A stretch of 64,000 nt of DNA, taken from the sequence record OM362897.1, one strand, 5' to 3'. The notes under the pieces were generated by a model that saw nothing but the letters and a program-made list of their open reading frames with translations, did no database searches and was not told the DNA's origin. Position numbers and translations under genes: made by a program. Every line of letters begins with the position of its first letter. Positions within the stretch are counted from its first letter, which is position 1. Positions 1-64,000 of the stretch are shown in pieces. This DNA comes from Escherichia phage SKA64.

Positions 1-23
1 GAAGCCATTTATAAGGAGGATTG

Positions 24-524
24 ATGGGTGTAGCAACAATAGCTATCGGAAGAAGCGGTATAGATGAGTGCTATCAAACGGGACTCGTAAAACCTAACGA
101 ATTTCGTCAAATTTGTGTAAACCATATTGAAAAAGAGATTGCTCTTACTTTAGAGAATATGACCCTCCGAGATAAGCTGGAAATGTTTAAATGTTGGTGT
201 CTAGGAGAAGATTGGCTTTTAAACCATTTTCAAGAACTTTCTGATAGTAAAGAAAGCTTGTTTGATTGTATAATAGGAATAGCTGGCTCCGATCCTAGCC
301 TTCTGCACATAACAGAAGAAGAGGCGAAGTTACTGTTCTTAAGTAATTTGTTTAATAAGAAAGCACTGCTTGTTCGTGATTGCAGTGATCTTCTTAATAA
401 CCCGCTCGCAACGTCTGATCAAATTTTTGTTGACAAAGAGACACTACGTGCGATAGAATACATCTGCAAATATGTGAATGGCGGGAAAGCGGTTCTTAAA
501 ACATTAACAGAGGAGGAAGAATAG
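24..524 (+). CDS. hypothetical protein
   Basis: ORF track 21..524; ATG at 24 after AGGAGG at 14-19; first gene of packed + block. Confidence 0.6.
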   Translation: MGVATIAIGRSGIDECYQTGLVKPNEFRQICVNHIEKEIALTLENMTLRDKLEMFKCWCLGEDWLLNHFQELSDSKESLFDCIIGIAGSDPSLLHITEEEAKLLFLSNLFNKKALLVRDCSDLLNNPLATSDQIFVDKETLRAIEYICKYVNGGKAVLKTLTEEEE

Positions 525-1216
525 TGACGACAATTATTGCAACCAAAAATAAGATTTTGAGTGACGGTAAGGTAACTTTTGGTGGACGTGTAGATTCTAT
601 TAATTTCAAAAAGGTCCGAAAAATTGGAGATTACCTTGTAGGTGGTGCTGGTCGTCTGACCTCCGTGCTTTCTTTCTTTCAATGGTTTGAACAAAATCTA
701 CAGTGCGAAGCAGCACGTGATGCTGTCCCTGGTTTGATGATTCACTCTGATCCAGACAAAGAAGATGAAGAGTTTATTGCACTTGTTGTTCATCCAGACG
801 GACGTATTTTCCTGCACGAGGGTAACAACCCAACACGTGCATATCCGATTGATGAAGAATATTATGCAGTAGGGAGTGGGTCAGACTTTGCTTTAGCTGC
901 TCTTGATGCAGGGGCAACACCAGAACAGGCTATGGAAGTAGCTAAAAAGCGAGATGCTTTTTCTGGTGGTGAAACATTTATTGAAGAACAAGACGAGATT
1001 ATTGAATTAACAGACGATGATTTAGAAAACTTCTCCAAAGAAGAATTGATCAATCTTTTGAAATTCGGTAATCCCTACGGTGAAGAAGAACCTCGTAACG
1101 TGGCAGGTAACGAGGCGGATACTGAAGAAAAATCTGTTGCAGAAAACAACTTGACTTCTAAATCTGAAAATATTAATCTCGTAAATGTGGCGGATTTCGA
1201 AGGAACCGCTATTTAA
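524..1216 (+). CDS. HslV / proteasome beta-subunit-like Ntn-hydrolase peptidase with acidic C-terminal extension
   Basis: GTG start overlapping upstream stop; N-terminus M-TTIIAT (Thr1 nucleophile position), KKVRK, GGAG, AVGSGSDFALAALDAG resemble HslV TTIV / KKVRR / GFAGG / AIGSGG blocks; about 70 aa Asp/Glu-rich tail. Confidence 0.65.
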   Translation: MTTIIATKNKILSDGKVTFGGRVDSINFKKVRKIGDYLVGGAGRLTSVLSFFQWFEQNLQCEAARDAVPGLMIHSDPDKEDEEFIALVVHPDGRIFLHEGNNPTRAYPIDEEYYAVGSGSDFALAALDAGATPEQAMEVAKKRDAFSGGETFIEEQDEIIELTDDDLENFSKEELINLLKFGNPYGEEEPRNVAGNEADTEEKSVAENNLTSKSENINLVNVADFEGTAI

Positions 1217-1261
1217 CAAACTGCCCCTTCGGGGGCATTTCTTAAACATAGGAGATTAATA

Positions 1262-1696
1262 ATGTTACAAGTTCCTGCTAAGTTTGTTGAAGGCGCTATC
1301 CACTCTTACCGTCAAACATGTAAGAGGGCAAGAAACTGTTTAGATGGTCTGGTGGCAAAAACCTATACTGTTGAAAAGAAGAAACGTTGGTTTGGCAAAG
1401 ATGTTTACGAAGTTAATATTTTTGGTGAACATAAACTAAACCACGATACTCCTGAAAACATGTTAGAAATATTTCTAAGAGATGACAAAATATCTCCTAT
1501 GGATTACCAACTTTTAAAATTTTATGATTCTTCTTTGGCTATTGATAAGTTTGTTGAAGATATTCTGTCTAGAAAAACAGATAAAAACACTTATCCTCTA
1601 GAAGCTGATCAAATAGGATTATTAAACGAGATTTCATCCTTTAAAGAGTTGGATAATATTACAAAAGAGGAGATTTTAGATGGCATTAGATTATGA
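1262..1696 (+). CDS. hypothetical protein
   Basis: ORF track; AGGAG upstream; same-strand packing. Confidence 0.55.
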   Translation: MLQVPAKFVEGAIHSYRQTCKRARNCLDGLVAKTYTVEKKKRWFGKDVYEVNIFGEHKLNHDTPENMLEIFLRDDKISPMDYQLLKFYDSSLAIDKFVEDILSRKTDKNTYPLEADQIGLLNEISSFKELDNITKEEILDGIRL

Positions 1697-2189
1697 TCGC
1701 CCAACGAGCGATTATTATCCAACACCGCAAAAAGCAATCAATAGTTTGTTTAGTGTTATAGATTTCAAAAATCTAAAGGAAGAAGGTTGGGTTTTTGCAG
1801 AACCTTGCAGAGGTGAAGCTGAAGCGATTTATCGCCATTTTCCTGAAGGTTCAGAATATTGCGAACTTGAAGAAGGTAAAGATTATTTTAGTCATGAATG
1901 GGAAAATCGTCCCGACATTATAATCACAAATCCTCCATTTAAGTTAGCAATGGAGTTCTTGGAAAAGAGCTTAAAAGAGGCGGATGTTTGTATTTATCTT
2001 CTTCGGTTGGGCTTCTTGGAGTCAAAGAAACGACGAGAGTTCCATCAAAAGAATCCACCAACAAACCTTATAGTCCTTTCAGAACGGCCTTCGTTTGTTG
2101 CAGGTGGAACAGATAAGACAGCATACGCTTGGTATGTATACGACCCAAAGAATCGTTTGGGCCTCTCTCAACCATTTTATTTTGTTTAA
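1680..2189 (+). CDS. short Rossmann-fold methyltransferase-like protein (NPPF motif; N6-adenine/amino-MTase-like)
   Basis: FAEPCRGEAEAI (motif I-like) then IIITNPPF (motif IV of amino-methyltransferases); only 169 aa. Confidence 0.45.
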   Translation: MALDYDRPTSDYYPTPQKAINSLFSVIDFKNLKEEGWVFAEPCRGEAEAIYRHFPEGSEYCELEEGKDYFSHEWENRPDIIITNPPFKLAMEFLEKSLKEADVCIYLLRLGFLESKKRREFHQKNPPTNLIVLSERPSFVAGGTDKTAYAWYVYDPKNRLGLSQPFYFV

Positions 2190-2201
2190 GGAGTGTGAAC
2201 T

Positions 2202-2438
2202 ATGGGTAAACTAATTATGACAGTGGCTATTGATTTTGATGAAGTAGATGAAAGCCTCAACCTTTCACTTTCTACTGACGTAGATGGCGAAATGGATAAT
2301 ATTGAAGCAGCTACTGCTCTTTTCTTCAAAAAAGCCATTGAAGTTTATGCCGAACATGCTGCAAATCAGGCAGTAGATTACGGTGGTATCGTGCGAGCTT
2401 TAGTTCACTCTACCGAGGGCAATGACTGGGAAGATTAA
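2202..2438 (+). CDS. hypothetical protein
   Basis: ORF track; GGAG RBS; acidic. Confidence 0.5.
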   Translation: MGKLIMTVAIDFDEVDESLNLSLSTDVDGEMDNIEAATALFFKKAIEVYAEHAANQAVDYGGIVRALVHSTEGNDWED

Positions 2439-2641
2439 TGGCTTACAATTATTACTGCATTTATGCACATGAAAAGAAAAAAGGTGACACTGGGACTAAC
2501 GTTTATGCGGAGTCCGAATCTCATGCAAAAGAGATTGGTGCTATCCTTTTATCACGCTGGACTGGAAATAATTACAGTGCAGAAGATATGTTTGCAGAAG
2601 TGGATTCTAGAATCCAAGAAGACAACATAACAACTACGTGA
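2438..2641 (+). CDS. hypothetical protein
   Basis: ORF track; ATGG overlap with upstream stop. Confidence 0.5.
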   Translation: MAYNYYCIYAHEKKKGDTGTNVYAESESHAKEIGAILLSRWTGNNYSAEDMFAEVDSRIQEDNITTT

Positions 2642-2650
2642 TATACTTAT

Positions 2651-2676
2651 ACTCCCTTTTCGGAGGGAGTATTTTA
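2651..2676 (+). terminator. rho-independent terminator
   Basis: hairpin actccctTTTCGgagggagt followed by ATTTT. Confidence 0.6.
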
Positions 2677-2686
2677 AGGAGGGATT

Positions 2687-2881
2687 ATGCAGAGCGGAGA
2701 AGAACTTTTAGAGAAACAATTCTCAACGCGTCAACAAGCTTTAAGTTATATGGTTTTTCTAAGCAATCTTGATGTGAATGAGATACTTTTACGGCGCGAA
2801 GGTAATTTCTGGAGCGTTAAATATCATGCAACAAGGTCTGTAATCTACCTGGAAGAGGCGGAATTCTCTTTGGTAGAATGA
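2687..2881 (+). CDS. hypothetical protein
   Basis: ORF track; AAGGAGGG RBS. Confidence 0.5.
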   Translation: MQSGEELLEKQFSTRQQALSYMVFLSNLDVNEILLRREGNFWSVKYHATRSVIYLEEAEFSLVE

Positions 2882-2895
2882 TCCGAGGAGTAGTT

Positions 2896-3468
2896 ATGCG
2901 TTCAACTTTCACTGGCAAAATAAATGCTGGTTTGATTTTTACAGCAGTAAGCATTCTTAGCAAAAAGTTTAAAGTTGTTAACTTACCTGTGTGTGTCGAT
3001 TTCGATCATGTTTTTGATCCTTCGAACCCCACTCGTTGCATAGTAAGGAGTAATGTTGAAAACCCAACAGAAAATCTTTTTTATGTAACAAAACCATCTC
3101 AAAGCATACTTAACCAGGTTGAGGCGAAATTGATACCTAACGGTAAATATTACTCCTTTTTACCTTGTAAGTCGGTTGAAGTAGAGAATAGCAATACTTT
3201 CGCTAATAACTTGTCTGTATTCGTTTTCTTTGTTTCACAGGAAGACGAAACAGATGAAATGGTAGCAACAGTGAGATCACTTTATGACTCTTTAGGGGTT
3301 GTTTATAGTCAACAAGTGTGCGAAAATAATAAAGCCTGTGTAGATTTCATTATCAACGGTATTTGTGTTTGTAGAGTAGAATCTTTTTGGCTGCACGATA
3401 CATATGTGACTGTAGCAGAGGTTATATCTGAACCAAGATTTAGTCATGCGGTTTCGTTAATAATTTGA
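2896..3468 (+). CDS. hypothetical protein
   Basis: ORF track 2878..3468; ATG at 2896 after GAGGAG chosen. Confidence 0.55.
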   Translation: MRSTFTGKINAGLIFTAVSILSKKFKVVNLPVCVDFDHVFDPSNPTRCIVRSNVENPTENLFYVTKPSQSILNQVEAKLIPNGKYYSFLPCKSVEVENSNTFANNLSVFVFFVSQEDETDEMVATVRSLYDSLGVVYSQQVCENNKACVDFIINGICVCRVESFWLHDTYVTVAEVISEPRFSHAVSLII

Positions 3469-3478
3469 GGAGGAAGGA

Positions 3479-3808
3479 ATGGAAATTACTACAGAACAAG
3501 CCCTTATCGATGAGGGTCGTAAAATCTTAGAAAAGTATTTAGGGGAGATTCATAAAACCCCTGGCTATTTGGGTTGGAGAATTGTTGAAGCTGTAGATTT
3601 CCTTCCTCGTAACAGTAAAAACGTCGAAATGCGATCTCTTTTCTTATTAGTAAAGGTGGATGGGGATACGCCTTTTAAAGATGCCGCAGAACATATTGAA
3701 AAAGTTGAAGAGAAAGCTTATGCAGAATTTGCCGATCTTGTTTTAGAACAAGAGATTGAAGGAAAGGTGAATATTTTTATTTTCTTAGATTTTGAGGAGG
3801 ATAAGTGA
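3479..3808 (+). CDS. hypothetical protein
   Basis: ORF track; GGAGGAAGGA RBS. Confidence 0.55.
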   Translation: MEITTEQALIDEGRKILEKYLGEIHKTPGYLGWRIVEAVDFLPRNSKNVEMRSLFLLVKVDGDTPFKDAAEHIEKVEEKAYAEFADLVLEQEIEGKVNIFIFLDFEEDK

Positions 3809-4548
3809 TCATACACAGAGAAATTACTGTTAAAAGCGATCAAGATCTTTTTATAATTGGAGATCTACACGGTTGTTATAATTTGTATGAAAAAGGAAAG
3901 GCAAAGTTAGGTATCCGAGATACAGATGTGGTTGTATCTCTAGGAGATCTTACTGACCGTGGAAAGCAAAACTTTCGTTGTGTTTTAGAATTTACTCGTA
4001 AACACAATCGCTACGCTATTCGTGGCAATCATGAAGACATGATGATTAAAGGTATGCTGGAAGGAGATCGTAGCTACTACGAGTGTTGGTATCAAAATGG
4101 AGGATATACGGTCTTTGAAGAATGTGGTGAAGAAGGAGCTACAGCCTTAGCAATGATGACAGAAGATTTACCTGTTGTTCTCATTGTTAACTACAGAGGC
4201 ATGAAACTTGCGTTTATTCATGGTGGGTATCCATCTTCTTTGGAATATCTCCCTGTAACAGATATTCCAGAATACATTTCGAAGATGACAAAAACACAGG
4301 AAAACCGTTTTGCTGAAGCACTTATGTGGGACAGAGATATGGTAGACTGTGCTAAAGAGGGAATGAAACTTCCTGTTGTGATGGGTGTGGATTATGTGTT
4401 TCATGGACACTCTTATGTAAAAACACCTATTATCAATGCGAATCGTGTTTATATGGATACTGGATCTGTGTTCAATAATAACTTAACATTTGCTTATTTC
4501 GATATGGACGGTGGTCTTCAATTTTATTCAACTCTTGAGGAGGATTAA
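3805..4548 (+). CDS. PPP-family Ser/Thr protein phosphatase / calcineurin-like metallophosphoesterase
   Basis: GDLHG, GDLTDRG and GNHE motifs in canonical order; 247 aa. Confidence 0.8.
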   Translation: MIIHREITVKSDQDLFIIGDLHGCYNLYEKGKAKLGIRDTDVVVSLGDLTDRGKQNFRCVLEFTRKHNRYAIRGNHEDMMIKGMLEGDRSYYECWYQNGGYTVFEECGEEGATALAMMTEDLPVVLIVNYRGMKLAFIHGGYPSSLEYLPVTDIPEYISKMTKTQENRFAEALMWDRDMVDCAKEGMKLPVVMGVDYVFHGHSYVKTPIINANRVYMDTGSVFNNNLTFAYFDMDGGLQFYSTLEED

Positions 4549-4856
4549 TGTATAAGATTACAATTATTCAAAGTGTAGGTAATATCCGTAAAGAAGTTAT
4601 CTTAGAAACAGAAGATGTTAATCTTGTTCGTGAGATTGTTCTTAAGGAAGATAACCTGCAAGCTGTAGAATCAGATGCACCGAATCTTATGGTGGATCAA
4701 GAATATTCTGAACTTCGTCGTATTTTTGAAGAGATTCAGAAGAAAGAAACACAACCGACCATAAAACCTTTTGGTCCTTATGATCCGAGCAATCCTAGCA
4801 GTCCTTGGATCATGAGAAATACGGAACCGTATACACCTTTTGAAATTACTTGTTGA
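4548..4856 (+). CDS. hypothetical protein
   Basis: ORF track; ATGA overlap with phosphatase stop. Confidence 0.5.
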   Translation: MYKITIIQSVGNIRKEVILETEDVNLVREIVLKEDNLQAVESDAPNLMVDQEYSELRRIFEEIQKKETQPTIKPFGPYDPSNPSSPWIMRNTEPYTPFEITC

Positions 4857-4863
4857 GGTGATT

Positions 4864-5445
4864 ATGGCAGAACTGTTCTATACGGGAGTTGGAAGTAGAG
4901 ACATATCCGAAGAAGAGTGGGCTTTGATGGTAGGCATAGGGAAATGGCTTTCAAACCTTGGGTTTAAATTAAGGTCTGGGAAGGCAGAGGGTAGTGATTC
5001 TGCTTTTGAAACAGGTGTCCAAGAGTCTGAAAATCCTACTAACAAGGAGATTTATGTTCCTTGGGAAAATTTCAAAGGTAATCAGATTCCAGGGGATGTT
5101 ATTGTTCTTGCAAAACCAGATACAATGAACTATGCTATCTCTGTGCAATGGATCAAAGATGTTCACCCAGCCTATGAAAAGCTTAAGCAGGGTGCTAGAA
5201 AATTGCACCAACGTAATGTGCATCAAGTGTTAGGTAGAGATTTGGAGAATCCTGCTCCATCATGTTTCTTGTTGGCTTGTGCTAATACTGATAAACATGG
5301 AGATGCAAAAGGTGGAACAGCTACGGCTTGGAAGATAGCTAAAGCCAATAATGTTCCTTGTTTAAATATTCGTGGGAAAACAAAACAAGAGATTTACGAT
5401 TTTCTACGACCTTTGGTAATGAGGGCAATAACAAGTGATTCCTAG
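4864..5445 (+). CDS. DprA/LOG-like (SLOG) Rossmann-fold protein
   Basis: ATG 4864 after GAGGTG; YTGVGSR...LSNLGFKLRSGKAEGSDSAFETG matches GSR...G..L.SG.A.G.D.A pattern of DprA/Smf/LOG fold. Confidence 0.45.
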   Translation: MAELFYTGVGSRDISEEEWALMVGIGKWLSNLGFKLRSGKAEGSDSAFETGVQESENPTNKEIYVPWENFKGNQIPGDVIVLAKPDTMNYAISVQWIKDVHPAYEKLKQGARKLHQRNVHQVLGRDLENPAPSCFLLACANTDKHGDAKGGTATAWKIAKANNVPCLNIRGKTKQEIYDFLRPLVMRAITSDS

Positions 5446-5947
5446 ACGTAAACGTGGTGAACAAAGAACAAACTTGGCAGAAATCTTAGATTACAACATG
5501 GTTAATGATGTGACAAAAGAAATTCTCCCTGTTGTAGAAGATATTCTTCGTAGAGGGTTACGATTCTGCTCGGATCGGGTGCATTTCATGTGGACACATA
5601 AAAGTGACTCCTCTTTGAATTTTTATCCTTTAGACTATACTCTGAACAATACGGAGATGAAAGATATCAACAAATATTTAATGGGATATAAAGATATAAC
5701 CGAAACTGTTCTTGGAGAATTGGCAGAAATCTTGGCTAATGATATCCTTAGAAATATTAATAAGGCTCTTGACAGAAGCCCAGCAGGAGTAGTAGTATCT
5801 TTTGCTGTGCCAGATATGGTTAAATATGAGTCTACAATACCTAATAAAGCTTATGCCTTTCTTCGGAGAGACGTTCGTGGAAATGTGTTGGAGATGGAGT
5901 CAAACTACAAGATTGAGGAGGTTTTATGGCAGAGTTCGGATCAGTAA
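5435..5947 (+). CDS. hypothetical protein
   Basis: ORF track; GTG start overlapping upstream stop; alternative ATG at about 5495. Confidence 0.45.
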   Translation: MIPRRKRGEQRTNLAEILDYNMVNDVTKEILPVVEDILRRGLRFCSDRVHFMWTHKSDSSLNFYPLDYTLNNTEMKDINKYLMGYKDITETVLGELAEILANDILRNINKALDRSPAGVVVSFAVPDMVKYESTIPNKAYAFLRRDVRGNVLEMESNYKIEEVLWQSSDQ

Positions 5948-6216
5948 CAAGTTTTGAAAGTAACTTCGTTACCGCTTGGGAAGCTTGGGATGAAATGGGT
6001 GTTGGGGAACTTTATTTTTACAATGTAACACTACGTCCAGAGTATGCTTACCTGGTACCAGAAGGAACAGTTCAAATTGGCATGTATTTGTCTTCTCAAG
6101 ACGGTGTTGTTCAATTTGAGTTTTATTCTAACACAACGGACAACGAATTTACATACCGCGCATTTCATGTCAACATGTCTTTAGGAGAGGAGAAATTTTA
6201 TGACGACCAAGTTTAA
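5926..6216 (+). CDS. hypothetical protein
   Basis: ORF track; GAGGAGG upstream. Confidence 0.45.
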   Translation: MAEFGSVTSFESNFVTAWEAWDEMGVGELYFYNVTLRPEYAYLVPEGTVQIGMYLSSQDGVVQFEFYSNTTDNEFTYRAFHVNMSLGEEKFYDDQV

Positions 6217-6397
6217 AACAGTAGAAGAAGCCGTAAAAGCAGCTTATGAGGCTTTAGCGGAAGCAGAACAGTTAGCAGACGAGACTGGTGAAGGTTTCAG
6301 TTTCTCCCCTGAATATGGGATGGGTGGTTATTATGATCCAGAAGATGAAAATGAGAATACTGGAACAAATTGGCATCCATCTTCTTTAAGTTGTTAA
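6200..6397 (+). CDS. small acidic protein, member of tandem family with C-terminal W-x-SS-x-SC
   Basis: ORF track; ends TNWHPSSLSC. Confidence 0.5.
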   Translation: MTTKFKTVEEAVKAAYEALAEAEQLADETGEGFSFSPEYGMGGYYDPEDENENTGTNWHPSSLSC

Positions 6398-6408
6398 TAG
6401 GAGGTAAA

Positions 6409-6678
6409 GTGGGAATCGAAGATATCAAAGGTTATAAACCGCATACCGATGACAAAATTGGTAAAGTGAATGCTATTAAAGATGCTGAAGTTCGATTAGG
6501 ATTAATCTTTGATGCTCTAATGTCTGAATTGTGGGCTGAACTGGATGATTGTGAAGATTTGGAAGAGTCTACCAATATATCCACCCGCCTTGACCAAATT
6601 TCAATAGCAAAGACTAAGTTGAAAGAAGCTTCTATGTGGGCCTGTCGTTCCGTTTTCCAACCAGAGGAGAAATACTAA
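6409..6678 (+). CDS. hypothetical protein
   Basis: in-frame GTG at 6409 after AGGAGG (6399-6404) preferred over track start 6370. Confidence 0.4.
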   Translation: MGIEDIKGYKPHTDDKIGKVNAIKDAEVRLGLIFDALMSELWAELDDCEDLEESTNISTRLDQISIAKTKLKEASMWACRSVFQPEEKY

Positions 6679-6896
6679 TGAGTTATCGTAATGTTGAAGA
6701 ATTAACTGAAAAAGCCCAAGCTATTATGGCTTTGGTGGACGAACTTACAAAAGAAGCTGAAGATGCTGGTTTTGGTCTTAGTTTAGAAGATGACGCAATC
6801 TGTTTTGAAGATTGGCAATCCTCTTCTTGTTATGGTGAAGGTGATGATGGTTTCGTTGTTAATTCTCAAGGCGTTTGGCACAGTAGTAGCTGTTAA
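6678..6896 (+). CDS. small acidic protein, tandem family member
   Basis: ATG 6678 after GAGGAG; ends QGVWHSSSC. Confidence 0.5.
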   Translation: MSYRNVEELTEKAQAIMALVDELTKEAEDAGFGLSLEDDAICFEDWQSSSCYGEGDDGFVVNSQGVWHSSSC

Positions 6897-6905
6897 GGAG
6901 AGATT

Positions 6906-7178
6906 GTGGAGTCTGAAGGTGAACTGCTGATAAAAAAGAAAGTTAAAGAGATGGAACAAGCACAAAGAAAGTTTCGTAAGGAAATTGAAGAACTTTGTGA
7001 ACAGTTTCAGGAACAAGCTTGGATAGGTGACTACGGTAACGGAGAAACTTATTACCCTACAGGAACGCCAGCCGCAGATCACTATATTGATTTCATTTGT
7101 GAAGATTATGGTGTAGAGTTGGATGAAAATGGTTTAACCACAAGAGGTGTTTGGATCTCTTCTTCCTCAATGTGTTAG
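6906..7178 (+). CDS. small acidic protein, tandem family member
   Basis: GTG 6906 after AAGGAGAG; ends RGVWISSSSMC. Confidence 0.5.
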   Translation: MESEGELLIKKKVKEMEQAQRKFRKEIEELCEQFQEQAWIGDYGNGETYYPTGTPAADHYIDFICEDYGVELDENGLTTRGVWISSSSMC

Positions 7179-7186
7179 TAAATAAT

Positions 7187-7210
7187 AACCCGCTTCGGCG
7201 GGTTTTTTAT
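7187..7210 (+). terminator. rho-independent terminator
   Basis: aacccgcttcggcgggtt hairpin followed by TTTTTT. Confidence 0.7.
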
Positions 7211-7238
7211 TGACAGGAATCTGGAAGCCTGATAAACT
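7210..7238 (+). promoter_or_regulatory. sigma70-like promoter
   Basis: TTGACA, 17 bp spacer, TAAACT, about 30 nt upstream of gene at 7269. Confidence 0.4.
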
Positions 7239-7268
7239 TAACCTATCAACCAATAGAGGAGAAATATT

Positions 7269-8210
7269 ATGGTGTTAATTGGTAGCCGTGCATTACAAAT
7301 TCATGCTATGGACATGGGAAAAGACTTGTATCGCCCTTGTGTAGATTTAGATTACCTGTGTACAGAACAAGAGTGGGAAGAATTATCAAAAATGTTCTCT
7401 CAAGACGAGTTTGTTGAACTTGTAGAACGTAAAGGGAGCAAAGGCCATGTCAAAATGATAGCTGGTGCACATTTGGAATACGATATTGCTTCTCAAGGAG
7501 ATAGCACAGAAGCTTTGATTAGTTATTGTGAAGATTCTGATGATGTTCGTCGAACTTACGCTGGACATGTTGTTGCTCCTTTAGATGTGCTCTACCTTCT
7601 TAAAATGAGTCATCGTTTTAAAAAGGATAGTCCTCACTTCTTTAAAACTATGAAAGATATTCATTTCATGCGGTCACTGGGCGCAAAGATCCCAGAAAAT
7701 CTTAAGAGTATTTATGAGTTGCGTGAGAAAGAAACATACACTTACTCTCATCCGAACTTAAACGTAAAAAGTAAAGAGTTCTTTAAAGGTGACGAGGTTC
7801 CGTATGTTTATGATCATGATTCTATCCATGAAGCAATCGCGTTAATGGATGCTCCAGCATATAAATCTTATATGAAAGATGGAAGTGAAGTTATGACCAG
7901 CAAAGAAAAGTTTTTTGCTCAACCAAAACATGTGCGGCTGTTAGGTGTTTATGAAGAAGCGTGTGTTTTGGCTTTGGAACGTTCACAAATTCCTTTCGGT
8001 GAAGAGATCGGAGGTCCAACCCCTAAGCAAAGTTTTATAATGGCTTTATCTAAAGTCTGCACATCCATCACTAGTGGTTGGTTTAGGGAATATGCTTGGG
8101 AAAACTTTTATGTTGTTATTAAGCTATATGAAAACATGGGCGAAAACGACTATGTTGAACGTTTTAAAGCTAATCAACATGTAGTAAAGCCTTTTGAAGG
8201 AGGTTATTAA
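7269..8210 (+). CDS. hypothetical protein (313 aa); weak minimal-nucleotidyltransferase-like N-terminus
   Basis: ORF track; AGAGGAG RBS; N-terminal LIGSRAL...VDLDYL loosely resembles GS...DxD NTase signature (spacing atypical). Confidence 0.55.
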   Translation: MVLIGSRALQIHAMDMGKDLYRPCVDLDYLCTEQEWEELSKMFSQDEFVELVERKGSKGHVKMIAGAHLEYDIASQGDSTEALISYCEDSDDVRRTYAGHVVAPLDVLYLLKMSHRFKKDSPHFFKTMKDIHFMRSLGAKIPENLKSIYELREKETYTYSHPNLNVKSKEFFKGDEVPYVYDHDSIHEAIALMDAPAYKSYMKDGSEVMTSKEKFFAQPKHVRLLGVYEEACVLALERSQIPFGEEIGGPTPKQSFIMALSKVCTSITSGWFREYAWENFYVVIKLYENMGENDYVERFKANQHVVKPFEGGY

Positions 8211-8211
8211 T

Positions 8212-8607
8212 ATGTGTGGATATCTTTCAGAAAGTTATTTCAAAGTGACGCATGAGGATTTAGAAAAAGCACGATTGAAACTGACAGCTATTATTGAATA
8301 CTCTAATACTGTTGAACACAGATTAAAGACTACTAAAGTATCTGTTCCTTGTTGGTTAGGTTTACGGCATAAAATAATGTCTCAACATGACCATGTTGTT
8401 CGAGAGATGCATGGTTGGTGTTGGTTTCACGATGTGGCTCTGCATTTTGGTTATATTACAGAAGAAGAGCATAGATTCTGTGAACTAACATATCGTATTC
8501 CAACCCTTCACGATTTAGATTTGTGGAAGAAAGCAAACGAGATTTTTCTTACAGAAAGTGATTGGCGTAAAGTTATGGCTTGTCTTGAATGGAGGGGTAA
8601 TGAGTAA
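8212..8607 (+). CDS. hypothetical protein
   Basis: ATG 8212 after GAAGGAGG preferred over TTG 8194. Confidence 0.55.
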   Translation: MCGYLSESYFKVTHEDLEKARLKLTAIIEYSNTVEHRLKTTKVSVPCWLGLRHKIMSQHDHVVREMHGWCWFHDVALHFGYITEEEHRFCELTYRIPTLHDLDLWKKANEIFLTESDWRKVMACLEWRGNE

Positions 8608-9283
8608 AACAGTTTTGTCTATGTTTGACGGATCTGGGATCATGGTGTTACGTTATGCCGAAGCAGGTCACAAGTGTTTTTGTGTAAACGCTGATGAAGG
8701 GGATCACGGTAAATACGAGGTTAGGATGGAGCACCCAAACATAACCTATGTGAATGCCTGGATAGATTCTACATTCAACCCTGAAGATCATGGGATACCT
8801 AAACCCGATATTATTTTTGGATTTCCACCTTGTACTATGTTAGCAGGTAGTGGTAGCAAACACGAACGTAGCACAGAGGAATTAGATGAAGCTTTAGCTA
8901 ATATTCGTGTAGTGGAAGCTTTGGGTAACAAATATAATGTTCCTTGGATGATTGAGAACCCAGTAGGTAAACTTTCAACCTTATGGCGTAAACCCGATTT
9001 TTACTTTGATCCTTATGAATATGGTGGGTATTTGTTTGAAGAGGAAGGAAGCTTTCATCCTAAAATGCCTACCCGTGATGGGTATACAAAGAAAACTTGT
9101 ATTTGGCACGGCAATGGTTTTGTTCAACCAGTGAAGAAACCAGTAGATCATATAGGCTGCTTCTGGGGTTGGAAAAGCTTAGGTGGAGCTAGTGCAAAAA
9201 CAAAACAACTTAGATCCCTAACCGCACGTGGTTTTGCTCGTGCCGTGTTTTTGTCTAACAATCTTCTAGATAAGGAGAAATAA
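8600..9283 (+). CDS. short C5-cytosine methyltransferase-like protein (catalytic core only)
   Basis: ATG 8600 after GGAGGGG; SMFDGSG (motif I-like), FGFPPCTMLAGSG (motif IV Pro-Cys-like), MIENPVGK (motif VI ENV-like); no obvious target-recognition domain at 228 aa. Confidence 0.45.
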   Translation: MSKTVLSMFDGSGIMVLRYAEAGHKCFCVNADEGDHGKYEVRMEHPNITYVNAWIDSTFNPEDHGIPKPDIIFGFPPCTMLAGSGSKHERSTEELDEALANIRVVEALGNKYNVPWMIENPVGKLSTLWRKPDFYFDPYEYGGYLFEEEGSFHPKMPTRDGYTKKTCIWHGNGFVQPVKKPVDHIGCFWGWKSLGGASAKTKQLRSLTARGFARAVFLSNNLLDKEK

Positions 9284-9933
9284 TGTCAAATTCAAAACCA
9301 GTAGTTGCTTATCAAGTAGATCGTAATGATGGTGAAGGAAGTGTTGTTATTTTCAGTACACACGGTCTTGAGGCTCGTCGAAAAGGTGCATATCGTTTAG
9401 AATGTGAGTTTGAAGACTGCACAAGCCACCGTGTGAAACAATTCGATCAATATGCTGATAAAGGCTTCGTCCCTATCAAAGCCTTACTGGAAGATGGTTG
9501 GTGGGTATATTCTGCTTTTGATGGTGTTAGACTCGACGAACCTGTAGGAGGTCTTGAGGCAGATTTTGACGAATGCGAAGATGGCTTGTATATTGAAGAG
9601 GATCTTGTATTTTCCCTTGACGAGAAAAGCGTGTGGAAGAACTGGGAAGAAATGGAACGTCACGCGCATTTTATCAACAATGCTTTGATTCGTAAAGCTT
9701 GGTTTATGGAGGCGGTGAAGGTAGCGTATCCGCAGTTCACCTTTACAGAGGTTTGGGGCGGTCCACACCACATCACCCATACAGCATTTTTCGACTTCCC
9801 TGGTTCACGTTACAAAGGTAATATAATGTGGGACTGGGATGAGAATAAAGTACCATCTGTTAAAGACTTTCGTTGTTATGTTTGCCAAGGCGATCAAGAA
9901 GCCCTTGACAAATACCTACAAAGTCTGGTATAG
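9283..9933 (+). CDS. hypothetical protein
   Basis: ORF track; ATGTCA overlap with upstream stop. Confidence 0.55.
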   Translation: MSNSKPVVAYQVDRNDGEGSVVIFSTHGLEARRKGAYRLECEFEDCTSHRVKQFDQYADKGFVPIKALLEDGWWVYSAFDGVRLDEPVGGLEADFDECEDGLYIEEDLVFSLDEKSVWKNWEEMERHAHFINNALIRKAWFMEAVKVAYPQFTFTEVWGGPHHITHTAFFDFPGSRYKGNIMWDWDENKVPSVKDFRCYVCQGDQEALDKYLQSLV

Positions 9934-9950
9934 TGCCAGCATCTGAACAA

Positions 9951-9980
9951 AGCCTCCTGTTTCAGGGGGCTTTTCTTTTA
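9951..9980 (+). terminator. rho-independent terminator
   Basis: agcctcctg-tttc-agggggct hairpin then TTTTCTTTT. Confidence 0.6.
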
Positions 9981-9991
9981 TGGGAGGAAAT

Positions 9992-10483
9992 ATGTTTCAA
10001 GTAGAAATTCATGTGCACAACAGTTGTTCAAATTGCGAGACTTGTGGTTACAATAGTTCAACCATGATCACTATTAGCGGAGACTTAGGAGATGCCAAGT
10101 TTGGCGAAGTCGCAAGCTGCTTCAGCGGAGAGGATGCAGATTGGCATGATATTGCACACTGGTTGGTGAGCAAACTAAAAGAAAAAGAGAAACCATTTCC
10201 TACTCTGCTTGATCGTTCTCTTGTGGAAGATGCAGGTAAAGCATATGCAGACTATGCGTATGCAGACGGGAAATATTTGGAAGATGATAAGGCTAACCAT
10301 TTGCTTTATGTTTACTATGAAGCTGAATCTGCCTACGATAATTATTACAGCATGTCCAACATTCTACGTTTGTTTGCGGAGTTTGATATTTACTTTGAAG
10401 TGAGTTATTCTCAAGACGAAGTGTACGATTTGGATGACGAAGATTATGATGATTATGAGGAGGAAGAATGCCAAGACGATTAA
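9992..10483 (+). CDS. hypothetical Cys-containing protein with acidic tail
   Basis: ATG 9992 after GGGAGG; track start 9980 lies in terminator T-tract. Confidence 0.55.
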   Translation: MFQVEIHVHNSCSNCETCGYNSSTMITISGDLGDAKFGEVASCFSGEDADWHDIAHWLVSKLKEKEKPFPTLLDRSLVEDAGKAYADYAYADGKYLEDDKANHLLYVYYEAESAYDNYYSMSNILRLFAEFDIYFEVSYSQDEVYDLDDEDYDDYEEEECQDD

Positions 10484-11268
10484 TAGTGATCAGCGGCGCG
10501 GGTCTAAGCGCCGATAGCGGTGTACGTACTTTCCGCACTGACACAGAAAGTGGCAAAGCTTTGTGGGATGAATACGACCTTTCTGAAGTGTGCGACATTT
10601 TCAACTTCCGTGCTGGATACCAACAAGAACAGTGTGTTCCTGGGGCTGTTGGCGGATTAGATGCAGAGGGATACAACCTCTACCGTAAAACTCATGACTT
10701 CTACAATAAACGTCGCGTAGAGATGGATAGTGTAACTCCTAACGCTGCGCATTACCAGATCGCGGAATGGTTCCAAGAGTACGGCTGTGATCGTGTTATC
10801 AACATCACGACAAACGTAGATGATCTTCTGGAACAAGCAGGTGTTGTTCATGAAGATGTTCTACATGTTCACGGCTTCCTGCCTGAAGTGATCGTAGACA
10901 ATAGAATCATCAAAGATGTTGGCTATGCTGCTATCGATGTGGATGATTACAAGTATGTGAAGCCCAATGTAGTGTTCTTTGGGGAGACTGCCCCATTGTA
11001 TAACGATATGTACCACATCTTAGACGGCTTGACGGCTCAAGATATGGTGATTGTAGTGGGTTGCTCTAATCAAGTTATCAATTTTAACTGGGAGCTTTTT
11101 CCTGCTCTTAACATCGGAACAAAAATGGTTGTAGTTAACCCTGGAGTTAATTACGAAGAAACACTTCTCTATGAAGATCGTGGAGTTTTTGTTTACCGAG
11201 AAAAAGCTGCAACAGCCTTCAGCAATGAAGGTTTCATTAAAATGGTCGAAGACCACTTAAACAAATAA
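10468..11268 (+). CDS. Sir2-family (sirtuin-like) NAD-binding protein
   Basis: GAGLSADSGVRTFR, TTNVDDL, LHVHG, VVFFGE sirtuin motifs; no Cx2C...Cx2C zinc module seen. Confidence 0.8.
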   Translation: MPRRLIVISGAGLSADSGVRTFRTDTESGKALWDEYDLSEVCDIFNFRAGYQQEQCVPGAVGGLDAEGYNLYRKTHDFYNKRRVEMDSVTPNAAHYQIAEWFQEYGCDRVINITTNVDDLLEQAGVVHEDVLHVHGFLPEVIVDNRIIKDVGYAAIDVDDYKYVKPNVVFFGETAPLYNDMYHILDGLTAQDMVIVVGCSNQVINFNWELFPALNIGTKMVVVNPGVNYEETLLYEDRGVFVYREKAATAFSNEGFIKMVEDHLNK

Positions 11269-11277
11269 ACCACTCAA

Positions 11278-11302
11278 GGGGCTTCGGCCCCTTTCTTATT
11301 AG
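11278..11302 (+). terminator. rho-independent terminator
   Basis: aaggggcttcggcccctt hairpin plus T-rich tail. Confidence 0.65.
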
Positions 11303-11311
11303 GAGAATAAA

Positions 11312-11584
11312 ATGACTGAAGAAATCCGTGATTACTACCTTGCACATTACGTTTACTACTTTGCCAATGCTACACAAAAAGGGGAAGGTAATCTTTACTT
11401 GGCAACAGGGCATGGAACAGGCGTTAGGAAATCAAATATTGATAACGCCTTGGCTCAAGTGGCTGCTGGGCTAGAAGATAAACTTCAAACACCTGTAGTT
11501 GTAGTGATGCAAAACATAAGTTACCTAGCAAGCTGTACTGAAACCGAATTTAACGCGTCTGAAACGCAATCTAACGAAGAATAA
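11312..11584 (+). CDS. hypothetical protein
   Basis: ORF track; AGGAG RBS. Confidence 0.5.
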   Translation: MTEEIRDYYLAHYVYYFANATQKGEGNLYLATGHGTGVRKSNIDNALAQVAAGLEDKLQTPVVVVMQNISYLASCTETEFNASETQSNEE

Positions 11585-11587
11585 AAC

Positions 11588-11619
11588 AAAGGCACCCAAG
11601 TGGGTGCCTTTTCTATTTT
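11588..11619. terminator. bidirectional terminator at convergent block boundary
   Basis: aaaggcacccaagtgggtgcctttt with A-run before and T-run after. Confidence 0.6.
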
Positions 11620-11653
11620 AGAGCGTCTCTGTTCGATTTAGGTGGGTTCTAGC

Positions 11654-11884
11654 TTACTTGTGCAGTGCTCTCTCGTATAACTCAATGATCAATTCATCCT
11701 CTACTGTAATACGCGCCATTTGATCCGTCTTGAGTATTGTTGGTTGGTAGTGGTGCATTTCACTATTGATACTACAATCCCATTCGTCATAACCTAAATA
11801 CTCTCCTACATGGACCTTAACCATAAAGGGAAACGGGTTATCTACCAAAAATGCCATACAACCTTCTTCGATTTTATTTAACAC
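11654..11884 (-). CDS. hypothetical protein
   Basis: ORF track. Confidence 0.5.
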   Translation of the reverse strand: MLNKIEEGCMAFLVDNPFPFMVKVHVGEYLGYDEWDCSINSEMHHYQPTILKTDQMARITVEDELIIELYERALHK

Positions 11885-11907
11885 ACGACCTCCTATTGCT
11901 ACAGATA

Positions 11908-11931
11908 TGAAAAAACCCGCCGAAGCGGGTT
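11908..11931 (-). terminator. rho-independent terminator (minus strand)
   Basis: acccgccgaagcgggt hairpin; U-run on minus strand after it. Confidence 0.6.
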
Positions 11932-11975
11932 CTATTGCTACGATAGGATCACTATCCTATAGTATTGTTTCTGTG

Positions 11976-12257
11976 TCAAGCCTTAGCGTAGAAAAACTTC
12001 TCATATTCAGATTTTGTTACGATTGTGGGGCAACCTTTTGTTCCATCCTCGATAACAGGGGCTTCTACCATTCTGGTGTTGAATAAGCAATAAGTTCCAC
12101 GCATGTAAATACCCAGTTTTGTTTCTACGATGTGCTCTTTACTTACGCTTGAAAACTTAATCTCACCATCGGAGTCTCTTATAGCAATAAGCGCATGTTC
12201 GGGCCAATCTTTTCCTTTTGCTCCTAAAGCATTATACAATTCTTGAACGAGTTCCAT
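11976..12257 (-). CDS. hypothetical protein
   Basis: ORF track; GGAGG RBS on minus strand. Confidence 0.5.
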   Translation of the reverse strand: MELVQELYNALGAKGKDWPEHALIAIRDSDGEIKFSSVSKEHIVETKLGIYMRGTYCLFNTRMVEAPVIEDGTKGCPTIVTKSEYEKFFYAKA

Positions 12258-12269
12258 ATGACCTCCTTA

Positions 12270-12443
12270 TTAAATAACAAATTTTTCTTCTTCTGGCTTA
12301 TCGTAATCTGGAGAATAAACATGTGCGGGATTAAAACCTTTAAAATTTCCGCGACCTTTACGTGGACAGTTGAATGTGCGAGCTTGATGATCCCCAAAAG
12401 ATTTCCCACAATGCATACATTTAAAATCAGTGCGTTTAGTCAT
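12270..12443 (-). CDS. small zinc-ribbon protein
   Basis: internal ATG (MTKRTD) with AAGGAG RBS preferred over track start; CMHCGK...NCPRKG cysteine pairs. Confidence 0.5.
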   Translation of the reverse strand: MTKRTDFKCMHCGKSFGDHQARTFNCPRKGRGNFKGFNPAHVYSPDYDKPEEEKFVI

Positions 12444-12495
12444 GCCATATCTCCTTTTAAAAGGCTGCACCTATTGAAGATGCAGCTTTGATAGA

Positions 12496-12597
12496 TTATT
12501 TAGATGAGTCTAAAATGTCTTTTACTTTTGCCGTGATAACGTCTTGATATTTGTTAATAAGATAGCCTACAACTACACCTACGATAAATGAAACCAT
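12496..12597 (-). CDS. 33 aa hydrophobic peptide (not in ORF track)
   Basis: ATG after AAGGAG; MVSFIVGVVVGYLINKYQDVITAKVKDILDSSK; fills gap between flanking genes. Confidence 0.35.
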   Translation of the reverse strand: MVSFIVGVVVGYLINKYQDVITAKVKDILDSSK

Positions 12598-12606
12598 TAT
12601 TTCTCC

Positions 12607-13215
12607 TTATTTAAGTGGTGAGAGAACAATCTCTCGGTTTTTTAAGAACCAAAGCATGTCATCTTGATCATAGTCTGATCCCTCTGTAGTAGAATTTTTG
12701 ATAGAATCAAAAAACCAACGAGGTATACCAAAACAACTTCCAGATGACTGCATGTCTTTCTGCGACATTTTAAATGTGATTGGAAAATCACAATTATCAA
12801 TCTCTCGTATATCTGCTGAAGATAAGATTGTAACTTCAACCAGTTCGTCGTTAGATGTAGTATCGTTGTCTTCCTGAATAATGTCAAATGCTTTTTGCAC
12901 ATCTTTTGCATCTAATGTTAAACCTGTGGCTTTCTGAAAAGCCGAAACAAAAATTAGAGCTTCTTCAGAGCAAGGGGCTTCCAGCAAATGAGCCATAATA
13001 GGTGACAAGCAAATGTTAAGATCTTTGTCATACCAACGAACAATCCACACAGGCGTTGCTCCGTTTTGTTTGTCACGAGCCAAAATTGTAACGTGCTGAC
13101 CTTCTTCTGGTATATGATACAAACCAGAAAAACCAGGGCCTGTAGTAGATTTTTTGACACGTGCTACGTGTCCCACTTCTAAAGGATCTTTACCATCCCA
13201 AATCTTCTCTTCCAT
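12607..13215 (-). CDS. hypothetical protein
   Basis: ORF track; GGAGG RBS. Confidence 0.55.
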   Translation of the reverse strand: MEEKIWDGKDPLEVGHVARVKKSTTGPGFSGLYHIPEEGQHVTILARDKQNGATPVWIVRWYDKDLNICLSPIMAHLLEAPCSEEALIFVSAFQKATGLTLDAKDVQKAFDIIQEDNDTTSNDELVEVTILSSADIREIDNCDFPITFKMSQKDMQSSGSCFGIPRWFFDSIKNSTTEGSDYDQDDMLWFLKNREIVLSPLK

Positions 13216-13223
13216 ATAACCTC

Positions 13224-13487
13224 CTAAATAACATCTTTGAAATAGTGAATCACTTCAATATTATGGTACAAAGTGCTTCGCTCTTTTGTGTACTCTGTTT
13301 TAGTAACAAACACTTTTGCAATACCGTACTTATGTGCTGGTAGGTTTGGATTGGTTTGCATAATTTCTTTCACTACACTTATAGTTTCGTGCTCGGATTC
13401 CCAATAAGTGAAGTAACCCTCACTATCAACGATTAAAGACTCGTTTTCAAGATCTACAAAACAGAAAAATATTGACGGATGGCTCAT
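13224..13487 (-). CDS. hypothetical protein
   Basis: ORF track. Confidence 0.5.
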   Translation of the reverse strand: MSHPSIFFCFVDLENESLIVDSEGYFTYWESEHETISVVKEIMQTNPNLPAHKYGIAKVFVTKTEYTKERSTLYHNIEVIHYFKDVI

Positions 13488-13651
13488 TCTTTTTCTTCAA
13501 CCTTCCTCAAAGCTTTTTGATCGAATATAGCGTGTTGCAACTCGCCGTTTTCATCAAACCAAGTTACTTTACAAGATTCACCATAACTTTCTATTACTGT
13601 CATTTGTTTGTTTGCACCTTTAAGACAAACCACATCACCTACTTGCATCAT
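13484..13651 (-). CDS. 55 aa small protein (not in ORF track)
   Basis: ATGA overlaps with both neighbours; AAAGGA RBS; MMQVGDVVCLKGANKQMTV... Confidence 0.4.
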   Translation of the reverse strand: MMQVGDVVCLKGANKQMTVIESYGESCKVTWFDENGELQHAIFDQKALRKVEEKE

Positions 13652-14097
13652 GATTGAGTTCCTTTTTGTTTTTCAATAGCTGCACGAATTTCTGCTAAAG
13701 GCTCTGCTACCAGATCTTCAACTTCTTGGATTTGTTCATTCATTACGTCACGAACCATTTGAATCCGCTCTTCAAGGGAAACAGCAAGTTCATCTGCATA
13801 AGCCATATTAAGAACGTGGTAGAAATTTTCTTGTGCACTTAAAGCACCAGATAACAAATAATCCTGATCTTCCTCTGGTAAAAGCATGTGTTGCTCATAT
13901 TCAGCAAAAGTGTTTTTGTTAATCTCAAGCAAAGCACCCATCATAACATCATACTGATAATCTTTATGACCAGGGTTGTTTAAAATAACATCTTCAAAGA
14001 TATTAAGAAGAATCTTAGTAACAAAAGCATTGTTTTCGGCACCTTCCATCTGACGGATTACCGTGATTACTTCTTTTTCTTTAGCGTTTTGGCTCAT
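13648..14097 (-). CDS. hypothetical protein
   Basis: ORF track; GAGGAG RBS. Confidence 0.55.
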   Translation of the reverse strand: MSQNAKEKEVITVIRQMEGAENNAFVTKILLNIFEDVILNNPGHKDYQYDVMMGALLEINKNTFAEYEQHMLLPEEDQDYLLSGALSAQENFYHVLNMAYADELAVSLEERIQMVRDVMNEQIQEVEDLVAEPLAEIRAAIEKQKGTQS

Positions 14098-14287
14098 AGT
14101 GTTTCTCCTCTGATTCTATTTGGATATAACCTGTGGTTTTGCACGGGTTACACTCGTAAATTTGACCTACATCCGCCATAACATATCCTGCACCACCACA
14201 ATAGGGGCAAGACATAGGAGGACAAGGTATGGACGTAGTGATTGTTACGACATTATCAATTTTCAACATTTTCGCCATTATTACCAT
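14081..14287 (-). CDS. small zinc-ribbon protein
   Basis: ORF track; CPYCGG...CNPCK. Confidence 0.5.
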   Translation of the reverse strand: MVIMAKMLKIDNVVTITTSIPCPPMSCPYCGGAGYVMADVGQIYECNPCKTTGYIQIESEEKHYEPKR

Positions 14288-14529
14288 TCCGCTATTAACG
14301 TCAAACCAAGTGCATCGTTAAAACGCTCAACATTTGAGTATAGGTATGGAGGGGTTATTTGCTCTAAAATTTGTGCTGCTTCCACTTGGTGCTCTATGTT
14401 TTGAGAAGTTCGGGCATAAACTAAGACACCCATTTTATTCAAAATAAAAACAGAATCAGACCCATCCAGCTTATCAACGGCTGCATACATTTTAGTCATA
14501 TCTTCTCCTGGATTACCATTCAGCAACAA
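14281..14529 (-). CDS. hypothetical protein
   Basis: ORF track. Confidence 0.5.
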   Translation of the reverse strand: MLLNGNPGEDMTKMYAAVDKLDGSDSVFILNKMGVLVYARTSQNIEHQVEAAQILEQITPPYLYSNVERFNDALGLTLIAEW

Positions 14530-14728
14530 GACTAGGATTCATAGCAAAAGCTTTGAAAGTTGTTATATCATGACTAACATTAAAACTAACACCTTTTACT
14601 TTCTCTAGTATTTGAACTTTCGTCTCTCCGTCCCACGGTAGGATGATAACACCATCTTCTGTGATCAACCACCAATGGTTCTCTCCATCTCGTGAATCTT
14701 TTGCTTTGTATAGAAAATTGGAACTCAT
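14513..14728 (-). CDS. hypothetical protein
   Basis: ORF track; GGAGGAAGA RBS. Confidence 0.5.
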   Translation of the reverse strand: MSSNFLYKAKDSRDGENHWWLITEDGVIILPWDGETKVQILEKVKGVSFNVSHDITTFKAFAMNPSLVAEW

Positions 14729-14929
14729 TCTTCCTCCTGTTCGGTATTATTCACTTGTGAGACACAATGTAACACAAGCTTTGTGAGTTTGTCAAGGATC
14801 TAATTACATTCTACAGAAGAAGAGGGTTAATAACTATAGGAATAGTCTTACTATAGGTGCAATACTAGTTAAGAGTTAGATTGATAGGTAAGATTTATCT
14901 TAAACAGATAATTGATAGGTGAATCAGCA

Positions 14930-14995
14930 TTGACTTTTTCAAAAAAATATGGTACCCTAAACATATGTTTACGAGCGATAGCGAGTAGTAGATTT
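14930..14995 (+). repeat. conserved about 65 bp element, copy 1
   Basis: TTGACTTTTTCAAAAAAATATGGTACCCTAAAC, 12 nt variable, GAGCGATAGCGAGTA; near-identical copy at 50073-50138. Confidence 0.45.
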
Positions 14996-15088
14996 CTATA
15001 TAATAATGTTTCATGTTACTCACGATAGTGAGGTATGAAACGTAAGTGAAGGTAGATAAACTATGATCATCTATCTACCATCTATTAA

Positions 15089-15298
15089 TCAATATAGATC
15101 TAATGTTAGACTAACAGTTATCCAACAAACAATAGCAGTCCATATAACAAGTAATGATCTACAAACTACATCCCATTCAAATACATTGTATGTTAACCAT
15201 TCTCCCATCACAACAGAAGAACCCAACCAACATCCAACAACAACTATAATCCAATAAAAGAATCCTACAGTAGAGTATACAGCAAAAGCTTTTAACAT
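15089..15298 (-). CDS. small hydrophobic membrane protein
   Basis: ORF track; GGAGGAAAG RBS; antisense + ORF 15063..15257 judged spurious. Confidence 0.45.
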   Translation of the reverse strand: MLKAFAVYSTVGFFYWIIVVVGCWLGSSVVMGEWLTYNVFEWDVVCRSLLVIWTAIVCWITVSLTLDLY

Positions 15299-15711
15299 CT
15301 TTCCTCCAGAAGTTGTTCAACAGTTTGACGAGTATGATTGTCCCAGTAAACCTTAGTGAAGTCAAGAGTTCCTTGTTCGTTTCTCTTAGTTTCGAAGAAG
15401 TATCCACCTTCTCTTTCTACTCTGTCTCTAATGTGCTCTATGAGATGCTTTTTACAAGGCGCTGATAAACAATAGTCATACTCCCCACGAAGCAATGCTA
15501 TAGCTGCAAGTCTGTTATCCCCAACTTGAGATATTGTCCAAGAAAGCATACTACCTTCTATACCTAAAGGTGTTTGTTTAATTGAATATCCACCATACCG
15601 ACTGATAGAAATTATGGCAAGTGGTTCTCCTGTTAGAGATCTTCCTAATGCACCTTCTGTTGGACTTCCTTCAACAATACGTTTGAAAAAAGCTTTGATC
15701 TTACCTAACAT
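15292..15711 (-). CDS. hypothetical protein
   Basis: ORF track. Confidence 0.55.
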   Translation of the reverse strand: MLGKIKAFFKRIVEGSPTEGALGRSLTGEPLAIISISRYGGYSIKQTPLGIEGSMLSWTISQVGDNRLAAIALLRGEYDYCLSAPCKKHLIEHIRDRVEREGGYFFETKRNEQGTLDFTKVYWDNHTRQTVEQLLEERC

Positions 15712-15728
15712 AAGTCCCCCTTAAAAAT

Positions 15729-15863
15729 TTACTTGTTTAAAGTATCTCTTACTTGTTCTGCTTGACGTTTAGTAATAAAAGTCCCAACCGAAACGTTAAA
15801 CTCATTGACTACAGAGAACGATCCATCACGGTTCTCACGAATATTAAACAATTTCTTACTCAT
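15729..15863 (-). CDS. 44 aa small protein (not in ORF track)
   Basis: ATG after AAGGAGG; MSKKLFNIRENRDGSFSVVNEF... Confidence 0.45.
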   Translation of the reverse strand: MSKKLFNIRENRDGSFSVVNEFNVSVGTFITKRQAEQVRDTLNK

Positions 15864-16059
15864 TTCTACCTCCTTCAATGCTTTGTGCCGTACCATCCCA
15901 AGCCATTAGAATGTTTTCCAATAGTTCACGAGGCTCTTTAAACCAAACTTCCATTTCATCAAGAATCTCGTCCGTGTCGTAAGTATAACCTGGAACACCA
16001 AGTTCACATTTCTTAAGATAGCTTTCTAACCAGCGGTGATAATTCTTAACCCCATTCAT
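15856..16059 (-). CDS. hypothetical protein
   Basis: ORF track. Confidence 0.5.
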   Translation of the reverse strand: MNGVKNYHRWLESYLKKCELGVPGYTYDTDEILDEMEVWFKEPRELLENILMAWDGTAQSIEGGRNE

Positions 16060-16432
16060 ACTGTGCTACCTTTTCTTTTACCCAATCTACACGATCTTTA
16101 TCATAATGTTGAGTGCCAAGGAAAAGACCATTGTGGAAACTTTCCTCACCGAAAGGATAAATTAGATCTAAACCATCTTCTTCAAACAACATTTTTAATC
16201 TGTTTGATGTAGATTTCTTAGTTTCTGAATTGTAGTTTGTGGTTATAAGCCAATCTTCCAAACAACGACACAAGCCTTGACGAGAATCCCAAGGAAAAAC
16301 ACAATCTCCGACAGGAGCTTGTTCCGCCCATTTCAACCAACCTTTAAAAAAGTTATACAATATGTAGTCTTCAGTGTAATACATTAGCGCCTCCTTTACA
16401 TATACAATAACACCCCGCAGAACGGGGTGCAA
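16046..16432 (-). CDS. paralog family A member
   Basis: shares F-x-K-x-WL, GLC-x-CL, PF and C-terminal WV-x-(D/E)-(K/R)-(I/V) blocks with five other ORFs. Confidence 0.55.
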   Translation of the reverse strand: MHPVLRGVIVYVKEALMYYTEDYILYNFFKGWLKWAEQAPVGDCVFPWDSRQGLCRCLEDWLITTNYNSETKKSTSNRLKMLFEEDGLDLIYPFGEESFHNGLFLGTQHYDKDRVDWVKEKVAQYEWG

Positions 16433-16435
16433 CTG

Positions 16436-17047
16436 TTATTTAATCTGTTTGAAAATTTCGTTTGGAACAGTACCGTTTAAAATACCTTCTACGATCTCCT
16501 GTGCAGACGTGTAAGAGAGTCCAAAAGAAGCTACGCCTAAAATTGCCTCCTTCAAAGGATCTGGCAGGGGTTCAAAGTTACCTGCAACAAAGCCACCTGC
16601 ACAAGCAGCGCCTTCATCATCCCAGAAAACAACTGCTACATCGTTACCATGCGAAGTCGTGCGATGTGCAATAACTTCAACTTCGGTGCCTTCTTTAGGA
16701 ACAGAATAAGAACTGTCCCAAGAATATCTTTCCAAATCAGGAACAAAGATAACCTTTTCACCTACTGGCGGCAGTTCACAACGATAATACCAAGAATTTT
16801 TTTCGTTCATTGTTTTATTTTCCTCCACGTCTTCAAAAGTAACGATCCAATCGTAGCCGTAAGAAAACGGATATTTTAGATCTAAAGAATAAGTTTGACC
16901 CAGATCGTCCTCAACAAGAACCATCCTATCAAAGTTTGCGATGTTAGGATTATGTTTAATGACAGGGTATGTTTCCCCTACAGTAAATTGTCCCAAATGG
17001 TAAAGTTCATCTCTCCAAGTAATTTGGATATGAGTGCATTGAATCAT
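16436..17047 (-). CDS. hypothetical protein
   Basis: ORF track. Confidence 0.55.
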   Translation of the reverse strand: MIQCTHIQITWRDELYHLGQFTVGETYPVIKHNPNIANFDRMVLVEDDLGQTYSLDLKYPFSYGYDWIVTFEDVEENKTMNEKNSWYYRCELPPVGEKVIFVPDLERYSWDSSYSVPKEGTEVEVIAHRTTSHGNDVAVVFWDDEGAACAGGFVAGNFEPLPDPLKEAILGVASFGLSYTSAQEIVEGILNGTVPNEIFKQIK

Positions 17048-17051
17048 AAAA

Positions 17052-17324
17052 TCACCCCCAAGAAATATTTATATATCTTACAATGTTTGCACTGTCTAAA
17101 GCCATGTTTGCACCACACCCACGCTCGCGCCAGTAACTAACAATACCTTCACAGATACTCTCTTGTATCTTCTTATCACTTGGCATTTCTAGTATAAGAT
17201 TTGGGTTATGGATGTTTATGTTATAATATCCTTCCTCTGCGGCTTGAGCTACCAATTTACTTACTTTTTCAAAGTACGGGGAATTAGTGGCATCTGCTAT
17301 TGTTTTTAAGGTTTGTCTATCCAT
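17052..17324 (-). CDS. hypothetical protein
   Basis: ORF track. Confidence 0.5.
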   Translation of the reverse strand: MDRQTLKTIADATNSPYFEKVSKLVAQAAEEGYYNINIHNPNLILEMPSDKKIQESICEGIVSYWRERGCGANMALDSANIVRYINISWG

Positions 17325-17722
17325 TATTCTGCCTCATCATAGAAGAAATCCAACTCTTGTTCCAGTTGTTTAACTCGATCCTTAACCCACTGTACACGTT
17401 TTTCATTAAACATGCAACGTTTTTCCTTACACTCTTGCTCAAAAGATTTTGCTGTGTTAAATGGGAAAGTTGTATCTAAGCCAGCGTTTTCAAAACTGGC
17501 TAATTGCATACCATAAACAGAATATGCTAAAGAATGCTCGGCCCGAAATTCATCACTTATATACATACGTAGACCTCGGCATAAGCCAACATCAGCGTAA
17601 CCACTTTCTCTTGGAAAGAGACGGAGGTGTTCTAACCAATTATTATAGAAATCTAAAAGAATCCTCTTACACTTCAAATCGATTGTCATAAAAAGTTTCT
17701 CCTTCATCGAACAAGTTGGCAA
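17324..17722 (-). CDS. paralog family A member
   Basis: LLDFYNNWL...GLCRGL...FPFN...VQWVKDRV. Confidence 0.55.
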   Translation of the reverse strand: MPTCSMKEKLFMTIDLKCKRILLDFYNNWLEHLRLFPRESGYADVGLCRGLRMYISDEFRAEHSLAYSVYGMQLASFENAGLDTTFPFNTAKSFEQECKEKRCMFNEKRVQWVKDRVKQLEQELDFFYDEAE

Positions 17723-18089
17723 GATTGTTCACGGCAATCTGGGTGGAAAGAAGACAACTGTTTGCAGACACATAAGCACGAGCTATTTTGTAAACATAGG
17801 CTTTCGTATTACAATTGTCTAGGATCGGAAGACTTTCGTCGATAGCATCTATAACACTAAACATCACATCTAAAACTTTAATGGTGAGTGTTGTATTTGT
17901 ATCTTCGTAACCTTTTTCAATCCGACCTGAATAGAAAGCATAGTCCTCAACAGTTCGTCGTTTAAACTGGCGCATAAAATCGGAACCATCTGTAGCAGAA
18001 TTGAACAAATTTTCAAAAAATACGTCCCATCCGGCAAAAAGGGCTGACAGCATGATTAAGTGATCTACAGATTCATTTTCTTGTTTCAT
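17667..18089 (-). CDS. hypothetical protein
   Basis: ORF track; GGAGAGGA RBS. Confidence 0.5.
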   Translation of the reverse strand: MKQENESVDHLIMLSALFAGWDVFFENLFNSATDGSDFMRQFKRRTVEDYAFYSGRIEKGYEDTNTTLTIKVLDVMFSVIDAIDESLPILDNCNTKAYVYKIARAYVSANSCLLSTQIAVNNLANLFDEGETFYDNRFEV

Positions 18090-18097
18090 ATCCTCTC

Positions 18098-18775
18098 CTA
18101 TTTAATGTTCAGTCTGGCACACAAACGAGAAACAGTTTTAGCATCCCATTTACCACCACGTGCTGTTGCTATTTTCTTACTATTGAATTTTTCAGCAATA
18201 GTTTTGTAAGGTGTATTTAAATCTCTAAGGATCTCCAAGCGTTCACGGAATGTCTCTGCAAAAGCGTCTGCTTTAACAGAGTTGTATTCCATTTTTCCTT
18301 TTCTACGTGCAGCGGCAGTTTTAGGATTAGCACTGCCTAATAAAACACCTTTGCTTTTTGCTACAGCAAGACCCTTTTTAATACGATCAGCAATACCTCT
18401 AACTTCTTGTTCAGCCAGAACAGACAGAAGCTGTATAACCATTTTATCTGCGTCTGGCATAATGGCTATCTTAACATCGATCATTTCTAGAAGAGTTGCT
18501 ACGGAGGCGTTATTACGACCCAAGCGGTCAACTTTAGCTACCAATAAAGTTGCTCCGGTAGCTTTACACATTTCAACCGCTTTAACCAGTTCCTTACGTT
18601 GCTTCCAATCGCCCTTACCCGAATAGTATTCAGAAAATTGACCAATAACTTCCGCATCAGGCACAGAGTCTAAGAAGTAACGGATATCATTCTCTTGGCT
18701 CTCCATACCATATTGTGCCTCACCTTTTTTCTGTTTAGAAAGACGACTGTAAACAACAAACTTTTTCATAACCAC
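18098..18775 (-). CDS. small serine recombinase (resolvase/invertase family)
   Basis: YSRLS catalytic-Ser context, LLVAKVDRLGRN, E-x-E...I-x-x-RIKKGL blocks; 225 aa, no large-integrase extension. Confidence 0.7.
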   Translation of the reverse strand: MVMKKFVVYSRLSKQKKGEAQYGMESQENDIRYFLDSVPDAEVIGQFSEYYSGKGDWKQRKELVKAVEMCKATGATLLVAKVDRLGRNNASVATLLEMIDVKIAIMPDADKMVIQLLSVLAEQEVRGIADRIKKGLAVAKSKGVLLGSANPKTAAARRKGKMEYNSVKADAFAETFRERLEILRDLNTPYKTIAEKFNSKKIATARGGKWDAKTVSRLCARLNIK

Positions 18776-18839
18776 TCCTAAACCATTGCTGTATTCTCAC
18801 TTTACAAAACGAATAAACACTTGTCAAGGTATTTATTAT

Positions 18840-19052
18840 TTACAGCCATTCTACTCTTAAGCAGTATTCCTCGACATGTTGTTTACGCTTGTTTTTGTCT
18901 ATGTAAGTGTATTCAACAAATGTCCCAAGATAGTCCTTGTCTACAGTGTGTGGGCTATTGATTGGACATTTAGTACGACAAACCCGTTGCCACTGACGAA
19001 GAATTACGGCTTTGTTTTTAGGATCAAATGGATGAGGGTAATGTACCTTCAT
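18840..19052 (-). CDS. hypothetical protein
   Basis: ORF track. Confidence 0.45.
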   Translation of the reverse strand: MKVHYPHPFDPKNKAVILRQWQRVCRTKCPINSPHTVDKDYLGTFVEYTYIDKNKRKQHVEEYCLRVEWL

Positions 19053-19376
19053 TCACGCCCCCTGTTTTAGTCGAAAAATATTTTGAATAACTAGAGATGT
19101 ATAGTTATCACCTAGTCCCATAAGTTCTACTTCCAAGTTTCTAATATCTTCCACCGTAGGAGGATATGTTGGTAAAAATGCTTGAGCATTGCCAGATCCA
19201 ACCTCATTGCTGTAAGCAGTTGTAAAATTGTAAGATACAAAACATGAAACACCTTTTTGTCGGTACCCGATTAATCGACGAATACACCAGATAAGAGCTA
19301 AACCTATGAGAACACCTCCTAAACCAGCTAACAAGAAGGATAAGTTCATAATAGCTTCGTTAACAACTGCTTGCAT
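19053..19376 (-). CDS. membrane-anchored protein
   Basis: ORF track; hydrophobic LSFLLAGLGGVLIGLALIW segment. Confidence 0.5.
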   Translation of the reverse strand: MQAVVNEAIMNLSFLLAGLGGVLIGLALIWCIRRLIGYRQKGVSCFVSYNFTTAYSNEVGSGNAQAFLPTYPPTVEDIRNLEVELMGLGDNYTSLVIQNIFRLKQGA

Positions 19377-19386
19377 TCTTTTCTCC

Positions 19387-19740
19387 TTAGTTATGTAAAC
19401 CCAAATGCGCTACAACTTCCCTACGATAAGATAACTGCATAGCGATTTTATAGCCAGGATGAAAACCATTTACATCAATGTCATCAAACCAAACCTCAAA
19501 CGAACCGTGCTTAAGGGTCATTAAGTTGATATACCATTCGATAGTATAATGATCGTTAGCAATACCTTCGATGTAAAACTCTCGGCAACAATGAGATAAA
19601 TCTTCACTTGTTTCACGTTTCCAGTCTTTGATAGCACCCTTCTCTTTAGCTTTATTCAGAATGTGGATCAGGTCTTCAACTTGCATATTCTCTCCTTTAG
19701 TTCCAACTAATAATGATGTGTTTGATAATCCCAAAAACAC
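19387..19740 (-). CDS. hypothetical protein
   Basis: ORF track. Confidence 0.5.
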   Translation of the reverse strand: MFLGLSNTSLLVGTKGENMQVEDLIHILNKAKEKGAIKDWKRETSEDLSHCCREFYIEGIANDHYTIEWYINLMTLKHGSFEVWFDDIDVNGFHPGYKIAMQLSYRREVVAHLGLHN

Positions 19741-20251
19741 TGTGCTCTGCGGTTGCCAATGTTACATCCAAACCTTTTGCACGTAGCATTGTAGCTACAA
19801 CATTTGCCCCTCTTTTCTGCTCACTTATCTGTTCATAAGAAGAAGGGTTATTGCACAAACCAAAACTGGAAGGTTCAAAGTATTTTTCAAACTTCCCTTG
19901 TTCCGCACAATCTTCAATCTCTAATAGAACGGCGTCTACCATTTCAGTAAAATGGGAATTTGCTTGCAGTGCTTTATTACGCAGTTTATCACGTAAACTT
20001 CCCGTAGATTCTTCCTGCTCTTCTGTCTGTCCATCTTCACAGAAAGGATGAAGTTCAGCCCAGTCCCAAGCATCTCCTTCTAAAGCAAATGGAGTGTTGT
20101 AATTGAAGAAAGTGCAGCGCGGATATTCCCCGTTGAAAGAATCTTTCAGCAGAATATATTTCTTACCGTTTGCATGGAAGAGTTCTCCTTTGATAACCTT
20201 ACCTACAAGGATATCACTGTTAGTGGAACGGGTGCAAATAAATTTTTTCAT
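19697..20251 (-). CDS. hypothetical protein
   Basis: ORF track; GAGGAGAA RBS. Confidence 0.55.
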   Translation of the reverse strand: MKKFICTRSTNSDILVGKVIKGELFHANGKKYILLKDSFNGEYPRCTFFNYNTPFALEGDAWDWAELHPFCEDGQTEEQEESTGSLRDKLRNKALQANSHFTEMVDAVLLEIEDCAEQGKFEKYFEPSSFGLCNNPSSYEQISEQKRGANVVATMLRAKGLDVTLATAEHSVFGIIKHIIISWN

Positions 20252-20313
20252 GATTTTCTCCTCTTTGTTTCGATGAGATGATTATGACAAAGACAGATCC
20301 TTCTGTCAACTAT

Positions 20314-20535
20314 TTATTTCCATTCCCCTTGGTGTTCTTTGATCTCATAAGAGTAGTATTCGAACATGCTCATACAAACCACACCAGACATTTCTAAACA
20401 AAGAGGTTTACTATTATAAAAGGCACTTATCATTCTTCCAGCTTTATCTGCTGACTCTTTAGTATCACATCCGCAAACTGTTCTCACCCAAGGATTAGGG
20501 CCATCATACTTAAGACGCACAATCCACATGATCAT
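20314..20535 (-). CDS. hypothetical protein
   Basis: ORF track. Confidence 0.45.
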   Translation of the reverse strand: MIMWIVRLKYDGPNPWVRTVCGCDTKESADKAGRMISAFYNSKPLCLEMSGVVCMSMFEYYSYEIKEHQGEWK

Positions 20536-20759
20536 TCTTCCATCTCAAACCATTCAGGGAACACTTTGCGGAAGACCCGCGTGTTTTCTAAGAGAAATTC
20601 CAACTCTTTTTCCAAATCTGCGTTCCAACCGTTTATTTTAACACGGATTGCCAATGCACTTGCACGGCGACTCAATTCTTGACAGATTGGATCACGCAGA
20701 ACTATTGAGTCATAAAACTGACAAACAGCCTCAAGTTCATACCAGTTATAATCTGACAT
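20532..20759 (-). CDS. hypothetical protein
   Basis: ORF track; ATGA overlap. Confidence 0.45.
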   Translation of the reverse strand: MSDYNWYELEAVCQFYDSIVLRDPICQELSRRASALAIRVKINGWNADLEKELEFLLENTRVFRKVFPEWFEMEE

Positions 20760-21085
20760 TATTCATCCTCCTCTGCAATACGATCTCTTACCCAATTAAT
20801 CCTGTCCACGTTCAGGTGACATACCTCTGCATCTGATTCTAAGACATATGCATCGTAGTTCTCATTGAAAGGGAGTGCTTGACTCAACCCTTTATAGTGG
20901 AACTGCGCGTGCATTTCATCTGATAAGGTCGTTATAATGGGGTTGTAATTGCCTCTGTGCACATAGTCGAATAAGTTGGCACACAAACCGCAATCCCGCC
21001 GAAAAGGTTTACCATCAGGAGCACCAACATCAATCCATGCTAGATAAATTTTATAAAACTCTATCAACCTTGCGCTTGTTTTCAT
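20759..21085 (-). CDS. paralog family A member
   Basis: FYKIYLAWI...GLCANL...PFN...INWVRDRI. Confidence 0.55.
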   Translation of the reverse strand: MKTSARLIEFYKIYLAWIDVGAPDGKPFRRDCGLCANLFDYVHRGNYNPIITTLSDEMHAQFHYKGLSQALPFNENYDAYVLESDAEVCHLNVDRINWVRDRIAEEDE

Positions 21086-21323
21086 TTAGCCACCTCGTTA
21101 GTTTTTCTTGCTCTTTGTTTGCGCGTTCTAAGCTTCTGAACTTTAAACAGAGGGAACGAGAATCCCTACCCATGCACAAGCTTTCATCTAAGCTGTGCTC
21201 CCCAACCAACCAAAGAGAGTATGTTTGAACATCTAACCCATAGTTTCTGTCTTTCCATAATCTCACCCCAAGAACATCAAAAGGAGCTTCCGTGACTAAA
21301 GAAAGAAACCGATCTTTATTCAT
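21051..21323 (-). CDS. hypothetical protein
   Basis: ORF track. Confidence 0.45.
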   Translation of the reverse strand: MNKDRFLSLVTEAPFDVLGVRLWKDRNYGLDVQTYSLWLVGEHSLDESLCMGRDSRSLCLKFRSLERANKEQEKLTRWLNENKRKVDRVL

Positions 21324-21385
21324 ATTACACCACCTTACTCACGTTGATAATGTATGTATACCATACATAAAATAAATGTCAAGGC

Positions 21386-21586
21386 TTATCGACACAGATA
21401 GTTGTAACGATCTGCTTTATCCTCTGCTTCAGCAAAGTCAGCAATCAAGGAAGTTTTAAGTTCTTCCAACTCTTTCACCCAAGAGTCGTAATCGTCCTGT
21501 GTTTCTCCAATAGTTTGGAGAAAACAATCGTCGTAGCCAATAGACATGGCTAACTCGATAATACGTTCCAGTTTTTCTTCCATCAC
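21386..21586 (-). CDS. hypothetical protein
   Basis: ORF track. Confidence 0.45.
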   Translation of the reverse strand: MMEEKLERIIELAMSIGYDDCFLQTIGETQDDYDSWVKELEELKTSLIADFAEAEDKADRYNYLCR

Positions 21587-21945
21587 TTCTCTCCTTCTAC
21601 AGACTTCTGTTTAACATAAAAGTAAGCACCACGGGCAAGATACAAATCATGTTCAATATCGCTCACAGGAAAACCATCTGGATTTTTAAAACCATCTTCT
21701 ACAGCCAAAATGAGAGATCGTAAACTGATAGCTAACAACTCCATTTGATCTTGTAGTTTTCTATTTTCTGCGTAAAGGTTTTTGCATTTTTGTTCTGCAT
21801 TTTTCCATTGTTCTAATGCATGATCATAGCGGTGCATAAGAATAGCTTTTTCTTGTTCACGCTTAAAAGTTTCTTCGCAAATGAAACCTGTGCCTAAACC
21901 AGTTTCTTCGTCTTTGACAAACACTTCAACAAAATCTTTAGACAT
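21583..21945 (-). CDS. hypothetical protein
   Basis: internal ATG (MSKDF) with AGGAGA RBS preferred so as not to overlap neighbour. Confidence 0.5.
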   Translation of the reverse strand: MSKDFVEVFVKDEETGLGTGFICEETFKREQEKAILMHRYDHALEQWKNAEQKCKNLYAENRKLQDQMELLAISLRSLILAVEDGFKNPDGFPVSDIEHDLYLARGAYFYVKQKSVEGEK

Positions 21946-21946
21946 A

Positions 21947-22210
21947 TTATCTCCTATTTGCTTTCGGATACTCCCAACCCTCTGGGAGATCTTCTTTACA
22001 CATCCACTCAAAAGGCCAGCGACAATAACTGTGCCACTTTCCATTGAGATACAAACAATCTTCATCTATTGGTCCACAAGGGTTGATAACTACAACACAC
22101 CCTTTTGCTCGCCAATATTGAACTATTTCAGGGTAAAAACAAGAAACGTCGGTCCACTCCCAAATACGTTCATCATTCAAACGGTATGCTGCTGGCAATG
22201 TCTCTTTCAT
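21947..22210 (-). CDS. Cys/Trp-rich small protein
   Basis: ORF track. Confidence 0.45.
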   Translation of the reverse strand: MKETLPAAYRLNDERIWEWTDVSCFYPEIVQYWRAKGCVVVINPCGPIDEDCLYLNGKWHSYCRWPFEWMCKEDLPEGWEYPKANRR

Positions 22211-22214
22211 ATTA

Positions 22215-22661
22215 TTAAACCTCTGTCAAAGAGAAACGCCAATCCTTACTACTACCTACGCCAAGGAAGATATAGTCTCCGGTACTAACGGAAATACGCC
22301 AAGCGGGAATCCAATCAGGAATCTCTGGCTTATGGCTGTAACCATAACGATCACCATCCGAGTCTGTTGCAATATAATTAACAAATTCAGGAACATCTAA
22401 AGTTTCACCTTGATACTCTACACGCTTGAAGCCATCTTCCACTTCTTTCTCACCTTCTACCAGACAAGCAAGAAGTTTGATGTGAGGGCAAGTGAAATCT
22501 TGTCCTGGATAACGTGAACGGATATCGGTTAACAATGCGATCACAGCATCCGATAACTCTTTATAATCCTCATATCTTACAAATGTGCCTTCTGTCGGAT
22601 CATCAGGACACAAACGCCAAGCATCGTTGCAGTTTACAGCATAATGTCTCACTTTAGTCAT
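22215..22661 (-). CDS. hypothetical protein
   Basis: ORF track. Confidence 0.5.
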   Translation of the reverse strand: MTKVRHYAVNCNDAWRLCPDDPTEGTFVRYEDYKELSDAVIALLTDIRSRYPGQDFTCPHIKLLACLVEGEKEVEDGFKRVEYQGETLDVPEFVNYIATDSDGDRYGYSHKPEIPDWIPAWRISVSTGDYIFLGVGSSKDWRFSLTEV

Positions 22662-22670
22662 AAATCCCCC

Positions 22671-23069
22671 TTATCGTTGCGTACAATCAGCTTCTAGAGT
22701 AAGAACATTCGTTATTGTTTTATCATTTTTTAGAAATGCAAACCAAGCTAAAGTGTCTCGATACTCTGTGCGCATCATCACAACTTCAGTAGTGCCAATA
22801 AACTGTTGTGAACCGTACATAGCACTACCATCTTTACTTTTTTCTCCTGTGTGTTGCAGAATGCCACTCATCAAAGCACCACCTGAATTTTTAAGGATAA
22901 AGGAGTTATCTTTATTAATGACAACAGAAGCCATTTTCTTAGGACCAGAAATAACTTCACCTTTCAGATTTTTAACAACCACATCTGACACACACTCATA
23001 AACTTGAGACGCATTTGCTGTTCCAAGTGATGCAATGAGTAACAATAAACCTACGATGATCTTTTTCAT
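22671..23069 (-). CDS. secreted protein with Sec signal peptide
   Basis: MKKIIVGLLLLIASLGTANA-SQ signal peptide; AGAGGAG RBS. Confidence 0.55.
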   Translation of the reverse strand: MKKIIVGLLLLIASLGTANASQVYECVSDVVVKNLKGEVISGPKKMASVVINKDNSFILKNSGGALMSGILQHTGEKSKDGSAMYGSQQFIGTTEVVMMRTEYRDTLAWFAFLKNDKTITNVLTLEADCTQR

Positions 23070-23164
23070 ATAAACTCTCCTCTTTATTTACCCGACGCGC
23101 CCCTGTTGGGCGGAAAGGGTTGTACGCAAAATTTTTAGCTCCAATCGTCGGGTGTCCCGACTCC

Positions 23165-23371
23165 TTACGCTTTTAATGTTTTAACAGAATGACAAGCTTT
23201 GCAAACCATAACCGGAACAAGTTCGTCTCCACTATCCGCATAAATCACTGTTTTCTTCATTCTGCCACCACATGAACAATACTCTGTATGATCCACTGGA
23301 ATATTAAATATTCCGTAATCACTTTCATACTGTTTCTTACATATGGACACTGCTTTTGTAAAACAAGACAT
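23165..23371 (-). CDS. small zinc-ribbon protein
   Basis: ORF track; C-x-C...C-x2-C. Confidence 0.5.
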   Translation of the reverse strand: MSCFTKAVSICKKQYESDYGIFNIPVDHTEYCSCGGRMKKTVIYADSGDELVPVMVCKACHSVKTLKA

Positions 23372-23373
23372 AC

Positions 23374-23595
23374 CTACTCCGAAAGAACATTCACTTCATC
23401 AGAGAAAAATACGTAATCACAACCTTCCCAAACATCTTCTTCAAACCACTCCCATCCCTCAACTTTGGACATTTCTTCTATCGTAACAAAGAATGTTGTC
23501 ATGTCATCGCTAACAAGATGTGCTTCAACAACAAAAGGAATCTGAACATTCTCAAAACCAACATAACCCAATACATCACAAACTCTAATTTTCAT
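23374..23595 (-). CDS. paralog family B member
   Basis: shares W-x-WF-x-E...EG-x-DYVFF with 26970..27200. Confidence 0.5.
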   Translation of the reverse strand: MKIRVCDVLGYVGFENVQIPFVVEAHLVSDDMTTFFVTIEEMSKVEGWEWFEEDVWEGCDYVFFSDEVNVLSE

Positions 23596-23596
23596 A

Positions 23597-23797
23597 TTAT
23601 GCTCCTTTGTAGATTATGTTGGTGCGTTCACACTCTGCTACCAGCAAGCGATTAGCAATGTTATCCATAGGAACATTAATCTCTACACTCCAGGCATTGA
23701 TACACACTTCTTCAATCTTTGCTCCCAACATTTGTGCGATCAGGGCAACAGCCCCAGCATATTCAAGTTTAATCTCAATTACCATTTTGCACCTCAA
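23597..23797 (-). CDS. hypothetical protein
   Basis: ORF track. Confidence 0.45.
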   Translation of the reverse strand: MRCKMVIEIKLEYAGAVALIAQMLGAKIEEVCINAWSVEINVPMDNIANRLLVAECERTNIIYKGA

Positions 23798-23799
23798 GG

Positions 23800-24036
23800 T
23801 TATTTATCTTGCTTGTATCTTACAAGGCGATCACACTCTAGGTCAAGAAATTTCTCCGCATTTCGTTCATGTTTGAGCACAATACATTGTTCTTTCCAGT
23901 CTGTAGCTCTTTGCTGCGCTGCTCCTGGGTCAAAATCCCAAAGCCATGCCGCGAAAAGAACAACCATAACAATCACTAAGAAACTAAACACTATTGGCAT
24001 TGCACATCCTCCTGTGTAGCATGGTCTTTTACCCAT
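23800..24036 (-). CDS. small membrane protein
   Basis: ORF track; PIVFSFLVIVMVVLFAAWLW hydrophobic helix. Confidence 0.45.
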   Translation of the reverse strand: MGKRPCYTGGCAMPIVFSFLVIVMVVLFAAWLWDFDPGAAQQRATDWKEQCIVLKHERNAEKFLDLECDRLVRYKQDK

Positions 24037-24305
24037 TTTATACGGGCAGCATTCAAATGCAATAGCCCGTTTCTTTGTGCAAAATCATATTTAAACCAGT
24101 CTCCGTCATCAAACGGGTATTCTTCAGACAATCCTGCCTCACGGAATTGCATTTGCATTTCATAATTTAGATCATCATAACCTCCAGTCCAAAGGTAGAG
24201 GCAACTACATAATCCTTTATCATGCCAGAAAGGATTATTATCTGGAGCACCAGCTAACAGCCAGTTATGATATGCTTGATAAAATTCTTTAAGTTCTTCT
24301 GACAT
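23991..24305 (-). CDS. paralog family A member
   Basis: FYQAYHNWL...GLCSCL...IKWVKDH. Confidence 0.55.
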   Translation of the reverse strand: MSEELKEFYQAYHNWLLAGAPDNNPFWHDKGLCSCLYLWTGGYDDLNYEMQMQFREAGLSEEYPFDDGDWFKYDFAQRNGLLHLNAARIKWVKDHATQEDVQCQ

Positions 24306-24482
24306 TTAACCTCCTGTGTACAGGGTTGAAAGATACACAGCAAAAGCATTCTCGGCTGTTTTCACCTCCTCTTCAAGATCTTCACGCTCTGCTGGCGTTA
24401 ATGCATTCCGCACAGCAGCGTCTGCTTCTCGGATTTTTCTTACTAAACGTGAAACATCTTTCAATTGTTGAAAAGTAGCCAT
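24306..24482 (-). CDS. 58 aa small protein (not in ORF track)
   Basis: ATG after GGAGAAAG; MATFQQLKDVSRLVRKIREADAAVRNALTPAER... Confidence 0.4.
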   Translation of the reverse strand: MATFQQLKDVSRLVRKIREADAAVRNALTPAEREDLEEEVKTAENAFAVYLSTLYTGG

Positions 24483-24497
24483 AATCTTTCTCCTGTT

Positions 24498-24782
24498 TTA
24501 GTGAGTATCACGCCATTCGGCAATCTCTTCGGCTAAACGATCACAAGAATCGAAAGCCACTTTACCTTTAGTCTGATTTTCATATCGCACTTCCTTCAAT
24601 GCGAGTAATGCATTCACCAGATTATCAACACCTTGATCATCCAGTGCGATAACATCGAAGTTAAACCCTGTGTCAGTTGGGACTTTACGTTTTATGGTGT
24701 AATAGTCCCCTTCATGACGTTCAACATACACGTATGGGTAACTGCTGTTCGGATCATGTTTTACGCGAATAGATGTTTTCAT
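24498..24782 (-). CDS. hypothetical protein
   Basis: ORF track; GGAGAACAAAAC RBS. Confidence 0.5.
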   Translation of the reverse strand: MKTSIRVKHDPNSSYPYVYVERHEGDYYTIKRKVPTDTGFNFDVIALDDQGVDNLVNALLALKEVRYENQTKGKVAFDSCDRLAEEIAEWRDTH

Positions 24783-24797
24783 GTTTTGTTCTCCTCT

Positions 24798-25049
24798 TTA
24801 GTCAAACCAGTTGTATTCAGAAGGGTAACGAGCGTAGTTTGGCTTATACCCCAACCTTTTCATCTTAACAGACATACGAGTGAAGCCAAAGGTTGTTTTG
24901 CCCTTAGACATAAACTTCTTCCCGCTCTTCATTGGCTTCTTAGGGTTTTTGATCGTCTGGTGTAACGCTCGCGCAAGCCACAAAGTGTATGCGCTCGGCA
25001 CTTGATTAACTTTCATCTTGTTACCTTTCATCATTTCACCTCGGACCAA
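24798..25049 (-). CDS. small basic protein
   Basis: ORF track; Lys/Arg rich. Confidence 0.45.
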   Translation of the reverse strand: MVRGEMMKGNKMKVNQVPSAYTLWLARALHQTIKNPKKPMKSGKKFMSKGKTTFGFTRMSVKMKRLGYKPNYARYPSEYNWFD

Positions 25050-25330
25050 TCAATAGTGATCCACTCGTATGCCCCGTTCAGATCCATTTCTTTATAAACA
25101 ATAAGCCCACGCTCACGAAGAATTGCTACTGCTTCATCCATCCACTTCACCTGATTGTAGATCTGCTCTGGGTGGGTGGGAGAATTATTCAGACCAAAAT
25201 CAGATGGCGTGAAATTTCTTGAAGAGTTTCCCGCTCGTGCTTCAGCAAAACATGTCTCGATCACTTCTTCAACAGGGAAGTTGAAGGAAGCTTCTTTTGC
25301 AATACGGCGTAACTGTTCGGTCAGATTCAT
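25031..25330 (-). CDS. hypothetical protein
   Basis: ORF track; AAGGAGAA RBS. Confidence 0.5.
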   Translation of the reverse strand: MNLTEQLRRIAKEASFNFPVEEVIETCFAEARAGNSSRNFTPSDFGLNNSPTHPEQIYNQVKWMDEAVAILRERGLIVYKEMDLNGAYEWITIDWSEVK

Positions 25331-25357
25331 CTTATTCTCCTTTCGTTGTGCGAAACA

Positions 25358-25861
25358 TTATAACAGATCTAATGCTTTCAACTCTTCTTTCAATGATTCA
25401 GGCAGGTCACATTCAATGTCAATCAGAGATAACAAGTGACCAACAATGCCTTCCAGATGTTGATACTCACTATAACTTATAAATTCAGAATTGTAAACAG
25501 AAACATCCTTAGTTTCTTTCACAACTTCCCCCGCAGACACGCACATAAAAAAGTTACGCTCTCCGCGAGCTAACAATATCTCCCAACTCCTGAACGGATA
25601 CTGTCCAGCTTCAATAATATCCCCGCTGTCCAATAAAGTCAATGAGCAAACAGACCCTGATTCACTAACATCCTCGACGCGGAAACAAGACCCTTCAATC
25701 AAAGCTGCCATTTTGAAATTTTCATCAGAGATCATAGAGAAAGCTTCACAGGCAGCTTTACTTTTGAAACAATAAACAGCATTAACTTTAAACATAACAT
25801 TCCCCTTTTTAAACAAAAGATACGCCGATGGTAGCAACAACCAAACGTTTATAAACTTCAA
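25358..25861 (-). CDS. hypothetical protein
   Basis: ORF track. Confidence 0.5.
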   Translation of the reverse strand: MKFINVWLLLPSAYLLFKKGNVMFKVNAVYCFKSKAACEAFSMISDENFKMAALIEGSCFRVEDVSESGSVCSLTLLDSGDIIEAGQYPFRSWEILLARGERNFFMCVSAGEVVKETKDVSVYNSEFISYSEYQHLEGIVGHLLSLIDIECDLPESLKEELKALDLL

Positions 25862-26267
25862 CCTCTTCTGTAGGATTAGACATTTTATGCTCTGCTGCCT
25901 CTTTCAAAGCTTCTTCATAACTTTCAAATCCAGAAATACAGGTGTCATCAGTCATTACAACATACCACTCTTCTTTTGTTGTATCAACAGGTTCTTCTTG
26001 TGGTTTTCCACGACCACCACGAACACCACCGTCAACAAAATAATCTATATGAGCAGAATTGATTATGTAACGATCCCCATCACCAGCAGTGATAATACCG
26101 TCTCTCATACCTATTACAACCATTGACAAGATATTACCATTTGCATCAGTGCTCAACACCTCGAAAAAATTCTCTCCAATGATAGCAGCAATACTGTTAT
26201 CAAAGGTAGAATATAATCGCATATAATCCTCATCCTGGAAACGGTAGACATGACCTTCTTTAAACAT
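25809..26267 (-). CDS. hypothetical protein
   Basis: ORF track. Confidence 0.5.
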   Translation of the reverse strand: MFKEGHVYRFQDEDYMRLYSTFDNSIAAIIGENFFEVLSTDANGNILSMVVIGMRDGIITAGDGDRYIINSAHIDYFVDGGVRGGRGKPQEEPVDTTKEEWYVVMTDDTCISGFESYEEALKEAAEHKMSNPTEEVEVYKRLVVATIGVSFV

Positions 26268-26721
26268 TGTTCTCTCCTCCTAACTCATCATACCATTTCA
26301 AAGCGTCTTTTGGAAGCATACCAAAATCTTCTTTTAGTTCTTTTTCAATCTCTTCTTGCATTTCCATCAGCGTTTTCAGTTGACGGACTTTTTTGTGCAT
26401 AGCCACATTCCTTTCATTAAGGTTTGTCACTACATTATTTGCACGACTCGGTGGAAATGACAAAGGTTTCACGGGAAGATAATCTTCGATATTATCTAGT
26501 GCGTTACGAAAATTATGATCCAAGAAACGCACATCTACACGATTGTAATCGGCAGCTACAACAGTGAACACTTTAAACGGCACATTGGATAAAGTATGTT
26601 GCACATAGACAGTACCCATATTGCCTTCAATTTTACTATTAACTTCCAGCAAACCTGTATGAGCACTAACATAATCGTGAACACATTGCACATAAGCTGC
26701 CAGTATAGTGAATTGTCTCAT
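26260..26721 (-). CDS. hypothetical protein
   Basis: ORF track. Confidence 0.5.
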   Translation of the reverse strand: MRQFTILAAYVQCVHDYVSAHTGLLEVNSKIEGNMGTVYVQHTLSNVPFKVFTVVAADYNRVDVRFLDHNFRNALDNIEDYLPVKPLSFPPSRANNVVTNLNERNVAMHKKVRQLKTLMEMQEEIEKELKEDFGMLPKDALKWYDELGGENNV

Positions 26722-26957
26722 TTTCTACCTCCCCATAATGCTAACATTTTATTGAAAATGGAAACGCGTCGTGCGCGAGATGCCATATCATAATTCATTC
26801 TTTCCGTCCCTGCAAGAAATTGATCTACTGTAATCAACGCTTTTGTCTTCTCTTTCAGAGTTTGCATATTCATCCATTCACATTCAGAGTACCAATTATC
26901 GAAATACAAACTATCAAGAAGATCCATTGCTGCTTCGTTCTGCTGTGGTGTGATCAT
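26718..26957 (-). CDS. hypothetical protein
   Basis: ORF track. Confidence 0.45.
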   Translation of the reverse strand: MITPQQNEAAMDLLDSLYFDNWYSECEWMNMQTLKEKTKALITVDQFLAGTERMNYDMASRARRVSIFNKMLALWGGRK

Positions 26958-26969
26958 TGCACACTACCT

Positions 26970-27200
26970 TTAATAGACAATGTTATATTCGTGAGGAAAG
27001 AAAACATAATCTTCCCCTTCTCGTGCATCTATCTCGTCCCAAAACCATTCCTGCACTTCCATCATCTTCGAGAATCGCACATGAGCAAGCCCACTGTATT
27101 CCACCGTAGCTTCCAGCACAAGTGGAAATTTTGCATGTGCCAATCCTTTATAACCACCATCATTCTCAATACGAATTTTCATGCGTTTCATATTATGCAT
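26970..27200 (-). CDS. paralog family B member
   Basis: MEVQEWFWDEIDAREGEDYVFF matches 23374..23595. Confidence 0.5.
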   Translation of the reverse strand: MHNMKRMKIRIENDGGYKGLAHAKFPLVLEATVEYSGLAHVRFSKMMEVQEWFWDEIDAREGEDYVFFPHEYNIVY

Positions 27201-27402
27201 CCTTCAAACCCTTAATAAAGTAACGACCAACCGGATTCCCTCGGAAGTATTCGTTAATGAAATCGATAACACACGTTTCACTGCCTGTCACAACGGACGG
27301 TGCGAAGTTTCGGAACTGCACGAGTACACGACTTGCGTTAGCAAGGGTGTGCACACGATCAGTGTTAGCTAAATACAAGGATACAGTTTTCATATTTGAC
27401 AT
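27193..27402 (-). CDS. hypothetical protein
   Basis: ORF track; GAGGAGA RBS. Confidence 0.45.
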   Translation of the reverse strand: MSNMKTVSLYLANTDRVHTLANASRVLVQFRNFAPSVVTGSETCVIDFINEYFRGNPVGRYFIKGLKDA

Positions 27403-27461
27403 TTCAATCTCCTCATTGGCTATCTGTTATGCGCGGTATGCAAACCACTATACAGACATTT

Positions 27462-27830
27462 TTATTCAATGCAAGCATTATTTGCATCTTCAATTCTGTC
27501 TTTCACCCATTGAAGACGTAACGTGTTGGTATGACACGCCAAGTTTATACACTCTGAAAGGTAATCCATGCAATCTGCATTGAACGGAAGATTGTAGTCC
27601 AGCCCTGCACATGTAAATTGTTTCCTCATTTCATATTTCAAGCGGTCCAACAAACTATCCCGCCATCTTCTATCTTCTTCTCTAGTTGTCTCACCAACAA
27701 AATCATTTACATAATCTACCAGACAACCACATAAGCCACTCGTTGTGCGATTCATTGCAGGATAGTTGGCAATCCATGCTTTATAGAAGCGAAGCAATGT
27801 TGCACTGCTCAACGGAATACTATTTGTCAT
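27462..27830 (-). CDS. paralog family A member
   Basis: FYKAWIANY...GLCGCL...PFN...LQWVKDRI. Confidence 0.55.
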   Translation of the reverse strand: MTNSIPLSSATLLRFYKAWIANYPAMNRTTSGLCGCLVDYVNDFVGETTREEDRRWRDSLLDRLKYEMRKQFTCAGLDYNLPFNADCMDYLSECINLACHTNTLRLQWVKDRIEDANNACIE

Positions 27831-28164
27831 TTTTCTCTCCTTCGTAATCTTGAATTCTATCTAGCACCCATTGTATACGATGTTTGTTTTTATGGCAAAT
27901 ATGTTTTTTATGTTCGAAGGTGTATTCTTCATAACCACCTTCATTAAACGGGAAATTGTAATCCAATCCTGCACCAATAAACTGTGATTTCATCTCCTGT
28001 TGTAGACGAGGTAACAGTTCATCAGGATATGTTCCCTCTACATACTTAATCAAACATATACACAAGCCACTCGTTGTGTGACCTTCTACCTCACCAGCAA
28101 GCCAAGCTTTGTAAAACTTCATTAGACGTAAACTACTCAACGGAACATTTTTACTCTCTTGCAT
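27820..28164 (-). CDS. paralog family A member
   Basis: FYKAWLAGE...GLCICL...FPFN...IQWVLDRI; adjacent to previous member. Confidence 0.55.
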   Translation of the reverse strand: MQESKNVPLSSLRLMKFYKAWLAGEVEGHTTSGLCICLIKYVEGTYPDELLPRLQQEMKSQFIGAGLDYNFPFNEGGYEEYTFEHKKHICHKNKHRIQWVLDRIQDYEGEKNDK

Positions 28165-28891
28165 GATAATCTCCTCTCATCGTTAGCCATCTTTCATGGC
28201 AATCATCAATCACCAACATCATACGATCAATCTTAGGGAATTACAATCGAATTATCATAGGGGATTCCTATCAATTATCCCATATATACCGATTATTTTT
28301 GACACCCCACTCTTGTATAAAAAGTAACCCAAAATATCTACGGGGAGAGATTATTTCGGGACACCCTGTTTCATGGCAATCATGGCAAGAATATCTAATA
28401 GAATCAATATCATATGGCAAAAATCATGGCGCATACGTAAGAAGTGCTTAACGCGAATTTTCGGGCCGTCAGGTCCACGCAGCGACAATTCCCAAATATC
28501 ATGAGAATGAGAATAATTATCATTCGTATTCAATGACTTATGCAAGGCTTATGCCAACGTAGCGACAAGGTGGGCCACTTGATTATAAATCACACAAACA
28601 CTTATTTATCAATGGTTTGGCAACCTCATCATATGACGGAACAATGTCAACTGATCCCGCTCATGACAAGCAGACTATTATTTATATGAGAATGATTATT
28701 ATTTAAACGTTTATTAGCATAAAAACTAAAATAAATCAAGAATTTTCTGATTTTATTTACGTTTAAGAGAAGATGCTCAACATATCGCTACGCGATAGTA
28801 TTCGCCCCCGAAAGATTAGCCTTTATTTTCTTGTATGTTTATACGCTATGTGCACACTATGCAACCTGTCGCTATTCGCTCATGTTGCTAC

Positions 28892-29167
28892 GTGCTAATA
28901 CTTCACCGTGCTAATGATCTTTGAGCGATAGCGATTATTTCATCTTGTAATTACCACAATGATTATTGTTATTGCGCTAATGTTATGATCTTGGTAATTA
29001 CATATAATGCTAATAATAAGCCAGCGCAATAAGTGTAAGCGTATTACGCTTGCAATTATTGCAAGCTACGCAGTAACAAGAAATAACCATCACCGATGGT
29101 TATGATTGTTGGGGTGTAGTTGGCTTATTATTAGCTCGCTATGTGTCCGGCATAGCGTGCTAATGAT
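28892..29167. repeat. iteron-like direct repeats (C)GTGCTAATGAT plus palindromes
   Basis: GTGCTAAT-type copies at about 28892, 28908, 28974, 29008, 29157; palindromes AAGCGTAtTACGCTT (about 29037-29051), TTGCAATtATTGCAA (29050-29064), AACCATCaccGATGGTT (29085-29101). Confidence 0.5.
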
Positions 29168-29684
29168 GACTCTGTGAATGATTCGTTTTGTAATGATTTC
29201 ATTTAGTCACTATTATGGCAATAGTTATTATTTTAATGGTTTCGTTTGTTATTGTTCGTTAGTTGGTTGTTTTGTCGTGTTATCGTTATCTTGCTTAGTA
29301 TTCATCATGGTTTGATTGTTTGTTGTTATCAATCATCTTGCTATTATTCCTTTGATTATGATTAGTTTGCTTATTGTTTTATGTTGTTTGTTGGTTAGTT
29401 GTTGCGAACTATTATCAACATTATAGTTATGCACTTATATTGCATAGATAAACATGGATAGATGATAATGGTTATCATTGCACTAGAAAGGAGGTAAAAG
29501 GGTGTTTTTGATGGTTTGTTGTTGGTTGTTGATCGATTTTAACCGCTTTAAATGGCTCTCTAACAGCCTGTTACCCTGGGAGGTATGGTTATTCATTTAA
29601 TGGTTGATTAGCTCGATACCGCGATCTATTCAGTTTTGTTCTGTGTCGGTTTTTCATAGGCGGAATCTATCAACATTATTCAGG

Positions 29685-29720
29685 CAAAAAGAAAGGGCGC
29701 TTAGTGCGCCCCTTGTTTTG
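29685..29720. terminator. bidirectional terminator
   Basis: GGGCGCttagtGCGCCC hairpin flanked by A-run and T-run; same hairpin recurs at about 30260 and 36052. Confidence 0.6.
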
Positions 29721-29727
29721 TTGTCAA

Positions 29728-30147
29728 TTATAACGCTTCATAGATTGAGTAGATCCGGTTCGCCAGGTCATTACGAAAGCGGAATTTTTCATCACGTTTA
29801 ATCATCAGATCCTTAAAACCGCATTCTTTCAAGGCTTCATTAACTTTACTGCGGCATACTTTCATATTGTCCTGCGCGTCACCAATAAACTTATTGCTAT
29901 GATGCATTGCTTTGATCTCTTCCTCTAATACCAGGGCAACTACACGGACCGGATCAAGCTGATATGCGGTAACATCCATGCGGCATTGTAAACGGCTTTT
30001 AACATCGTTTACCGGATATACTGCAACCTCTTCCCCGTCAACGTTCACGATAACCAATTTACCATCGATTTCGAAGCCTTTGGCGGCGCTACCGTGACAA
30101 AAAGCGTTATCGAAGGAGTAAGCTGGATTATTTGATTTAATGTTCAT
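29728..30147 (-). CDS. hypothetical protein
   Basis: ORF track; AAGGACAACATC RBS. Confidence 0.55.
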   Translation of the reverse strand: MNIKSNNPAYSFDNAFCHGSAAKGFEIDGKLVIVNVDGEEVAVYPVNDVKSRLQCRMDVTAYQLDPVRVVALVLEEEIKAMHHSNKFIGDAQDNMKVCRSKVNEALKECGFKDLMIKRDEKFRFRNDLANRIYSIYEAL

Positions 30148-30287
30148 GATGTTGTCCTTTGTTTCGTTTCGTTGTTTGCTGCCAGTGAGTTAAATATAAT
30201 ATAACGCCGATCCCCTGTCAATAGGGGATAGCGCATTATTTACATTTCTTTACGTTAAAGGGCGCTTAGTGCGCCCCTTGTATAATC

Positions 30288-30656
30288 TTACTTTGTGCGG
30301 TTGTGAACGTTATCGCGTTCAACCATCAAGGCAAGGCGGATCAGTTGATCAGTTGTATCGCGTAAATTGTCGGGCCATGTTTTACTGTTCCAGCTATCCA
30401 TGTTTGATTGTATATAGGTTTCAATGGCTTGATCCATATTATCAAACAAGTTTTCCTCCAGGCTCTCGGCTGTTTCACACTGGAAAGCATTAGCGACACT
30501 ATTAATCAATAAGCAAGCCAGTAAATCAGCATTACGCCAATTTTTACGGATAGTTTCATCTTCCAGATAAGCTACCAAATTAATATTTGCGCCAGTGGTT
30601 GACGTTGCGATCACTTCTTGCGCTTTTTCAACTGCTTTAATTGCCGATTTGCTCAT
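30288..30656 (-). CDS. hypothetical protein
   Basis: internal ATG (MSKSAIKAV) after AAAGAGGAAAAG; track N-terminal extension runs through the promoter hairpin. Confidence 0.55.
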   Translation of the reverse strand: MSKSAIKAVEKAQEVIATSTTGANINLVAYLEDETIRKNWRNADLLACLLINSVANAFQCETAESLEENLFDNMDQAIETYIQSNMDSWNSKTWPDNLRDTTDQLIRLALMVERDNVHNRTK

Positions 30657-30673
30657 CTTCTTTTCCTCTTTGT

Positions 30674-30734
30674 GGGCTTGCTGTATTGCTCGCCCTACGT
30701 GATAAATAATAATAGAAAGGTGATCCGGTGTCAA
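30674..30734 (-). promoter_or_regulatory. promoter + leader hairpin cassette (variant)
   Basis: minus strand TTGACA...TATTAT-like -10, CACGTAGGGCG then weaker hairpin; upstream of 30288..30656. Confidence 0.45.
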
Positions 30735-30864
30735 TAGGTAGAATTGTAAAGATTCGATAGTTTATCTCTTTGATGTTTTGTTGTTTGATAGGTGTTAGCT
30801 ATCAATATATAGCGGGGTCGTCCGGTGATTACCTCCCCCGTTGCCAGTGCCGCCCGTTGAATAA

Positions 30865-30905
30865 GCATAACAAAAAACAGGACAAAAGCAAGCCCTGTTT
30901 TTGTA
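30865..30905 (-). terminator. rho-independent terminator (minus strand)
   Basis: aaacagg...cctgttt hairpin with U-run on minus strand after gene ending 30910. Confidence 0.45.
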
Positions 30906-30909
30906 AAGA

Positions 30910-31113
30910 TTAGATGATTTGCATATCCTCCACGATAATTTCTAATTTCCAAACAAGATGATCTAAGCTCCCTGATAAAAATGATTCCGATACATAACCG
31001 CCATCGGACACCGTAGCAAGGATCTCGCCATTTGCTTGCTCTTTGATTTGAACATCCAGGCGGTTAGCCTTTGCTTTGTTCAGGACGGCGATCAGGCGGT
31101 TAGCTGTAGTCAT
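30910..31113 (-). CDS. hypothetical protein
   Basis: ORF track; GGAAGGA RBS. Confidence 0.55.
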   Translation of the reverse strand: MTTANRLIAVLNKAKANRLDVQIKEQANGEILATVSDGGYVSESFLSGSLDHLVWKLEIIVEDMQII

Positions 31114-31135
31114 GGTGTTTTCCTTCCAGTTGTGA

Positions 31136-31191
31136 GCGGCACCATTGCCGCCCTACGTGATACATCTTACACTATCAGATACATTGTGCAA
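31136..31191 (-). promoter_or_regulatory. promoter + leader hairpin cassette
   Basis: minus strand TTGCAC, 16-17 bp, TAAGAT, then GTAGGG + hairpin gcggcaccattgccgc. Confidence 0.5.
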
Positions 31192-31197
31192 GCTATT

Positions 31198-31389
31198 TTA
31201 GATCTCGTCACCTATATAATCAGATCTGTTCTTCTCTGTCATACGTTTAAACAATTCTTGCATATGGCTGATAGCTTGCAATGTGTCTTCTTCCAGGCTT
31301 GAATCGAGATAATCAGGATCATTCTTTACCTTGCTATGGTTGTGATACCGCAACGCTGCTAATACCTTTCTAACTTGTTCTGCATTCAT
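31198..31389 (-). CDS. hypothetical protein
   Basis: ORF track; AAGGAG RBS. Confidence 0.55.
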   Translation of the reverse strand: MNAEQVRKVLAALRYHNHSKVKNDPDYLDSSLEEDTLQAISHMQELFKRMTEKNRSDYIGDEI

Positions 31390-31401
31390 TTTTATTACTC
31401 C

Positions 31402-31536
31402 TTAAAACCAGGTGCCAACCGTTTCCAATAGGTCACTGACTACCAGAACAACATTGATTAGCACATATTTAATCAGGAAGGGGATAAGCGCCAGCGTCGC
31501 TACTATGATCCCCATTGTGATGATTACCTTTCTCAT
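31402..31536 (-). CDS. 44 aa membrane peptide (not in ORF track)
   Basis: ATG 2 nt after upstream stop; MRKVIITMGIIVATLALIPFLIKYVLINVVLVV... Confidence 0.4.
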   Translation of the reverse strand: MRKVIITMGIIVATLALIPFLIKYVLINVVLVVSDLLETVGTWF

Positions 31537-31538
31537 CG

Positions 31539-31823
31539 TTAGCGGTTTACGTAAGCTTTACCGTTTACGGTCATCGGTATGGCTTCAAGGTCTGGATCTT
31601 CCTTAAGGTCGCGTGCAAGCTCACCGCACCGGACACCCTCGAATCCGTGGTATTCTGTTTCCCCGTCCTTAAAAGTTTTAGCGGCAAGGCATAGGCGATA
31701 ATTAACACCGATCCGGTTTACTGCGTTGATATCGGTTAACGTGATCGATTCCGGCAAATCGTTAGCCATGACAGGCGCGTTAATACCAACAACCAGGGCA
31801 ACTACTGCGATCATCTTTTTCAT
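31539..31823 (-). CDS. secreted protein with Sec signal peptide
   Basis: MKKMIAVVALVVGINAPVMA-ND; GAAGAGGA RBS. Confidence 0.55.
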   Translation of the reverse strand: MKKMIAVVALVVGINAPVMANDLPESITLTDINAVNRIGVNYRLCLAAKTFKDGETEYHGFEGVRCGELARDLKEDPDLEAIPMTVNGKAYVNR

Positions 31824-31858
31824 GTGTCTATCCTCTTCCTATTGCGTTTAATGGGGCG

Positions 31859-32095
31859 TTATTGATTGATGTTATGATGAAAGTTATTTTCTTCAACGGC
31901 TTTTAAAATAAAGGCTGTTACCGCTTTCGTGTCTACTTGTTCGAACGTATCAGAATAAGCCCAATAATGATCATCCCCTACTTTCGGCGGGTAAACCTGG
32001 ACAAGGAGATCGCCACCTGGTTGATCTATAAGCTCAACATGCAAGCCGGATGATTCGGCGGTTTTAACGGCGGTTAATACTGTTGCAATACTCAT
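31859..32095 (-). CDS. hypothetical protein
   Basis: ORF track. Confidence 0.5.
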   Translation of the reverse strand: MSIATVLTAVKTAESSGLHVELIDQPGGDLLVQVYPPKVGDDHYWAYSDTFEQVDTKAVTAFILKAVEENNFHHNINQ

Positions 32096-32140
32096 AATCT
32101 TTTCCCTTCCTGATGTGGGGCGTTGCCGCCCCTTTGTTGA

Positions 32141-32440
32141 TTAGATCGCTGTTTCCAGTAGTTCGGCTAACGTCTTACCGCCTGATAGTTGGTCTAACGT
32201 TTGCTCTTCTGGCAAGAAATTAGCGGATATTAAACCGACCTGGTTCCCTTTGTGCCAGTTAGCCTGACGGGTGATTCCATCCTTCAAGGATTTTACCGCC
32301 ATTGTGCAACCATCGCCAAATGATTCATTTTTATGGTCCATCACTTCATAAGCGCCCAGCTTGCTGCTGTTAGGCACCATTAACGCAAATACATCACCAA
32401 CAACCAGTTTTTCTACGGTAACAATAGCGATAGTTTCCAT
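32141..32440 (-). CDS. hypothetical protein
   Basis: ORF track; GAGGAAAA RBS. Confidence 0.55.
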   Translation of the reverse strand: METIAIVTVEKLVVGDVFALMVPNSSKLGAYEVMDHKNESFGDGCTMAVKSLKDGITRQANWHKGNQVGLISANFLPEEQTLDQLSGGKTLAELLETAI

Positions 32441-32459
32441 TTTGTTTTCCTCATTATCG

Positions 32460-32515
32460 GCGGCACCATTGCCGCCCTACGCATTAAATATAAATTATCT
32501 AAGAGATTAGATCAA
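32460..32515 (-). promoter_or_regulatory. promoter + leader hairpin cassette
   Basis: minus strand TTGATC ... TATTTA ... GCGTAGGG + gcggcaccattgccgc. Confidence 0.45.
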
Positions 32516-32518
32516 GGA

Positions 32519-32710
32519 TTATTTTGTAAAGATTACAGCTTCATCAAAATTTTCAACATAGTAAGCAAGTTTTTCATTTGCTGCAACCAGTTGTAAAAGT
32601 TGGTCGTAAGATAATCCATTGATCCCCTCTTCGTTGTTTAAAGCCTCGATGATTTCATCAACGGGCGCAAAAAACATGTTATTCGATTCCAGGTAGGTGA
32701 TAGTTTTCAT
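32519..32710 (-). CDS. hypothetical protein
   Basis: ORF track; AAAAGGTAAAAC RBS. Confidence 0.55.
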   Translation of the reverse strand: MKTITYLESNNMFFAPVDEIIEALNNEEGINGLSYDQLLQLVAANEKLAYYVENFDEAVIFTK

Positions 32711-32732
32711 AATGTTTTACCTTTTTCGGGGA

Positions 32733-32788
32733 GCGGCACCATTGCCGCCCTACGTGGTAAATATTAGCACACTGGCGATCTGTGTCAA
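32733..32788 (-). promoter_or_regulatory. promoter + leader hairpin cassette
   Basis: minus strand TTGACA, 16 bp, TAATAT, TTACCACGTAGGG + gcggcaccattgccgc. Confidence 0.55.
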
Positions 32789-32794
32789 TACTTT

Positions 32795-33181
32795 TTATTC
32801 AATATAAATCAAATTATCTTCACCAATGTAAGCCGACACGTTCGGCATAAACTTAGCTGCATTGGTTAGGCGGTTCGCCGTGTTAGTGGTGTATATTTCA
32901 GGGCGATCCCAAAAGCCTACGCCGTGACCGTTACGGGTAAAATGTAAATCATTCCCGATCTGGTTGGCTGTTGCGCCGTCGCTCATTGCCTCAGAGATAG
33001 CGGCAAGATTAGCATTAATAAAGGCTGTTACATCCTGGGCGATCCGTTCGTCCGCGCTAGGAGAAAAATCATAATCGTCTAAGTTATCAATAAAATTACC
33101 TTCATGATCCCTTGCTGATTCAGCAAAAATAAAGGCTTCTTTATAGCCGTTGATGATTTCAATAATGATTTCTGTTTTCAT
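32795..33181 (-). CDS. hypothetical protein
   Basis: ORF track; AAGAGAGA RBS. Confidence 0.55.
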   Translation of the reverse strand: MKTEIIIEIINGYKEAFIFAESARDHEGNFIDNLDDYDFSPSADERIAQDVTAFINANLAAISEAMSDGATANQIGNDLHFTRNGHGVGFWDRPEIYTTNTANRLTNAAKFMPNVSAYIGEDNLIYIE

Positions 33182-33195
33182 GTTGTGTCTCTCTT

Positions 33196-33300
33196 TTAGC
33201 CGATACCGTGGGAAGATAGGATCATGTTAGCCATAGTTGCAACCACTCCAACCGATAACGCCAGGCCCACTACTACGACCGTGAAAATTTTCTCTAACAT
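33196..33300 (-). CDS. 34 aa hydrophobic peptide (not in ORF track)
   Basis: MLEKIFTVVVVGLALSVGVVATMANMILSSHGIG between hairpin cassette and next gene. Confidence 0.4.
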   Translation of the reverse strand: MLEKIFTVVVVGLALSVGVVATMANMILSSHGIG

Positions 33301-33318
33301 GATTCTACCCTCATTAAT

Positions 33319-33380
33319 GGGCGTTGCCTTATTGCCCCGCCCTACGAAATACATTCTACCCGATTTATAATTGTTGTCAA
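33319..33380 (-). promoter_or_regulatory. promoter + leader hairpin cassette (variant stem)
   Basis: minus strand TTGACA ... TCGTAGGGCGGGG ... GC stem. Confidence 0.45.
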
Positions 33381-33381
33381 A

Positions 33382-33651
33382 TTATTTTTTCAAGCTTGAC
33401 CACTCAAAACACGGGGCGATCTCGTTAAAACTTGTGCCCTGTAAAGCACATAATTTTTTAGCAATAGCCGCCGTGACCTGGCGCTGTACGCGCGGATCTG
33501 CTACTGATTGGAGAAAGTAGGCGGCTTTATATGTGATCATGCTTTCACCTGTTTCCTTGTTAACATGATGCACTATTTTAGCCTTATCATCTTTTACCAG
33601 GATGTAACCGGATTCGATGGCCTTGATTGCAACGTCTAATGATATTTTCAT
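33382..33651 (-). CDS. hypothetical protein
   Basis: ORF track; intergenic hairpin ggcgggggagtattccccgcc upstream without promoter. Confidence 0.55.
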   Translation of the reverse strand: MKISLDVAIKAIESGYILVKDDKAKIVHHVNKETGESMITYKAAYFLQSVADPRVQRQVTAAIAKKLCALQGTSFNEIAPCFEWSSLKK

Positions 33652-33698
33652 GATTTACCTCTTTATTGACGGCGGGGAATACTCCCCCGCCTCATTAA

Positions 33699-33869
33699 TT
33701 ATTCTTCATCGTCGCCGTTATAGTATTCAATGCCATTTTCATCGGTTACGGTGATGTTAACGCCACCGATAGCAACACGATCACGGGCAAACGTCATAGC
33801 TTCATTTAAATCTTCAGACCAAAAAATATTGTGACCTTTGCGCGATACATAAAACATAGTCGGGATCAT
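33699..33869 (-). CDS. hypothetical protein (56 aa)
   Basis: internal ATG (MIPTMFY) after AGAAGAGAAAC; track extension covers hairpin. Confidence 0.5.
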   Translation of the reverse strand: MIPTMFYVSRKGHNIFWSEDLNEAMTFARDRVAIGGVNITVTDENGIEYYNGDDEE

Positions 33870-33890
33870 GATTTGTTTCTCTTCTGTTGT

Positions 33891-33953
33891 GAGCGGTGGA
33901 CCATTCCGCCGCTCTATGTAATAAACTTTACTACGTTGTTTGCCTACTGTCAA
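33891..33953 (-). promoter_or_regulatory. promoter + leader hairpin cassette
   Basis: minus strand TTGACA, 17 bp, TAAAGT, ACATAGAGCGG + gagcggtggaccattccgccgctc. Confidence 0.5.
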
Positions 33954-33954
33954 A

Positions 33955-34239
33955 TTATTTTTTAATGTTTTGCCCTACAAAATTGATCACTTCCTTAAGC
34001 TGTCTCTCTGTCATGATCGTACCTGGTAACTCTTCTTTAATTTCTTCTGGTAAATAGATATTACCGCGCCAGGTTAACAAACAACCGTTTTGATCTTCGC
34101 AGATAGAATAAGAAAACATCCACTCGCAATCATTCTCAAGCTCCCAAAAACACAAAAAGTCTTCTTTCCCTAAGTTTTCAACGGTTAAGCATAATCCGCG
34201 ACGTGCTGCATAATTAGTTAGGCTTTTTGTAATTTTCAT
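33955..34239 (-). CDS. hypothetical protein
   Basis: internal ATG (MKITKSL) after AAGAGAGAAAAATC. Confidence 0.55.
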   Translation of the reverse strand: MKITKSLTNYAARRGLCLTVENLGKEDFLCFWELENDCEWMFSYSICEDQNGCLLTWRGNIYLPEEIKEELPGTIMTERQLKEVINFVGQNIKK

Positions 34240-34260
34240 GATTTTTCTCTCTTCTTGTGA

Positions 34261-34316
34261 GCGGCACCATTGCCGCCCTACAAGATACATATTATCAGAC
34301 TACGCGGACTTGTCAA
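34261..34316 (-). promoter_or_regulatory. promoter + leader hairpin cassette
   Basis: minus strand TTGACA, 16 bp, TAATAT, CTTGTAGGG + gcggcaccattgccgc. Confidence 0.55.
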
Positions 34317-34317
34317 A

Positions 34318-34428
34318 CTATTTTTTCTTTTTCTTTGCTTCCAACCGTCTAAGGTTACGGCTTGACTTATTGCGCAAGGCGCTTAGATCGTCGTACCCTT
34401 TCCATGCTTGCATATCTTTCGGATTCAT
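34318..34428 (-). CDS. 36 aa basic small protein
   Basis: internal ATG of track ORF 34318..34590 after GGGGGATAAC; MNPKDMQAWKGYDDLSALRNKSSRNLRRLEAKKKKK. Confidence 0.4.
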   Translation of the reverse strand: MNPKDMQAWKGYDDLSALRNKSSRNLRRLEAKKKKK

Positions 34429-34438
34429 GTTATCCCCC

Positions 34439-34717
34439 TTAACGATTATAAACATTATGGATGGCTTCAAAGGCAAGATGACCATAAGCCGCCAAATCGG
34501 GATTGATCCAAGCGTTATCCAACATCGTTTCAAGGACTGTGGAATCATCGTATAAAGCATCATAGAAATCTGCACGGATGATCGTTTCAATGTCGTCCGG
34601 TGTTAGTTTGTCGTTCAACTTGCACACTGTTTCAACGTCAACACCAATTTTCCAATTTTGTAAATTAGTGGTTAACATTGTTTTCATTTCTTCGGTTGTT
34701 AATTTAACGATGGTCAT
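34439..34717 (-). CDS. hypothetical protein
   Basis: ORF track; AGAAGAGAGAAAAAATC RBS. Confidence 0.55.
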   Translation of the reverse strand: MTIVKLTTEEMKTMLTTNLQNWKIGVDVETVCKLNDKLTPDDIETIIRADFYDALYDDSTVLETMLDNAWINPDLAAYGHLAFEAIHNVYNR

Positions 34718-34738
34718 GATTTTTTCTCTCTTCTGTTA

Positions 34739-34796
34739 GGCGGGGCGCTTGTCGCCCCTATGTGATACATCTTATCAGGTTGATTCAGCTTGTCAA
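34739..34796 (-). promoter_or_regulatory. promoter + leader hairpin cassette
   Basis: minus strand TTGACA, 16 bp, TAAGAT, CACATAGGGG + ggcggggcgcttgtcgcccc. Confidence 0.55.
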
Positions 34797-34797
34797 A

Positions 34798-34959
34798 CTA
34801 TTTGTTAGCCGGATTATATGCCAGGACCGCGCCGCTTGCTTTCACACTTTCCGCTTCATAGTTGCGCAGATCGTTTTCTGTAAGATTGAGCGCGATCACT
34901 TCCTCGACTTCAACGCCAGCGACAAGGGCGATCTCTTTGATAATGTCTGTTATTTTCAT
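34798..34959 (-). CDS. hypothetical protein (53 aa)
   Basis: internal ATG (MKITDII) after TAAGGTG. Confidence 0.5.
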   Translation of the reverse strand: MKITDIIKEIALVAGVEVEEVIALNLTENDLRNYEAESVKASGAVLAYNPANK

Positions 34960-34969
34960 GGTGTGCACC

Positions 34970-35089
34970 TTATAAGATGATTGATAAGATAGTGACAACG
35001 AAAGCGATTATACTGATGGCAAATGTCATCTTTTTACCTTCGGATACTGCCGGATTCTCTACCGTGTATTCTACTGTGTACTTGCTCAT
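34970..35089 (-). CDS. 39 aa membrane peptide (not in ORF track)
   Basis: ATG after GAGAGGA; MSKYTVEYTVENPAVSEGKKMTFAISIIAFVVTILSIIL. Confidence 0.4.
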   Translation of the reverse strand: MSKYTVEYTVENPAVSEGKKMTFAISIIAFVVTILSIIL

Positions 35090-35112
35090 CGTGTAATCCT
35101 CTCGTTTGCTTT

Positions 35113-35169
35113 GGGAACTATTCCCGCCGCCCTATGAATTAAATATACACTATCTCAAAATGATTGCAA
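35113..35169 (-). promoter_or_regulatory. promoter + leader hairpin cassette
   Basis: minus strand TTGCAA, 17 bp, TATATT, TCATAGGGCGGCGGG + gggaactattccc. Confidence 0.5.
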
Positions 35170-35186
35170 GCCTTTTTCTAAATTAT

Positions 35187-35471
35187 TTATGCAGTAAACA
35201 AACCATCATTTACAACGGCGGCGATGATCTCCCGTGCCATTGATTCAGGGAAAGGGGCGCTATAGTCCTGGCTTGTCTCATCGGTATCAGTGATCCAATG
35301 ATAAGCTAACGAGTAAAAGCCTTTACTAACTGTTTTCAGTGAGATGATGATCACTCGGTCAAGCTTATTGGTGAATGTTGCCGTTAATGTGTTACCATCC
35401 TGCGTCATGTTGGACAAGTAAGCGGGATCATTAATCAGGGAAAACATTAGCACGGTGTTAGCTTTACTCAT
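35187..35471 (-). CDS. hypothetical protein
   Basis: internal ATG (MSKANTV) after TTGAGGA. Confidence 0.55.
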   Translation of the reverse strand: MSKANTVLMFSLINDPAYLSNMTQDGNTLTATFTNKLDRVIIISLKTVSKGFYSLAYHWITDTDETSQDYSAPFPESMAREIIAAVVNDGLFTA

Positions 35472-35492
35472 GATTGCATCCTCAAAGGGGCG

Positions 35493-35546
35493 CGGCACCA
35501 TTGCCGCCCTACACGATAACTATAACACAATATAAAACAGGATCAA
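35493..35546 (-). promoter_or_regulatory. promoter + leader hairpin cassette
   Basis: minus strand TTGATC ... TATAGT ... GTGTAGGG + gcggcaccattgccgc. Confidence 0.45.
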
Positions 35547-35749
35547 CCTTTATTTTTCCACGGTGTCAGCTTGTTAATCATTGGTGATAAATAGCGTTTA
35601 CCAACGTAAAACAGCACGCCAACTGATGCAACGGCGGCGATCTCATGCATAGCCGACGGGAAACGGGTATCATAATAAGATCCAATAATAGCAATAGCGG
35701 CAACGGCTGCAACGTCGATAATGATTTTTTCTTGTTTTGCGGTGATCAT
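35543..35749 (-). CDS. small membrane protein (68 aa)
   Basis: internal ATG (MITAKQEK) after AAAAAGGTAAA; hydrophobic AAVAAIAIIGSYY. Confidence 0.5.
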   Translation of the reverse strand: MITAKQEKIIIDVAAVAAIAIIGSYYDTRFPSAMHEIAAVASVGVLFYVGKRYLSPMINKLTPWKNKG

Positions 35750-35770
35750 AATATTTACCTTTTTGTATGG

Positions 35771-35829
35771 TGGGGGAACTATTCCCCGCCTGATGTAATA
35801 CAGTTTAACAGGTCCGGTTATGGTGTCAA
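35771..35829 (-). promoter_or_regulatory. promoter + leader hairpin cassette
   Basis: minus strand TTGACA, 16 bp, TAAACT, + ggcggggaatagttccccca hairpin. Confidence 0.5.
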
Positions 35830-35835
35830 CCACTT

Positions 35836-36021
35836 TTAAAGATATTTTATACTGATAACGTTTTCCGGTTTAACCTTGTTGTGATGTGCATCAACATAGA
35901 TCAAACCATCGTCAGAAAAGCCCAGGATCACGCCCTGCGCGATAAAACCGTATTCGTCACGGTAACGCACGGCTATTTTTAATGTTGCGTTGTAGGCTGT
36001 TTTAAGCTCGTTTAAAGTCAT
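35836..36021 (-). CDS. hypothetical protein
   Basis: ORF track. Confidence 0.5.
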   Translation of the reverse strand: MTLNELKTAYNATLKIAVRYRDEYGFIAQGVILGFSDDGLIYVDAHHNKVKPENVISIKYL

Positions 36022-36039
36022 TTTTGTTTATCCTCTACA

Positions 36040-36070
36040 TGTAAAAAGAAAGGGCGCTTGGTGCGCCCTT
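36040..36070 (-). terminator. rho-independent terminator (minus strand)
   Basis: GGGCGCaccaaGCGCCC hairpin followed on minus strand by UUUCUUUUU. Confidence 0.6.
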
Positions 36071-36076
36071 GTTATG

Positions 36077-36223
36077 TTAATTCTCTAAATCCATCCAATT
36101 ATATTTGTCACTCTTCCCGCGCTTTGTTTTATTGCGCTTGTCGCCTTTGCGGATCACTTCCTCATTCCAGGCCTTGCGGATCTTGGAAGATTGAATTTTT
36201 TCTGCACGATTAGATGTATTCAT
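36077..36223 (-). CDS. 48 aa basic small protein (not in ORF track)
   Basis: ATG after AAAGAGGAAAC; MNTSNRAEKIQSSKIRKAWNEEVIRKGDKRNKTKRGKSDKYNWMDLEN. Confidence 0.45.
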   Translation of the reverse strand: MNTSNRAEKIQSSKIRKAWNEEVIRKGDKRNKTKRGKSDKYNWMDLEN

Positions 36224-36243
36224 TTTGTTTCCTCTTTATATGA

Positions 36244-36296
36244 GCGGCACCATTGCCGCTATATTATTAATTTAAACTGTTTTGTAAAATTGTCAA
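36244..36296 (-). promoter_or_regulatory. promoter + leader hairpin cassette
   Basis: minus strand TTGACA ... TAAATT ... gcggcaatggtgccgc. Confidence 0.5.
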
Positions 36297-36302
36297 GGTT
36301 TA

Positions 36303-36656
36303 TCATTCATAAGAGCAAGCAAGGATCACGCCTGCAATATAAAGCCAATAATTTTCCCTTTCTCGTTGGATTTTATCATCGCTGCTATTCTCTTTAATGT
36401 ATCCCCAGGATGTTAACAAGCGATCAATTTCCCAATATTCGAAAGCGATATTAATATCTGATGGCAAACCTTGTAACCATGATGCTATTGCTCTGATAAT
36501 GTTATGATCGTAACGTTTTTGGTTATCGGTATACCAATACTCGGATTTAAAACAGCGCATCAATTCCGCGATCTTCTCTTTATCTTCTGTGATGCCATAC
36601 TTGCTATAATCAATTGAGGCCAGAATATAAAGTTTAATTGCATTTTGTGCTTTCAT
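36303..36656 (-). CDS. hypothetical protein
   Basis: ORF track; AGAGAGACACC RBS. Confidence 0.55.
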   Translation of the reverse strand: MKAQNAIKLYILASIDYSKYGITEDKEKIAELMRCFKSEYWYTDNQKRYDHNIIRAIASWLQGLPSDINIAFEYWEIDRLLTSWGYIKENSSDDKIQRERENYWLYIAGVILACSYE

Positions 36657-36676
36657 GGTGTCTCTCTTCTGTTGTT

Positions 36677-36733
36677 GGCGGCACCATTGCCGCCCTACTT
36701 GTTACATCTTACTGGATTTTTAAAACTTGTCAA
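36677..36733 (-). promoter_or_regulatory. promoter + leader hairpin cassette
   Basis: minus strand TTGACA, 16 bp, TAAGAT, AACAAGTAGGG + ggcggcaatggtgccgcc. Confidence 0.55.
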
Positions 36734-36955
36734 TCATTTTTCTACTATCATTTGATACCCTGTTTCAACGTTAGAAAACACTGTTATCCCGTCCTGGCGT
36801 TCACTCATTAACATACAAGGCGCTAACATCCTTTCTACTGCCTTGCACTCGTTGTAAACGGCGGTTATATCTCCTGCTGCCTTGTCTTCTGTAGTAAATG
36901 TCTCATTTACGTAAACTTGACCAGCGACAACGGCGACAATAGCGAAAGTGATCAT
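36734..36955 (-). CDS. hypothetical protein
   Basis: ORF track; AAGGAAAC RBS; shares first codons ATGATCACTTTCGCTA with gene starting 37196. Confidence 0.55.
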   Translation of the reverse strand: MITFAIVAVVAGQVYVNETFTTEDKAAGDITAVYNECKAVERMLAPCMLMSERQDGITVFSNVETGYQMIVEK

Positions 36956-36989
36956 GATGTTTCCTTGTTAGTAGTGGTTTCTCTTCTCT

Positions 36990-37025
36990 ATAGCGCCCAT
37001 TATAGGCGCTATAACGAAAAGTCAA
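36990..37025 (-). promoter_or_regulatory. promoter + hairpin cassette (variant; -10 inside stem)
   Basis: minus strand TTGACT then atagcgccTATAATgggcgctat palindrome. Confidence 0.4.
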
Positions 37026-37028
37026 CTA

Positions 37029-37196
37029 TTATTTTTTAAGGCTTAAAGTGCCTAGCTTATCAGCGTGACGCAGACCAGGGAAGATCCATTTTCCTGATTC
37101 ATCTTTCACCGGGGCTTTAAAAGTAGCGCCCAGGTTGGCGGCGTTAACTTTACGTGCAACGTTGCGAGCGGCTTCACGGGTAGCGAAAGTGATCAT
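37029..37196 (-). CDS. 55 aa small protein (not in ORF track)
   Basis: ATG after GAGGAAAATATC; MITFATREAARNVARKVNAANLGATFKAPVKDESGKW... Confidence 0.45.
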   Translation of the reverse strand: MITFATREAARNVARKVNAANLGATFKAPVKDESGKWIFPGLRHADKLGTLSLKK

Positions 37197-37220
37197 GATA
37201 TTTTCCTCTTCTCTTTGTTA

Positions 37221-37282
37221 GGCGGTGGACCATTCCGCCGCCTTGATGTAATACAGTTTACTTTATTTTTGCAGTATTGCAA
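37221..37282 (-). promoter_or_regulatory. promoter + leader hairpin cassette
   Basis: minus strand TTGCAA ... hairpin ggcggcggaatggtccaccgcc. Confidence 0.4.
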
Positions 37283-37288
37283 GCGGTT

Positions 37289-37504
37289 TTATGAAATAAA
37301 TGTCAAAGTAAAATCATAATCTTTTGACAGTTTATATTGCACCTTGTTACCGTATATGTCACCTTTACGTAAAGATCCACGGATACCGATAACATCCTTC
37401 ACGTCTTTTAAATTTTTCACGCCTGTAATGTCTTTGTTGAAATACTCGTCATCTGAAAATAAAACTTGCTTTGCATTTTTTAACAAGGTGCGGATATTAG
37501 CCAT
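37289..37504 (-). CDS. hypothetical protein
   Basis: internal ATG (MANIRTLL) after AAGAGAGATTATC. Confidence 0.5.
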   Translation of the reverse strand: MANIRTLLKNAKQVLFSDDEYFNKDITGVKNLKDVKDVIGIRGSLRKGDIYGNKVQYKLSKDYDFTLTFIS

Positions 37505-37526
37505 TTTGATAATCTCTCTTACTAGG

Positions 37527-37584
37527 GGCGGCAATAGTGCCGCCCTATGAATTACATTTTACTAATTTTAGTTGTCTTGTCAAT
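37527..37584 (-). promoter_or_regulatory. promoter + leader hairpin cassette
   Basis: minus strand TTGACA, 16 bp, TAAAAT, TCATAGGG + ggcggcactattgccgcc. Confidence 0.55.
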
Positions 37585-37591
37585 ATTATTT

Positions 37592-37819
37592 TTAGTTTAA
37601 TTGATCCAGGCATAACAGACGATCAACGTTGAGATCGGTCAGGCTAATCGTTGGCACCTGGTAGGATTCGATGTACTCAACGCTCGACCATTGCCCAAAG
37701 TTAGCGACCGCCCAGCTATTCAATGAGGAGTGAAGATCATCCCCTTTCTTCTCGGTGATAACTGCTACTACCTGGGAGATTCCAACCGTGCCGGATACGC
37801 GAACAATAACGATAGCCAT
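37592..37819 (-). CDS. hypothetical protein
   Basis: ORF track; AAAGAAAGGTTATC RBS. Confidence 0.5.
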   Translation of the reverse strand: MAIVIVRVSGTVGISQVVAVITEKKGDDLHSSLNSWAVANFGQWSSVEYIESYQVPTISLTDLNVDRLLCLDQLN

Positions 37820-37841
37820 AATGATAACCTTTCTTTGATTT

Positions 37842-37902
37842 GGCGGGAAACCATTTCCCGCCCTATGCGATAAACTACACCAGATTAAAAAACGTTGTCA
37901 AC
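37842..37902 (-). promoter_or_regulatory. promoter + leader hairpin cassette
   Basis: minus strand TTGACA ... GCATAGGG + ggcgggaaatggtttcccgcc. Confidence 0.5.
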
Positions 37903-37910
37903 TGCTTTTA

Positions 37911-38150
37911 TTACATTCCTACCATAGCGGCACGGATTGCAGTTTTACTATACTTGAAACCATCAGGTGTATGAGTGATTCCATCCTGTTTTAATCTGTA
38001 GCACATCAGATCCGCCGCTTTATCTTTATTGCCGCACTCATTTATTAAACCTACAGCGTATAAGTATAACGATTCATCATTATTAATCCAAAGGCTTACA
38101 TTCCAATGAGTTTTATTTTTGTGACCGTTGTACATTTTAGATTTAGCCAT
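37911..38150 (-). CDS. hypothetical protein
   Basis: ORF track; AAAGAGATTAAC RBS. Confidence 0.5.
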   Translation of the reverse strand: MAKSKMYNGHKNKTHWNVSLWINNDESLYLYAVGLINECGNKDKAADLMCYRLKQDGITHTPDGFKYSKTAIRAAMVGM

Positions 38151-38174
38151 GATGTTAATCTCTTTTTCAGTGAG

Positions 38175-38232
38175 GCGGGAACTATTCCCGCTCTCGATAT
38201 AAGTATTATATGCTTTTTATTCGTGCTGTCAA
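38175..38232 (-). promoter_or_regulatory. promoter + leader hairpin cassette
   Basis: minus strand TTGACA ... TAATAC ... gcgggaatagttcccgc. Confidence 0.5.
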
Positions 38233-38238
38233 TGCTTT

Positions 38239-38604
38239 TTATAAATCTTTTTTACGTTTTACATCGCTTGCATGACTGTATACAGCGATCCCATTATCAC
38301 GGCAAAAGCGGGAAAGGTAGGCATAATTTGAAAACTCTTTACCTTCCAGGTTGATAACCTTGCTAAACTCTTCTAGGGCGACGGTATCAAAATGATCACC
38401 ATAGCCATATTGAAACGGAACGTTAACCACCTCGATCAGTTTACCGCCGATCTCAACGTCAACCATTAAAGAAAAATATGTATTACCGTAGGACCGTTGA
38501 AACCAGCGACGGGCGCTAATATGCACCGCCTCAATGCTGGATAATTCAATTTTAGCCGTGTTAGCCAGGGTAGCATAAGCGGAAACATTAATATTAATAG
38601 CCAT
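38239..38604 (-). CDS. hypothetical protein
   Basis: internal ATG (MAININ) preferred. Confidence 0.5.
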   Translation of the reverse strand: MAININVSAYATLANTAKIELSSIEAVHISARRWFQRSYGNTYFSLMVDVEIGGKLIEVVNVPFQYGYGDHFDTVALEEFSKVINLEGKEFSNYAYLSRFCRDNGIAVYSHASDVKRKKDL

Positions 38605-38636
38605 GATGATAACCTTTTTCATTGTTGGCGGGAAAC

Positions 38637-38696
38637 CACTTCCCGCCCTATGTGGTAAACTATACTAGAATTTTAAACAATGTCAACCGTTTTTAT
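38637..38696 (-). promoter_or_regulatory. promoter + leader hairpin cassette
   Basis: minus strand TTGACA ... TAGTTT ... CACATAGGG + ggcgggaagtggtttcccgcc. Confidence 0.5.
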
Positions 38697-39055
38697 TCGT
38701 AAATTTTACCGCTTTCAGCCCATACCATAACGCGGCGCATACTATCCCAAGTGTTTTGATCCAGGTTTAAGCCGTGCAACTCTTCGGTACTTTCCAGACC
38801 AGGTACCGCCTTGTTGTAAGTCGCATATAAGCGCCCTTGATACTCATACGCCAGAGTAAGATCCGTTTGAATCATCTTTTTAAGCATAGCATTAAGCATC
38901 ATATTAGCGGCATGTTGATCACGTTTTAGCGGTAACATATCAATAAAGGCGCGATAAGCTGAAACATGAATATCAACCGTTTCACGTGGTAAATTTTTCA
39001 TGTCATCGCGGAAAGATACCAGATTAAACATGATAGTATTGATTTGCTTGCTCAT
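38693..39055 (-). CDS. hypothetical protein
   Basis: internal ATG (MSKQINTI) preferred; track extension covers hairpin. Confidence 0.5.
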   Translation of the reverse strand: MSKQINTIMFNLVSFRDDMKNLPRETVDIHVSAYRAFIDMLPLKRDQHAANMMLNAMLKKMIQTDLTLAYEYQGRLYATYNKAVPGLESTEELHGLNLDQNTWDSMRRVMVWAESGKIYE

Positions 39056-39076
39056 TGTGTTACCCTTTTTTGTTTT

Positions 39077-39138
39077 GGCGGGGAAGTATTCCACCGCCCT
39101 ATGTGTTACATCTTATCAGATTAAAAAACGTTGTCAAG
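39077..39138 (-). promoter_or_regulatory. promoter + leader hairpin cassette
   Basis: minus strand TTGACA, 16-17 bp, TAAGAT, ACACATAGGG + ggcggtggaatacttccccgcc. Confidence 0.55.
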
Positions 39139-39155
39139 AATATTTTTAGATAATT

Positions 39156-39437
39156 TTAACTGTATGATCCACATCGTTCGCAGTAGTGATCATCGTCGTC
39201 ATCAGCTACCTGGCTGATAAAGTGATCTACTTTTGCTTTTAGGTTATTATAATTATTTTCTACTTCCTTTAATCGCTCCTGATAGTATCCCAGGGCTTCA
39301 ATATACGCCGCCTCTTCTGTTTTTTCACGCATGGCTAAATTCATGCCGCGCGTATCATCATACAGCCAAAAACCATCGGTGCACTCACTCATTGAAAGGG
39401 TAGGGCTTAACTCTTTATGATTAATTACCTTGCTCAT
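39156..39437 (-). CDS. hypothetical protein
   Basis: internal ATG (MSKVINHK); C-terminal CERCGS. Confidence 0.5.
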   Translation of the reverse strand: MSKVINHKELSPTLSMSECTDGFWLYDDTRGMNLAMREKTEEAAYIEALGYYQERLKEVENNYNNLKAKVDHFISQVADDDDDHYCERCGSYS

Positions 39438-39447
39438 AGTGTGCGCC

Positions 39448-39552
39448 TTATAGAATGATTGAAACAACAATTGCTACAGTGATCCACACTGGAACGGCTA
39501 ACAAAATAGCGTTAATCGTTCCAACCGTCAAACTATTTTCTTTATTAATCAT
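39448..39552 (-). CDS. 34 aa membrane peptide (not in ORF track)
   Basis: MINKENSLTVGTINAILLAVPVWITVAIVVSIIL directly downstream of a cassette. Confidence 0.4.
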   Translation of the reverse strand: MINKENSLTVGTINAILLAVPVWITVAIVVSIIL

Positions 39553-39581
39553 TGTAAGCCTCTTGCATAATTTCACTATGA

Positions 39582-39638
39582 GCGGCACCATTGCCGCCCT
39601 ACGTGGTAAATATTATGCCAGTGGCGGCGATATGTCAA
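39582..39638 (-). promoter_or_regulatory. promoter + leader hairpin cassette
   Basis: minus strand TTGACA ... TAATAT, TTACCACGTAGGG + gcggcaatggtgccgc. Confidence 0.55.
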
Positions 39639-40201
39639 AGACTATTTTCAAAGTTTTCTAGTGCGATCCTTTTTTCTTCCTCTGTTGGCTGATAATCAGG
39701 AAAAGCATCAACACACAACAACGGCGGGATCTCTTCGTACTCTTCCTCTTCCGTTGTCTCCTCGTCTTCCTCCTGGGCTATGGCTGCAATTTTGGCTAAT
39801 TTTCTTTCAGCTTGAATCAATTTACCATCAAGTACGTTTTTTGCCATATTGTAAGCGGTCCAGGTTATGCGCTTACTTTCTAATGCTTCCTCAAGCGCCG
39901 CTATCTTGCTGGGGTATTCATCCAGGACACGAAAAGCCGGATCAACTTTGTACAAAGGATTATCTTTCGCGCCGTCGCTCGCATCTTCCGCACTGGATAA
40001 ATCAGCGTTACCATTTGCCAGCCAGCCAGGGCGCACATAACGCGCTTTTACGTTGCCGTTACTACGTGCTAATCTGTTACCTATTTGCTCACCGCTATAT
40101 CCCGTGGATTCATCGATAAGATGATCGGTAATGATGCGCGGATCATCTGCTTCATGTTTTACCCAAGACTGGATCACATATTCGCGGCCCATATTAACCA
40201 C
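39635..40201 (-). CDS. hypothetical protein with acidic C-terminal region
   Basis: ORF track; AAAAGGTGG RBS. Confidence 0.55.
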   Translation of the reverse strand: MVNMGREYVIQSWVKHEADDPRIITDHLIDESTGYSGEQIGNRLARSNGNVKARYVRPGWLANGNADLSSAEDASDGAKDNPLYKVDPAFRVLDEYPSKIAALEEALESKRITWTAYNMAKNVLDGKLIQAERKLAKIAAIAQEEDEETTEEEEYEEIPPLLCVDAFPDYQPTEEEKRIALENFENSL

Positions 40202-40451
40202 CTTTTTTCAACAATTGGCATACTTTAAAAAGACTTGCTGAATCCTTGCAAGGGTAGAAAGATGTACGATAGTCACGTACGCCAACCTTGCGGATCTCGA
40301 TGTTCTCGCATGTTGTTTGATCAAAGATATTTATTTCATCATGCCCCCTTATATAAACATAGTGGGGATGTATTAACGCATATTTTGCTAATCTGTAAAA
40401 AGCGTTATCTTTGAACGCGATCACGTGACCTTTTAATTTGATGTAAAACAT
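40194..40451 (-). CDS. hypothetical protein
   Basis: ORF track; AAGGTGG RBS. Confidence 0.5.
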   Translation of the reverse strand: MFYIKLKGHVIAFKDNAFYRLAKYALIHPHYVYIRGHDEINIFDQTTCENIEIRKVGVRDYRTSFYPCKDSASLFKVCQLLKKGG

Positions 40452-40468
40452 TCTACCACCTTACAAAT

Positions 40469-40523
40469 AGCGGGAACTATTCCCGCTTTATGTAACATAT
40501 TAACAAATTATTCGTTAATGTCA
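40469..40523 (-). promoter_or_regulatory. promoter + leader hairpin cassette
   Basis: minus strand TTGACA ... TAATAT ... gcgggaatagttcccgc. Confidence 0.5.
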
Positions 40524-40527
40524 AGCC

Positions 40528-40800
40528 TTAAAGCAAAAACGCTACATCTTGCGCTTTTAGTGTAGTATCAACCATTTTCGGGCTTTTATAATCAACAAAG
40601 CGCGCGGTTTTTTCAATAGCGAAACCGAGATAATCTTGTTTATTGAATTTACATTCTTTCTTAAATGTTTCCCGCGCCACGGTGATCGCTGCGTCCAGGG
40701 ATAAACGCCCGTCAATGTTGATATTTGCGAAAGATCCGCCACCGCTCATAGGTTTACCAGTGGTGCCAGTTACGATCATTGTTGCGCTATATGATGCCAT
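40528..40800 (-). CDS. hypothetical protein
   Basis: ORF track; AGAAGAGAGAAATC RBS. Confidence 0.55.
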   Translation of the reverse strand: MASYSATMIVTGTTGKPMSGGGSFANINIDGRLSLDAAITVARETFKKECKFNKQDYLGFAIEKTARFVDYKSPKMVDTTLKAQDVAFLL

Positions 40801-40821
40801 GATGATTTCTCTCTTCTGTTA

Positions 40822-40879
40822 GGCGGGGCGCTTGTCGCCCCTATGTGATACATCTTATCAGGTTGTGGCTTGTTGTCAA
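40822..40879 (-). promoter_or_regulatory. promoter + leader hairpin cassette
   Basis: minus strand TTGACA ... TAAGAT, CACATAGGGG + ggggcgacaagcgccccgcc. Confidence 0.55.
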
Positions 40880-40884
40880 GACTT

Positions 40885-41082
40885 TTATTCTATTCCTGCA
40901 ATCTGCTTAACGCGCTTGCATTTTGCAGTATGCTGATCTTCTGTAATTACTCCCATTTCTAACAGTGAATCAATGAAAGATAAAACCGTTTCATGATCAT
41001 CTTGGGGATGACTGAACTCAGTAAAACCGTTTACTATTACGTTGATTTGTCCAGCTTTCGCCACAATGTGCAATGTTGCCAT
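40885..41082 (-). CDS. hypothetical protein (65 aa)
   Basis: internal ATG (MATLHIV) after GGAG. Confidence 0.5.
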   Translation of the reverse strand: MATLHIVAKAGQINVIVNGFTEFSHPQDDHETVLSFIDSLLEMGVITEDQHTAKCKRVKQIAGIE

Positions 41083-41103
41083 GATCTTAACTCCAAATAG
41101 TGA

Positions 41104-41160
41104 GCGGCACCATTGCCGCCCTACGTGGTAAATATTATGCCGCCACCTGGCGAACGTCAA
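41104..41160 (-). promoter_or_regulatory. promoter + leader hairpin cassette
   Basis: minus strand TTGACG ... TAATAT, TTACCACGTAGGG + gcggcaatggtgccgc. Confidence 0.5.
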
Positions 41161-41268
41161 CCACTTTTTCAATCTTTTTATTTTCTTTTTGCTTGCTATA
41201 TATAAAGGAAAGGGCTATCATCTTTCTACCGCGCCAACCAGGGCGCACAACAAAGAAAGGGCGACACC

Positions 41269-41535
41269 ATGACAAATACTACATTACACCTTATGCACTC
41301 ATTGGGCTGGCAAGGCGGCACGGTGCACCAGGTAGCAAGCGCAACGGGCTTAAAGGTTGAAACCGTTCTCAACCTATCAGATTATAAGGTCGAGGATAGT
41401 TATCAATTACAAAGTTACACGGGCGGTTTTACCTGGGCGCGTGAAGGTGGGAAAGAAAGCAATATACCACATTGGGGAAAAGGTGATATTCATTTTTGGC
41501 TAGGTGTCCTGACCTGGCAAGAAAACAAAAAATAA
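41269..41535 (+). CDS. hypothetical protein (lone + strand gene inside - block)
   Basis: ORF track; AAAGGG upstream; no clear promoter assigned. Confidence 0.45.
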   Translation: MTNTTLHLMHSLGWQGGTVHQVASATGLKVETVLNLSDYKVEDSYQLQSYTGGFTWAREGGKESNIPHWGKGDIHFWLGVLTWQENKK

Positions 41536-41537
41536 TC

Positions 41538-41566
41538 TTGACAAGCCCAGGGATCGGGCTTATACT
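41538..41566 (+). promoter_or_regulatory. sigma70-like promoter (alternatively part of a weak terminator)
   Basis: TTGACA, 17 bp, TATACT; spacer itself is a small hairpin agccc...gggct. Confidence 0.35.
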
Positions 41567-41572
41567 GTTTTA

Positions 41573-41680
41573 CATACAGAAGAGGAAGCGCCACCCCACG
41601 GCGTAAAGGCGGGGCTAACATACCAGGGGCACTGGTTGGAAGGTTGATCGCCGGTAGGCTGGGCGCTATATATTTGTAAA
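41573..41680 (+). ncRNA. candidate structured small RNA
   Basis: GC-rich non-coding segment after promoter; closing stem AGCGCC (about 41587-41592) with GGCGCT (about 41662-41667), internal CCCC/GGGG and CCAG/CTGG stems, then AUAUAUUUG. Confidence 0.3.
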
Positions 41681-41785
41681 GAAATGTAAAGATAAAATAA
41701 TCGCTTGCTTTCCTGGGTGGATCTGTTATTCTTATTACATGGCGAGGGGACACGGGAGCGCGAGACAAACACCGCCCCTGCGCGT

Positions 41786-41903
41786 CATTCTCTAAATGAG
41801 AATGATTATCATTTACCTTATCAAATAAGAATCAATCTCATTTATAAACCTAAATGCGAATCATTATCATTTGCATTTCCATATGAGAACTCTTCTCATT
41901 CCC
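41786..41903. promoter_or_regulatory. cluster of Fur-box-like AT-rich operator motifs
   Basis: GAGAATGATTATCATTTAC (41798-41816; 15 of 19 matches to GATAATGATAATCATTATC), GCGAATCATTATCATTTGC (41856-41874), palindromes CATTCTCtaaatGAGAATG and ATGAGAActcTTCTCAT. Confidence 0.35.
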
Positions 41904-41921
41904 ATCTGCATAAATTTTTGT

Positions 41922-42098
41922 AAACTTTAAATTTTGCTTTTGTACTTTCATTTTTGTAAAAGCAAAAAAACTTTAAATACTGTGGGCGCGCAAAATTTTT
42001 AAAATTTTCCTTGATTTTTGAGTTTTGTTTTGTATCTGACATTTTAAGATAATTTTCCTAAACTTTAAATTTTGGTTTTCAACTTTCACTTTTGTAAA
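41922..42098. repeat. AT-rich 39 bp direct repeat pair
   Basis: AAACTTTAAATTTTGCTTTTGTACTTTCATTTTTGTAAA (41922-41960) vs AAACTTTAAATTTTGGTTTTCAACTTTCACTTTTGTAAA (42060-42098). Confidence 0.5.
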
Positions 42099-42261
42099 TT
42101 CTTAAAAAGTTTAAATAATTTGAGGGATTTTTGAGATAATAGGTAATGGGAATTTGAGATAACCTTTAATCTTATTGGCAGACCTTCAGGAACCCACTCA
42201 GATCGAATCCTAGTGATGCAAACTGAAAAAGACAAGGGTTTGTATAGGACAAAATAATAGG

Positions 42262-42290
42262 CTCTCTACGGTGCTGTAGGAGCCTTATTT
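42262..42290 (-). terminator. rho-independent terminator (bidirectional-capable)
   Basis: ggctctctacggtgctgtaggagcc hairpin with T/U-rich tracts on both sides; downstream of minus gene ending 42341. Confidence 0.55.
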
Positions 42291-42340
42291 CTGTGCTACA
42301 AAGTGACGCCTTTGTTCTAAAAATGAAAAAAGTTAAAATA

Positions 42341-42883
42341 TCACAAATATCGTCTTTGCGGTATTTTGTCTGGGAAAAGTATTTCGATCAGTTTGTTATG
42401 ATATTTACCTAAAAGATTTTGCCCTTTCCAGTTGACCGGATTTAGCACCCCTGGTTCATACATTCCCATTCCAATACCGTAAACCTTATCGTAAGGACTT
42501 GCTTCAACAAACGTTTTGTATTGGTAAAGGTGTAAGTCTGCATACAAATCTGGATTCTGTACATATTTCAAGCATAAACCTCGCATAACAATACGCTCAC
42601 GGTTCTCTTCCCATACATTGTTATCAAAATCCGACACTGCCCTACCCATACGTTTGTAATAAGCCTGGATCTTCTCATCTTTCCGTATCAAACTATGAGT
42701 CAGAATAGCCTGTGCAGTGTTGTGATCATTAAAAAGCAAAGCTTTACGCCACATCATGTATTGTTCGACACAATTAAATGTCTGATTGTAACCTGGTTCG
42801 GTTTCTGTAAAGGGTGCAATATACCAATTACTAAAAACATCTTTATGTGAAAAGAAGAATACATAATCATCAGTTATTCGCAT
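42341..42883 (-). CDS. NADAR (YbiA-like) domain protein
   Basis: FFFSHKDVFSNWYIAPF, VEQYMMWRKAL, LCLKYVQNPDLYADLHLY, FVEASPYDKVYGIGMG match YbiA/NADAR blocks. Confidence 0.8.
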   Translation of the reverse strand: MRITDDYVFFFSHKDVFSNWYIAPFTETEPGYNQTFNCVEQYMMWRKALLFNDHNTAQAILTHSLIRKDEKIQAYYKRMGRAVSDFDNNVWEENRERIVMRGLCLKYVQNPDLYADLHLYQYKTFVEASPYDKVYGIGMGMYEPGVLNPVNWKGQNLLGKYHNKLIEILFPDKIPQRRYL

Positions 42884-43094
42884 TTTTCATACTCTCCAAA
42901 ATTTCACGTTGCCCTTGCTGATAGGCTTTCATCAGAACTACTTTAAGGTTTGTCTCCAAGAGGTCTTCATTGTAATTATACCGCTCCACAACATATGTCA
43001 ATTCATCATAAAGATCAAGAACGGGGTAGAATACAGGGTTATCTGCTAAACGTGCCATAGTTTCTCCTTTGTTAATCCATCCACCAGTAGCCAT
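42870..43094 (-). CDS. hypothetical protein
   Basis: ORF track. Confidence 0.5.
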   Translation of the reverse strand: MATGGWINKGETMARLADNPVFYPVLDLYDELTYVVERYNYNEDLLETNLKVVLMKAYQQGQREILESMKNANN

Positions 43095-43437
43095 AAACTG
43101 CGTCTGCGTCGATGAGTTTGTGTTTGTTGTTCCGCATGTAGTCTAAGATAAGTAGACGTTTATTGTATCTGGAGAGATTATGACCCTCTTTTCCGCCATA
43201 GTCAAAATATTTTGCAAGATCTTTGCACTCAAACAAAATTAGTTCGGGAGTTTCTTCACACTGGTCTGTCTGGTACACTTGACGAATGATCATGTATACA
43301 TCATCGTCTTCCGCTAAATGCTCTACTGGTCCACATCCAGCAGGAACAAATTCATAGTCCCATCTGATCAGATGTTTCTCTACTGCTTCAAAGAAGTCCA
43401 TTCTTTCGTTGCGCATAATTTGAACGTCAACTAACAT
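43072..43437 (-). CDS. hypothetical protein
   Basis: ORF track. Confidence 0.5.
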   Translation of the reverse strand: MLVDVQIMRNERMDFFEAVEKHLIRWDYEFVPAGCGPVEHLAEDDDVYMIIRQVYQTDQCEETPELILFECKDLAKYFDYGGKEGHNLSRYNKRLLILDYMRNNKHKLIDADAVYGYWWMD

Positions 43438-44411
43438 GTTTCCTCCTGTAATATTCCACCATAAAGTTTATAAATGTTTTGTATTGATGCCATGCAAGAT
43501 AACTCTACTGTTTCTGTGTAGCCATCTGGCATAGCATATTTGCTCACTGCTTCCGTATCAAGAATACGCTTACAACGACTCTCTGCATCTTTGCACTGCT
43601 TAACAGTAGGGAAGTGCCACACTTGGTGTTGTTTCATAGTTAACACATTATGGCTATTTTGTTCTTTAATACGCCTATCGCTATCTTTAGTAATGCCAAA
43701 TTTCAAGGCACAGAGAACACCTTGTTCATCATAGACATAGTTAATGTAACATTGCTGTTGATTTTTGTTAGCACAATGCGGACAACCTTGACCCAGGTTT
43801 AATAAGCTATTAGCACTCCCTATATGCTCCCCGTGATCCTTACACCCATATTTAAACTTCCCTATTGATGAGGGTTTACTGATCCACTCTATCCAGATAT
43901 ATCCTTTACTTTCTAAACCTTTTCTCACTTTGTAGGTGATTTGTTCGTCTGTATAATGATAATTTTTAGAACAACGGCAAGGGAGACTCCCTCTTTTAAG
44001 GTTATTCCCTTGTGCATAAAACCTGCCATCACAGACGTGAGCTTGCACATATTCATCATGGGAACATTTAGGACATTCAACCATCCAGATAATACTCTTC
44101 CCTTTACGTTTGCCTGTATTGGTGAAGATAGTTCCAGGCTTAAACTTCCCTGTACTTATGAAATTTTGTATGTGCTGATTGTCTGGAATAGCTTTTGCTT
44201 TACTTATTTTATCATACACACAGGTAGGGCAACCAGTACCCCGTTTAAAGTTATAAAAACAGCATGTATTCCATTCATGACCATGACTACAACGTAGGAT
44301 CATCTTCGTATGCGCACCTTTAAACGGCTCTACGATACCTATAATGGTAATCCCCTTAGTTTCCGCTATTGGTTTACATTCTTCCATGTACTGTTCTAAC
44401 GTCTTTGCCAT
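43431..44411 (-). CDS. multi-zinc-ribbon protein
   Basis: three C-x-H/C...C-x2-C modules (CSHGHEW...CPTC; CPKCSHDEY; CKDHGEH...CPHCANKN). Confidence 0.55.
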   Translation of the reverse strand: MAKTLEQYMEECKPIAETKGITIIGIVEPFKGAHTKMILRCSHGHEWNTCCFYNFKRGTGCPTCVYDKISKAKAIPDNQHIQNFISTGKFKPGTIFTNTGKRKGKSIIWMVECPKCSHDEYVQAHVCDGRFYAQGNNLKRGSLPCRCSKNYHYTDEQITYKVRKGLESKGYIWIEWISKPSSIGKFKYGCKDHGEHIGSANSLLNLGQGCPHCANKNQQQCYINYVYDEQGVLCALKFGITKDSDRRIKEQNSHNVLTMKQHQVWHFPTVKQCKDAESRCKRILDTEAVSKYAMPDGYTETVELSCMASIQNIYKLYGGILQEETC

Positions 44412-44439
44412 CTCTAACGATCCTCTCTCTCTATTAAAC

Positions 44440-44475
44440 TAAAATCAATATAACAAAACCCGCCGAAGCGGGTTT
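44440..44475 (-). terminator. rho-independent terminator (minus strand)
   Basis: aaacccgccgaagcgggttt hairpin with U-rich tail on minus strand. Confidence 0.55.
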
Positions 44476-44491
44476 AATAAATCTCAACTTA

Positions 44492-45631
44492 TTAGAACAC
44501 GCTACCTAATGTGGTGGAACGTTGTGTTACAGGCTCCAGCACCACTCGCAGAGTGTTTCCTGGTGTAGTGCTCATCACCAGAATCTTACCACCTTCAATC
44601 AGATCACAAGTTAGACCATCAGCAGTTGCACATAGATCAATATGTGGATCACCATCTTCATCCAGGATAACATAACTGTTGGTTTCCATTGCTTCCACTT
44701 CATCATCTTTCAAACTTTGTAGATAGATGTTCAGGGAACAAGCACCCGACAAAAACTTAGTAGGGGTGAAGTCGTGCCAGTTATTGATCCAATTCACCTT
44801 CAAGGTTTTGCCATTAGCTACGATAGAAGCCACATTCCATTTAGCATCGTTCCCTAAAGAAATACCCATCATTTCAAGACATTCTTTAAAAGTCATTTTT
44901 GGATAGAAATTCAATTCTTCTACAATGCCTTGAATAACATCGAAAGACAACTCTGTGCTAACATCCCATAAACGTTGGAAGTTATCTACGTGCTTTTTAT
45001 TTACCAAGTTCTTATCCAAGTAATCTAACATAGTTTCACTAGACAGTTTATCGTAATTGAAACTGTAGTAGATACGACTAGGACGGTTTACAAAATATTC
45101 CGAGATATAGCCACTATTTTTAGTGAGGATGTAAAGTTTATTTCCACTTCCTGTTCCATCCAACAAGGTCAACAGTGCTTCCTGATCTTCTTTCTTAGCG
45201 TACACTTTATCAAACTCGTCAAATAAAACAACAGCACGATCTGTAATTTTACTCATAAATTCTAAGAATCCAGCGTCTGTGTAAGGCTGTGTCACCAAAA
45301 TGGTTGGAATACCTAAACCTTCTGTGGACATTAGGGACATGCTAATCAGTTTAGCTAACATCGTCTTACCACTGCCCTTTGTCCCTGTCAGTAACACCCC
45401 AGTATTTTTACCTTCTTTACTACGACGAGCAAATGTTTTAATAACATGTGCGGCGCGGTCTTTAGTTTCCCCATAAAGAGTGTTCGGAAGAGAGAAACTT
45501 TCGCCACGCACTAAAGAGTAGTTACCGTGCGGATCGCAGTTGACAACCCAAACTCCAGCAGGAAGTTTATTAGCTTCAACACCATATTCCTTATTTACAA
45601 CAGCCACATCTCCAAAAATAGTGTATTTCAT
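44492..45631 (-). CDS. AAA+ family ATPase
   Basis: Walker A GTKGSGKT, Walker B VVLFDEFD. Confidence 0.7.
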   Translation of the reverse strand: MKYTIFGDVAVVNKEYGVEANKLPAGVWVVNCDPHGNYSLVRGESFSLPNTLYGETKDRAAHVIKTFARRSKEGKNTGVLLTGTKGSGKTMLAKLISMSLMSTEGLGIPTILVTQPYTDAGFLEFMSKITDRAVVLFDEFDKVYAKKEDQEALLTLLDGTGSGNKLYILTKNSGYISEYFVNRPSRIYYSFNYDKLSSETMLDYLDKNLVNKKHVDNFQRLWDVSTELSFDVIQGIVEELNFYPKMTFKECLEMMGISLGNDAKWNVASIVANGKTLKVNWINNWHDFTPTKFLSGACSLNIYLQSLKDDEVEAMETNSYVILDEDGDPHIDLCATADGLTCDLIEGGKILVMSTTPGNTLRVVLEPVTQRSTTLGSVF

Positions 45632-45987
45632 TAGAACGTTTCTCCTTTTAAAATAATTACTGTAAACTTTGCAGTTTTTTCACTCTTAATATTCTTGATT
45701 AATAAGTACTCTCCTCCAGGTGCATCTTTGTATTGTTTAATAGCTACTATTTCATTTTTGCAAGTAGCTATAATCGAATAAAAAGGACGTTCCGTGTTAT
45801 CTTCTTTTCCTGTATATGCCTCAACATCTTTGCACTCTTCTAGAACACCATTCCCAGGTGTATAGTAAAACTTGTTGCCTGTGATCACAACATCTTTACC
45901 AATATCCGTTTTAACTGCTACAAATTTTTGAGCATAAGTGGTGAAGCTTACGGTAGCCAGCAATGTGGCTAAGATTAATTTTTTCAT
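45631..45987 (-). CDS. secreted protein with Sec signal peptide
   Basis: internal ATG (MKKLILATLLATVSFTTYA-QK) after AGGAGGGAAG. Confidence 0.55.
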   Translation of the reverse strand: MKKLILATLLATVSFTTYAQKFVAVKTDIGKDVVITGNKFYYTPGNGVLEECKDVEAYTGKEDNTERPFYSIIATCKNEIVAIKQYKDAPGGEYLLIKNIKSEKTAKFTVIILKGETF

Positions 45988-45998
45988 AAACTTCCCTC

Positions 45999-46163
45999 CT
46001 ATTCCCACAACATACAAATCGCAGCGACAAACATATTAGCAATAGCCGCACCAAGAACTATAAACATCGCCAGTTCAGAACAATATTCACCAACCAGAGG
46101 GGATACTATTGCACAGAGTAATCCCAATGTCAAACACAAGTTGATGATGAAGTTTAAAATCAT
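45999..46163 (-). CDS. 54 aa membrane protein (not in ORF track)
   Basis: ATG after TAAGGAGAGAAT; MILNFIINLCLTLGLLCAIVSPLVGEYCSELAMFIVLGAAIANMFVAAICMLWE. Confidence 0.4.
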   Translation of the reverse strand: MILNFIINLCLTLGLLCAIVSPLVGEYCSELAMFIVLGAAIANMFVAAICMLWE

Positions 46164-46172
46164 ATTCTCTCC

Positions 46173-46364
46173 TTACAACCAACCTTTTGCCTGATAGCCT
46201 TTAGAAAATCCATCTTCCCATTCTTCGAATTCCTTTTTGTGTGTCATTGGACAATATGGATTTACTTTATTAAACATACCAAACTTGAACCCTGCGGTAT
46301 ACCCCTTCTTAAAAGCTATTGATTCTAAAGAGATCATATTCTTTCTCCTCTTAGAACTCGACAA
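46173..46364 (-). CDS. hypothetical protein
   Basis: ORF track; GAGGAGAAAG RBS. Confidence 0.5.
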   Translation of the reverse strand: MSSSKRRKNMISLESIAFKKGYTAGFKFGMFNKVNPYCPMTHKKEFEEWEDGFSKGYQAKGWL

Positions 46365-46602
46365 TGATTTTGTCTAAGTGTTCTGCTTCAACTTGGGATA
46401 ATGTTAACACCTGCACCAAACCTCTGTCAATACCAATTTTAATGACTTGCAAATAATTACCAAAAAGATCTGATAAAGAAATAGCATGTTCCGTAACTAC
46501 AATAACTTCATTACCTTTAGTGTATTCTTTCCACACCCGACCACATTTATAAATGTAATCTTTTTGATCTTCAGTAATCATTTTAGGTTTGATACTTAAC
46601 AT
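46351..46602 (-). CDS. hypothetical protein
   Basis: ORF track. Confidence 0.5.
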   Translation of the reverse strand: MLSIKPKMITEDQKDYIYKCGRVWKEYTKGNEVIVVTEHAISLSDLFGNYLQVIKIGIDRGLVQVLTLSQVEAEHLDKIIVEF

Positions 46603-46958
46603 TACATACTCCCGTATTCTGGTTCAATATTATGTTTACGACAAATGGTATCCCAACGTTCATTACCAAAACTTCTTCCATGTAGAGCGTTAAATGCGAA
46701 ATGCTCTGCCAACCACAATACTACATCATCAGGATCTGTGTCAAGAGGAATTCTAAACTCTCGATCATAACGCATACGCAGAATAAAATCCTTATCATCT
46801 TCAAGGAGATACATGTGACTTTTAGCCCGTGATGCCAAATCAAAGAAAGGAGGCTCATCTTTCCAAATGTGACGCTCAACTTCAACACCATGATCAACTA
46901 CCAGAGTAGCGATCACCTCTCTCATTTCTTTACTAAACATATTACCTCCATTAACCAA
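46602..46958 (-). CDS. hypothetical protein
   Basis: ORF track; GGAGG RBS. Confidence 0.5.
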   Translation of the reverse strand: MVNGGNMFSKEMREVIATLVVDHGVEVERHIWKDEPPFFDLASRAKSHMYLLEDDKDFILRMRYDREFRIPLDTDPDDVVLWLAEHFAFNALHGRSFGNERWDTICRKHNIEPEYGSM

Positions 46959-47139
46959 TTAGTTCAACCGATTTGCAAATGTAAATCCAAACTGGAGTGA
47001 GCATAAGAGCTATACCGAATACACAATTCCACTTAATTCCCATTTCCTCTATTAGAGACATGATTAAGCCAACAGCACTAATAATCAGATAGATCCCTAA
47101 GAAAGCCATTGTGAAGAATTCAGACATATTTAGCTCCAA
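46951..47139 (-). CDS. small membrane protein
   Basis: ORF track; two hydrophobic helices. Confidence 0.5.
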   Translation of the reverse strand: MELNMSEFFTMAFLGIYLIISAVGLIMSLIEEMGIKWNCVFGIALMLTPVWIYICKSVELIG

Positions 47140-47486
47140 AGATTATCAAAATAACTAGCGAATAAAAGACGGCCCTCTAATCGTGCCTTCCTTTGATCTT
47201 CAGCATACACGATTTCTGGATTACCACTATCAATAAAAGCATTCTCCATCTTTTCTAAAATATTTAACCACTCTCTTCTACCTGTCTCCTCTTCTTCATC
47301 TGTATACGGCGCACTTCTATTTGGATACAAAACACGCATCAGTTTAGTGGGGATCATGACAAACGTGCTATTGTTTGCCTTCTCACGGAAGGCTTTAATT
47401 CCTGCATAGATTACCTTCCCCAAAGCTGCATCCAAATCCATCAGGTCACTTTCTTCTATTTGAATTTCATCGTGTACAATTTTCAT
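47130..47486 (-). CDS. hypothetical protein
   Basis: ORF track. Confidence 0.5.
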   Translation of the reverse strand: MKIVHDEIQIEESDLMDLDAALGKVIYAGIKAFREKANNSTFVMIPTKLMRVLYPNRSAPYTDEEEETGRREWLNILEKMENAFIDSGNPEIVYAEDQRKARLEGRLLFASYFDNLWS

Positions 47487-47869
47487 CGTGCCTTCTCCCG
47501 ATCTGCATCTAATTTCAACAAGAAAGCTGTATACTCTTCCGAACCTTGGTGTAAAAACATGCGATAAGAGCTTACCAGTTTCTTGGTCGTTGTATAACGT
47601 TCCATTTCCCCAACAACACCTCCACCTAGTGTGTAGAGCACAATACCTTCAACTCCAACATGGGTTACTACTTCAACCAAGTCTGTGTTATCCCAATGAT
47701 AGTTAGGTGACACAATAAGATCGCCAACTGCCAGTTTAATGTTTGCTACTTCATTTTGTGAATAATACATTTGGTCCTCCTCTCTTAATTGATGGAAGTA
47801 GTATACCTTACCACATAATCTCGCGCAACTCTTTTTCTTCTTTAAAATTACGTAAGTTTTCCAGTGCAC
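47483..47869 (-). CDS. hypothetical protein
   Basis: ORF track. Confidence 0.5.
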   Translation of the reverse strand: MHWKTYVILKKKKSCARLCGKVYYFHQLREEDQMYYSQNEVANIKLAVGDLIVSPNYHWDNTDLVEVVTHVGVEGIVLYTLGGGVVGEMERYTTTKKLVSSYRMFLHQGSEEYTAFLLKLDADREKAR

Positions 47870-48299
47870 GATTTAGGTCTTCTTCCGTCTCTGCTTTCTG
47901 GACTTTTTCCATCATTTTCGCAACAATATTTTTCTTAACTTGCAAATCTGGAACAGGTATACGTTTTTCCATTTCATAAGCTTCTCGTTTATGACGTTCC
48001 TCCATCTCTGCTTTTTCTTTCACCCAATCCGCCTCGTCCATTGCACCTTTGCAGACACAAGTGTAACCTTTAATAGTATAATCACCATGTTCAATACCAG
48101 GTTGAAGAGCTAAGGCTTCATTACCACAATACGCGCACAACGGACGACCTGGCATTTTCAAAGTTTTGGTAGCCTTAGCGCCACATTGACTATCCCAGCT
48201 TGTTTTATAACTGGAACCGTTGTCTCCGTGAGAACGACCAACCAAGAAGTTACGGAAGAAACCCATAGCACGTTCGTCAATGTAATCAGGGTAAGCCAT
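47808..48299 (-). CDS. hypothetical Cys-containing protein
   Basis: ORF track; CAYCGN...CVCKG. Confidence 0.5.
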   Translation of the reverse strand: MAYPDYIDERAMGFFRNFLVGRSHGDNGSSYKTSWDSQCGAKATKTLKMPGRPLCAYCGNEALALQPGIEHGDYTIKGYTCVCKGAMDEADWVKEKAEMEERHKREAYEMEKRIPVPDLQVKKNIVAKMMEKVQKAETEEDLNRALENLRNFKEEKELREIMW

Positions 48300-48311
48300 T
48301 ATATTCTCCTT

Positions 48312-48605
48312 TCACATTAAGACACGTTTTGTGTCGATGGGTGCATTATCAAACATGTTAAGAACATTGTCAAGCAGTTTTACTAATTCATTTGTAATTT
48401 GTTCTTTTGAACGGGAGGAAGTGAGCACTTTGCTTTCACCAACGATATGCATAACTTTTATAGGAGCGTCTAAAATGATGTTGTGTTGACGATCCTCTTC
48501 AAAAGAAGCCAACCATTTCTCATTGTTACCGTGCAAGGCTACAATCACACCAAAACCGTTAATTGTTTCAGAAATATTCTTAGTTGCTAAAGTAATGTTC
48601 ATCAT
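48312..48605 (-). CDS. hypothetical protein
   Basis: ORF track; first gene of - block after divergent region. Confidence 0.5.
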   Translation of the reverse strand: MMNITLATKNISETINGFGVIVALHGNNEKWLASFEEDRQHNIILDAPIKVMHIVGESKVLTSSRSKEQITNELVKLLDNVLNMFDNAPIDTKRVLM

Positions 48606-48661
48606 CTACCTCTCTTGTTAATGTTCATACATGATACCTGAAAATAATTTCAGATCAAGTG

Positions 48662-48689
48662 TTGACATGCTTTTTAGTCCTGTTAAGAT
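48662..48689 (+). promoter_or_regulatory. sigma70-like promoter in divergent region
   Basis: TTGACA, 16 bp, TAAGAT, about 30 nt upstream of ATG 48720. Confidence 0.5.
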
Positions 48690-48719
48690 CAACTCATACA
48701 AAACGAGAGGAGAAAACAA

Positions 48720-49148
48720 ATGCAAAACATGACTTGGACCGAAGCTAAAGAAGCGATGCAGAATGGCAAACGTGTGAAGCACGAATACTTCTGTAGTGAT
48801 GAGTGGTTTGAGATGCAATACGGTGTTATTCTGGATGAGCATGGCTACAATATGTCAAACTGGTTCCGAGGGGAAGCTTGGCAAGAACAGGGTTGGTTTG
48901 TAATTGAAAAAGAAGACAGTAAGGAAGAAGGCGTGTTGTCTAATGTAGAACGCGAGATGAGGGAAACAAAGATACCTGCTTTGGATTTTGTATACCTGGA
49001 AGAACTTGTGGCAGCATCTTTTGTAGCAGGAAACCTTTGGAATACACCTGTTAGCCGACTGGAGAACCAAAATAACCCGTCTGCTCGTAATCACAAGCTT
49101 TATAAGGGTAAAGGTCACAACAAATTAAAGAAAGGAAAGAAGAAATGA
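48720..49148 (+). CDS. hypothetical protein
   Basis: ORF track; GAGAGGAGAAAAC RBS. Confidence 0.55.
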   Translation: MQNMTWTEAKEAMQNGKRVKHEYFCSDEWFEMQYGVILDEHGYNMSNWFRGEAWQEQGWFVIEKEDSKEEGVLSNVEREMRETKIPALDFVYLEELVAASFVAGNLWNTPVSRLENQNNPSARNHKLYKGKGHNKLKKGKKK

Positions 49149-49294
49149 TCTACAAAAACAAGTTCACTGGTTGTCTCCGTAAATTTATCGATAAGAAAGG
49201 GTTTGTTTCTCTTGACAAGGGTGTTACGTGGGTGCAAAATGGCACTTCAGAACAACTGATCAAGGCTTTACCTTACTATGAGGAGGTTTTATGA
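49145..49294 (+). CDS. 49 aa small protein (not in ORF track)
   Basis: ATGA overlaps on both ends; MIYKNKFTGCLRKFIDKKGFVSLDKG... Confidence 0.4.
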   Translation: MIYKNKFTGCLRKFIDKKGFVSLDKGVTWVQNGTSEQLIKALPYYEEVL

Positions 49295-49551
49295 CACTTT
49301 ATCACGTAACTACAGAAGGCGACTGTGAAGGCCGCACTACAAAAGATTTGGGGTATGTTGAAGCAGATTCACCTGAACATGCTATCAAATACCTGCATTC
49401 CATCGGGAAGTATGCGGGTTATGAGTATACTATCTACGAGGTTGAAATTATTAACCTTATACAAGTGGCAACTCCTATGGCAGAGTTGAAACATCTTAAG
49501 GCAAAAGTAAGACCTGGTGTAGTGTCCGATTACAAAGGGGAAGTAAAGTGA
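49291..49551 (+). CDS. hypothetical protein
   Basis: ORF track; GAGGAGG RBS. Confidence 0.5.
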   Translation: MTLYHVTTEGDCEGRTTKDLGYVEADSPEHAIKYLHSIGKYAGYEYTIYEVEIINLIQVATPMAELKHLKAKVRPGVVSDYKGEVK

Positions 49552-49760
49552 GTGGATGGATTAAAGTATCTGGTACCGAGAATGTTCCTATCGGAGAGTG
49601 GCTTGTAATCATGGCAAACGGCAAGAAGGGATTCTGTGAAGTTAACAAAACACGCAATGGCACGATAGCTGTTATCAATGGTCATTTTTATTTTGACTTG
49701 GCACCTGTGATCGCATACCATGCACTACCAACATATGAAGAGGAGATTAACAATGGCTAA
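49548..49760 (+). CDS. hypothetical protein
   Basis: ORF track. Confidence 0.5.
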   Translation: MSGWIKVSGTENVPIGEWLVIMANGKKGFCEVNKTRNGTIAVINGHFYFDLAPVIAYHALPTYEEEINNG

Positions 49761-50076
49761 CAAAGAACCACACGTATATACTGCACTGGTAAAGCACTTG
49801 AACAAAGAACGTAACAGGATCATTGCAGATTATCGTAAATTTAAACGTAGTAGTCTAAATCGTAAATACATGCCACATGCAGCTTTTGACGCTACACGTG
49901 CAGTATTTCGTGCAAAGATTGCGGAAATGGATAATCTGCTTAAGCTTGCACGATTATCTATTCAGGCATCCAAAGTAACAGGGGTCACTCACTTCTTTGA
50001 CTTCGATACTAAAGCACTATATGCACCAGAAGCAGGTGAACAATTGATTTATCTACTTACCAAAAATAAGTGTTGA
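49753..50076 (+). CDS. hypothetical basic protein
   Basis: ATG 49753 after AGGAG preferred over track start 49720. Confidence 0.5.
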   Translation: MANKEPHVYTALVKHLNKERNRIIADYRKFKRSSLNRKYMPHAAFDATRAVFRAKIAEMDNLLKLARLSIQASKVTGVTHFFDFDTKALYAPEAGEQLIYLLTKNKC

Positions 50077-50138
50077 CTTTTTTCAAAAAATATGCTACCC
50101 TAACCCCGAAGGGTCGAGCGATAGCGAGTATAGATTAT
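50073..50138 (+). repeat. conserved about 65 bp element, copy 2
   Basis: TTGACTTTTTTCAAAAAATATGCTACCCTAAC, 12 nt variable (ccccgaagggtc hairpin), GAGCGATAGCGAGTA; same spacing as copy 1. Confidence 0.45.
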
Positions 50139-50245
50139 GTAATAGATTAATCTCTATCGTTAGATGTTCGAAGAATAGAGATTTAAGTACTTGTTCTTAT
50201 CGGTAGATGATCGTAAGATCAAGAACAATAATAGGAGAGTATGTT

Positions 50246-50443
50246 ATGTTAGTCAGTGAAATACTACCTGACTCTAATGGTAATCAGATCACTGTTGATT
50301 GGTTTCCTGGTACTGGTACACTAGATCTAACTGCTGAATGGTCTGGTGATATTTATGGAGAAGGTGTATTATCATTGTCTACAGAACAAATGATCATCCT
50401 TCGTGACTTCTTAATTAGTTTAGATCTAGGAGAAAACAAATGA
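50246..50443 (+). CDS. hypothetical protein
   Basis: ATG 50246 after AGGAGAG preferred over track start 50207. Confidence 0.5.
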   Translation: MLVSEILPDSNGNQITVDWFPGTGTLDLTAEWSGDIYGEGVLSLSTEQMIILRDFLISLDLGENK

Positions 50444-50709
50444 GTAAAACTTCTGTTGAGTTTATCGAGAAATCCCCTGTTCCAAAGTTATACCGTTTAT
50501 CTGAAATTGAACCTATGTCTGTTTTCTACTACTACGATTCAGAAGTAAGTGAACAAGAACGGGACTACTACTTAGCTACAGATACAGGTGCAGTGTGCTT
50601 AACAGGTTCTCGTGCAGGAGAATACATTGTGACTAGTCGTTTTAATGAAGCAGATTACTGTTGGGCTAAGGTTGAAACTAAGATTGTCATCAACATCACT
50701 AATCATTAA
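50440..50709 (+). CDS. hypothetical protein
   Basis: ORF track; ATGA overlap. Confidence 0.5.
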   Translation: MSKTSVEFIEKSPVPKLYRLSEIEPMSVFYYYDSEVSEQERDYYLATDTGAVCLTGSRAGEYIVTSRFNEADYCWAKVETKIVINITNH

Positions 50710-50791
50710 GACTAATCTGACAAAGAGTTACTTGACATGTGCAAAGCTCTTTGTGTAGAATAAAGATTCACTTACTAAGGAGATTTTATAA

Positions 50792-50989
50792 ATGGCTACA
50801 AAGAAACAGAAAATGAAATGTCTTACTCTCACTGAACTGGGTCAAGCTTCCAACTGCGTTACTGTTGGTAAGATTTATTCTACAGTTCTTGATAAAGACA
50901 ACAACAGTTTTACTTTCAAAGATGATAACGGAAACCCTCAAGTTGGAATCTACCCTTCCTGTGCTTTTGGTACTTGGGAAAAAGTGTAA
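50792..50989 (+). CDS. hypothetical protein
   Basis: ORF track; AAGGAGAT RBS. Confidence 0.5.
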   Translation: MATKKQKMKCLTLTELGQASNCVTVGKIYSTVLDKDNNSFTFKDDNGNPQVGIYPSCAFGTWEKV

Positions 50990-51032
50990 CTAATTAGAGG
51001 GTATACTTGTAAACAAGATTAAGGAGGCATTT

Positions 51033-51206
51033 ATGGGAGATAAACAAAGTAACATCCGTTACGCGCTTTATGGAAGAATGGGTGCAGATTGTGAATGGAT
51101 GCTTCTGTCGCAACGTATACCCTCTTACAAAGAGGCTCTTGAAAAAAGAGACTATTATAAACAAACATGGCGTTTTGTCATTTGTAAACACTATTTGGAG
51201 GCGTGA
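51033..51206 (+). CDS. 57 aa small protein (not in ORF track)
   Basis: ATG after AAGGAGG; MGDKQSNIRYALYGRMGADCEWMLLSQ...; track ORF 51070..51294 is alternate frame. Confidence 0.4.
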   Translation: MGDKQSNIRYALYGRMGADCEWMLLSQRIPSYKEALEKRDYYKQTWRFVICKHYLEA

Positions 51207-51514
51207 TGAGTACATTATCATTAGCAGTTACGGTGCACCAGTATTACGAAGAAGCTGTAAAAGATTCAGAAAACCCATCTACATTAGTATTTGAAGATCG
51301 GACTGGTCTTAAATGGGTAGAATATGGGGATGAACTCTACTTTTGGTATCCACAAGGTTGCACAAGTAATTCTAATTTGTATAGTTATGAACTGGAGTAT
51401 CGTGCGCCTGTAGACGAAGATGACAATTACATCATGTATTATGTTAATAATGGTTGCGGTGAAACGTTTAATGTAGTATTCTCTAAAGCCTTGAAGTCCG
51501 ACGAGGAGATGTAA
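51203..51514 (+). CDS. tandem paralog 1
   Basis: TLSLAV..H..Y...VKD...P...F, YELEYRAPVDEDDNYIMYYV shared with next gene. Confidence 0.5.
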   Translation: MMSTLSLAVTVHQYYEEAVKDSENPSTLVFEDRTGLKWVEYGDELYFWYPQGCTSNSNLYSYELEYRAPVDEDDNYIMYYVNNGCGETFNVVFSKALKSDEEM

Positions 51515-51819
51515 TGCAGCACAATACGACTTTAAGTTTGGCAGTTGCAGCCCACATGCTGTACAATGATTCTGTGAAGGATGAGTTGTCGCCTGTGAGT
51601 TTAGCTTTCTATCTGATAGACAGGGATTGGATGTTCTCTGGTGAGGATGAAATCTACTACGTAAATTCACGCGGTTTTATTGAAAGTTTTGAACTTGAAC
51701 ATCGTGCACCAACAGCAGAAGATGATCGTTTTATTATGTTTTGTGTAAAAGATGGTTACGGAGAGGTATATGACGTAGTATTCTTCAAAAACCGACAGAA
51801 GACTGAAGAGGAATTCTAA
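51514..51819 (+). CDS. tandem paralog 2
   Basis: TLSLAVAAHMLYNDSVKDE, FELEHRAPTAEDDRFIMFCV. Confidence 0.5.
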   Translation: MQHNTTLSLAVAAHMLYNDSVKDELSPVSLAFYLIDRDWMFSGEDEIYYVNSRGFIESFELEHRAPTAEDDRFIMFCVKDGYGEVYDVVFFKNRQKTEEEF

Positions 51820-52182
51820 ATGAAAAGGCTACTTTGTGTCCTGATGTTGATGATTGCCACCAATGCTACAGCCGCCCGTGATGGTTTCAAGATTGGGGTG
51901 GAAGGTAGCCAATTCTTCACTTGGTATGGTGGTGAAGCTGTCTACCAAGTGGATGATAAAAAGTATAACTGCAAGTTTGATCGTATAGATCGTGGAGTGG
52001 ATAATTGGGGTGACGCTTACAAAGCCACAGGTTTCTATTGCACAAAAGATTTATATATTACAGTCAAAGAACCACAAGACAATAGAAAGGTGTTGTTCAT
52101 TGTGGTAAACCCTGCTAAATTTGAAGAACGTAAAGCTTACTATGCAGATATGTTCATTGAATACAAAAAGGAGGAAAAATGA
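51820..52182 (+). CDS. secreted protein with Sec signal peptide
   Basis: MKRLLCVLMLMIATNATA-AR. Confidence 0.55.
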   Translation: MKRLLCVLMLMIATNATAARDGFKIGVEGSQFFTWYGGEAVYQVDDKKYNCKFDRIDRGVDNWGDAYKATGFYCTKDLYITVKEPQDNRKVLFIVVNPAKFEERKAYYADMFIEYKKEEK

Positions 52183-52541
52183 GAGAAACAATCGTAGATG
52201 TTGTTATTAATGGTCAACGTTATGTGCCTGTTGTAGAGAAAGCTGAACCAGATGCTTTAGATGTTGTTTTTGAAGACGATGATCTTGGCACTGTTACTGT
52301 ACGTGAATATTTCAGACGACTGCTCTCTACGCTTTGGGAAGAAGAAGATAGTTTCAGTGGAAAACGCCCTTTCGGTAACTCTTGCTGGCAGTTCGATTTG
52401 ATTATTGGTTTGATCGATGCTGGGTACCTGGAAGGTAAAGTTTATCGTGACGAAGATGGTGGTATAGAAGATACCGACTATGATCGTGAAGAAGCAGATA
52501 AGCTCATCCAGGGTCTGATCGCACGTATGTGTTTAGGTTAA
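52179..52541 (+). CDS. hypothetical protein
   Basis: ORF track; AAGGAGGAAAA RBS. Confidence 0.5.
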   Translation: MRETIVDVVINGQRYVPVVEKAEPDALDVVFEDDDLGTVTVREYFRRLLSTLWEEEDSFSGKRPFGNSCWQFDLIIGLIDAGYLEGKVYRDEDGGIEDTDYDREEADKLIQGLIARMCLG

Positions 52542-52542
52542 T

Positions 52543-52911
52543 ATGAAGGTATTAAACTTTTACCATTTAGGCAAAACAATCCCAGAAGGTGCTGTTTATA
52601 TTGGTAGAGCAATGCCACACATGGGGCTAAAAGCCTCCAAGTTTGCAAACCCTTTTAAGTTAAAAGATGATGAACCACGAGGATCAACTATACAAAGGTA
52701 TAAAGAGTGGTTGTGGGAGCAAATTCGTTGTGGTAAGATCACTCTTGAAGATTTATTAGAGTTAGAAGGGAAAGATTTAGTTTGCTTCTGCTCACCTCAA
52801 CCTTGTCATGGAGATGTATTGGTAGCAGCCGTAGCTTGGGCTAGAAAAGAGTGGGACAAAAGGCATCCTACTTATGTAGACAATTATTGGATTTGGGAGG
52901 AGAATTTTTGA
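52543..52911 (+). CDS. DUF4326-like protein (conserved FANPF and C-x-C...CHGD motifs)
   Basis: GRAMPHMGLKASKFANPF...LVCFCSPQPCHGDVL; family assignment from memory of the CHG signature. Confidence 0.45.
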   Translation: MKVLNFYHLGKTIPEGAVYIGRAMPHMGLKASKFANPFKLKDDEPRGSTIQRYKEWLWEQIRCGKITLEDLLELEGKDLVCFCSPQPCHGDVLVAAVAWARKEWDKRHPTYVDNYWIWEENF

Positions 52912-53261
52912 AAAATATTATTGATGTGGATGTGTTTGGTATCACAACACTACAAGACAAACAAGCAACATTGTATTATCATAAAAAAGAGGACCAAGCT
53001 TACATCTACATCGGGGCAGAAAAGTTTGGTGTCGGAGATATGGTTTTAAATGTTGAAGGAGATCTTCCTTTAGAACAAAAGTTGAAAGTTTTTCGTTTCA
53101 CAGGAGATGTTAAACTAGACGGCGTTATCGCAATCCTACAAGAAGACCATTATTATATGGTAACTTTCGTTACTCCTGCTTTCTCTGGCCTTAATGGAGA
53201 AGAAGCTCTTAATGATGTTATTATCTTAAAGATTGGTAATGCTTTAAACGATGTAAACTAA
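52851..53261 (+). CDS. hypothetical protein (start uncertain)
   Basis: ORF track; 5' end overlaps upstream gene, real start may be TTG near 52909. Confidence 0.4.
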   Translation: MGQKASYLCRQLLDLGGEFLKNIIDVDVFGITTLQDKQATLYYHKKEDQAYIYIGAEKFGVGDMVLNVEGDLPLEQKLKVFRFTGDVKLDGVIAILQEDHYYMVTFVTPAFSGLNGEEALNDVIILKIGNALNDVN

Positions 53262-53269
53262 AGGAGGGA

Positions 53270-53785
53270 GTGAGTATGTTCTTTGATGCAAATTCTCTTT
53301 TTGTATCTACAGCAGGGCAGTCTGCTGTTAATGCAGAATTTGAGGAAAGAGAAGAATGGATTGATAATCACAACTACGATCCAAGTAATTTAAACTGGTG
53401 CAGTTTGGATGTTGGTAATCTTAGTAGAGATAATGCACTTAGAGCATACTACTCTGTATATACTGTTGACAATCTTTATCAATACTACGTGTTTCGTAGT
53501 CTTATTGTTAATCTTAATTTAGCTGGACGTTTAAAGAACAATAAGGCATTCACATTGGGACATTATATTCCCTTCCGTAAAGGTGGTGTGCATTTCCCAT
53601 GTAATTGGATTATTCAAACACGAAAAGAAAACAGTTTAGCAGGAGACACCATGCCAAGATTTAAAGATAAGTGGACATGGGAAAAACAAATGGGGTACAT
53701 TAATGCACATTTGCCACCTAATCTAAAAGAACCTTACGCCAGCAGAGCTAAGGAAATGATGAGGATTGTCAAGAGTTTTTATTAA
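53270..53785 (+). CDS. hypothetical protein; weak HNH-like motif
   Basis: GHYIPFRKGGVHFPCNWIIQTRKEN resembles H-N-N core of HNH nucleases. Confidence 0.45.
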   Translation: MSMFFDANSLFVSTAGQSAVNAEFEEREEWIDNHNYDPSNLNWCSLDVGNLSRDNALRAYYSVYTVDNLYQYYVFRSLIVNLNLAGRLKNNKAFTLGHYIPFRKGGVHFPCNWIIQTRKENSLAGDTMPRFKDKWTWEKQMGYINAHLPPNLKEPYASRAKEMMRIVKSFY

Positions 53786-53799
53786 GAGAGGAGAAATAC

Positions 53800-55392
53800 G
53801 TGTCTACACAATTGAGTTTTACACCTACTGATGAACAATACGCTATTGAAAGCGGGTATAAAGAAAATCGTTTCGTTACAATTCAAGCTAAATCTGGATC
53901 AGGTAAAACGTCAACACTGTATATGTTGGCTAATGGCACAAATGATAGTATTCTATATTTGGCATTTAACAAAAGTATGGCAGAGGAAGCTCGACGTAAA
54001 ATGCCACCCAATGTTATGTGCCGAACGCTACATTCTATCTGTTACCAACGTCTTCCACAAAACCTTCGACACAAATTGTCTCGTCCAGAAGGTCAATATG
54101 TTAACGTAGCTGGAACTGGTAGCGAGATTGCCAAAAAATTCAAGATTCAGAACTTGATTGATAAGAATGGTAAAGTGCTACTGACTCGTGCAATGATCGG
54201 GTTAATGGTAAAACAAACTTTAGCTAAATATGAGTTTTCTGACGATGAACATATTGGACATAAACATTTTCCTAAAGTGCATATGTCAGATCTTAAACGT
54301 AAGAACATCAACGAACAAAAACTTATTAACGAAGTTGTTAAATATGCGAAGCAACTTTGGCGTGAGCGTATCGATCCTAAATCAGAAACCATTATGACTC
54401 ATGACACCTATGTGAAACTCTTTGAATTGAGCAAAGAAGACTTAGGATACGATATTATTTTTGGAGATGAATTCCAAGATGTTAACCCTGCATTCCTGTC
54501 TATCCTTCGCAATGCTAAATCGGCTAAACGTATTGTTGTTGTGGGTGATGAATTTCAGAGTATTTATCAGTTCCGTGGAAGCCAGAACATGATGAAGCAA
54601 ACGGCTACATATGGGGTTGAGTTGCCTCTGACAGCTTGTTTTCGCTTTGGTCCTAAAGTTGCGGACATTGCTAATGCGATCCTTTCTGATCGTTCACCTC
54701 TGAAGCATCCGCTGGTAGGCAAAGGTTATGATACTGTCACTGGAAGTTTTCATTCTGATGTGGTAGATTATAGTAAACCTTACACCATTATTTTCCGTAA
54801 GAATTTGACTCTGTTGCTCGAAGCTATGGACCGAATCGCTAACGGAGAAGAGATTATTATTAACGTAGATACCAAAGATTTCATTTCTATGGTTGATAGT
54901 GTTAATGCTTTACGTAGAGGCGATTTGGACAAAGTTAAGCATGAGACAGTTCTCCCTTACACTTCTTGGGAAGAATTTGTAGAGTGTGCAGAATCAGATC
55001 CTGATGCAAAAAGACTTTTAAACATTGTTGTTTCTGGTAAAGCTAATAATATTGCATACACTTTACGTATGCACCGTAACTCTCCAACAGCTAAAGTTAC
55101 TTTAACTACAGCCCACAAATCAAAAGGTTTGGAGTGGGATCAGGTTATTGTTGCAAATGACTTCCCTTCCAATTATGATAAGAAGGGTGAGTGGGTAGGT
55201 CTTGAAGAATCAGAACGAAATCTTCTGTATGTTGCACATACACGTTGTATTAAATGTCTGCAATGGAACCGGACTGTTCAAGAGATTTTAGACATGCATC
55301 GTTTAGGTAAGAGCACGGCTCCTGTATCCGAAGAAGATAAGCTTATAGCTGCCCTTGCTCGTAAGATTAATCAAATCAGAGAGGATCGTTAA
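53800..55392 (+). CDS. UvrD/Rep-like superfamily 1 DNA helicase
   Basis: GTG start after GAGAGGAG; Walker A QAKSGSGKTS, motif II FGDEFQD, motif III VVVGDEFQSIYQFRG, motif VI TAHKSKGLEWDQVIV. Confidence 0.8.
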   Translation: MSTQLSFTPTDEQYAIESGYKENRFVTIQAKSGSGKTSTLYMLANGTNDSILYLAFNKSMAEEARRKMPPNVMCRTLHSICYQRLPQNLRHKLSRPEGQYVNVAGTGSEIAKKFKIQNLIDKNGKVLLTRAMIGLMVKQTLAKYEFSDDEHIGHKHFPKVHMSDLKRKNINEQKLINEVVKYAKQLWRERIDPKSETIMTHDTYVKLFELSKEDLGYDIIFGDEFQDVNPAFLSILRNAKSAKRIVVVGDEFQSIYQFRGSQNMMKQTATYGVELPLTACFRFGPKVADIANAILSDRSPLKHPLVGKGYDTVTGSFHSDVVDYSKPYTIIFRKNLTLLLEAMDRIANGEEIIINVDTKDFISMVDSVNALRRGDLDKVKHETVLPYTSWEEFVECAESDPDAKRLLNIVVSGKANNIAYTLRMHRNSPTAKVTLTTAHKSKGLEWDQVIVANDFPSNYDKKGEWVGLEESERNLLYVAHTRCIKCLQWNRTVQEILDMHRLGKSTAPVSEEDKLIAALARKINQIREDR

Positions 55393-55644
55393 ATGGCGGG
55401 GTATCACATAACAGACATTAAGAAACAACCTTATGGCAGCATAGAAAAGATTAAAGAGGAAGTAGAAGAACTTTTTGATGCTGTTGAGCAGGATTGCAAA
55501 ATAATGCAACTTGTTGAATTGTCAGATATTATAGGTGCTGTCGAGGGAGTTTTAGAACAACAGTTCCCAGATATGACTTTACAAGATTTAATCATTATGT
55601 CCAACATTACTAAACGTGCGTTTCGCACAGGAGGAAGGTCATGA
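55393..55644 (+). CDS. small acidic helical protein (possibly MazG-like NTP pyrophosphohydrolase)
   Basis: EKIKEEVEELFDAVEQD...ELSDIIGAVEGVLEQ Glu-rich helical pattern; weak. Confidence 0.3.
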   Translation: MAGYHITDIKKQPYGSIEKIKEEVEELFDAVEQDCKIMQLVELSDIIGAVEGVLEQQFPDMTLQDLIIMSNITKRAFRTGGRS

Positions 55645-56198
55645 ATACAGGTGTGATTGCCGAAGCCATCCAGAGTTATGGACGCTTTGCTGAAATGTTA
55701 GATGTTCCTTATTTAGTGGATGCAGATATTTTGGCATTCACACTGCCACCTGGCAAAGAAGATGCTCCTTTGGGGCATCCTAATGGGAAGTTTTATGTTG
55801 CCAGTGCCGAGCAATCATTCTTGCAAATGGAAAAGGATGGCTACGAGTTTATCGCTGGTCATCCCTACATGGCCCTGACACCATGTTACCGCACAGAGGA
55901 AGTGTTGGATGATTTTCACTTCAACATCTTCTTGAAGCTGGAGTTGATTGAGTTCTATCCCAGCTTTGGTGAAGTGAAAGAGTATGCCGAAGAAATGCGA
56001 TACTTCTTCTGGACCTACTACAAAGTCCAAACAAGAATTGTAGAAACAGAAATAGGGCTTGACGTGGAAGACATGAATGGTTTAGAATTAGGGTCATTCG
56101 GAACAAGATTGTCCCCACAAGGTCATCCATATATTTATGCAACAGCCATAGCCGAACCTCGTGCATCTATGGCAATTAACAGGAGGAATCATGATTAA
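55641..56198 (+). CDS. hypothetical protein with three GHP motifs
   Basis: ORF track; LGHPNGKFY, AGHPYMALT, QGHPYIYAT. Confidence 0.5.
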   Translation: MNTGVIAEAIQSYGRFAEMLDVPYLVDADILAFTLPPGKEDAPLGHPNGKFYVASAEQSFLQMEKDGYEFIAGHPYMALTPCYRTEEVLDDFHFNIFLKLELIEFYPSFGEVKEYAEEMRYFFWTYYKVQTRIVETEIGLDVEDMNGLELGSFGTRLSPQGHPYIYATAIAEPRASMAINRRNHD

Positions 56199-57579
56199 TA
56201 AATTTGCCCGTAAACAGGAAGTTGCTGAAGCAGCACGTCGCGCTGGTGTGTATGACAAATTGTGTGAAGGTATTGTGAAGGTGTATGGCTGGGAGGGAGA
56301 AGATGATCCAACCTGTTCAGGTGATTTTGCAATGAACGATATGACCTTCCCATATATTTCCTACAATGCCTCCACTGGTGAAATAAACGGTGTAACCAGC
56401 ACCAGTGTTGATCGTTATCCAGACGCAGAACAAACCACAGGAGGTTACATGTTAGATCTGATTCTTAAGAAATCAGGGTTATTGGGAATCGAAGACGTTT
56501 TCGTAGATGCAGATAGTTTATCATTAGGAGATGTTGTTAAACTACTGGTAGACTTTAGATTTGCAACAGGTAAAAGCTTCTGGAAGCCAGAAGATGCTGA
56601 ACGTTTGAAGACAATCGATCCAAGTATGTATGAACTGCCACAATATAAAGATAAACAATTCCGCAAGGTTATCTTCTTTGATCGTCAAGCAGGCTTAGAT
56701 GCAATGCATATTGAAGTTGGGGATTTACCACGCCCACACTCTGCTGCTACTGGTGATCGCGGCCTTGTAGAAGTCACGGCTCAAGAATTTAAAAATATGT
56801 TTGCTGCGAAATACGATGAAGCTGCGCCTGTGCCAAGTATTGAGGAGCAAGAGGAAGAACAGTTTGTAGCGGAAGATACTGCATTTGAATATCTGCCGAA
56901 CACAGGTGTTATGCCTTCAGAAGATTTCGTGCAGGTTCGCTTCAACAATGGTCAAACAGATGTTGCTAAGGGAACAGTATTCACTTGGAATATCGACAAT
57001 CTGGAAGAGTGGGCGATTAAAGAATACTTCATTCTCCCGCGCACGGCAAAATACAACTATAATAATGGTGGACACCGCCCTTGTGGTGGTCACGTAGAAG
57101 TTCTCTTTCGTGACGGAACTACGGATAGTGGATCGGCTACGCATTTCACTTGGGGTCATGTTGGATATGATCGGGATATTGTTGGTTGGCTTCCAACTAA
57201 CAACCCTAAACCACGTTACCGTAAGCCTCGTAAGAAGCCTCCGGTAGGTAAGAAGAGTGTCGTTCGTGTCCTCTACACTACACAACAGACATACACATTT
57301 AAAAATGTGGTTGATGTGCAAGTAACCGAGGAGCGGGTTTATATTCAATATGATCGTGAAGTTACAGAGGGTATCAAAGAATCGGTTACTACCGAAATTG
57401 AAAATAAGCTTGTTATGGCTATCATTGTGGAAGAAAGTAAAGTAGAGAACGGTAAAGCCTATACTGTTCGTGATAGCTTCTTGCGTAATATCGATGGAAC
57501 TTGGGATTATAATGGACACGATGGGACCGCTGTAAAGAACGGTAAGATCATGGGAAGACAATTCCTCTCCAAACGATAA
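56191..57579 (+). CDS. hypothetical protein (462 aa)
   Basis: ATG 56191 after AGGAGG preferred over track start 56161. Confidence 0.55.
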   Translation: MINKFARKQEVAEAARRAGVYDKLCEGIVKVYGWEGEDDPTCSGDFAMNDMTFPYISYNASTGEINGVTSTSVDRYPDAEQTTGGYMLDLILKKSGLLGIEDVFVDADSLSLGDVVKLLVDFRFATGKSFWKPEDAERLKTIDPSMYELPQYKDKQFRKVIFFDRQAGLDAMHIEVGDLPRPHSAATGDRGLVEVTAQEFKNMFAAKYDEAAPVPSIEEQEEEQFVAEDTAFEYLPNTGVMPSEDFVQVRFNNGQTDVAKGTVFTWNIDNLEEWAIKEYFILPRTAKYNYNNGGHRPCGGHVEVLFRDGTTDSGSATHFTWGHVGYDRDIVGWLPTNNPKPRYRKPRKKPPVGKKSVVRVLYTTQQTYTFKNVVDVQVTEERVYIQYDREVTEGIKESVTTEIENKLVMAIIVEESKVENGKAYTVRDSFLRNIDGTWDYNGHDGTAVKNGKIMGRQFLSKR

Positions 57580-57587
57580 AACTTAAA

Positions 57588-57609
57588 GGCGCACTTTGCG
57601 CCTTTTTTG
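57588..57609 (+). terminator. rho-independent terminator
   Basis: GGCGCA-ctt-TGCGCC hairpin followed by TTTTTT. Confidence 0.75.
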
Positions 57610-57679
57610 ATTTTCCTCAAAGCTTTTTTCGGTTGGAAGAGGTAGAATAATAGTTCTACTCACAAAATAAGGATTAATA

Positions 57680-59494
57680 ATGAAAGATTTGTACCAAGAT
57701 GTTTTTTCTTTTTTAGATCGCACTTCAGAAACATACACTAGAGAGAATGCAAACAAACCTTCCCACCTCGTTAACACACATAGGGATCTCTTGGCGGGGA
57801 TTTTAAGCAAACATATGGCAATGACACAGATACTGCCAAAAAACTTGTCAGAATGGCATACAGAAGGTTTTGGACATATTCACGACTTGGATTATCTGCT
57901 CTCTCCTCTTACAAACTGTTGTCTTGTTAATTATCAAGATATGTTAGAAAATGGTTTTAAGATCGGTGCCGCACAAATAGAAAAACCAAAATCTATTGGA
58001 GTAGCTACCACAGTGCTAACTCAAATCATCCAAGCTGTTGCCTCCAGTCAGTATGGAGGTCAGACGTGTGCGCACATTGATAAAGGTCTTAGTCCTTATG
58101 TTGAAGCTAGTTTCCTTAAAAACATGGAGATAACCAAACGTCGCTACGGTTGTTATGCAAGGAAAGAAGCCCTAGAAATGACCGAACAAGATGTATACGA
58201 TGCTATGCAAACTCTCTTGTATCAGGTTAATACTTTAATGAGTGTTAATGGACAATCTCCTTTTATTACAATCAGTATGGGTCTGGATACCTCTGTTTTT
58301 GGCAGAATGATCACAGCTAACTATCTTAAAGTGCATAGTAATGGTCTAGGCAAAGATCATGTAACGCCTGTATTCCCTAAAGTTATTTTCTTTTTACAAG
58401 AAGGTGTTAACATGAAACCTAGTGATCCTAACTATGACCTTAAGCAACAAGCTTTGGCATGTTGTGCTGATCGTATTTATCCAGATTTTATTTCTGTTCC
58501 TTTGAACAAAGAAGTTACGGGATCAGCAGATGGCACTGTTACGAGTATGGGTTGTCGTTCCTTTTTGTCGTACTATGCCACCGAACAAGGAGAAAAATAC
58601 GATGGACGATTCAACCTTGGAGTAGTTTCTATCAACTTACCTCTGATCGCTGCGGAAGCGAGAAGTAAAGGAGAATCTTTCACCGATCTTCTTAATAAAC
58701 ATATGGAGATAGCCTACGATGCTCACATGCTACGTGTAAACCGTATCAGACATACCAAAGCATCTGAAAACCCTATTCTTTTCATGGAAGGGGCTTTAGC
58801 TCGTTTAAATGCCAACGATGAAATTGGTGTTTTGTTTGAAGGTGGTTATGCTTCTATTAGTATTGGTTATGTAGGTCTTGCCGAAGCTTTGGAAATCCTT
58901 TATCCAGAAGAAAAAGATAAAAAGGAACTTGGTAAAAACATTCTGCAACATATGAAAGATGTGTGTGCTGTGTTTAAAGAACGATCTAATTTGGCGTTTA
59001 GTCTCTATGGAACTCCAGCAGAATCTTTGTGCTATAAGTTTGCAACAGCTTTAAATGAAAAATACCCAGGTTTGGTAGAAAGAGACTATCTTACTAACTC
59101 TTTTCATCAACCTGTGTGGTTGGTAACAAACCCTTTTGAAAAATGGGATTATGAAGCAGGTTTTGCACAGATTAGTAATGGTGGTAACATAAGTTATGTC
59201 GAAACACCAAACTTAAAGAATAACTTAGAAGCTTTGGAGACTTTAGTAGACTACGCTTATGAACATATTCACTATTTTGGTATTAATCAGCCCGTGGATC
59301 AATGCTTTAAGTGTGGTTTTCATGGGGAATTTAAGGCAACGGCTAAAGGGTTTGAGTGTCCTGATTGTGGCAACCATGAAGAAGAAACTATTTCTGTAGT
59401 TAGACGTGTGTCAGGGTATCTTTCTGCCCCTAACTCACGCCCTTACAACAAAGGTAAAATGCAGGAAGTTTTGCAAAGGGAGAAACATCTTTGA
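57680..59494 (+). CDS. nrdD: anaerobic ribonucleoside-triphosphate reductase (class III) NrdD
   Basis: 604 aa; C-terminal glycyl-radical motif RVSGYLSAPNSRPYNKGK; AAQIEKPKSIGVAT...QYGGQT blocks. Confidence 0.9.
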   Translation: MKDLYQDVFSFLDRTSETYTRENANKPSHLVNTHRDLLAGILSKHMAMTQILPKNLSEWHTEGFGHIHDLDYLLSPLTNCCLVNYQDMLENGFKIGAAQIEKPKSIGVATTVLTQIIQAVASSQYGGQTCAHIDKGLSPYVEASFLKNMEITKRRYGCYARKEALEMTEQDVYDAMQTLLYQVNTLMSVNGQSPFITISMGLDTSVFGRMITANYLKVHSNGLGKDHVTPVFPKVIFFLQEGVNMKPSDPNYDLKQQALACCADRIYPDFISVPLNKEVTGSADGTVTSMGCRSFLSYYATEQGEKYDGRFNLGVVSINLPLIAAEARSKGESFTDLLNKHMEIAYDAHMLRVNRIRHTKASENPILFMEGALARLNANDEIGVLFEGGYASISIGYVGLAEALEILYPEEKDKKELGKNILQHMKDVCAVFKERSNLAFSLYGTPAESLCYKFATALNEKYPGLVERDYLTNSFHQPVWLVTNPFEKWDYEAGFAQISNGGNISYVETPNLKNNLEALETLVDYAYEHIHYFGINQPVDQCFKCGFHGEFKATAKGFECPDCGNHEEETISVVRRVSGYLSAPNSRPYNKGKMQEVLQREKHL

Positions 59495-59961
59495 ATTTTG
59501 CAGGATATGAACCTGTAGATCTTATTAATGGCGAGGGAGTTAGGTGCTCCCTCTGGGTTAGTGGTTGTAGCCACGGTTGTCGTGGCTGTTTTAACCAAAA
59601 AGCCTGGTCTTATTCTTATGGGAAACCGTTCACTCACGAAAATGTAGAGCAAGTTTTAAAAGATTTGTCAAGACCGTTTGTAAAAGGTTTAACAATTTTA
59701 GGAGGAGAGCCATTAGATCCACAGAATATTTACAATGTTAAAAACCTTATAGAAAAGGTTAGAGACGTTTATGGGTCAAGCAAAGATATAATGGTGTATA
59801 CAGGGTATACTTTTGAGGAAGTGCCTTTGTATATTAAAAATCTTGTTGACATTATTGTAGACGGAAAGTATGAAATAAACAATCCAACTACAAAACCTTT
59901 CAGAGGGTCAGATAATCAAAGATTATGGACCAAAACGGCAAGTGGTTGGCAATCAGATTAA
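59491..59961 (+). CDS. nrdG: anaerobic RNR activating protein NrdG (radical SAM)
   Basis: TTGA overlap with nrdD stop; CSHGCRGC C-x3-C-x2-C cluster; 156 aa. Confidence 0.8.
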   Translation: MNFAGYEPVDLINGEGVRCSLWVSGCSHGCRGCFNQKAWSYSYGKPFTHENVEQVLKDLSRPFVKGLTILGGEPLDPQNIYNVKNLIEKVRDVYGSSKDIMVYTGYTFEEVPLYIKNLVDIIVDGKYEINNPTTKPFRGSDNQRLWTKTASGWQSD

Positions 59962-59974
59962 CTTAGGAGGTTTC

Positions 59975-60166
59975 ATGGTTACATATTTTGCTGTAGGAGA
60001 TAGAGTAGGGACGGCAGGAGAACTTTTGAAGAACAGTGATCGGGACGTTAAGGACATTCTTGCAACCCTTGTGGATATTTTACAAAGAAAAGAGTTGCTT
60101 TCTGATCGAGATGTTGCTAAATTACTTGATATCGGAGGAGATGAACTTCAAAGACTTCCATTTTAA
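59975..60166 (+). CDS. hypothetical protein (64 aa)
   Basis: ATG 59975 after TAGGAGG preferred over track start 59942. Confidence 0.5.
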   Translation: MVTYFAVGDRVGTAGELLKNSDRDVKDILATLVDILQRKELLSDRDVAKLLDIGGDELQRLPF

Positions 60167-60181
60167 GTGAGGAGATAAGTA

Positions 60182-60787
60182 ATGCAACATAGTGTAGTAG
60201 TCAACATGCCGAATAGTGGGGATAAATCTTTTGGTGTCCCTGCTAAAAAAGTGTGGAAAGCCCATTTTCATCTTACTTTATCTAACGTTAGTTCTGAAGA
60301 GTTGATGAAAGCAGCTAAGATTATTGGTGCCAAATGCACAACAATTGATTTACATCGGGATACAAAGTCTCAACGTGATCGTATGTTAACAAAGTATCAA
60401 AGCGATCTCGACACTACTTTAATGTTGCAGTGTGTAGAAAAACTTGAGAATGCAGGTTTCAATGTTGTTCGTTACAAACTGGAACGAATGTTTAAACATG
60501 TTGCCTGTGTTCTTTTCATGGATCTAAGTAAAGAAAATTACGGAGAAGTTCACATTAAGACTTCAGCAAGTGATCCCGAAGTAGAAACAAACTTCTTCCG
60601 TATTTCTTCTAATGCTGAAGAAATTGATTACCGATTTTATAATGCTCGCTTATATTCCGCAGAAGATAAGTTGCGTTTCAATGAAGCGTATGATATGCTC
60701 TTGAACAGTGGGATACAGATAAAAGGCTACCACATAGAACAAGTGGTAGTGGACAGTAATCTTAACTTAGACGCATGGTGGGCTTAA
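60182..60787 (+). CDS. hypothetical protein
   Basis: ORF track; GAGGAGATAAG RBS. Confidence 0.55.
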   Translation: MQHSVVVNMPNSGDKSFGVPAKKVWKAHFHLTLSNVSSEELMKAAKIIGAKCTTIDLHRDTKSQRDRMLTKYQSDLDTTLMLQCVEKLENAGFNVVRYKLERMFKHVACVLFMDLSKENYGEVHIKTSASDPEVETNFFRISSNAEEIDYRFYNARLYSAEDKLRFNEAYDMLLNSGIQIKGYHIEQVVVDSNLNLDAWWA

Positions 60788-60788
60788 T

Positions 60789-61445
60789 ATGACTATTAAA
60801 CATATCTCTTTTGATGTATGGAACACACTGATCACAGCAAACTCCAATTACGCAGACATGCGAGCCTGGACTATCGCAAAATATGGAGATATTACGGAAG
60901 TTGAAGCAAGAGCAGCTTATAAAAAGATCAAAAAGGAACTGGATAATGCAGCACTTCAAGGCAAAGCCGAGTGTGCAGCATACGCCTGGGAAAGACTTGG
61001 TTCTGAACTTGGGATAACGCCTTGGAAGTCTGCAAAGCTTCGTTTCGAGTGTGAACAGTGGTTCCTTAAGTTTCCACCACACGTAGCCGTAGATCTGCCG
61101 ATGTACTTGCTGTATCTTTCTGGGCGTTATGATTTGAGTATTAAGAGCAATACCAACTTCATATCAGGGGATATTCTGCGTCGTGCTTGTAAGTTTGATA
61201 GTTGGAATTGTTTTGAGTTCACCCATTTCTCGGATGAAGCTTTACTTTGTAAACCAGATCCGCGATTCTTTGCTCGCACGCTCACGTATTCTCCGATCCC
61301 TCTGTTAGGGCACGAAGTGTTGCACGTAGGCGATAGTGAAGAATATGATGGAAAATGTGTTGACTTAGGGTTTAACTTCTGTCATATTAAGAACCCTAAC
61401 GACTTACTAGAGAAACTTAAAAGAGGAGAAATTGTAAATGCGTAA
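60789..61445 (+). CDS. HAD-superfamily hydrolase-like protein
   Basis: ISFDVWNTLI (motif I with Asp nucleophile position), SIKSNTN, HVGDSEEYDGK (motif IV-like). Confidence 0.6.
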   Translation: MTIKHISFDVWNTLITANSNYADMRAWTIAKYGDITEVEARAAYKKIKKELDNAALQGKAECAAYAWERLGSELGITPWKSAKLRFECEQWFLKFPPHVAVDLPMYLLYLSGRYDLSIKSNTNFISGDILRRACKFDSWNCFEFTHFSDEALLCKPDPRFFARTLTYSPIPLLGHEVLHVGDSEEYDGKCVDLGFNFCHIKNPNDLLEKLKRGEIVNA

Positions 61446-62265
61446 TCAAACTCAAATTTTTGCAAATAAATTTGATGACCTGGAAACTGCTACTTTTGAT
61501 ATCCAAGATTATTCAAAATTGAAATTTGGTAGTAACCAAGCTGCGCGTCGTATGGGTAAAGAATTGGCACTTCAGTTTTTTGCTCAAGTGGCAATGAAAC
61601 ATATTGGGGAACAATTTGTTATCATTCCTTCTCCTTACAACCATGTGCATAATGCTGCAACAATGATGACAGATCATTTTATTAATTACTTCAATATGTT
61701 GCAAGCACAATATGATCAAGGTCGTTCAGCAGAACTGGACATTATTCATCGTAAAGTTAGCTATATCAACGATTATGGTTTCTTGGATAAAGCTAGTCGT
61801 AAGAAACTTATTGATGGGGATACATTCTACTGTAACAAAGAATTCTGGGGTGATAAGAAGCTTGTGTTTATTGATGATGTAAATATCACTGGAACTCATG
61901 AAGACAAACTGATTGAGATCCTTGATGAAAATCAAGTTAAAAATGATGTTTACTTCTTGTATTTTGCAAAATACGAAGGTAATCAAGCAGATACCGAAGC
62001 TAAACTGAATTTTAATTATATTAATACACCAGAAGCGTTTGTTAAAATGATTAATGAAGAACGTGATGCACAGTGTCTTGTTCGTCCTATTAAGTATCTT
62101 ATGGGCCAAAATCACGAAGACTTCAAAATCATTCTTAGCCAATTACCACACTACTATGTAGAGCAACTTTTCTTCGGATGTTTGGGAGAAGGTTACAACC
62201 GAATTTCAAAGTATGCCGAAAACTTTGAATTCTTGGATCGTTACACAAAACAACACATTCTGTAA
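61438..62265 (+). CDS. type I phosphoribosyltransferase-fold protein
   Basis: KLVFIDDVNITGTHE matches PRPP-binding loop; overlaps HAD gene stop. Confidence 0.6.
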   Translation: MRNQTQIFANKFDDLETATFDIQDYSKLKFGSNQAARRMGKELALQFFAQVAMKHIGEQFVIIPSPYNHVHNAATMMTDHFINYFNMLQAQYDQGRSAELDIIHRKVSYINDYGFLDKASRKKLIDGDTFYCNKEFWGDKKLVFIDDVNITGTHEDKLIEILDENQVKNDVYFLYFAKYEGNQADTEAKLNFNYINTPEAFVKMINEERDAQCLVRPIKYLMGQNHEDFKIILSQLPHYYVEQLFFGCLGEGYNRISKYAENFEFLDRYTKQHIL

Positions 62266-62278
62266 TAAGGAGCTAAAA

Positions 62279-62752
62279 ATGCTTAAAATGAAAACAGGTA
62301 ATCTTATTGATGCCGCTAAAGCAGGTGAAGTAACTGTTATTGCTCATTGTTGCAATTGTATGTGTAATATGGGGGCAGGTATTGCCCCACAAATCAAACG
62401 AGCATTTCCTTACGCATATGCAGCAGACTTAGACACAATGGCTGGTGATCAAAGTAAACTAGGTTGTTTTAGTTTAGGGGTGCCAGACGAACAATCAGAT
62501 CCTTTGGTATATAATCTATACGGGCAGTATCGTTATGGATACAATGCTAAAGGTCGTCAGTTGGACTATGATGCACTTTACGATGCACTAATAGCTATGG
62601 CTAACGATTTGCTTCTCCGTGACCAAAAATGTAAGATCGGCTTACCTATGATTGGCGCTGGATATGCTGGAGGTAATTGGGCTATCATCCAAGTGATGAT
62701 TGAAGAAACTTTAGTAAAAACAGGTCACGATGTGACTATTTATAAACTTTAA
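62279..62752 (+). CDS. macro domain protein
   Basis: ATG after TAAGGAG; VTVIAHCCNCMCNMGAGIAPQI and IGLPMIGAGYAGGNW macro-like blocks. Confidence 0.7.
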   Translation: MLKMKTGNLIDAAKAGEVTVIAHCCNCMCNMGAGIAPQIKRAFPYAYAADLDTMAGDQSKLGCFSLGVPDEQSDPLVYNLYGQYRYGYNAKGRQLDYDALYDALIAMANDLLLRDQKCKIGLPMIGAGYAGGNWAIIQVMIEETLVKTGHDVTIYKL

Positions 62753-62764
62753 GAGGAGATTAGT

Positions 62765-62986
62765 ATGGGTGTTTTTGCAGGTATTGTTGCAGTGGTAAGC
62801 TTTTTTGTTATTGCTTTTATGCTTAGTTTGATTCCAGCTTGGTTACTGTTGCTGGCTTACAACTATGTTGCTGAAGTTATGGGTCATGCAGATATCACTG
62901 TCCCAGTAACCTTCTGGACCGTGGTTTGTGTTTCGTTTATTCTGGCTGTATTACGAGGAATCTTTTCCTCTCATTCAACAAAATAA
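62765..62986 (+). CDS. small membrane protein
   Basis: ORF track; GAGGAGATTAGT RBS; two hydrophobic helices. Confidence 0.5.
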   Translation: MGVFAGIVAVVSFFVIAFMLSLIPAWLLLLAYNYVAEVMGHADITVPVTFWTVVCVSFILAVLRGIFSSHSTK

Positions 62987-62989
62987 GTG

Positions 62990-63048
62990 TTGACATAGTT
63001 CTTAAAAAGAGTAAGATATATCACATGAAGCGGGGAATAGTTCCCCGC
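62990..63048 (+). promoter_or_regulatory. promoter + leader hairpin cassette (only + strand copy)
   Basis: TTGACA, 16 bp, TAAGAT, then gcggggaatagttccccgc hairpin, then GAGAGGAGAAAAG RBS and ATG 63066. Confidence 0.55.
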
Positions 63049-63065
63049 AAAGAGAGGAGAAAAGA

Positions 63066-64000
63066 ATGCAACTTGGTTTCCCCATTATTGATGTAGTTGT
63101 TTTAGTTGGTATTTTAGCATTGTCTATTGGTATCGATTTCTTTGGTCACAAAGAAAATAAAGAAATTTCATTCAAATCCGCAGTTGATTGGTCGATCTTT
63201 TGGATTGGTGTATCATTAGCTTATTATGGTTTTGTATACTTCCAACATGGTGCCGATTTTGCTAACTTGTTTTTAAGTGGATATGTGTTGGAAAAATCTT
63301 TGTCGGTAGATAACTTAGTAGTATTTGTAGCAGTATTCGCAAGTTTTGGTATTAAAAGCACACACTTGCAGCACAAGATTCTACTTTGGGGTATTGCAGG
63401 TGCGATTGTCTTCCGAGGTGTGTTTGTAGCAGTAGGCACTTACTTGTTAAGTTTGGGCTGGTATGTTAATATCTTCTTCGGTGCGGTCATCCTTTTCTGT
63501 GCAGCTAAAATGGTATTTGCTGGAGATAATGACGCAGAAGTTGATTACTCTAAACACTGGGCTACCCGTATTGTTCGTAAACTGTTCCCTGTATCTAATA
63601 AAATGGATGGGGAGAAGTTCTTCACAATCGAAAATGGTGTTCGTGTAGCAACTCCAGCTTTGGTTTGCGTATTCGTGATGGAAATGGTGGATGTAATCTT
63701 TGCAGTAGATTCGGTTCCAGCGGTGATCGCAGTGACACAAGAACCCCTACTTGTATTCTCTTCGATGTTATGTGCAATCTTAGGTCTACGTGCTCTGTTC
63801 TTTGTTCTTAGTGTCGCACTGAAGTATCTGGTTCACTTGGAGAAAGCAGTTATTGTGGTTCTGGTGTTTGTAGGCGTTAAACTGATGTATCACCCGTTTG
63901 CAGAAACATTGCATGAGAAAATGAGTTTCCTGCCAGCACATATTGATCCAACTATTAGTATGTATATCGTGCTTGGTACTTTGGCCCTTGGTGTTATTGC
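63066..64000 (+). CDS. TerC-family integral membrane protein (partial, runs off window end)
   Basis: open frame from ATG 63066 with no stop to 64000 (absent from track because incomplete); EKSLSVDNL and DVIFAVDSVPAVIAV motifs; multiple TM helices. Confidence 0.75.
   Translation, partial: MQLGFPIIDVVVLVGILALSIGIDFFGHKENKEISFKSAVDWSIFWIGVSLAYYGFVYFQHGADFANLFLSGYVLEKSLSVDNLVVFVAVFASFGIKSTHLQHKILLWGIAGAIVFRGVFVAVGTYLLSLGWYVNIFFGAVILFCAAKMVFAGDNDAEVDYSKHWATRIVRKLFPVSNKMDGEKFFTIENGVRVATPALVCVFVMEMVDVIFAVDSVPAVIAVTQEPLLVFSSMLCAILGLRALFFVLSVALKYLVHLEKAVIVVLVFVGVKLMYHPFAETLHEKMSFLPAHIDPTISMYIVLGTLALGVI

Follow-up and report, generated by a model that had tools for sequence, protein, structure and literature searches.

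The largest non-coding gap in a 64-kb window of Escherichia phage SKA64 joins two predicted chromosome ends and holds a covarying, strand-specific fold

Introduction

What occupies the one long stretch without genes in Escherichia phage SKA64? In the window, by which we mean the whole 64,000-nt stretch of sequence record OM362897.1 that was analyzed, positions 28165-29727 (1563 nt) are the longest stretch uncovered by open reading frames of at least 70 aa in all six frames, and the runner-up measures 469 nt. This agrees exactly with the original prediction of a largest gap of 1.56 kb, which had read its contents as those of a replication origin or a packaging or regulatory hub. The closest relatives of the window are phAPEC8 and nieznany (96-97% identity), which places it in the genus Phapecoctavirus, the phAPEC8-like coliphages. 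Together with phi92- and rV5-like phages, these are among the most often isolated and therapeutically used coliphages. In all relatives, the region is unannotated or carries only tiny automatic ORF calls.

All genes in the window lie on the minus strand, and nine early-promoter 5'-hairpin motifs at 31136-41124 are oriented toward the right end. The four proteins encoded at the flanks of the gap contain no Pfam domain and match only PHROGs of unknown function; domain searches of these proteins found no initiator, Rep, helicase, or primase gene adjoining the gap. Neither a tRNA or tmRNA nor a known RNA family was found in the window. A host origin of the locus was rejected, as no copy was present among 5,426 E. 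coli genomes.

We propose that the gap is a junction of chromosome ends, in which a DTR is accompanied at the right end by a strand-specific fold and a C-poor tract that would be transcribed inward as a non-coding RNA. We put the probability of this overall explanation at about 60%. The features on which it is built are collected in Table 1.

Table 1. Features of the gap and its borders, in window coordinates. DTR, direct terminal repeat; a slash within a motif marks the cut.
Feature	Position	Strand	Basis or remark
First left-arm gene	27820-28164	-	borders the gap
Left-end unique leader	28165-28448	-	between DTR and first left-arm gene
Left DTR boundary motif, ACGTAAGAAGTGCT/TAACGCG	28435-28455	+	cut placed from record ends between 28448 and 28449
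Direct terminal repeat, 329 bp	28449-28777		homology to ends of related records
Palindromic box 1 (AATGAGAATAATTATCATT), Fur-box-like	28506-28524		inside DTR; kept in all genera
Palindromic box 2 (TATGAGAATGATTATTATT)	28685-28703		inside DTR
Right DTR boundary motif, ACGTTTAAGAGAAGATGCT/CAACATA	28759-28784	+	direct repeat of left boundary core
Variable post-DTR segment	28778-29006	+	two hairpins; three GCTAAT-type repeats (28892, 28908, 28974)
Five-helix structured element, ~160 nt	29007-29169	+	MFE, covariation
Helix P1	29009-29022/29122-29135	+	structured element
Helix P2	29026-29041/29047-29062	+	structured element
Helix P3	29064-29071/29114-29121	+	structured element
Helix P4	29083-29091/29095-29103	+	structured element
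Helix P5	29137-29144/29150-29157	+	structured element
C-depleted unstructured tract (T+G-rich in SKA64)	29170-29440	+	composition
Promoter-like TTGCAT-18-GATAAT	29441-29479	+	-10-like element 29465-29470
Palindromic box 3	29461-29479		overlaps promoter-like TTGCAT-18-GATAAT
Conserved segment just upstream (+ sense) of terminator	29608-29691	+	sequence matches
Bidirectional intrinsic terminator	29692-29714		stem GGGCGC/GCGCCC, T-runs on both strands; ends gene 29728-30147
Gene bordering gap at other side	29728-30147	-	ended by bidirectional terminator

Terminal repeat and predicted chromosome ends

Judged by homology, positions 28449-28777 are the 329-bp DTR of the chromosome, and the two physical ends of a short-DTR chromosome meet in the 1.56-kb gap, as in a circularized or concatemer-type assembly. 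The ends of SKA64 were placed by means of the records of relatives and the papers describing them. At this junction, 613 bp of left-end leader meet the non-coding DNA of the right end, which measures 1,279 bp; the window holds the repeat as one collapsed copy, and by homology the virion DNA would carry a copy at each end. As the DTR with its mature ends lies inside the gap, the locus would be split in the virion. The left end would then consist of the DTR and 284 bp of leader upstream of the first inward-transcribed gene, while the right end would run from the terminator of the outward-transcribed early operon through ~950 bp of non-coding DNA to the DTR.

Several independent records point to the same nucleotides. 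For Schickermooser, the record terminates at TAACGCG..., which is window 28449, and opens at the complement of ...GATGCT, which is window 28777; 613 bp, corresponding to the DTR plus the left leader segment, precede its gp001, and its first and last 328 nt have been described as a repeat (PMC6563267). The records of Schickermooser, Mt1B1_P17, WPEC4/6, dw-ec, and phi92 start or end at window 28449/50, and a terminus between 28777 and 28778 is found in Schickermooser, phi92, and an IMG/VR contig of 149,506 bp (L019) that starts directly at CAAC. The end nucleotides are thus fixed and reproducible among independent records, as in T7-type short-DTR ends. In the RefSeq annotation of phi92, DTR-L and DTR-R of 343 bp each lie at the homologous sites with both boundary motifs, and PhageTerm called a 342-bp DTR in BME3 (PMC12210895), for which doubled read coverage and piled-up read starts at the boundaries are reported; DTRs have been stated in print to occur in all Stephanstirmvirinae. 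The repeats of phi92, Schickermooser, and BME3 resemble that of SKA64 in their homologous sequence, the identical two boundary motifs, the neighboring genes, and their similar length, with no essential difference between them (PMC6563267, PMC12210895, PMC12695924). In the literature found on these DTRs, descriptions end at the length of the repeat, with no mention of the boundary motif, fold, C-poor tract, or palindromic boxes described here. The half of the original prediction that concerned a packaging hub holds in essence: homology to phi92, Schickermooser, BME3, and others places physical genome ends inside the locus. The repeat segment 28449-28777 itself had not been singled out.

Both DTR boundaries have the core AAG..TGCT/YAAC in common. 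The left boundary motif is kept in all lineages, Klebsiella phages included, in the form AGAGGTGCT/TAACGCGATTTTC, and in some relatives extra copies of GCTCAACA or CAACAAATAG occur just outside the right boundary. The placement of the DTR and of this cut-site motif tells annotators where the true chromosome start lies, and that the largest gap consists of two ends joined.

The segments on either side of the repeat differ in content. A promoter-like TTGCCA-18-AATAAT lies in the left leader along with a 24-nt tandem repeat and CATGGCAA repeats; this leader is presumably the promoter region for the left-arm gene array. The CATGGCAA repeats had been noticed before, and 3 of the 4 window copies indeed fall in the gap (28195, 28372, and 28381). 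In phiWec-type phages, the identity of the leader drops to 66-74%. Its minus strand shows no significant fold (z 0.16), so that no mirror image of the right-flank fold described below is present. Conservation within the locus is lowest in the post-DTR segment, where it falls to 48-53% between genera and indels are numerous. The two hairpins of this segment are a short GC hairpin directly after the cut site (~28785-28800) and GCAAC...GTTGC at 28861-28888. When compared by eye, relatives were seen to carry different GC hairpins in their place.

A covarying fold inside the right end

The best conserved block of the locus between genera (71-78%) is a predicted element of five helices. The three perfect palindromes that had been listed as operator-like are all exact (AAGCGTAtTACGCTT at 29037-29051, TTGCAATtATTGCAA at 29050-29064, and AACCATCaccGATGGTT at 29085-29101; the first two overlap by 2 nt) and fall in P2 and P4. 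The minimum free energy of the element on the plus strand is -77.1 kcal/mol (z -8.7), versus -60.1 on the minus strand. In a covariation alignment of 17 sequences, 99.9% of 901 cells over 53 pairs are canonical, and 15 of these pairs show compensatory double changes, although independent events are fewer than the cell counts suggest, since the 17 sequences come from just four lineages. None of 500 shuffles did as well, and slid controls reached 24-52%. The plus-strand alignment contains 88 G.U cells, against 0 A.C cells; it is therefore the plus strand that folds, antisense to all neighboring genes. In KP2025 and Justusliebigvirus, P4 and the apical part of P2 have been swapped for unrelated sequences with the pairing kept. 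Such a fold offers a concrete, mutable target for studying the start of packaging, replication, or early transcription.

The element corresponds to no family in Rfam 15: in the window, none reached its gathering score, and in the locus the lowest E-value, to unrelated families, was 0.46. It was also absent from the literature searched. A covariance model built from it (R1) scored 151-186 bits inside the subfamily and, weakly, 26-29 bits in Vequintavirus, where the matches lie at the corresponding place and strand. P1 of Vequintavirus has a quite different yet self-complementary sequence, which also differs between two Vequintavirus-type contigs. Covariation within Vequintavirus alone was also tried; these sequences were too alike to inform, and RNAalifold picked another pairing.

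The repeats listed in the original prediction have a similar fate to the palindromes. About five GTGCTAATGAT-type repeats had been counted, and we recovered 2 exact copies (28908 and 29157) and 3 with two mismatches (28892, 28974, and 29007). For the core TGCTAAT, window density predicts 0.24 occurrences in the gap, and 4 are present; the full repeat has 17 plus-strand matches in the window, 5 of them in the gap. Their common core is just 6-7 nt, and they are spaced irregularly by 16, 66, 33, and 150 nt; an array of at least three regularly spaced direct repeats of ~17-22 bp, as in an iteron origin, was not found in the gap. GATC sites, said to lie inside the iterons, occur in only 1 of the 5 repeats, with 6 in the gap versus 8.35 expected and hence no enrichment. 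The copy at 29007 overlaps the 5' arm of P1, and that at 29157 starts at the last base of the 3' arm of P5, forming an arm of an extended P5. What had been described as iterons combined with operator-like palindromes is better read as parts of a single fold: all three palindromes are helices of the same covarying, plus-strand-specific structure, and two of the repeats lie at P1 and P5. The repeats were also compared with the extended -10 element of true early promoters, TGcTAATAT; a reading of them in this sense was dropped, as no suitable -35 was present and the T at -7 was missing.

The same repeats could instead belong to a double-stranded pac or terminase recognition region, in which the end packaged first would offer GCTAAT-type and inverted repeats as binding sites for the small terminase or a host factor, the apparent fold being a by-product of the inverted sites. 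The mature ends are indeed only 230 bp away, the GCTAAT core resembles the cut-site core TGCT/YAAC, and Klebsiella phages hold the 5' arm of P1 as 2-4 direct copies (GCTAATAATACC) plus one inverted, in an iteron-like manner. However, the compensatory changes reach beyond the repeat core and into four other helices, hairpins were swapped for unrelated sequences with pairing kept, and neither duplex sites nor a two-armed cruciform would explain the 88:0 asymmetry of G.U over A.C. We therefore hold this reading to be distinctly improbable.

Compensatory changes in helices and G.U pairs on one strand, both expected of a structured RNA, are present here, and the modeled element is most likely a non-coding RNA. 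Folded with DNA parameters, it is equally significant (z -10.3); because of this, and because G.T wobbles are tolerated in single-stranded DNA (ssDNA), RNA and ssDNA are inseparable here. A replication or packaging signal acting as ssDNA is accordingly the leading rival to the RNA reading of the fold, and is weighed below.

Composition of the adjoining tract

Directly beyond the fold lies a tract that hardly contains C. The original prediction had counted about 15 C and 35 G in its densest 180 nt, in close agreement with the 17 C, 37 G, 99 T, and 27 A found at 29230-29409. The GC skew of the tract is +0.33 to +0.36, versus -0.2 to -0.4 in the flanking genes; two other window sites (~3688 and ~41910) share its minimum of 22 C per 250 nt. 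Between lineages, the tract varies in length from 243 to 422 nt with an identity of just 53-59%, while its C content is 5-12% overall (10% in SKA64, 5-6% in Justusliebigvirus, and 7-9% in Klebsiella phages). C depletion is its sole conserved property: it folds no better than shuffles (z +0.57), and no trinucleotide or periodicity common to the lineages was found in it. Bent DNA and DnaA-trio-like arrays were rejected, as no 10.5-nt or 3-nt periodicity was common to the lineages. Enrichment of primase sites was likewise rejected: GTT is raised in Phapecoctavirus (z 4.3) and Justusliebigvirus (z 2-3), not in Klebsiella phages. A constraint on composition only is an unusual signature, and one that can be searched for elsewhere.

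One explanation of the tract would be that it encodes small hydrophobic plus-strand peptides, for example at 29178-29315 (45 aa) or at 29502-29600 (32 aa, behind a strong AAGGAGG). Short ORFs (32-45 aa) in which F, V, L, and C abound do exist, with the Shine-Dalgarno-like AAGGAGG at 29489. Yet phiWec190 and phiWec181 lack the GTG of the 32-aa ORF, a frameshift disrupts the 45-aa ORF in phiWec-type phages, the Klebsiella-phage homologues contain no ORF of more than 28 aa, and an exact period-3 signal is absent. Coding by the tract is extremely improbable on these grounds.

The tract could also act on the minus strand as a Rho loading (rut) site that backs up the intrinsic terminator and stops early transcription from passing the fold and the DTR into the next genome of the concatemer. 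Its position directly downstream of the minus-strand terminator, its lack of structure, its minus-strand C:G ratio of ~2.2 in SKA64 and ~3 in Justusliebigvirus, and the conservation of composition rather than sequence would all fit. The minus-strand RNA would be ~52% A and ~18% C, however, unlike a classical C-rich rut site, and the fold on the plus strand would be left unexplained. We regard a rut site as rather improbable; it would be compatible with our main explanation.

Replication is the other function that had been predicted. For an R-loop origin, the locus offers a GC skew of +0.3 and only weak promoter candidates, and the predicted tract RNA is ~52% U and ~18% G, and therefore poor material for a stable R-loop. 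Positions 29200-29499 are unstructured and have a GC content of 28.5%, as an AT-rich unwinding element of an iteron origin would. The claim of a replication origin, though not refuted, is nevertheless not supported, given the irregular repeats, the flanking proteins without a Rep or initiator, the lack of a common 3-nt or 10.5-nt periodicity, and the U-rich RNA.

The origin idea could be recast with a D-loop instead of an R-loop. The 3' end of the plus strand at the left terminus would invade the right-end DTR of another copy, extend rightward, and displace the resident plus strand; the displaced hairpin domain (29007-29169) and T-rich tract would form a loading zone for a primosome or helicase, as known from the ssi/PAS hairpins next to the ColE1 origin or from recombination-dependent replication in T4, with the Fur-box-like palindromes as initiator sites. 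End-invasion from the DTR would displace the very strand that folds, the fold of this strand is highly significant as ssDNA, and the adjoining tract is AT-rich, strand-biased, and unstructured. Lineage-specific repeats at the corresponding place in Vequintavirus in addition suggest co-evolution with a binding protein. On the other hand, the minus strand of the left flank lacks the matching structure that reciprocal invasion would need, no initiator, helicase, or primase gene adjoins, and neither a DnaA-trio-like or other periodicity nor a common primase-type trinucleotide was found. Moreover, a locus at ~41795-42160 is the more origin-like of the two, as it combines four boxes at even spacing with AT-rich repeats. 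We consider a replication start of this kind unlikely.

Palindromic boxes, promoter-like sites, and terminator

Three palindromes in the locus resemble the Fur box (GATAATGATAATCATTATC, or in its 7-1-7 form TGATAATnATTATCA). They match the 7-1-7 motif with one mismatch each at 28508 (box 1) and 29463 and two at 28687, and box 1 matches the 19-bp Fur consensus at 16 of 19 positions, the highest number reached. Over the window, 7 matches to the 7-1-7 motif were found versus 0.81 expected, all good ones in non-coding DNA. The consensus of the phage boxes, AATGAGAATnATTCTCATT, differs from the Fur box at position 4 of the heptamer, which is G instead of T. From this similarity, the boxes are possibly bound by host Fur or, equally possibly, by a phage protein. 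If they bind Fur, the ends of the phage chromosome would be wired to host iron status.

Box 3 covers the -10-like element of TTGCAT-18-GATAAT, whose hexamers hold their position in three genera while the spacer varies. Its role as a promoter is hypothetical, as its -35 matches at just 3 of 6 positions and falls below the scan threshold. Upstream of P1, only weak candidates and no convincing sigma-70 promoter were found on the plus strand, and promoter-like counts equaled shuffle counts in SKA64, phi92, and a Klebsiella phage. A literature search for transcriptomes of this phage group yielded nothing relevant.

At a distance of 530 nt, the fold is followed downstream by the bidirectional terminator, which is annotated in phAPEC8, Schickermooser, and Paula. 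The minus-strand tail of the terminator, AAAAAGAAAG, is nearly invariant, while the plus-strand tail is good only in Phapecoctavirus. The segment preceding the terminator has counterparts in Avunavirus Av-05 and other distant phages, with 76-81% identity over 109 nt, and shows no conserved fold. A conserved fold of the 3' domain as a whole (29480-29720) was rejected, since the terminator alone was consistent.

Proposed model and significance

In the junction model that we prefer, the terminase would cut concatemers at both copies of the motif, and fill-in synthesis would duplicate the repeat. By analogy with T7, we infer that the left end, with its inward early genes, would enter the cell first, and therefore that the right end with the fold would be packaged first. 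Transcription running inward from the right end would copy the fold and the C-poor tract into a non-coding RNA, and the scarcity of C would shield this RNA, untranslated as it is, from Rho. As operators for host Fur or a phage protein, we propose the three Fur-box-like palindromes, of which two lie in the DTR and one over the -10-like element. Because the fold sits at the presumed first-packaged end, our best guess for the role of the RNA is packaging initiation or control of transcription across the junction. Several observations speak against an RNA: a 270-nt unstructured, AU-rich stretch would suit RNase E as a substrate, a convincing plus-strand promoter was not found upstream of P1, and the plus-strand U-tail of the terminator is poor outside Phapecoctavirus.

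More tentatively, and at somewhat less than even odds, the fold and its C-poor tail may be the first representative of a class of nucleic-acid elements that is so far undescribed. Acting in cis or in trans, these elements would adjoin the right terminal repeat on its inner side in phages of the rV5-like and phi92-like groups (the Stephanstirmvirinae and, probably, the Vequintavirinae, with more than 250 sequenced genomes). Such an element could be a Rho-proof non-coding RNA made at the chromosome end or, as ssDNA, a strand-specific signal by which replication or packaging is started, with host Fur or a phage mimic recruited to the palindromes of the DTR.

Comparison with known systems

Structured strands beside easily unwound tracts are known from the ColE1 RNA II origin with its ssi/PAS hairpins and from the R-loop origins oriF and oriG of T4. 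The SKA64 locus likewise has a strand-specific structured nucleic acid next to a strand-biased, easily unwound tract. Unlike these origins, it has no pair of G-run and C-run for a hybrid, its RNA would be U-rich rather than G-rich, and both a promoter and replication are hypothetical here.

Phage T5 reportedly has a non-coding "injection stop signal" region inside its 10-kb repeat, tied to two-step DNA transfer. Like the SKA64 gap, this region is the largest non-coding block, is rich in repeats and palindromes, and is associated with the terminal repeat; it differs in lying inside the 10-kb repeat, and there is no homology and no covariation evidence.

T7 is said to have a 160-bp DTR with arrays of short repeats (SRL and SRR) just inside each repeat, early promoters by the left repeat, and packaging signals at the right end. 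The SKA64 locus resembles it in having a short DTR in non-coding DNA, adjoining short repeat arrays, early genes that run inward from one end, and co-directional transcription over the junction. The two have no sequence similarity, and SKA64 has neither a phage RNA polymerase nor a CJ pause site. In contrast to T7, a cut-site motif is common to both boundaries in SKA64, and the right flank carries a covarying multi-helix fold together with a tract constrained in its composition.

Genome ends within the largest gap

The original prediction singled out the largest gap of the genome, and 28165-29727 is indeed the longest stretch of the window not covered by ORFs of at least 70 aa (1563 nt; the runner-up measures 469 nt). 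The locus and its flanks were found at 96-97% identity in phAPEC8, nieznany, and about 60 further genomes of Phapecoctavirus, ~150-kb E. coli myophages of the Stephanstirmvirinae, with weaker matches to the locus in Justusliebigvirus (phi92-like) and a Klebsiella phage group. Records labelled as phages of Campylobacter, Pseudomonas (PsgM04F), and Acinetobacter (ABPW7) match it at about 78-95% identity; the hosts may have been mislabelled, or the samples contaminated. All ORFs around the locus, whatever their size, lie on the minus strand, and no relative carries a credible gene within the homologous gap.

Many public records start or end within this gap. The Schickermooser record ends at TAACGCG... 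(window 28449) and starts with the complement of ...AAGAGAAnnTGCT (window 28777); 613 bp precede its first gene, and its first 328 nt are identical to its last 328 nt, in line with the 328-bp terminal repeat reported by its authors (PMC6563267). The phi92 RefSeq record is annotated with direct terminal repeats (DTR-L and DTR-R) of 343 bp each, whose boundaries, ...GGTGCT/TAACGCG and ...GTAGGCT/CAACAAA (slash, boundary), are the same two sites. For BME3, a 342-bp DTR was determined by PhageTerm (PMC12210895), and a 2025 paper assigns DTR ends to all Stephanstirmvirinae. As genome ends map inside it, the gap is a concatemer junction, and its identity as the terminal-repeat junction is secure. 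The virion would have a left end of the DTR and 284 bp, ahead of the first inward-reading gene; at its right end, the outward-reading early operon and its terminator would be followed by about 950 bp of non-coding DNA and then the DTR.

Both boundaries share a directly repeated motif, ACGT..AAG..TGCT/YAAC, kept even where the DTR interior is down to 52-66% identity, and the terminase would cut at its two copies. Some relatives have extra copies of the core of the right cut site directly outside the DTR (alignment A3, columns about 1790-1900: KP13-26, FKP3, ECGD1, and muut). These copies read GCTCAACA or, in as many as four repetitions, CAACAAATAG, and a different short GC hairpin comes after each. 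The locus is also mosaic (alignment A1: ZCKP1, Schickermooser, Mt1B1_P17). Compared with the window, the ZCKP1 DTR is 97% identical, its left leader 86%, and its post-DTR segment 74%, which suggests that recombination breakpoints lie at the repeat boundaries or close to them.

Features of the terminal locus and related sites (window coordinates unless a record is named)
Feature	Position	Strand	Remarks
Leader	28165-28448		between DTR and first left-arm gene
DTR	28449-28777		329 bp, predicted by homology
Post-DTR segment	28778-29006
Five-helix fold	29007-29169	+
P1			14 bp, closes the domain
P2			the two predicted "abutting palindromes" united into one interrupted hairpin
P3			helix of RNAalifold structure
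P4			AACCATCaccGATGGTT
P5			helix of RNAalifold structure
C-depleted tract	29170-29440
Terminator	29692-29714
AATGAGAATnATTCTCATT-type boxes	28506-28524, 28685-28703		in DTR
AATGAGAATnATTCTCATT-type box	29461-29479		over -10-like element
AATGAGAATnATTCTCATT-type boxes	41795, 41824, 41853, 41882 (span 41795-41900)		exactly 29 bp apart, second gap
GTAGGGCGGCAATGGTGCCGC, early-promoter 5'-hairpin motif	31136-41124	minus, all copies	nine copies, eight exact
Vequintavirinae block	EdH4 (L031) 1-900; L016 4588-4769; Av-05 (L030) 721-2639

A conserved five-helix fold

Conservation along the locus is uneven. Phapecoctavirus members of the phiWec type share 65-75% identity with the window in leader and DTR and 90-93% in 29000-29727, and the best-conserved block between genera is 29000-29170 (71-78%, vs 52-59% for the DTR). 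This block folds at -77.1 kcal/mol on the + strand (z -8.7 vs shuffles) and at -60.1 kcal/mol on the minus strand. From 17 distinct sequences of four lineages, RNAalifold predicted five helices, P1-P5. Standard pairs were present in 900/901 cells of this alignment, both sides had changed in 15/53 pairs, and none of 500 shuffles reached the observed pairing values; sliding the 3' partners reduced pairing to 24-52%. In some phages, P4 and apical P2 are swapped for unrelated, still-pairing sequences. The + strand has 88 G·U cells and 0 A·C cells, and the fold under selection is therefore that of the + strand, to which all genes around it are antisense; the same 88:0 asymmetry rules out symmetric cruciforms or simple duplex binding sites. 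We consider the fold, and its specificity for the + strand, secure.

The repeats and palindromes of the original prediction are parts of this one fold. The GTGCTAATGAT direct repeats comprise 2 exact copies and 3 with two mismatches (TGCTAAT core: 4 copies vs 0.24 expected), all three palindromes are exact (29037-29051, 29050-29064, and 29085-29101), and the gap contains CATGGCAA in three copies. GATC sites, said to lie inside the iterons, were found in one repeat only, and the gap is not enriched in them (6 vs 8.35 expected). Of the GTGCTAATGAT-type copies, the one at 29007 overlaps the 5' arm of P1, and the one at 29157 begins at the final base of the P5 3' arm and could pair with ATTAGC of the P1 3' arm, forming an extended P5 that would compete with P1. 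Rfam contained no family at the fold, nor did the E. coli genomes searched contain a copy. In Justusliebigvirus, a ~16-nt tandem repeat, TGTATGAAATGATTAC, lies directly 3' of P5 (muut, 3590-3651; arall, 1454-1487), with 1 to 4 copies among isolates and a repeat_region annotation in two records.

Possible roles of the fold and the tract

The predicted T+G-rich stretch was borne out, with 17 C, 37 G, 99 T, and 27 A in 29230-29409 and a GC skew turning to +0.33 to +0.36 in the tract, although its lowest C count per 250 nt (22) is tied with two other window sites, one of them at about 3688-3940. Structure in 29170-29440 is no better than in shuffles (z +0.57), ORFs in the tract are not conserved, and the lineages' tracts have no trinucleotide or periodicity in common. 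Identity between genera is 53-59% and the tract is anywhere from 243 to 422 nt long, yet its C content is 5-12% in every lineage: what is constrained is composition and strand.

Judged from sequence, the fold is most likely an inward-transcribed non-coding RNA, with a probability of about one half; its C-free tail would shield the untranslated RNA from Rho. The main rival is a single-stranded DNA signal for replication or packaging: as ssDNA the element folds just as well (z -10.3), and a DTR-primed D-loop would expose exactly the fold on the displaced + strand. Alternatively, the tract might act in its minus-strand reading, as a site where Rho loads to back up the terminator. The suggested R-loop origin is not supported: its RNA would be rich in U, and the neighbourhood lacks an initiator gene.

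In the 3' part of the locus, the terminator is the sole conserved structure; its minus-strand T-run is nearly invariant, and its + strand tail is good in Phapecoctavirus only. A 109-nt segment ending in it (29608-29716), in which no conserved fold was found, shares 76-81% identity with three distant phages, Avunavirus Av-05 and two others, the remainder of whose gap is unrelated to the window. TTGCAT-18-GATAAT is a weak promoter match, with hexamers kept across genera and a variable spacer. A 32-aa ORF behind AAGGAGG was rejected, its start codon being lost in relatives.

Operator-like boxes and the early region

The Fur-box-like palindrome AATGAGAATnATTCTCATT, at up to 4 mismatches, occurs 7 times in the window vs 0.73 expected, the best boxes having one mismatch to the Fur 7-1-7 motif. 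Four lie in a second gap, about 0.8 kb long (41540-42340), where AACTTTAAAT repeats follow them in an AT-rich, C-poor stretch; at 41538 there is a + strand promoter that fits the consensus (TTGACA-17-TATACT). This gap resembles an origin of the iteron-plus-unwinding-element kind more closely than 28165-29727 does. Phage records matching its first ~350 nt number 347, among them those of Klebsiella, Salmonella, and Cronobacter phages; a small minus-strand ORF may overlap these ~350 nt, and 41568-41800 has no significant structure (z -0.14).

GTAGGGCGGCAATGGTGCCGC is a 5'-UTR hairpin found after TTGACA-17-TAATAT early promoters in phAPEC8. With its nine copies it marks out an early region of ~10 kb that has multiple promoters and is transcribed toward the right genome end; it does not occur beyond the gap.

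Comparison with other phages

A covariance model built from the alignment gave weak, full-length matches in Vequintavirus (26-29 bits, E about 1e-5), with position and strand unchanged. Three features recur in them: the closing helix is long and quite different in sequence, the junction is G-rich (CACGGGGGTG), and the hairpin resembling P5 carries a UCC loop. Vequintavirus records likewise begin within the homologous gap. In the Vequintavirinae, an equivalent 1.5-1.9 kb non-coding block adjoins the same conserved gene and terminator; records start in this block, too, and its contents include palindromic boxes of similar type (AATGGGAATACTTCTCATT) as well as repeats specific to the lineage (GCGTTATnnT). 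The whole terminal architecture may thus predate both subfamilies.

The DTR of this phage group is already published; the boundary motif, fold, C-free tract, and boxes are not described in the literature searched or in Rfam. By analogy with T7, the left end with its inward-reading genes would enter the cell first, and the right end with the fold would thus be packaged first.

Follow-up and report, generated by a model that had tools for sequence, protein, structure and literature searches.

Among known systems, the promoter-early stem-loop (PeSL) cassettes of T4-type phages come closest to the locus analyzed here. Their stem-loops have been proposed to act as insulating attenuators or terminators; when such a stem-loop from phage RB49 was inserted between a promoter and lacZ, expression fell to the same extent as with rrnB T1 (PMC2839356). 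The principle that a 5' stem-loop can be protective is covered in a review (PMC3997798, citing Emory et al. 1992 and Bouvet & Belasco 1992). The present locus lies in a 64,000-nucleotide stretch of Escherichia phage SKA64 (OM362897.1), termed the window below. By its nucleotide matches, this genome is a Phapecoctavirus, an rV5/phAPEC8-type myovirus of E. coli; all strong matches of the window are to Stephanstirmvirinae, and phage tuntematon shows 93% nucleotide identity at 90% coverage. The locus is probably a hyperplastic early accessory-gene array of Phapecoctavirus, whose cassettes recombine promoter-gene modules. It would constitute a fast-changing early-gene region, the term "early" being based on promoter geometry.

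Curation yielded 36 genes, all on the minus strand, at window positions 29728-41082 (Table 1), in line with the roughly 35 very small same-strand genes proposed in a first-pass annotation. Their products range from 34 to 185 aa (median, 76.5 aa; <100 aa in 29 of 36), and the coding fraction of the region is 78%. The small sizes given earlier (33 to 190 aa) hold, but the upper limit does not, the relevant values being 188 aa from a GTG start and 185 aa from an ATG preceded by a Shine-Dalgarno (SD) sequence. The earlier array end, 41172, corresponds to the TTG that opens the longest ORF and needs correction: the gene almost certainly starts at ATG 41082, because the TTG extension encloses the cassette and the gene is annotated at 198 nt in relatives. 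The five or more hydrophobic or basic peptides of 34 to 55 aa reported before were recovered as four single-TM peptides (g05, g19, g26, and g32) and three strongly basic ones (g12, g15, and g22).

Table 1. Genes, upstream cassettes, and terminators of the array (window coordinates; all features on the minus strand)
Feature	Coordinates	Length (aa)	Upstream spacer	Remarks
g01	40885..41082	65	cassette 41083-41160, TTGACG-17-TAATAT + hairpin GGGCGGCAATGGTGCCGCTC	phrog_23268; codon-position substitutions 3:1:17
g02	40528..40800	90	cassette 40801-40879, hairpin GGGGCGACAAGCGCCCC	
g03	40194..40451	85	cassette 40452-40524	
g04	39635..40192	185	no own promoter	1 nt after g03; acidic tail
g05	39448..39552	34	cassette 39553-39638	single-TM peptide
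g06	39156..39437	93	no own promoter	variable module
g07	38693..39055	120	cassette 39056-39137	
g08	38239..38604	121	cassette 38605-38686	
g09	37911..38150	79	cassette 38151-38232 (TTGACA-16-TATAAT)	Pfam DUF7249
g10	37592..37819	75	cassette 37820-37901	99% aa identity to cardinal
g11	37289..37504	71	cassette 37505-37583	
g12	37029..37196	55	cassette 37197-37282	basic
g13	36734..36955	73	variant cassette 36956-37025	
g14	36303..36656	117	cassette 36657-36733	
g15	36077..36223	48	cassette 36224-36296	basic; Pfam Phage_1_1 (T7 gene 1.1 family)
Terminator after g15	36050..36070			canonical intrinsic; AAGGGCGCACCAAGCGCCCTT + TCTTTTT
g16	35836..36021	61	no promoter	directly 3' of terminator
g17	35543..35749	68	cassette 35750-35829	possible TM
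g18	35187..35471	94	cassette 35472-35546 (-35 = TTGATC)	
g19	34970..35089	39	cassette 35090-35169	TM peptide; phrog_10979
g20	34798..34959	53	no own promoter	
g21	34439..34717	92	cassette 34718-34796	
g22	34318..34428	36	no own promoter	basic peptide
g23	33955..34239	94	cassette 34240-34316	
g24	33699..33869	56	cassette 33870-33953	
g25	33382..33651	89	33652-33698, hairpin without promoter	no PHROG family; in 1/9 relatives
g26	33196..33300	34	cassette 33301-33380	TM peptide
g27	32795..33181	128	no own promoter	
g28	32519..32710	63	cassette 32711-32788	no PHROG family
g29	32141..32440	99	cassette 32441-32515	
g30	31859..32095	78	32096-32140, hairpin GGGGCGGCAACGCCCC without promoter	
g31	31539..31823	94	no promoter	signal-peptide-like N-terminal segment
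g32	31402..31515	37	no promoter	TM peptide (44 aa from start 31536)
g33	31198..31389	63	no promoter	variable, in 4/9 relatives
g34	30910..31113	67	cassette 31114-31191 (-35 = TTGCAC)	variable, in 2/9 relatives
Terminator after g34	30873..30902			intrinsic; ARNold-annotated in phage Schickermooser
g35	30288..30656	122	cassette 30657-30734	
Terminator-like hairpin after g35	30246..30276			GGGGCGCACTAAGCGCCC, weak T tract
g36	29728..30147	139	promoter 30193-30221 (TTGACA-17-TATATT), no downstream hairpin	
Terminator closing array	29692..29714			canonical intrinsic

A sigma-70 promoter occupies the upstream spacer of 25 of the 36 genes, bearing out the earlier proposal that most have an individual promoter, and in 23 of these 25 it is followed after 9 to 11 nt by a G+C-rich hairpin and then by a ribosome-binding site and ATG. 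Alignment of 23 copies gives a constant order: the stop codon of the prior gene, an A-rich stretch, TTGACA, 16 to 17 nt, TAnnnT, 9 to 11 nt, the hairpin of 6 to 9 bp (5 to 9 bp, with a loop of 3 to 5 nt, when the window genome and close relatives are taken together), 18 to 24 nt with an SD sequence, ATG, and a small coding sequence. The conserved hairpin, half of the cassette, had been missed in the first-pass annotation. In the variant cassette of g13, the palindrome overlaps the -10 (TATAGCGCC-TATAAT-GGGCGCTATA). Hairpin and promoter are separable, since the spacers of g25 and g30 contain the hairpin only and that of g36 the promoter only.

Under a strict rule (promoter plus perfect hairpin), 16 minus-strand cassettes were detected at 32492-41137, versus about 1 in shuffled sequences, and TTGACA is found at 19 sites on the array's minus strand versus a single site on its plus strand. 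Apart from one plus-strand copy at 62990-63066, cassettes in the window are confined to the minus strand at 30.6 to 41.2 kb; the complete 536P1 genome has 12 in the array and one elsewhere. Among 17 promoters picked by their hexamers alone, with no hairpin presupposed, the downstream 40-mers of 16 have folding energies of -11 to -21 kcal/mol (z, -2.1 to -5.5), their stems beginning 10 to 12 nt past the -10.

Transcription usually starts 6 to 8 nt past the -10. With this promoter geometry, the hairpin would begin at about +3 to +5 and be 5'-terminal in each mRNA. The promoters are near-consensus for sigma-70, so unmodified host RNA polymerase should transcribe the modules, and would do so singly and straight after infection. 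Our leading guess, offered tentatively, is that the hairpin may be a 5'-terminal stabilizer shielding short monocistronic mRNAs from RppH/RNase E 5'-end-dependent decay. The role proposed for PeSLs, that of an attenuator or terminator insulating the module from upstream promoter read-through, would accommodate the RB49 reporter result, the two spacers carrying a hairpin without a promoter, and the presence, within 11.4 kb, of 25 promoters but just some 4 canonical terminators, where a degree of damping of cumulative read-through would make sense. This role is nevertheless somewhat unlikely here: no T run follows the cassette hairpins on the coding strand, their tails being A/C-rich; a terminator scan of that strand found only separate GGGCGCAC...CCC+T-tract elements; canonical terminators are used by the phage where needed; and the tight 9- to 11-nt spacing from the -10 is unnecessary for a terminator.

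Invariance and synteny in relatives, which the first-pass annotation had named as speaking against its reading, are clearly absent: of the 293 phage records that match the array, just 9 cover at least 80% of it, versus 59 of 71 records for one flanking control region of equal length and 60 of 133 for another. Ten related phages differ by whole-gene insertions, deletions, and replacements and by one rearranged two-gene module. The turnover suggested for cassette boundaries is seen at cassette and gene boundaries, with 27 of 30 breakpoint clusters falling in intergenic DNA or no more than 15 nt from the end of a gene (32% expected; P = 6e-11). The g21 module (34438-34798; cassette plus coding sequence) is missing in 6 of 9 relatives, with indel edges running exactly from stop codon to stop codon, and relatives have an additional 219-nt gene between g12 and g13. 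Six genes (g05, g06, g08, g10, g11, and g12) show 96 to 99% protein identity to the Justusliebigvirus phage cardinal, versus about 35 to 76% for their neighbors; one of the six, g05 (97%), is missing in 9 of 9 sampled Phapecoctavirus relatives. The g03-g04 module occupies a different location in cardinal. Judging from these comparisons, promoter-gene modules are exchanged between genera.

Genome comparison shows cassette-based recombination, with at least three junctions being chimeric cassettes that have their crossover inside the hairpin. Phage phAPEC8 lacks g28 and has a single chimeric cassette composed of the promoter half of the g28 cassette and the post-hairpin half of the g29 cassette, and in the window, the g35 cassette combines parts of the two cassettes that flank an additional 293-bp gene in five relatives, with the crossover in CGTAGGGCG. 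A 1.8-kb deletion in nieznany (32460-34260) lies between identical 21-nt hairpins of the g23 and g29 cassettes, and in 536P1, g30 is deleted between AACGCCCCA repeats. The approximately 80-bp cassettes are dispersed direct repeats, with the hairpin as the longest identical stretch (up to 21 nt), and on the evidence of the genome comparisons they serve homologous recombination in the deletion, insertion, replacement, and moving of promoter-gene modules, also between genera. These chimeras support the earlier idea of cassette-mediated shuffling better than the evidence then cited, a shared start (ATGATCACTTTCGCTA) of the genes at 36955 and 37196. That 16-nt common prefix of g13 and g12 is real, the next-best start match among all 630 gene pairs being 9 nt; it is probably old and not to be tied to a specific event, because it also occurs in the tuntematon g13 orthologue and both genes are present in 8 of 8 relatives whose sampled stretch covers them.

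Alternatively, the cassettes could be noncausal, with illegitimate or microhomology-based indels arising anywhere and selection keeping whole-gene changes that mimic cassette breakpoints. Selection against gene-disrupting indels alone would push surviving breakpoints toward gene ends, where they do cluster with or without a cassette (as between g33 and g32 or g26 and g27). Cassette homology is found at the junction in only about 4 of about 15 distinct indel events; most junctions share just 6 to 9 nt of identity, others none, and another nieznany deletion (29930-31791) used 14 nt of identity located within two coding sequences. This explanation is unlikely, however, given that two cassettes are joined as an exact chimera at three or four junctions, that near-identical cassettes 6 kb apart adjoin variable genes (those of g02 and g21 are 90% identical over 82 nt), and that a neighboring 11.4 kb of equal small-gene density (14000-25444; about 40 small genes on the same strand, no cassettes) is nearly invariant, being covered to 98 to 100% by relatives at 96 to 98% identity.

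Within orthologous cassettes, substitutions per nucleotide are 0.003 in the -35, 0.013 in the stem, 0.020 in the SD region, 0.029 in the -10, 0.055 in the spacer, and 0.060 in the loop (stem versus loop, P = 5e-5), and several stem changes retain pairing via G-U. The segment separating the -10 from the hairpin changes at the same rate as the spacer, indicating that there is no 5' leader motif under selection. The inverted repeat could itself be a DNA or nascent-RNA site for a phage or host regulator that shuts off or tunes the early promoters together, with an operator at about +3 to +22: its location just past the start site is typical of a repressor, it is common to about 24 promoters, and its most common form, GCGGCA-ATGG-TGCCGC, is highly conserved. 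Such a site is improbable, since in the window genome and close relatives the stems vary in sequence (GCGGCA, GGGGCG, GCGGGAA, GGCGGGAA, and CGGCGGA) and length and the loops have many different sequences while pairing is kept, as would suit a structural element better than a half-site read by its sequence; moreover, the loop evolves about 4.6-fold faster than the stem, and none of the array products was identified as a DNA-binding protein.

Substitutions relative to orthologues are distributed 130:63:403 across codon positions (binomial P = 2e-65), with 397 synonymous and 199 nonsynonymous, a pattern by which the array products are real small proteins under coding selection. A reading in which numerous small ORFs, above all the 34- to 55-aa ones, are non-genes in a largely regulatory or noncoding region is highly improbable: several fall below usual gene-calling length limits and three lack a PHROG family, but the eight genes of ≤55 aa have a codon-position split of 17:11:49 (third position, 49 of 77; binomial P = 5e-8) with 49 synonymous versus 28 nonsynonymous changes, all have an SD-like sequence and ATG, and 7 of 8 match a PHROG over their full length. 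Overall, PHROG matches exist for 33 of the 36 products, the family being labeled "unknown function" in 32 cases and "membrane protein" for g19, and three have Pfam matches (T7 gp1.1 family, DUF7249, and DUF1033). The earlier statement that none matched a family is nearly right; the label "orphan" is too strong because nearly all of the genes belong to phage protein families, several of them common to different genera. The g27 family is widespread, with an invariant motif, RNGHGVGFWDR. No product matched known anti-defense or takeover proteins in PADLOC, Pfam, NCBIfam, and PDB sequence searches, and a fold search with the single confident structure model gave no match. The host-takeover/anti-defense reservoir of the first-pass annotation is an analogy, and only as such would a takeover or counter-defense role be plausible.

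No sequence similarity to T4-type phages was found. Such turnover at promoter-hairpin cassettes is already known for T4-type phages, and the literature searched holds no description of it for the rV5/phAPEC8-type group.

The array comprises 36 minus-strand genes (numbered g01 to g36 from position 41082 downward to 29728), delimited from the ORF listing together with Shine-Dalgarno (SD) scoring. Their products are 34 to 185 amino acids (aa) long, with a median of 76.5 aa, and 78% of the region is coding. The first-pass annotation had placed the upper limit at 41172, which corresponds to a TTG start that would leave the promoter inside the gene; the likely start of g01 is the ATG at 41082. Small hydrophobic or basic peptides, as that annotation described, are indeed present: 8 genes encode 55 aa or fewer, 4 of them single-pass hydrophobic and 3 strongly basic proteins. 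Substitutions relative to orthologues in nine related phages are distributed 130:63:403 over the three codon positions (397 synonymous and 199 non-synonymous), and those within the genes of 55 aa or fewer are distributed 17:11:49; on the evidence of sequence comparison, the ORFs of the array are real genes. ORF 30731..30952 (TTG start, 73 aa) is not counted as a gene: it has no family assignment, runs into the end of g34, and has a terminator within it. A scan of the window for tRNAs returned 0 genes. The 11.4-kb stretch matched 293 phage records, the best being Escherichia phage tuntematon (Phapecoctavirus, Stephanstirmvirinae) at 93.4% identity, with a coverage of just 90% divided among 11 pieces, and in relatives the region is annotated as 30 to 40 minus-strand "hypothetical proteins."

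The spacers between these genes consist almost wholly of one repeated unit, the cassette. Read along the coding strand, the stop codon of the previous gene is followed by an A-rich stretch, TTGACA, 16 to 17 nucleotides (nt), TAnnnT, 9 to 11 nt, a G+C-rich hairpin, and 18 to 24 nt holding an AGAGAG, AAGG, or GAGG ribosome-binding site ahead of the ATG; spacers of 71 to 100 nt are the cassette and nothing else. The promoters are near-consensus sigma-70 promoters: a perfect TTGACA is present in 17 of the aligned cassettes, and over the alignment the -35/-10 spacing is 16 to 18 nt, the -10 hexamer has the form TAnnnT, and the consensus upstream of -35 is AAAAA. On its minus strand the array has 19 copies of TTGACA, and on its plus strand one. 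The commonest form of the hairpin is GGGCGGCA-ATGG-TGCCGCYC. A promoter is present in the spacer of 25 genes, 23 of which also have a hairpin at the standard position; of the other two, g13 has a palindrome over the -10 hexamer and g36 has a promoter with no hairpin. The spacers before g25 and g30 hold a hairpin and no promoter, and the other genes, which lie 1 to 35 nt behind their neighbors, are presumably cotranscribed with them. The small-gene array with individual promoters that had been proposed from the first reading is a real and well-defined feature. As judged from the window, cassettes are confined to this one array, apart from an isolated plus-strand copy whose small hydrophobic ORF follows directly; that copy recurs in the Phapecoctavirus 536P1, whose complete genome has 12 strict matches in the array, 1 at the 63-kb-equivalent position, and 5 further matches that look unrelated.

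The hairpin is also recovered when promoters are chosen on their hexamers. When the 40 nt after the -10 hexamer were folded for 17 promoters obtained from an independent hexamer scan, a design that avoids circularity, 16 of the 17 segments folded at -11 to -21 kcal/mol (z of -2.1 to -5.5), with the stem always starting 10 to 12 nt after -10. Among orthologous cassettes, substitution rates per nucleotide are 0.003 in the -35 hexamer, 0.013 in the stem, 0.020 in the SD segment, 0.029 in the -10 hexamer, 0.049 between -10 and the hairpin, 0.055 in the promoter spacer, and 0.060 in the loop; the P value for stem versus loop (5e-5) is approximate, as the variants are not phylogenetically independent. 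These comparisons show selection acting on the -35 hexamer, the stem, and the SD segment. Between cassettes, the stems vary in sequence, length, and loop and keep their pairing, indicating that the conserved entity is a structure and not a motif. The asymmetry between G-U and A-C mismatches, a test for a role at the RNA level, is a weak 5 to 1, and all five derive from one ancestral pair. RNAalifold predicted 0 pairs from a MAFFT alignment of the cassettes, because stems of different lengths fall out of register in the alignment, and an Rfam scan of positions 27000 to 43000 at E values up to 1 gave chance-level matches only.

The array was compared with nine Phapecoctavirus relatives (tuntematon, Ro121c4YLVW, Mt1B1_P17, EP57, nieznany, 536P1, dw-ec, Schickermooser, and phAPEC8), using BLAST chains for eight and the annotated region for phAPEC8, and with the Justusliebigvirus cardinal. 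Differences from the window consist of whole genes inserted, deleted, or replaced. Of the nine Phapecoctavirus relatives, none has g05 or g06, one has g25, two have g34, and three have g21, as many as have g28. There are 30 clusters of breakpoints, 17 of them between genes, and 27 are either between genes or no more than 15 nt from a gene end (expected, 32%; P = 6e-11). Variability is far greater in the array than in its flanks. Of the 293 matching records, just 9 span 80% or more of the array, versus 59 of 71 (at 96 to 98% identity) for a control region at 14000 to 25444, which lies on the same strand and has about 40 small genes and no cassettes, and 60 of 133 (identity up to 98.9%) for a second control at 49000 to 60444 containing replication and nucleotide-metabolism genes.

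Several of these events can be traced to the cassettes themselves. Phage nieznany lacks 32460 to 34260 (g24 to g28), and its junction falls inside a 21-nt identical hairpin, GTAGGGCGGCAATGGTGCCGC, common to the g29 and g23 cassettes. In phAPEC8, which lacks g28, a single cassette remains: up to the hairpin it corresponds to the promoter half of the g28 cassette of the window, and beyond the hairpin to the second half of the g29 cassette. Five relatives have an extra 293-bp module at 30691 to 30708, and the g35 cassette of the window is a chimera of the two cassettes flanking that module, with the crossover in CGTAGGGCG. Gene g30 was lost in 536P1 between repeats of AACGCCCCA, which is the 3' arm of a hairpin. 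The g21 indel extends from stop codon to stop codon, i.e., a cassette plus its coding sequence, and the g21 and g02 cassettes, 6 kb apart, are 90% identical over 82 nt. Many junctions have just 6 to 9 nt of identity, and one deletion in nieznany used a 14-nt match within two coding sequences, so cassettes are not used in every event; selection against indels that disrupt genes must also contribute to the breakpoint pattern. Alignment with the relatives shows modular gain, loss, replacement, and rearrangement of genes, with some crossovers inside cassettes, and the turnover at cassettes anticipated by the first-pass annotation is supported by both the position of the breakpoints and the chimeric cassettes. 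An integron-type array of gene cassettes does not fit: the 36 products include no integrase domain, and each module has its own promoter with the repeat 5' of the gene, unlike promoterless cassettes with a 3' attC and a common promoter.

That annotation had also taken the identical first codons of two adjacent genes, g12 and g13, as a sign of shuffling. The identity itself stands (16 nt, an outlier, with the runner-up pair sharing 9 nt), and the two proteins are unrelated apart from this start. The tuntematon orthologue of g13 has an identical start, and both genes occur in 8 of the 8 relatives whose sampled stretch spans them, which makes the common start probably old; a junction located a few codons inside the gene would account for it, but the identity alone is no proof.

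Exchange extends across genera. The proteins of g05, g06, g08, g10, g11, and g12 are 96 to 99% identical to those of cardinal, and their neighbors g03, g04, g07, g09, and g14 are 35 to 76% identical. Window positions 36975 to 38604 have only about 83% DNA identity to other Phapecoctavirus genomes. The blocks of high identity with cardinal end at 37029 (g12 stop), 37909/37911 (g09 stop), 38604 (g08 start), and 39555 (g05 start). The g03-g04 pair is placed between g07 and g08 in cardinal, and therefore the order of modules differs too.

The gene products offer few clues to function. PHROG families were matched by 33 of the 36, of which 32 are of "unknown function" and one, that of g19, is labeled "membrane protein." Pfam assigned g15 to the T7 gene 1.1 family and g09 to DUF7249 and gave one weak match to DUF1033; PADLOC and NCBIfam yielded nothing useful over the array products, and PDB sequence searches with g04, g08, g14, g27, and g36 and with a g27 profile found nothing below an E value of 0.3. 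The g27 product is a member of a widespread family in which the motif RNGHGVGFWDR is invariant, and its confident model (pLDDT of 96) had no match in a PDB fold search; the g04 model (pLDDT of 68) is of too low a quality in the conserved N-terminal half to serve for a fold search. The "host-takeover / anti-defence" role suggested for the array at first reading is a label drawn by analogy with other phages and not from this sequence.

Some individual products and records merit mention. Gene g15 (36077-36223, minus strand) encodes a 48-aa basic protein (PF08200; E = 4.9e-13), placing a member of the T7 gene 1.1 family in a myovirus; the homologous position in Shigella phage SF1-1 is annotated "distal tail protein Dit," apparently in error. 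At the position of g11 (37289-37504, minus strand), tuntematon 10697-10909 encodes 70 aa annotated as "phosphoribosylpyrophosphate synthetase," a name inherited from phage Av-05 and probably wrong, since such a protein is far too small for that enzyme. The 94-aa product of g31 (31539-31823, minus strand) is probably exported, given its typical N-terminal signal-peptide-like segment, MKKMIAVVALVVGINAPVMA; export would be unusual among array products. Several public records of 140 to 151 kb named "Campylobacter phage" (MG065645, MG065650, MG065656, and MG065677) are close matches to the array and cassette, and in one of them the g15 homologue has 98% protein identity; the records seem to be rV5/phAPEC8-type coliphages deposited under the wrong host.

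The array is bracketed by two mostly noncoding stretches that hold all sites of a palindromic motif, ATGAGAATGATTATCATT, conserved in tuntematon. Allowing up to 3 mismatches, the motif has 10 matches at about 7 sites (0.23 expected by chance), and it resembles the E. coli Fur box, GATAATGATAATCATTATC. The three upstream copies form a 29-bp tandem repeat that is a repeat_region in the tuntematon annotation. Downstream of the array, about 1.5 kb (28165-29690) lacks a convincing ORF and contains short T/G-rich direct repeats and several inverted repeats with no Rfam match; the gap recurs in relatives (tuntematon 4292-5890), and the rV5 paper draws a "non-coding" box. On the other side, the plus strand of 41538-41700 has a promoter-like site, TTGACA-17-TATACT, whose hexamers enclose a small hairpin. 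The roughly 130 nt after it are unusually rich in G+C, contain no ORF, and match nothing in Rfam; they could be a small RNA or structured leader. The A/T-rich stretch at 41910-42100, with repeated AACTTTAAATTTTG...TTTTGTAAA units, adjoins the Fur-box-like repeats between divergent transcription units and looks like a replication-origin or control region.

Repeat sites, terminators, and the isolated cassette, in window coordinates
Feature	Coordinates	Strand	Remark
ATGAGAATGATTATCATT sites	28501-28524, 28686-28703, 29462-29479		Downstream of array
ATGAGAATGATTATCATT sites	41795-41813, 41824-41841, 41853-41871		Upstream of array
Canonical terminators	29692-29714, 30873-30902, 36050-36070	-	Sole coding-strand elements flagged by terminator scan
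Weaker terminator	30246-30276	-	In array
Isolated cassette	62990-63066	+	TTGACA-16-TAAGAT, hairpin GCGGGGAATAGTTCCCCGC, SD, ATG at 63066

With regard to mechanism, host sigma-70 polymerase would fire each module early, and the hairpin would then lie at about +3 to +5 of each mRNA, given that the stem begins 9 to 11 nt after -10 and the usual distance to initiation; the hairpin of a 5'-terminal stabilizer would have to begin within about 2 to 4 nt of the 5' end. We tentatively favor, at somewhat below even chances, a hairpin that acts as a 5'-terminal stabilizer against RppH/RNase E-dependent decay, on four grounds: it lies at a fixed distance from -10, no T tract follows it, it leaves the SD free, and its structure is conserved where its sequence is not (the principle of 5' stem-loop protection is reviewed in PMC3997798). 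It is rather unlikely that the hairpin is an attenuator, as proposed for the promoter-early stem-loops (PeSLs) of T4-type phages, and improbable that it is the binding site of a regulator; service as a preferred crossover point can accompany any of these three roles. It is not an intrinsic (rho-independent) terminator, as the cassette hairpins are followed directly by A/C-rich sequence and none by a T/U run. For this phage group, our literature search turned up neither a transcriptome nor a map of start sites.

A broader proposal, to which we give little credence, joins two ideas: the hairpin, beyond being a by-product of recombining repeats, would be a common 5' "tag" on about 24 early mRNAs, and the array would be a self-mobilizing gene-exchange system with no dedicated recombinase. 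Were there such a tag, a phage or host factor would read it, and it could spare phage transcripts during degradation of host mRNA or, alternatively, set the translation or decay of array mRNAs groupwise; under the joint proposal, the cassettes would also enable promoter-gene modules to excise and to pass between coinfecting phages of different genera.

Members of Phapecoctavirus and related phages are widely isolated for use in phage therapy and in the biocontrol of pathogenic E. coli. The array is where such phages differ most and therefore probably holds the genes for tuning host range as well as resistance to bacterial defenses. Its modular variation provides a simple rule for finding accessory genes, a plausible route for their exchange between genera, and ready-made boundaries at which to delete or swap them, with a practical value that hinges on learning the functions of the 36 proteins.

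Parts of this arrangement have counterparts elsewhere. The early arrays of T4-, T5-, and T7-type phages contain many tiny nonessential early genes read by host RNA polymerase, as would this one, and g15 belongs to the T7 gp1.1 family. The early small genes of T7 are served by a few common promoters and have RNase III sites between them, whereas most genes here have a private promoter and hairpin. The cassette is predicted to resemble the 5'-terminal stabilizing stem-loops of E. coli mRNAs of the ompA and papA type (Emory, Bouvet & Belasco 1992, as cited in PMC3997798) in placing a stable hairpin a few nucleotides from the 5' end and upstream of an accessible SD, but there the element serves one host mRNA and here, by prediction, about 24 phage mRNAs.

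The elements themselves were known before. The phAPEC8 record (JX561091) annotates the sigma-70 part as a "host dependent promoter (MEME)" and the hairpin as a 20-nt "putative promoter determined with PHIRE" (cgtagggcggcaatggtgcc), thus reading the hairpin repeat as a second, phage-specific promoter and not as the hairpin of a cassette, and it attaches no recombination role to the repeat. The rV5 paper lists 33 promoters and has no concept of a cassette, and a literature search of incomplete scope found no description of composite recombining cassettes in this phage group.

Among described systems, the PeSL of the hyperplastic regions in the T4-type phages RB49/phi1, T4/PST, and KVP40/nt-1 comes closest (PMC2839356, PMC4122927). 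Both are composite repeats of about 80 to 100 bp that fill the space between two small genes with no assigned functions, beginning at the stop codon of the first and ending at the SD and start codon of the second, and both combine an A/T-rich stretch, a consensus (here near-consensus) sigma-70 promoter, and an adjacent G-then-C-rich stem-loop. In each case the repeats cluster in a plastic region where close relatives gain, lose, or replace cassette-flanked genes, and crossovers map in or beside the stem-loop in both; here, indel or replacement junctions lie at cassettes in nieznany, phAPEC8, and the window. The systems differ in that the stem-loop here has one fixed position, 9 to 11 nt after -10 and inside the predicted transcript, whereas those of T4-type phages occur in five placements, mostly between or over the hexamers, and in that there is a single array per genome. 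The lineage is Stephanstirmvirinae, not T4-like. A sensitive blastn search with the cassette, which gave no sign of sequence relatedness to T4-type PeSLs among the matches listed, hit 144 records; the 40 matches listed are all genomes of 130 to 161 kb of the rV5, phi92, or phAPEC8 type, and no T4-type phage is among them, for which reason the cassette looks like an analogue of the PeSL and not a homologue. The PeSL idea thereby extends beyond T4-type phages, suggesting that promoter-hairpin repeats are a convergent answer to maintaining a shuffleable set of early genes.
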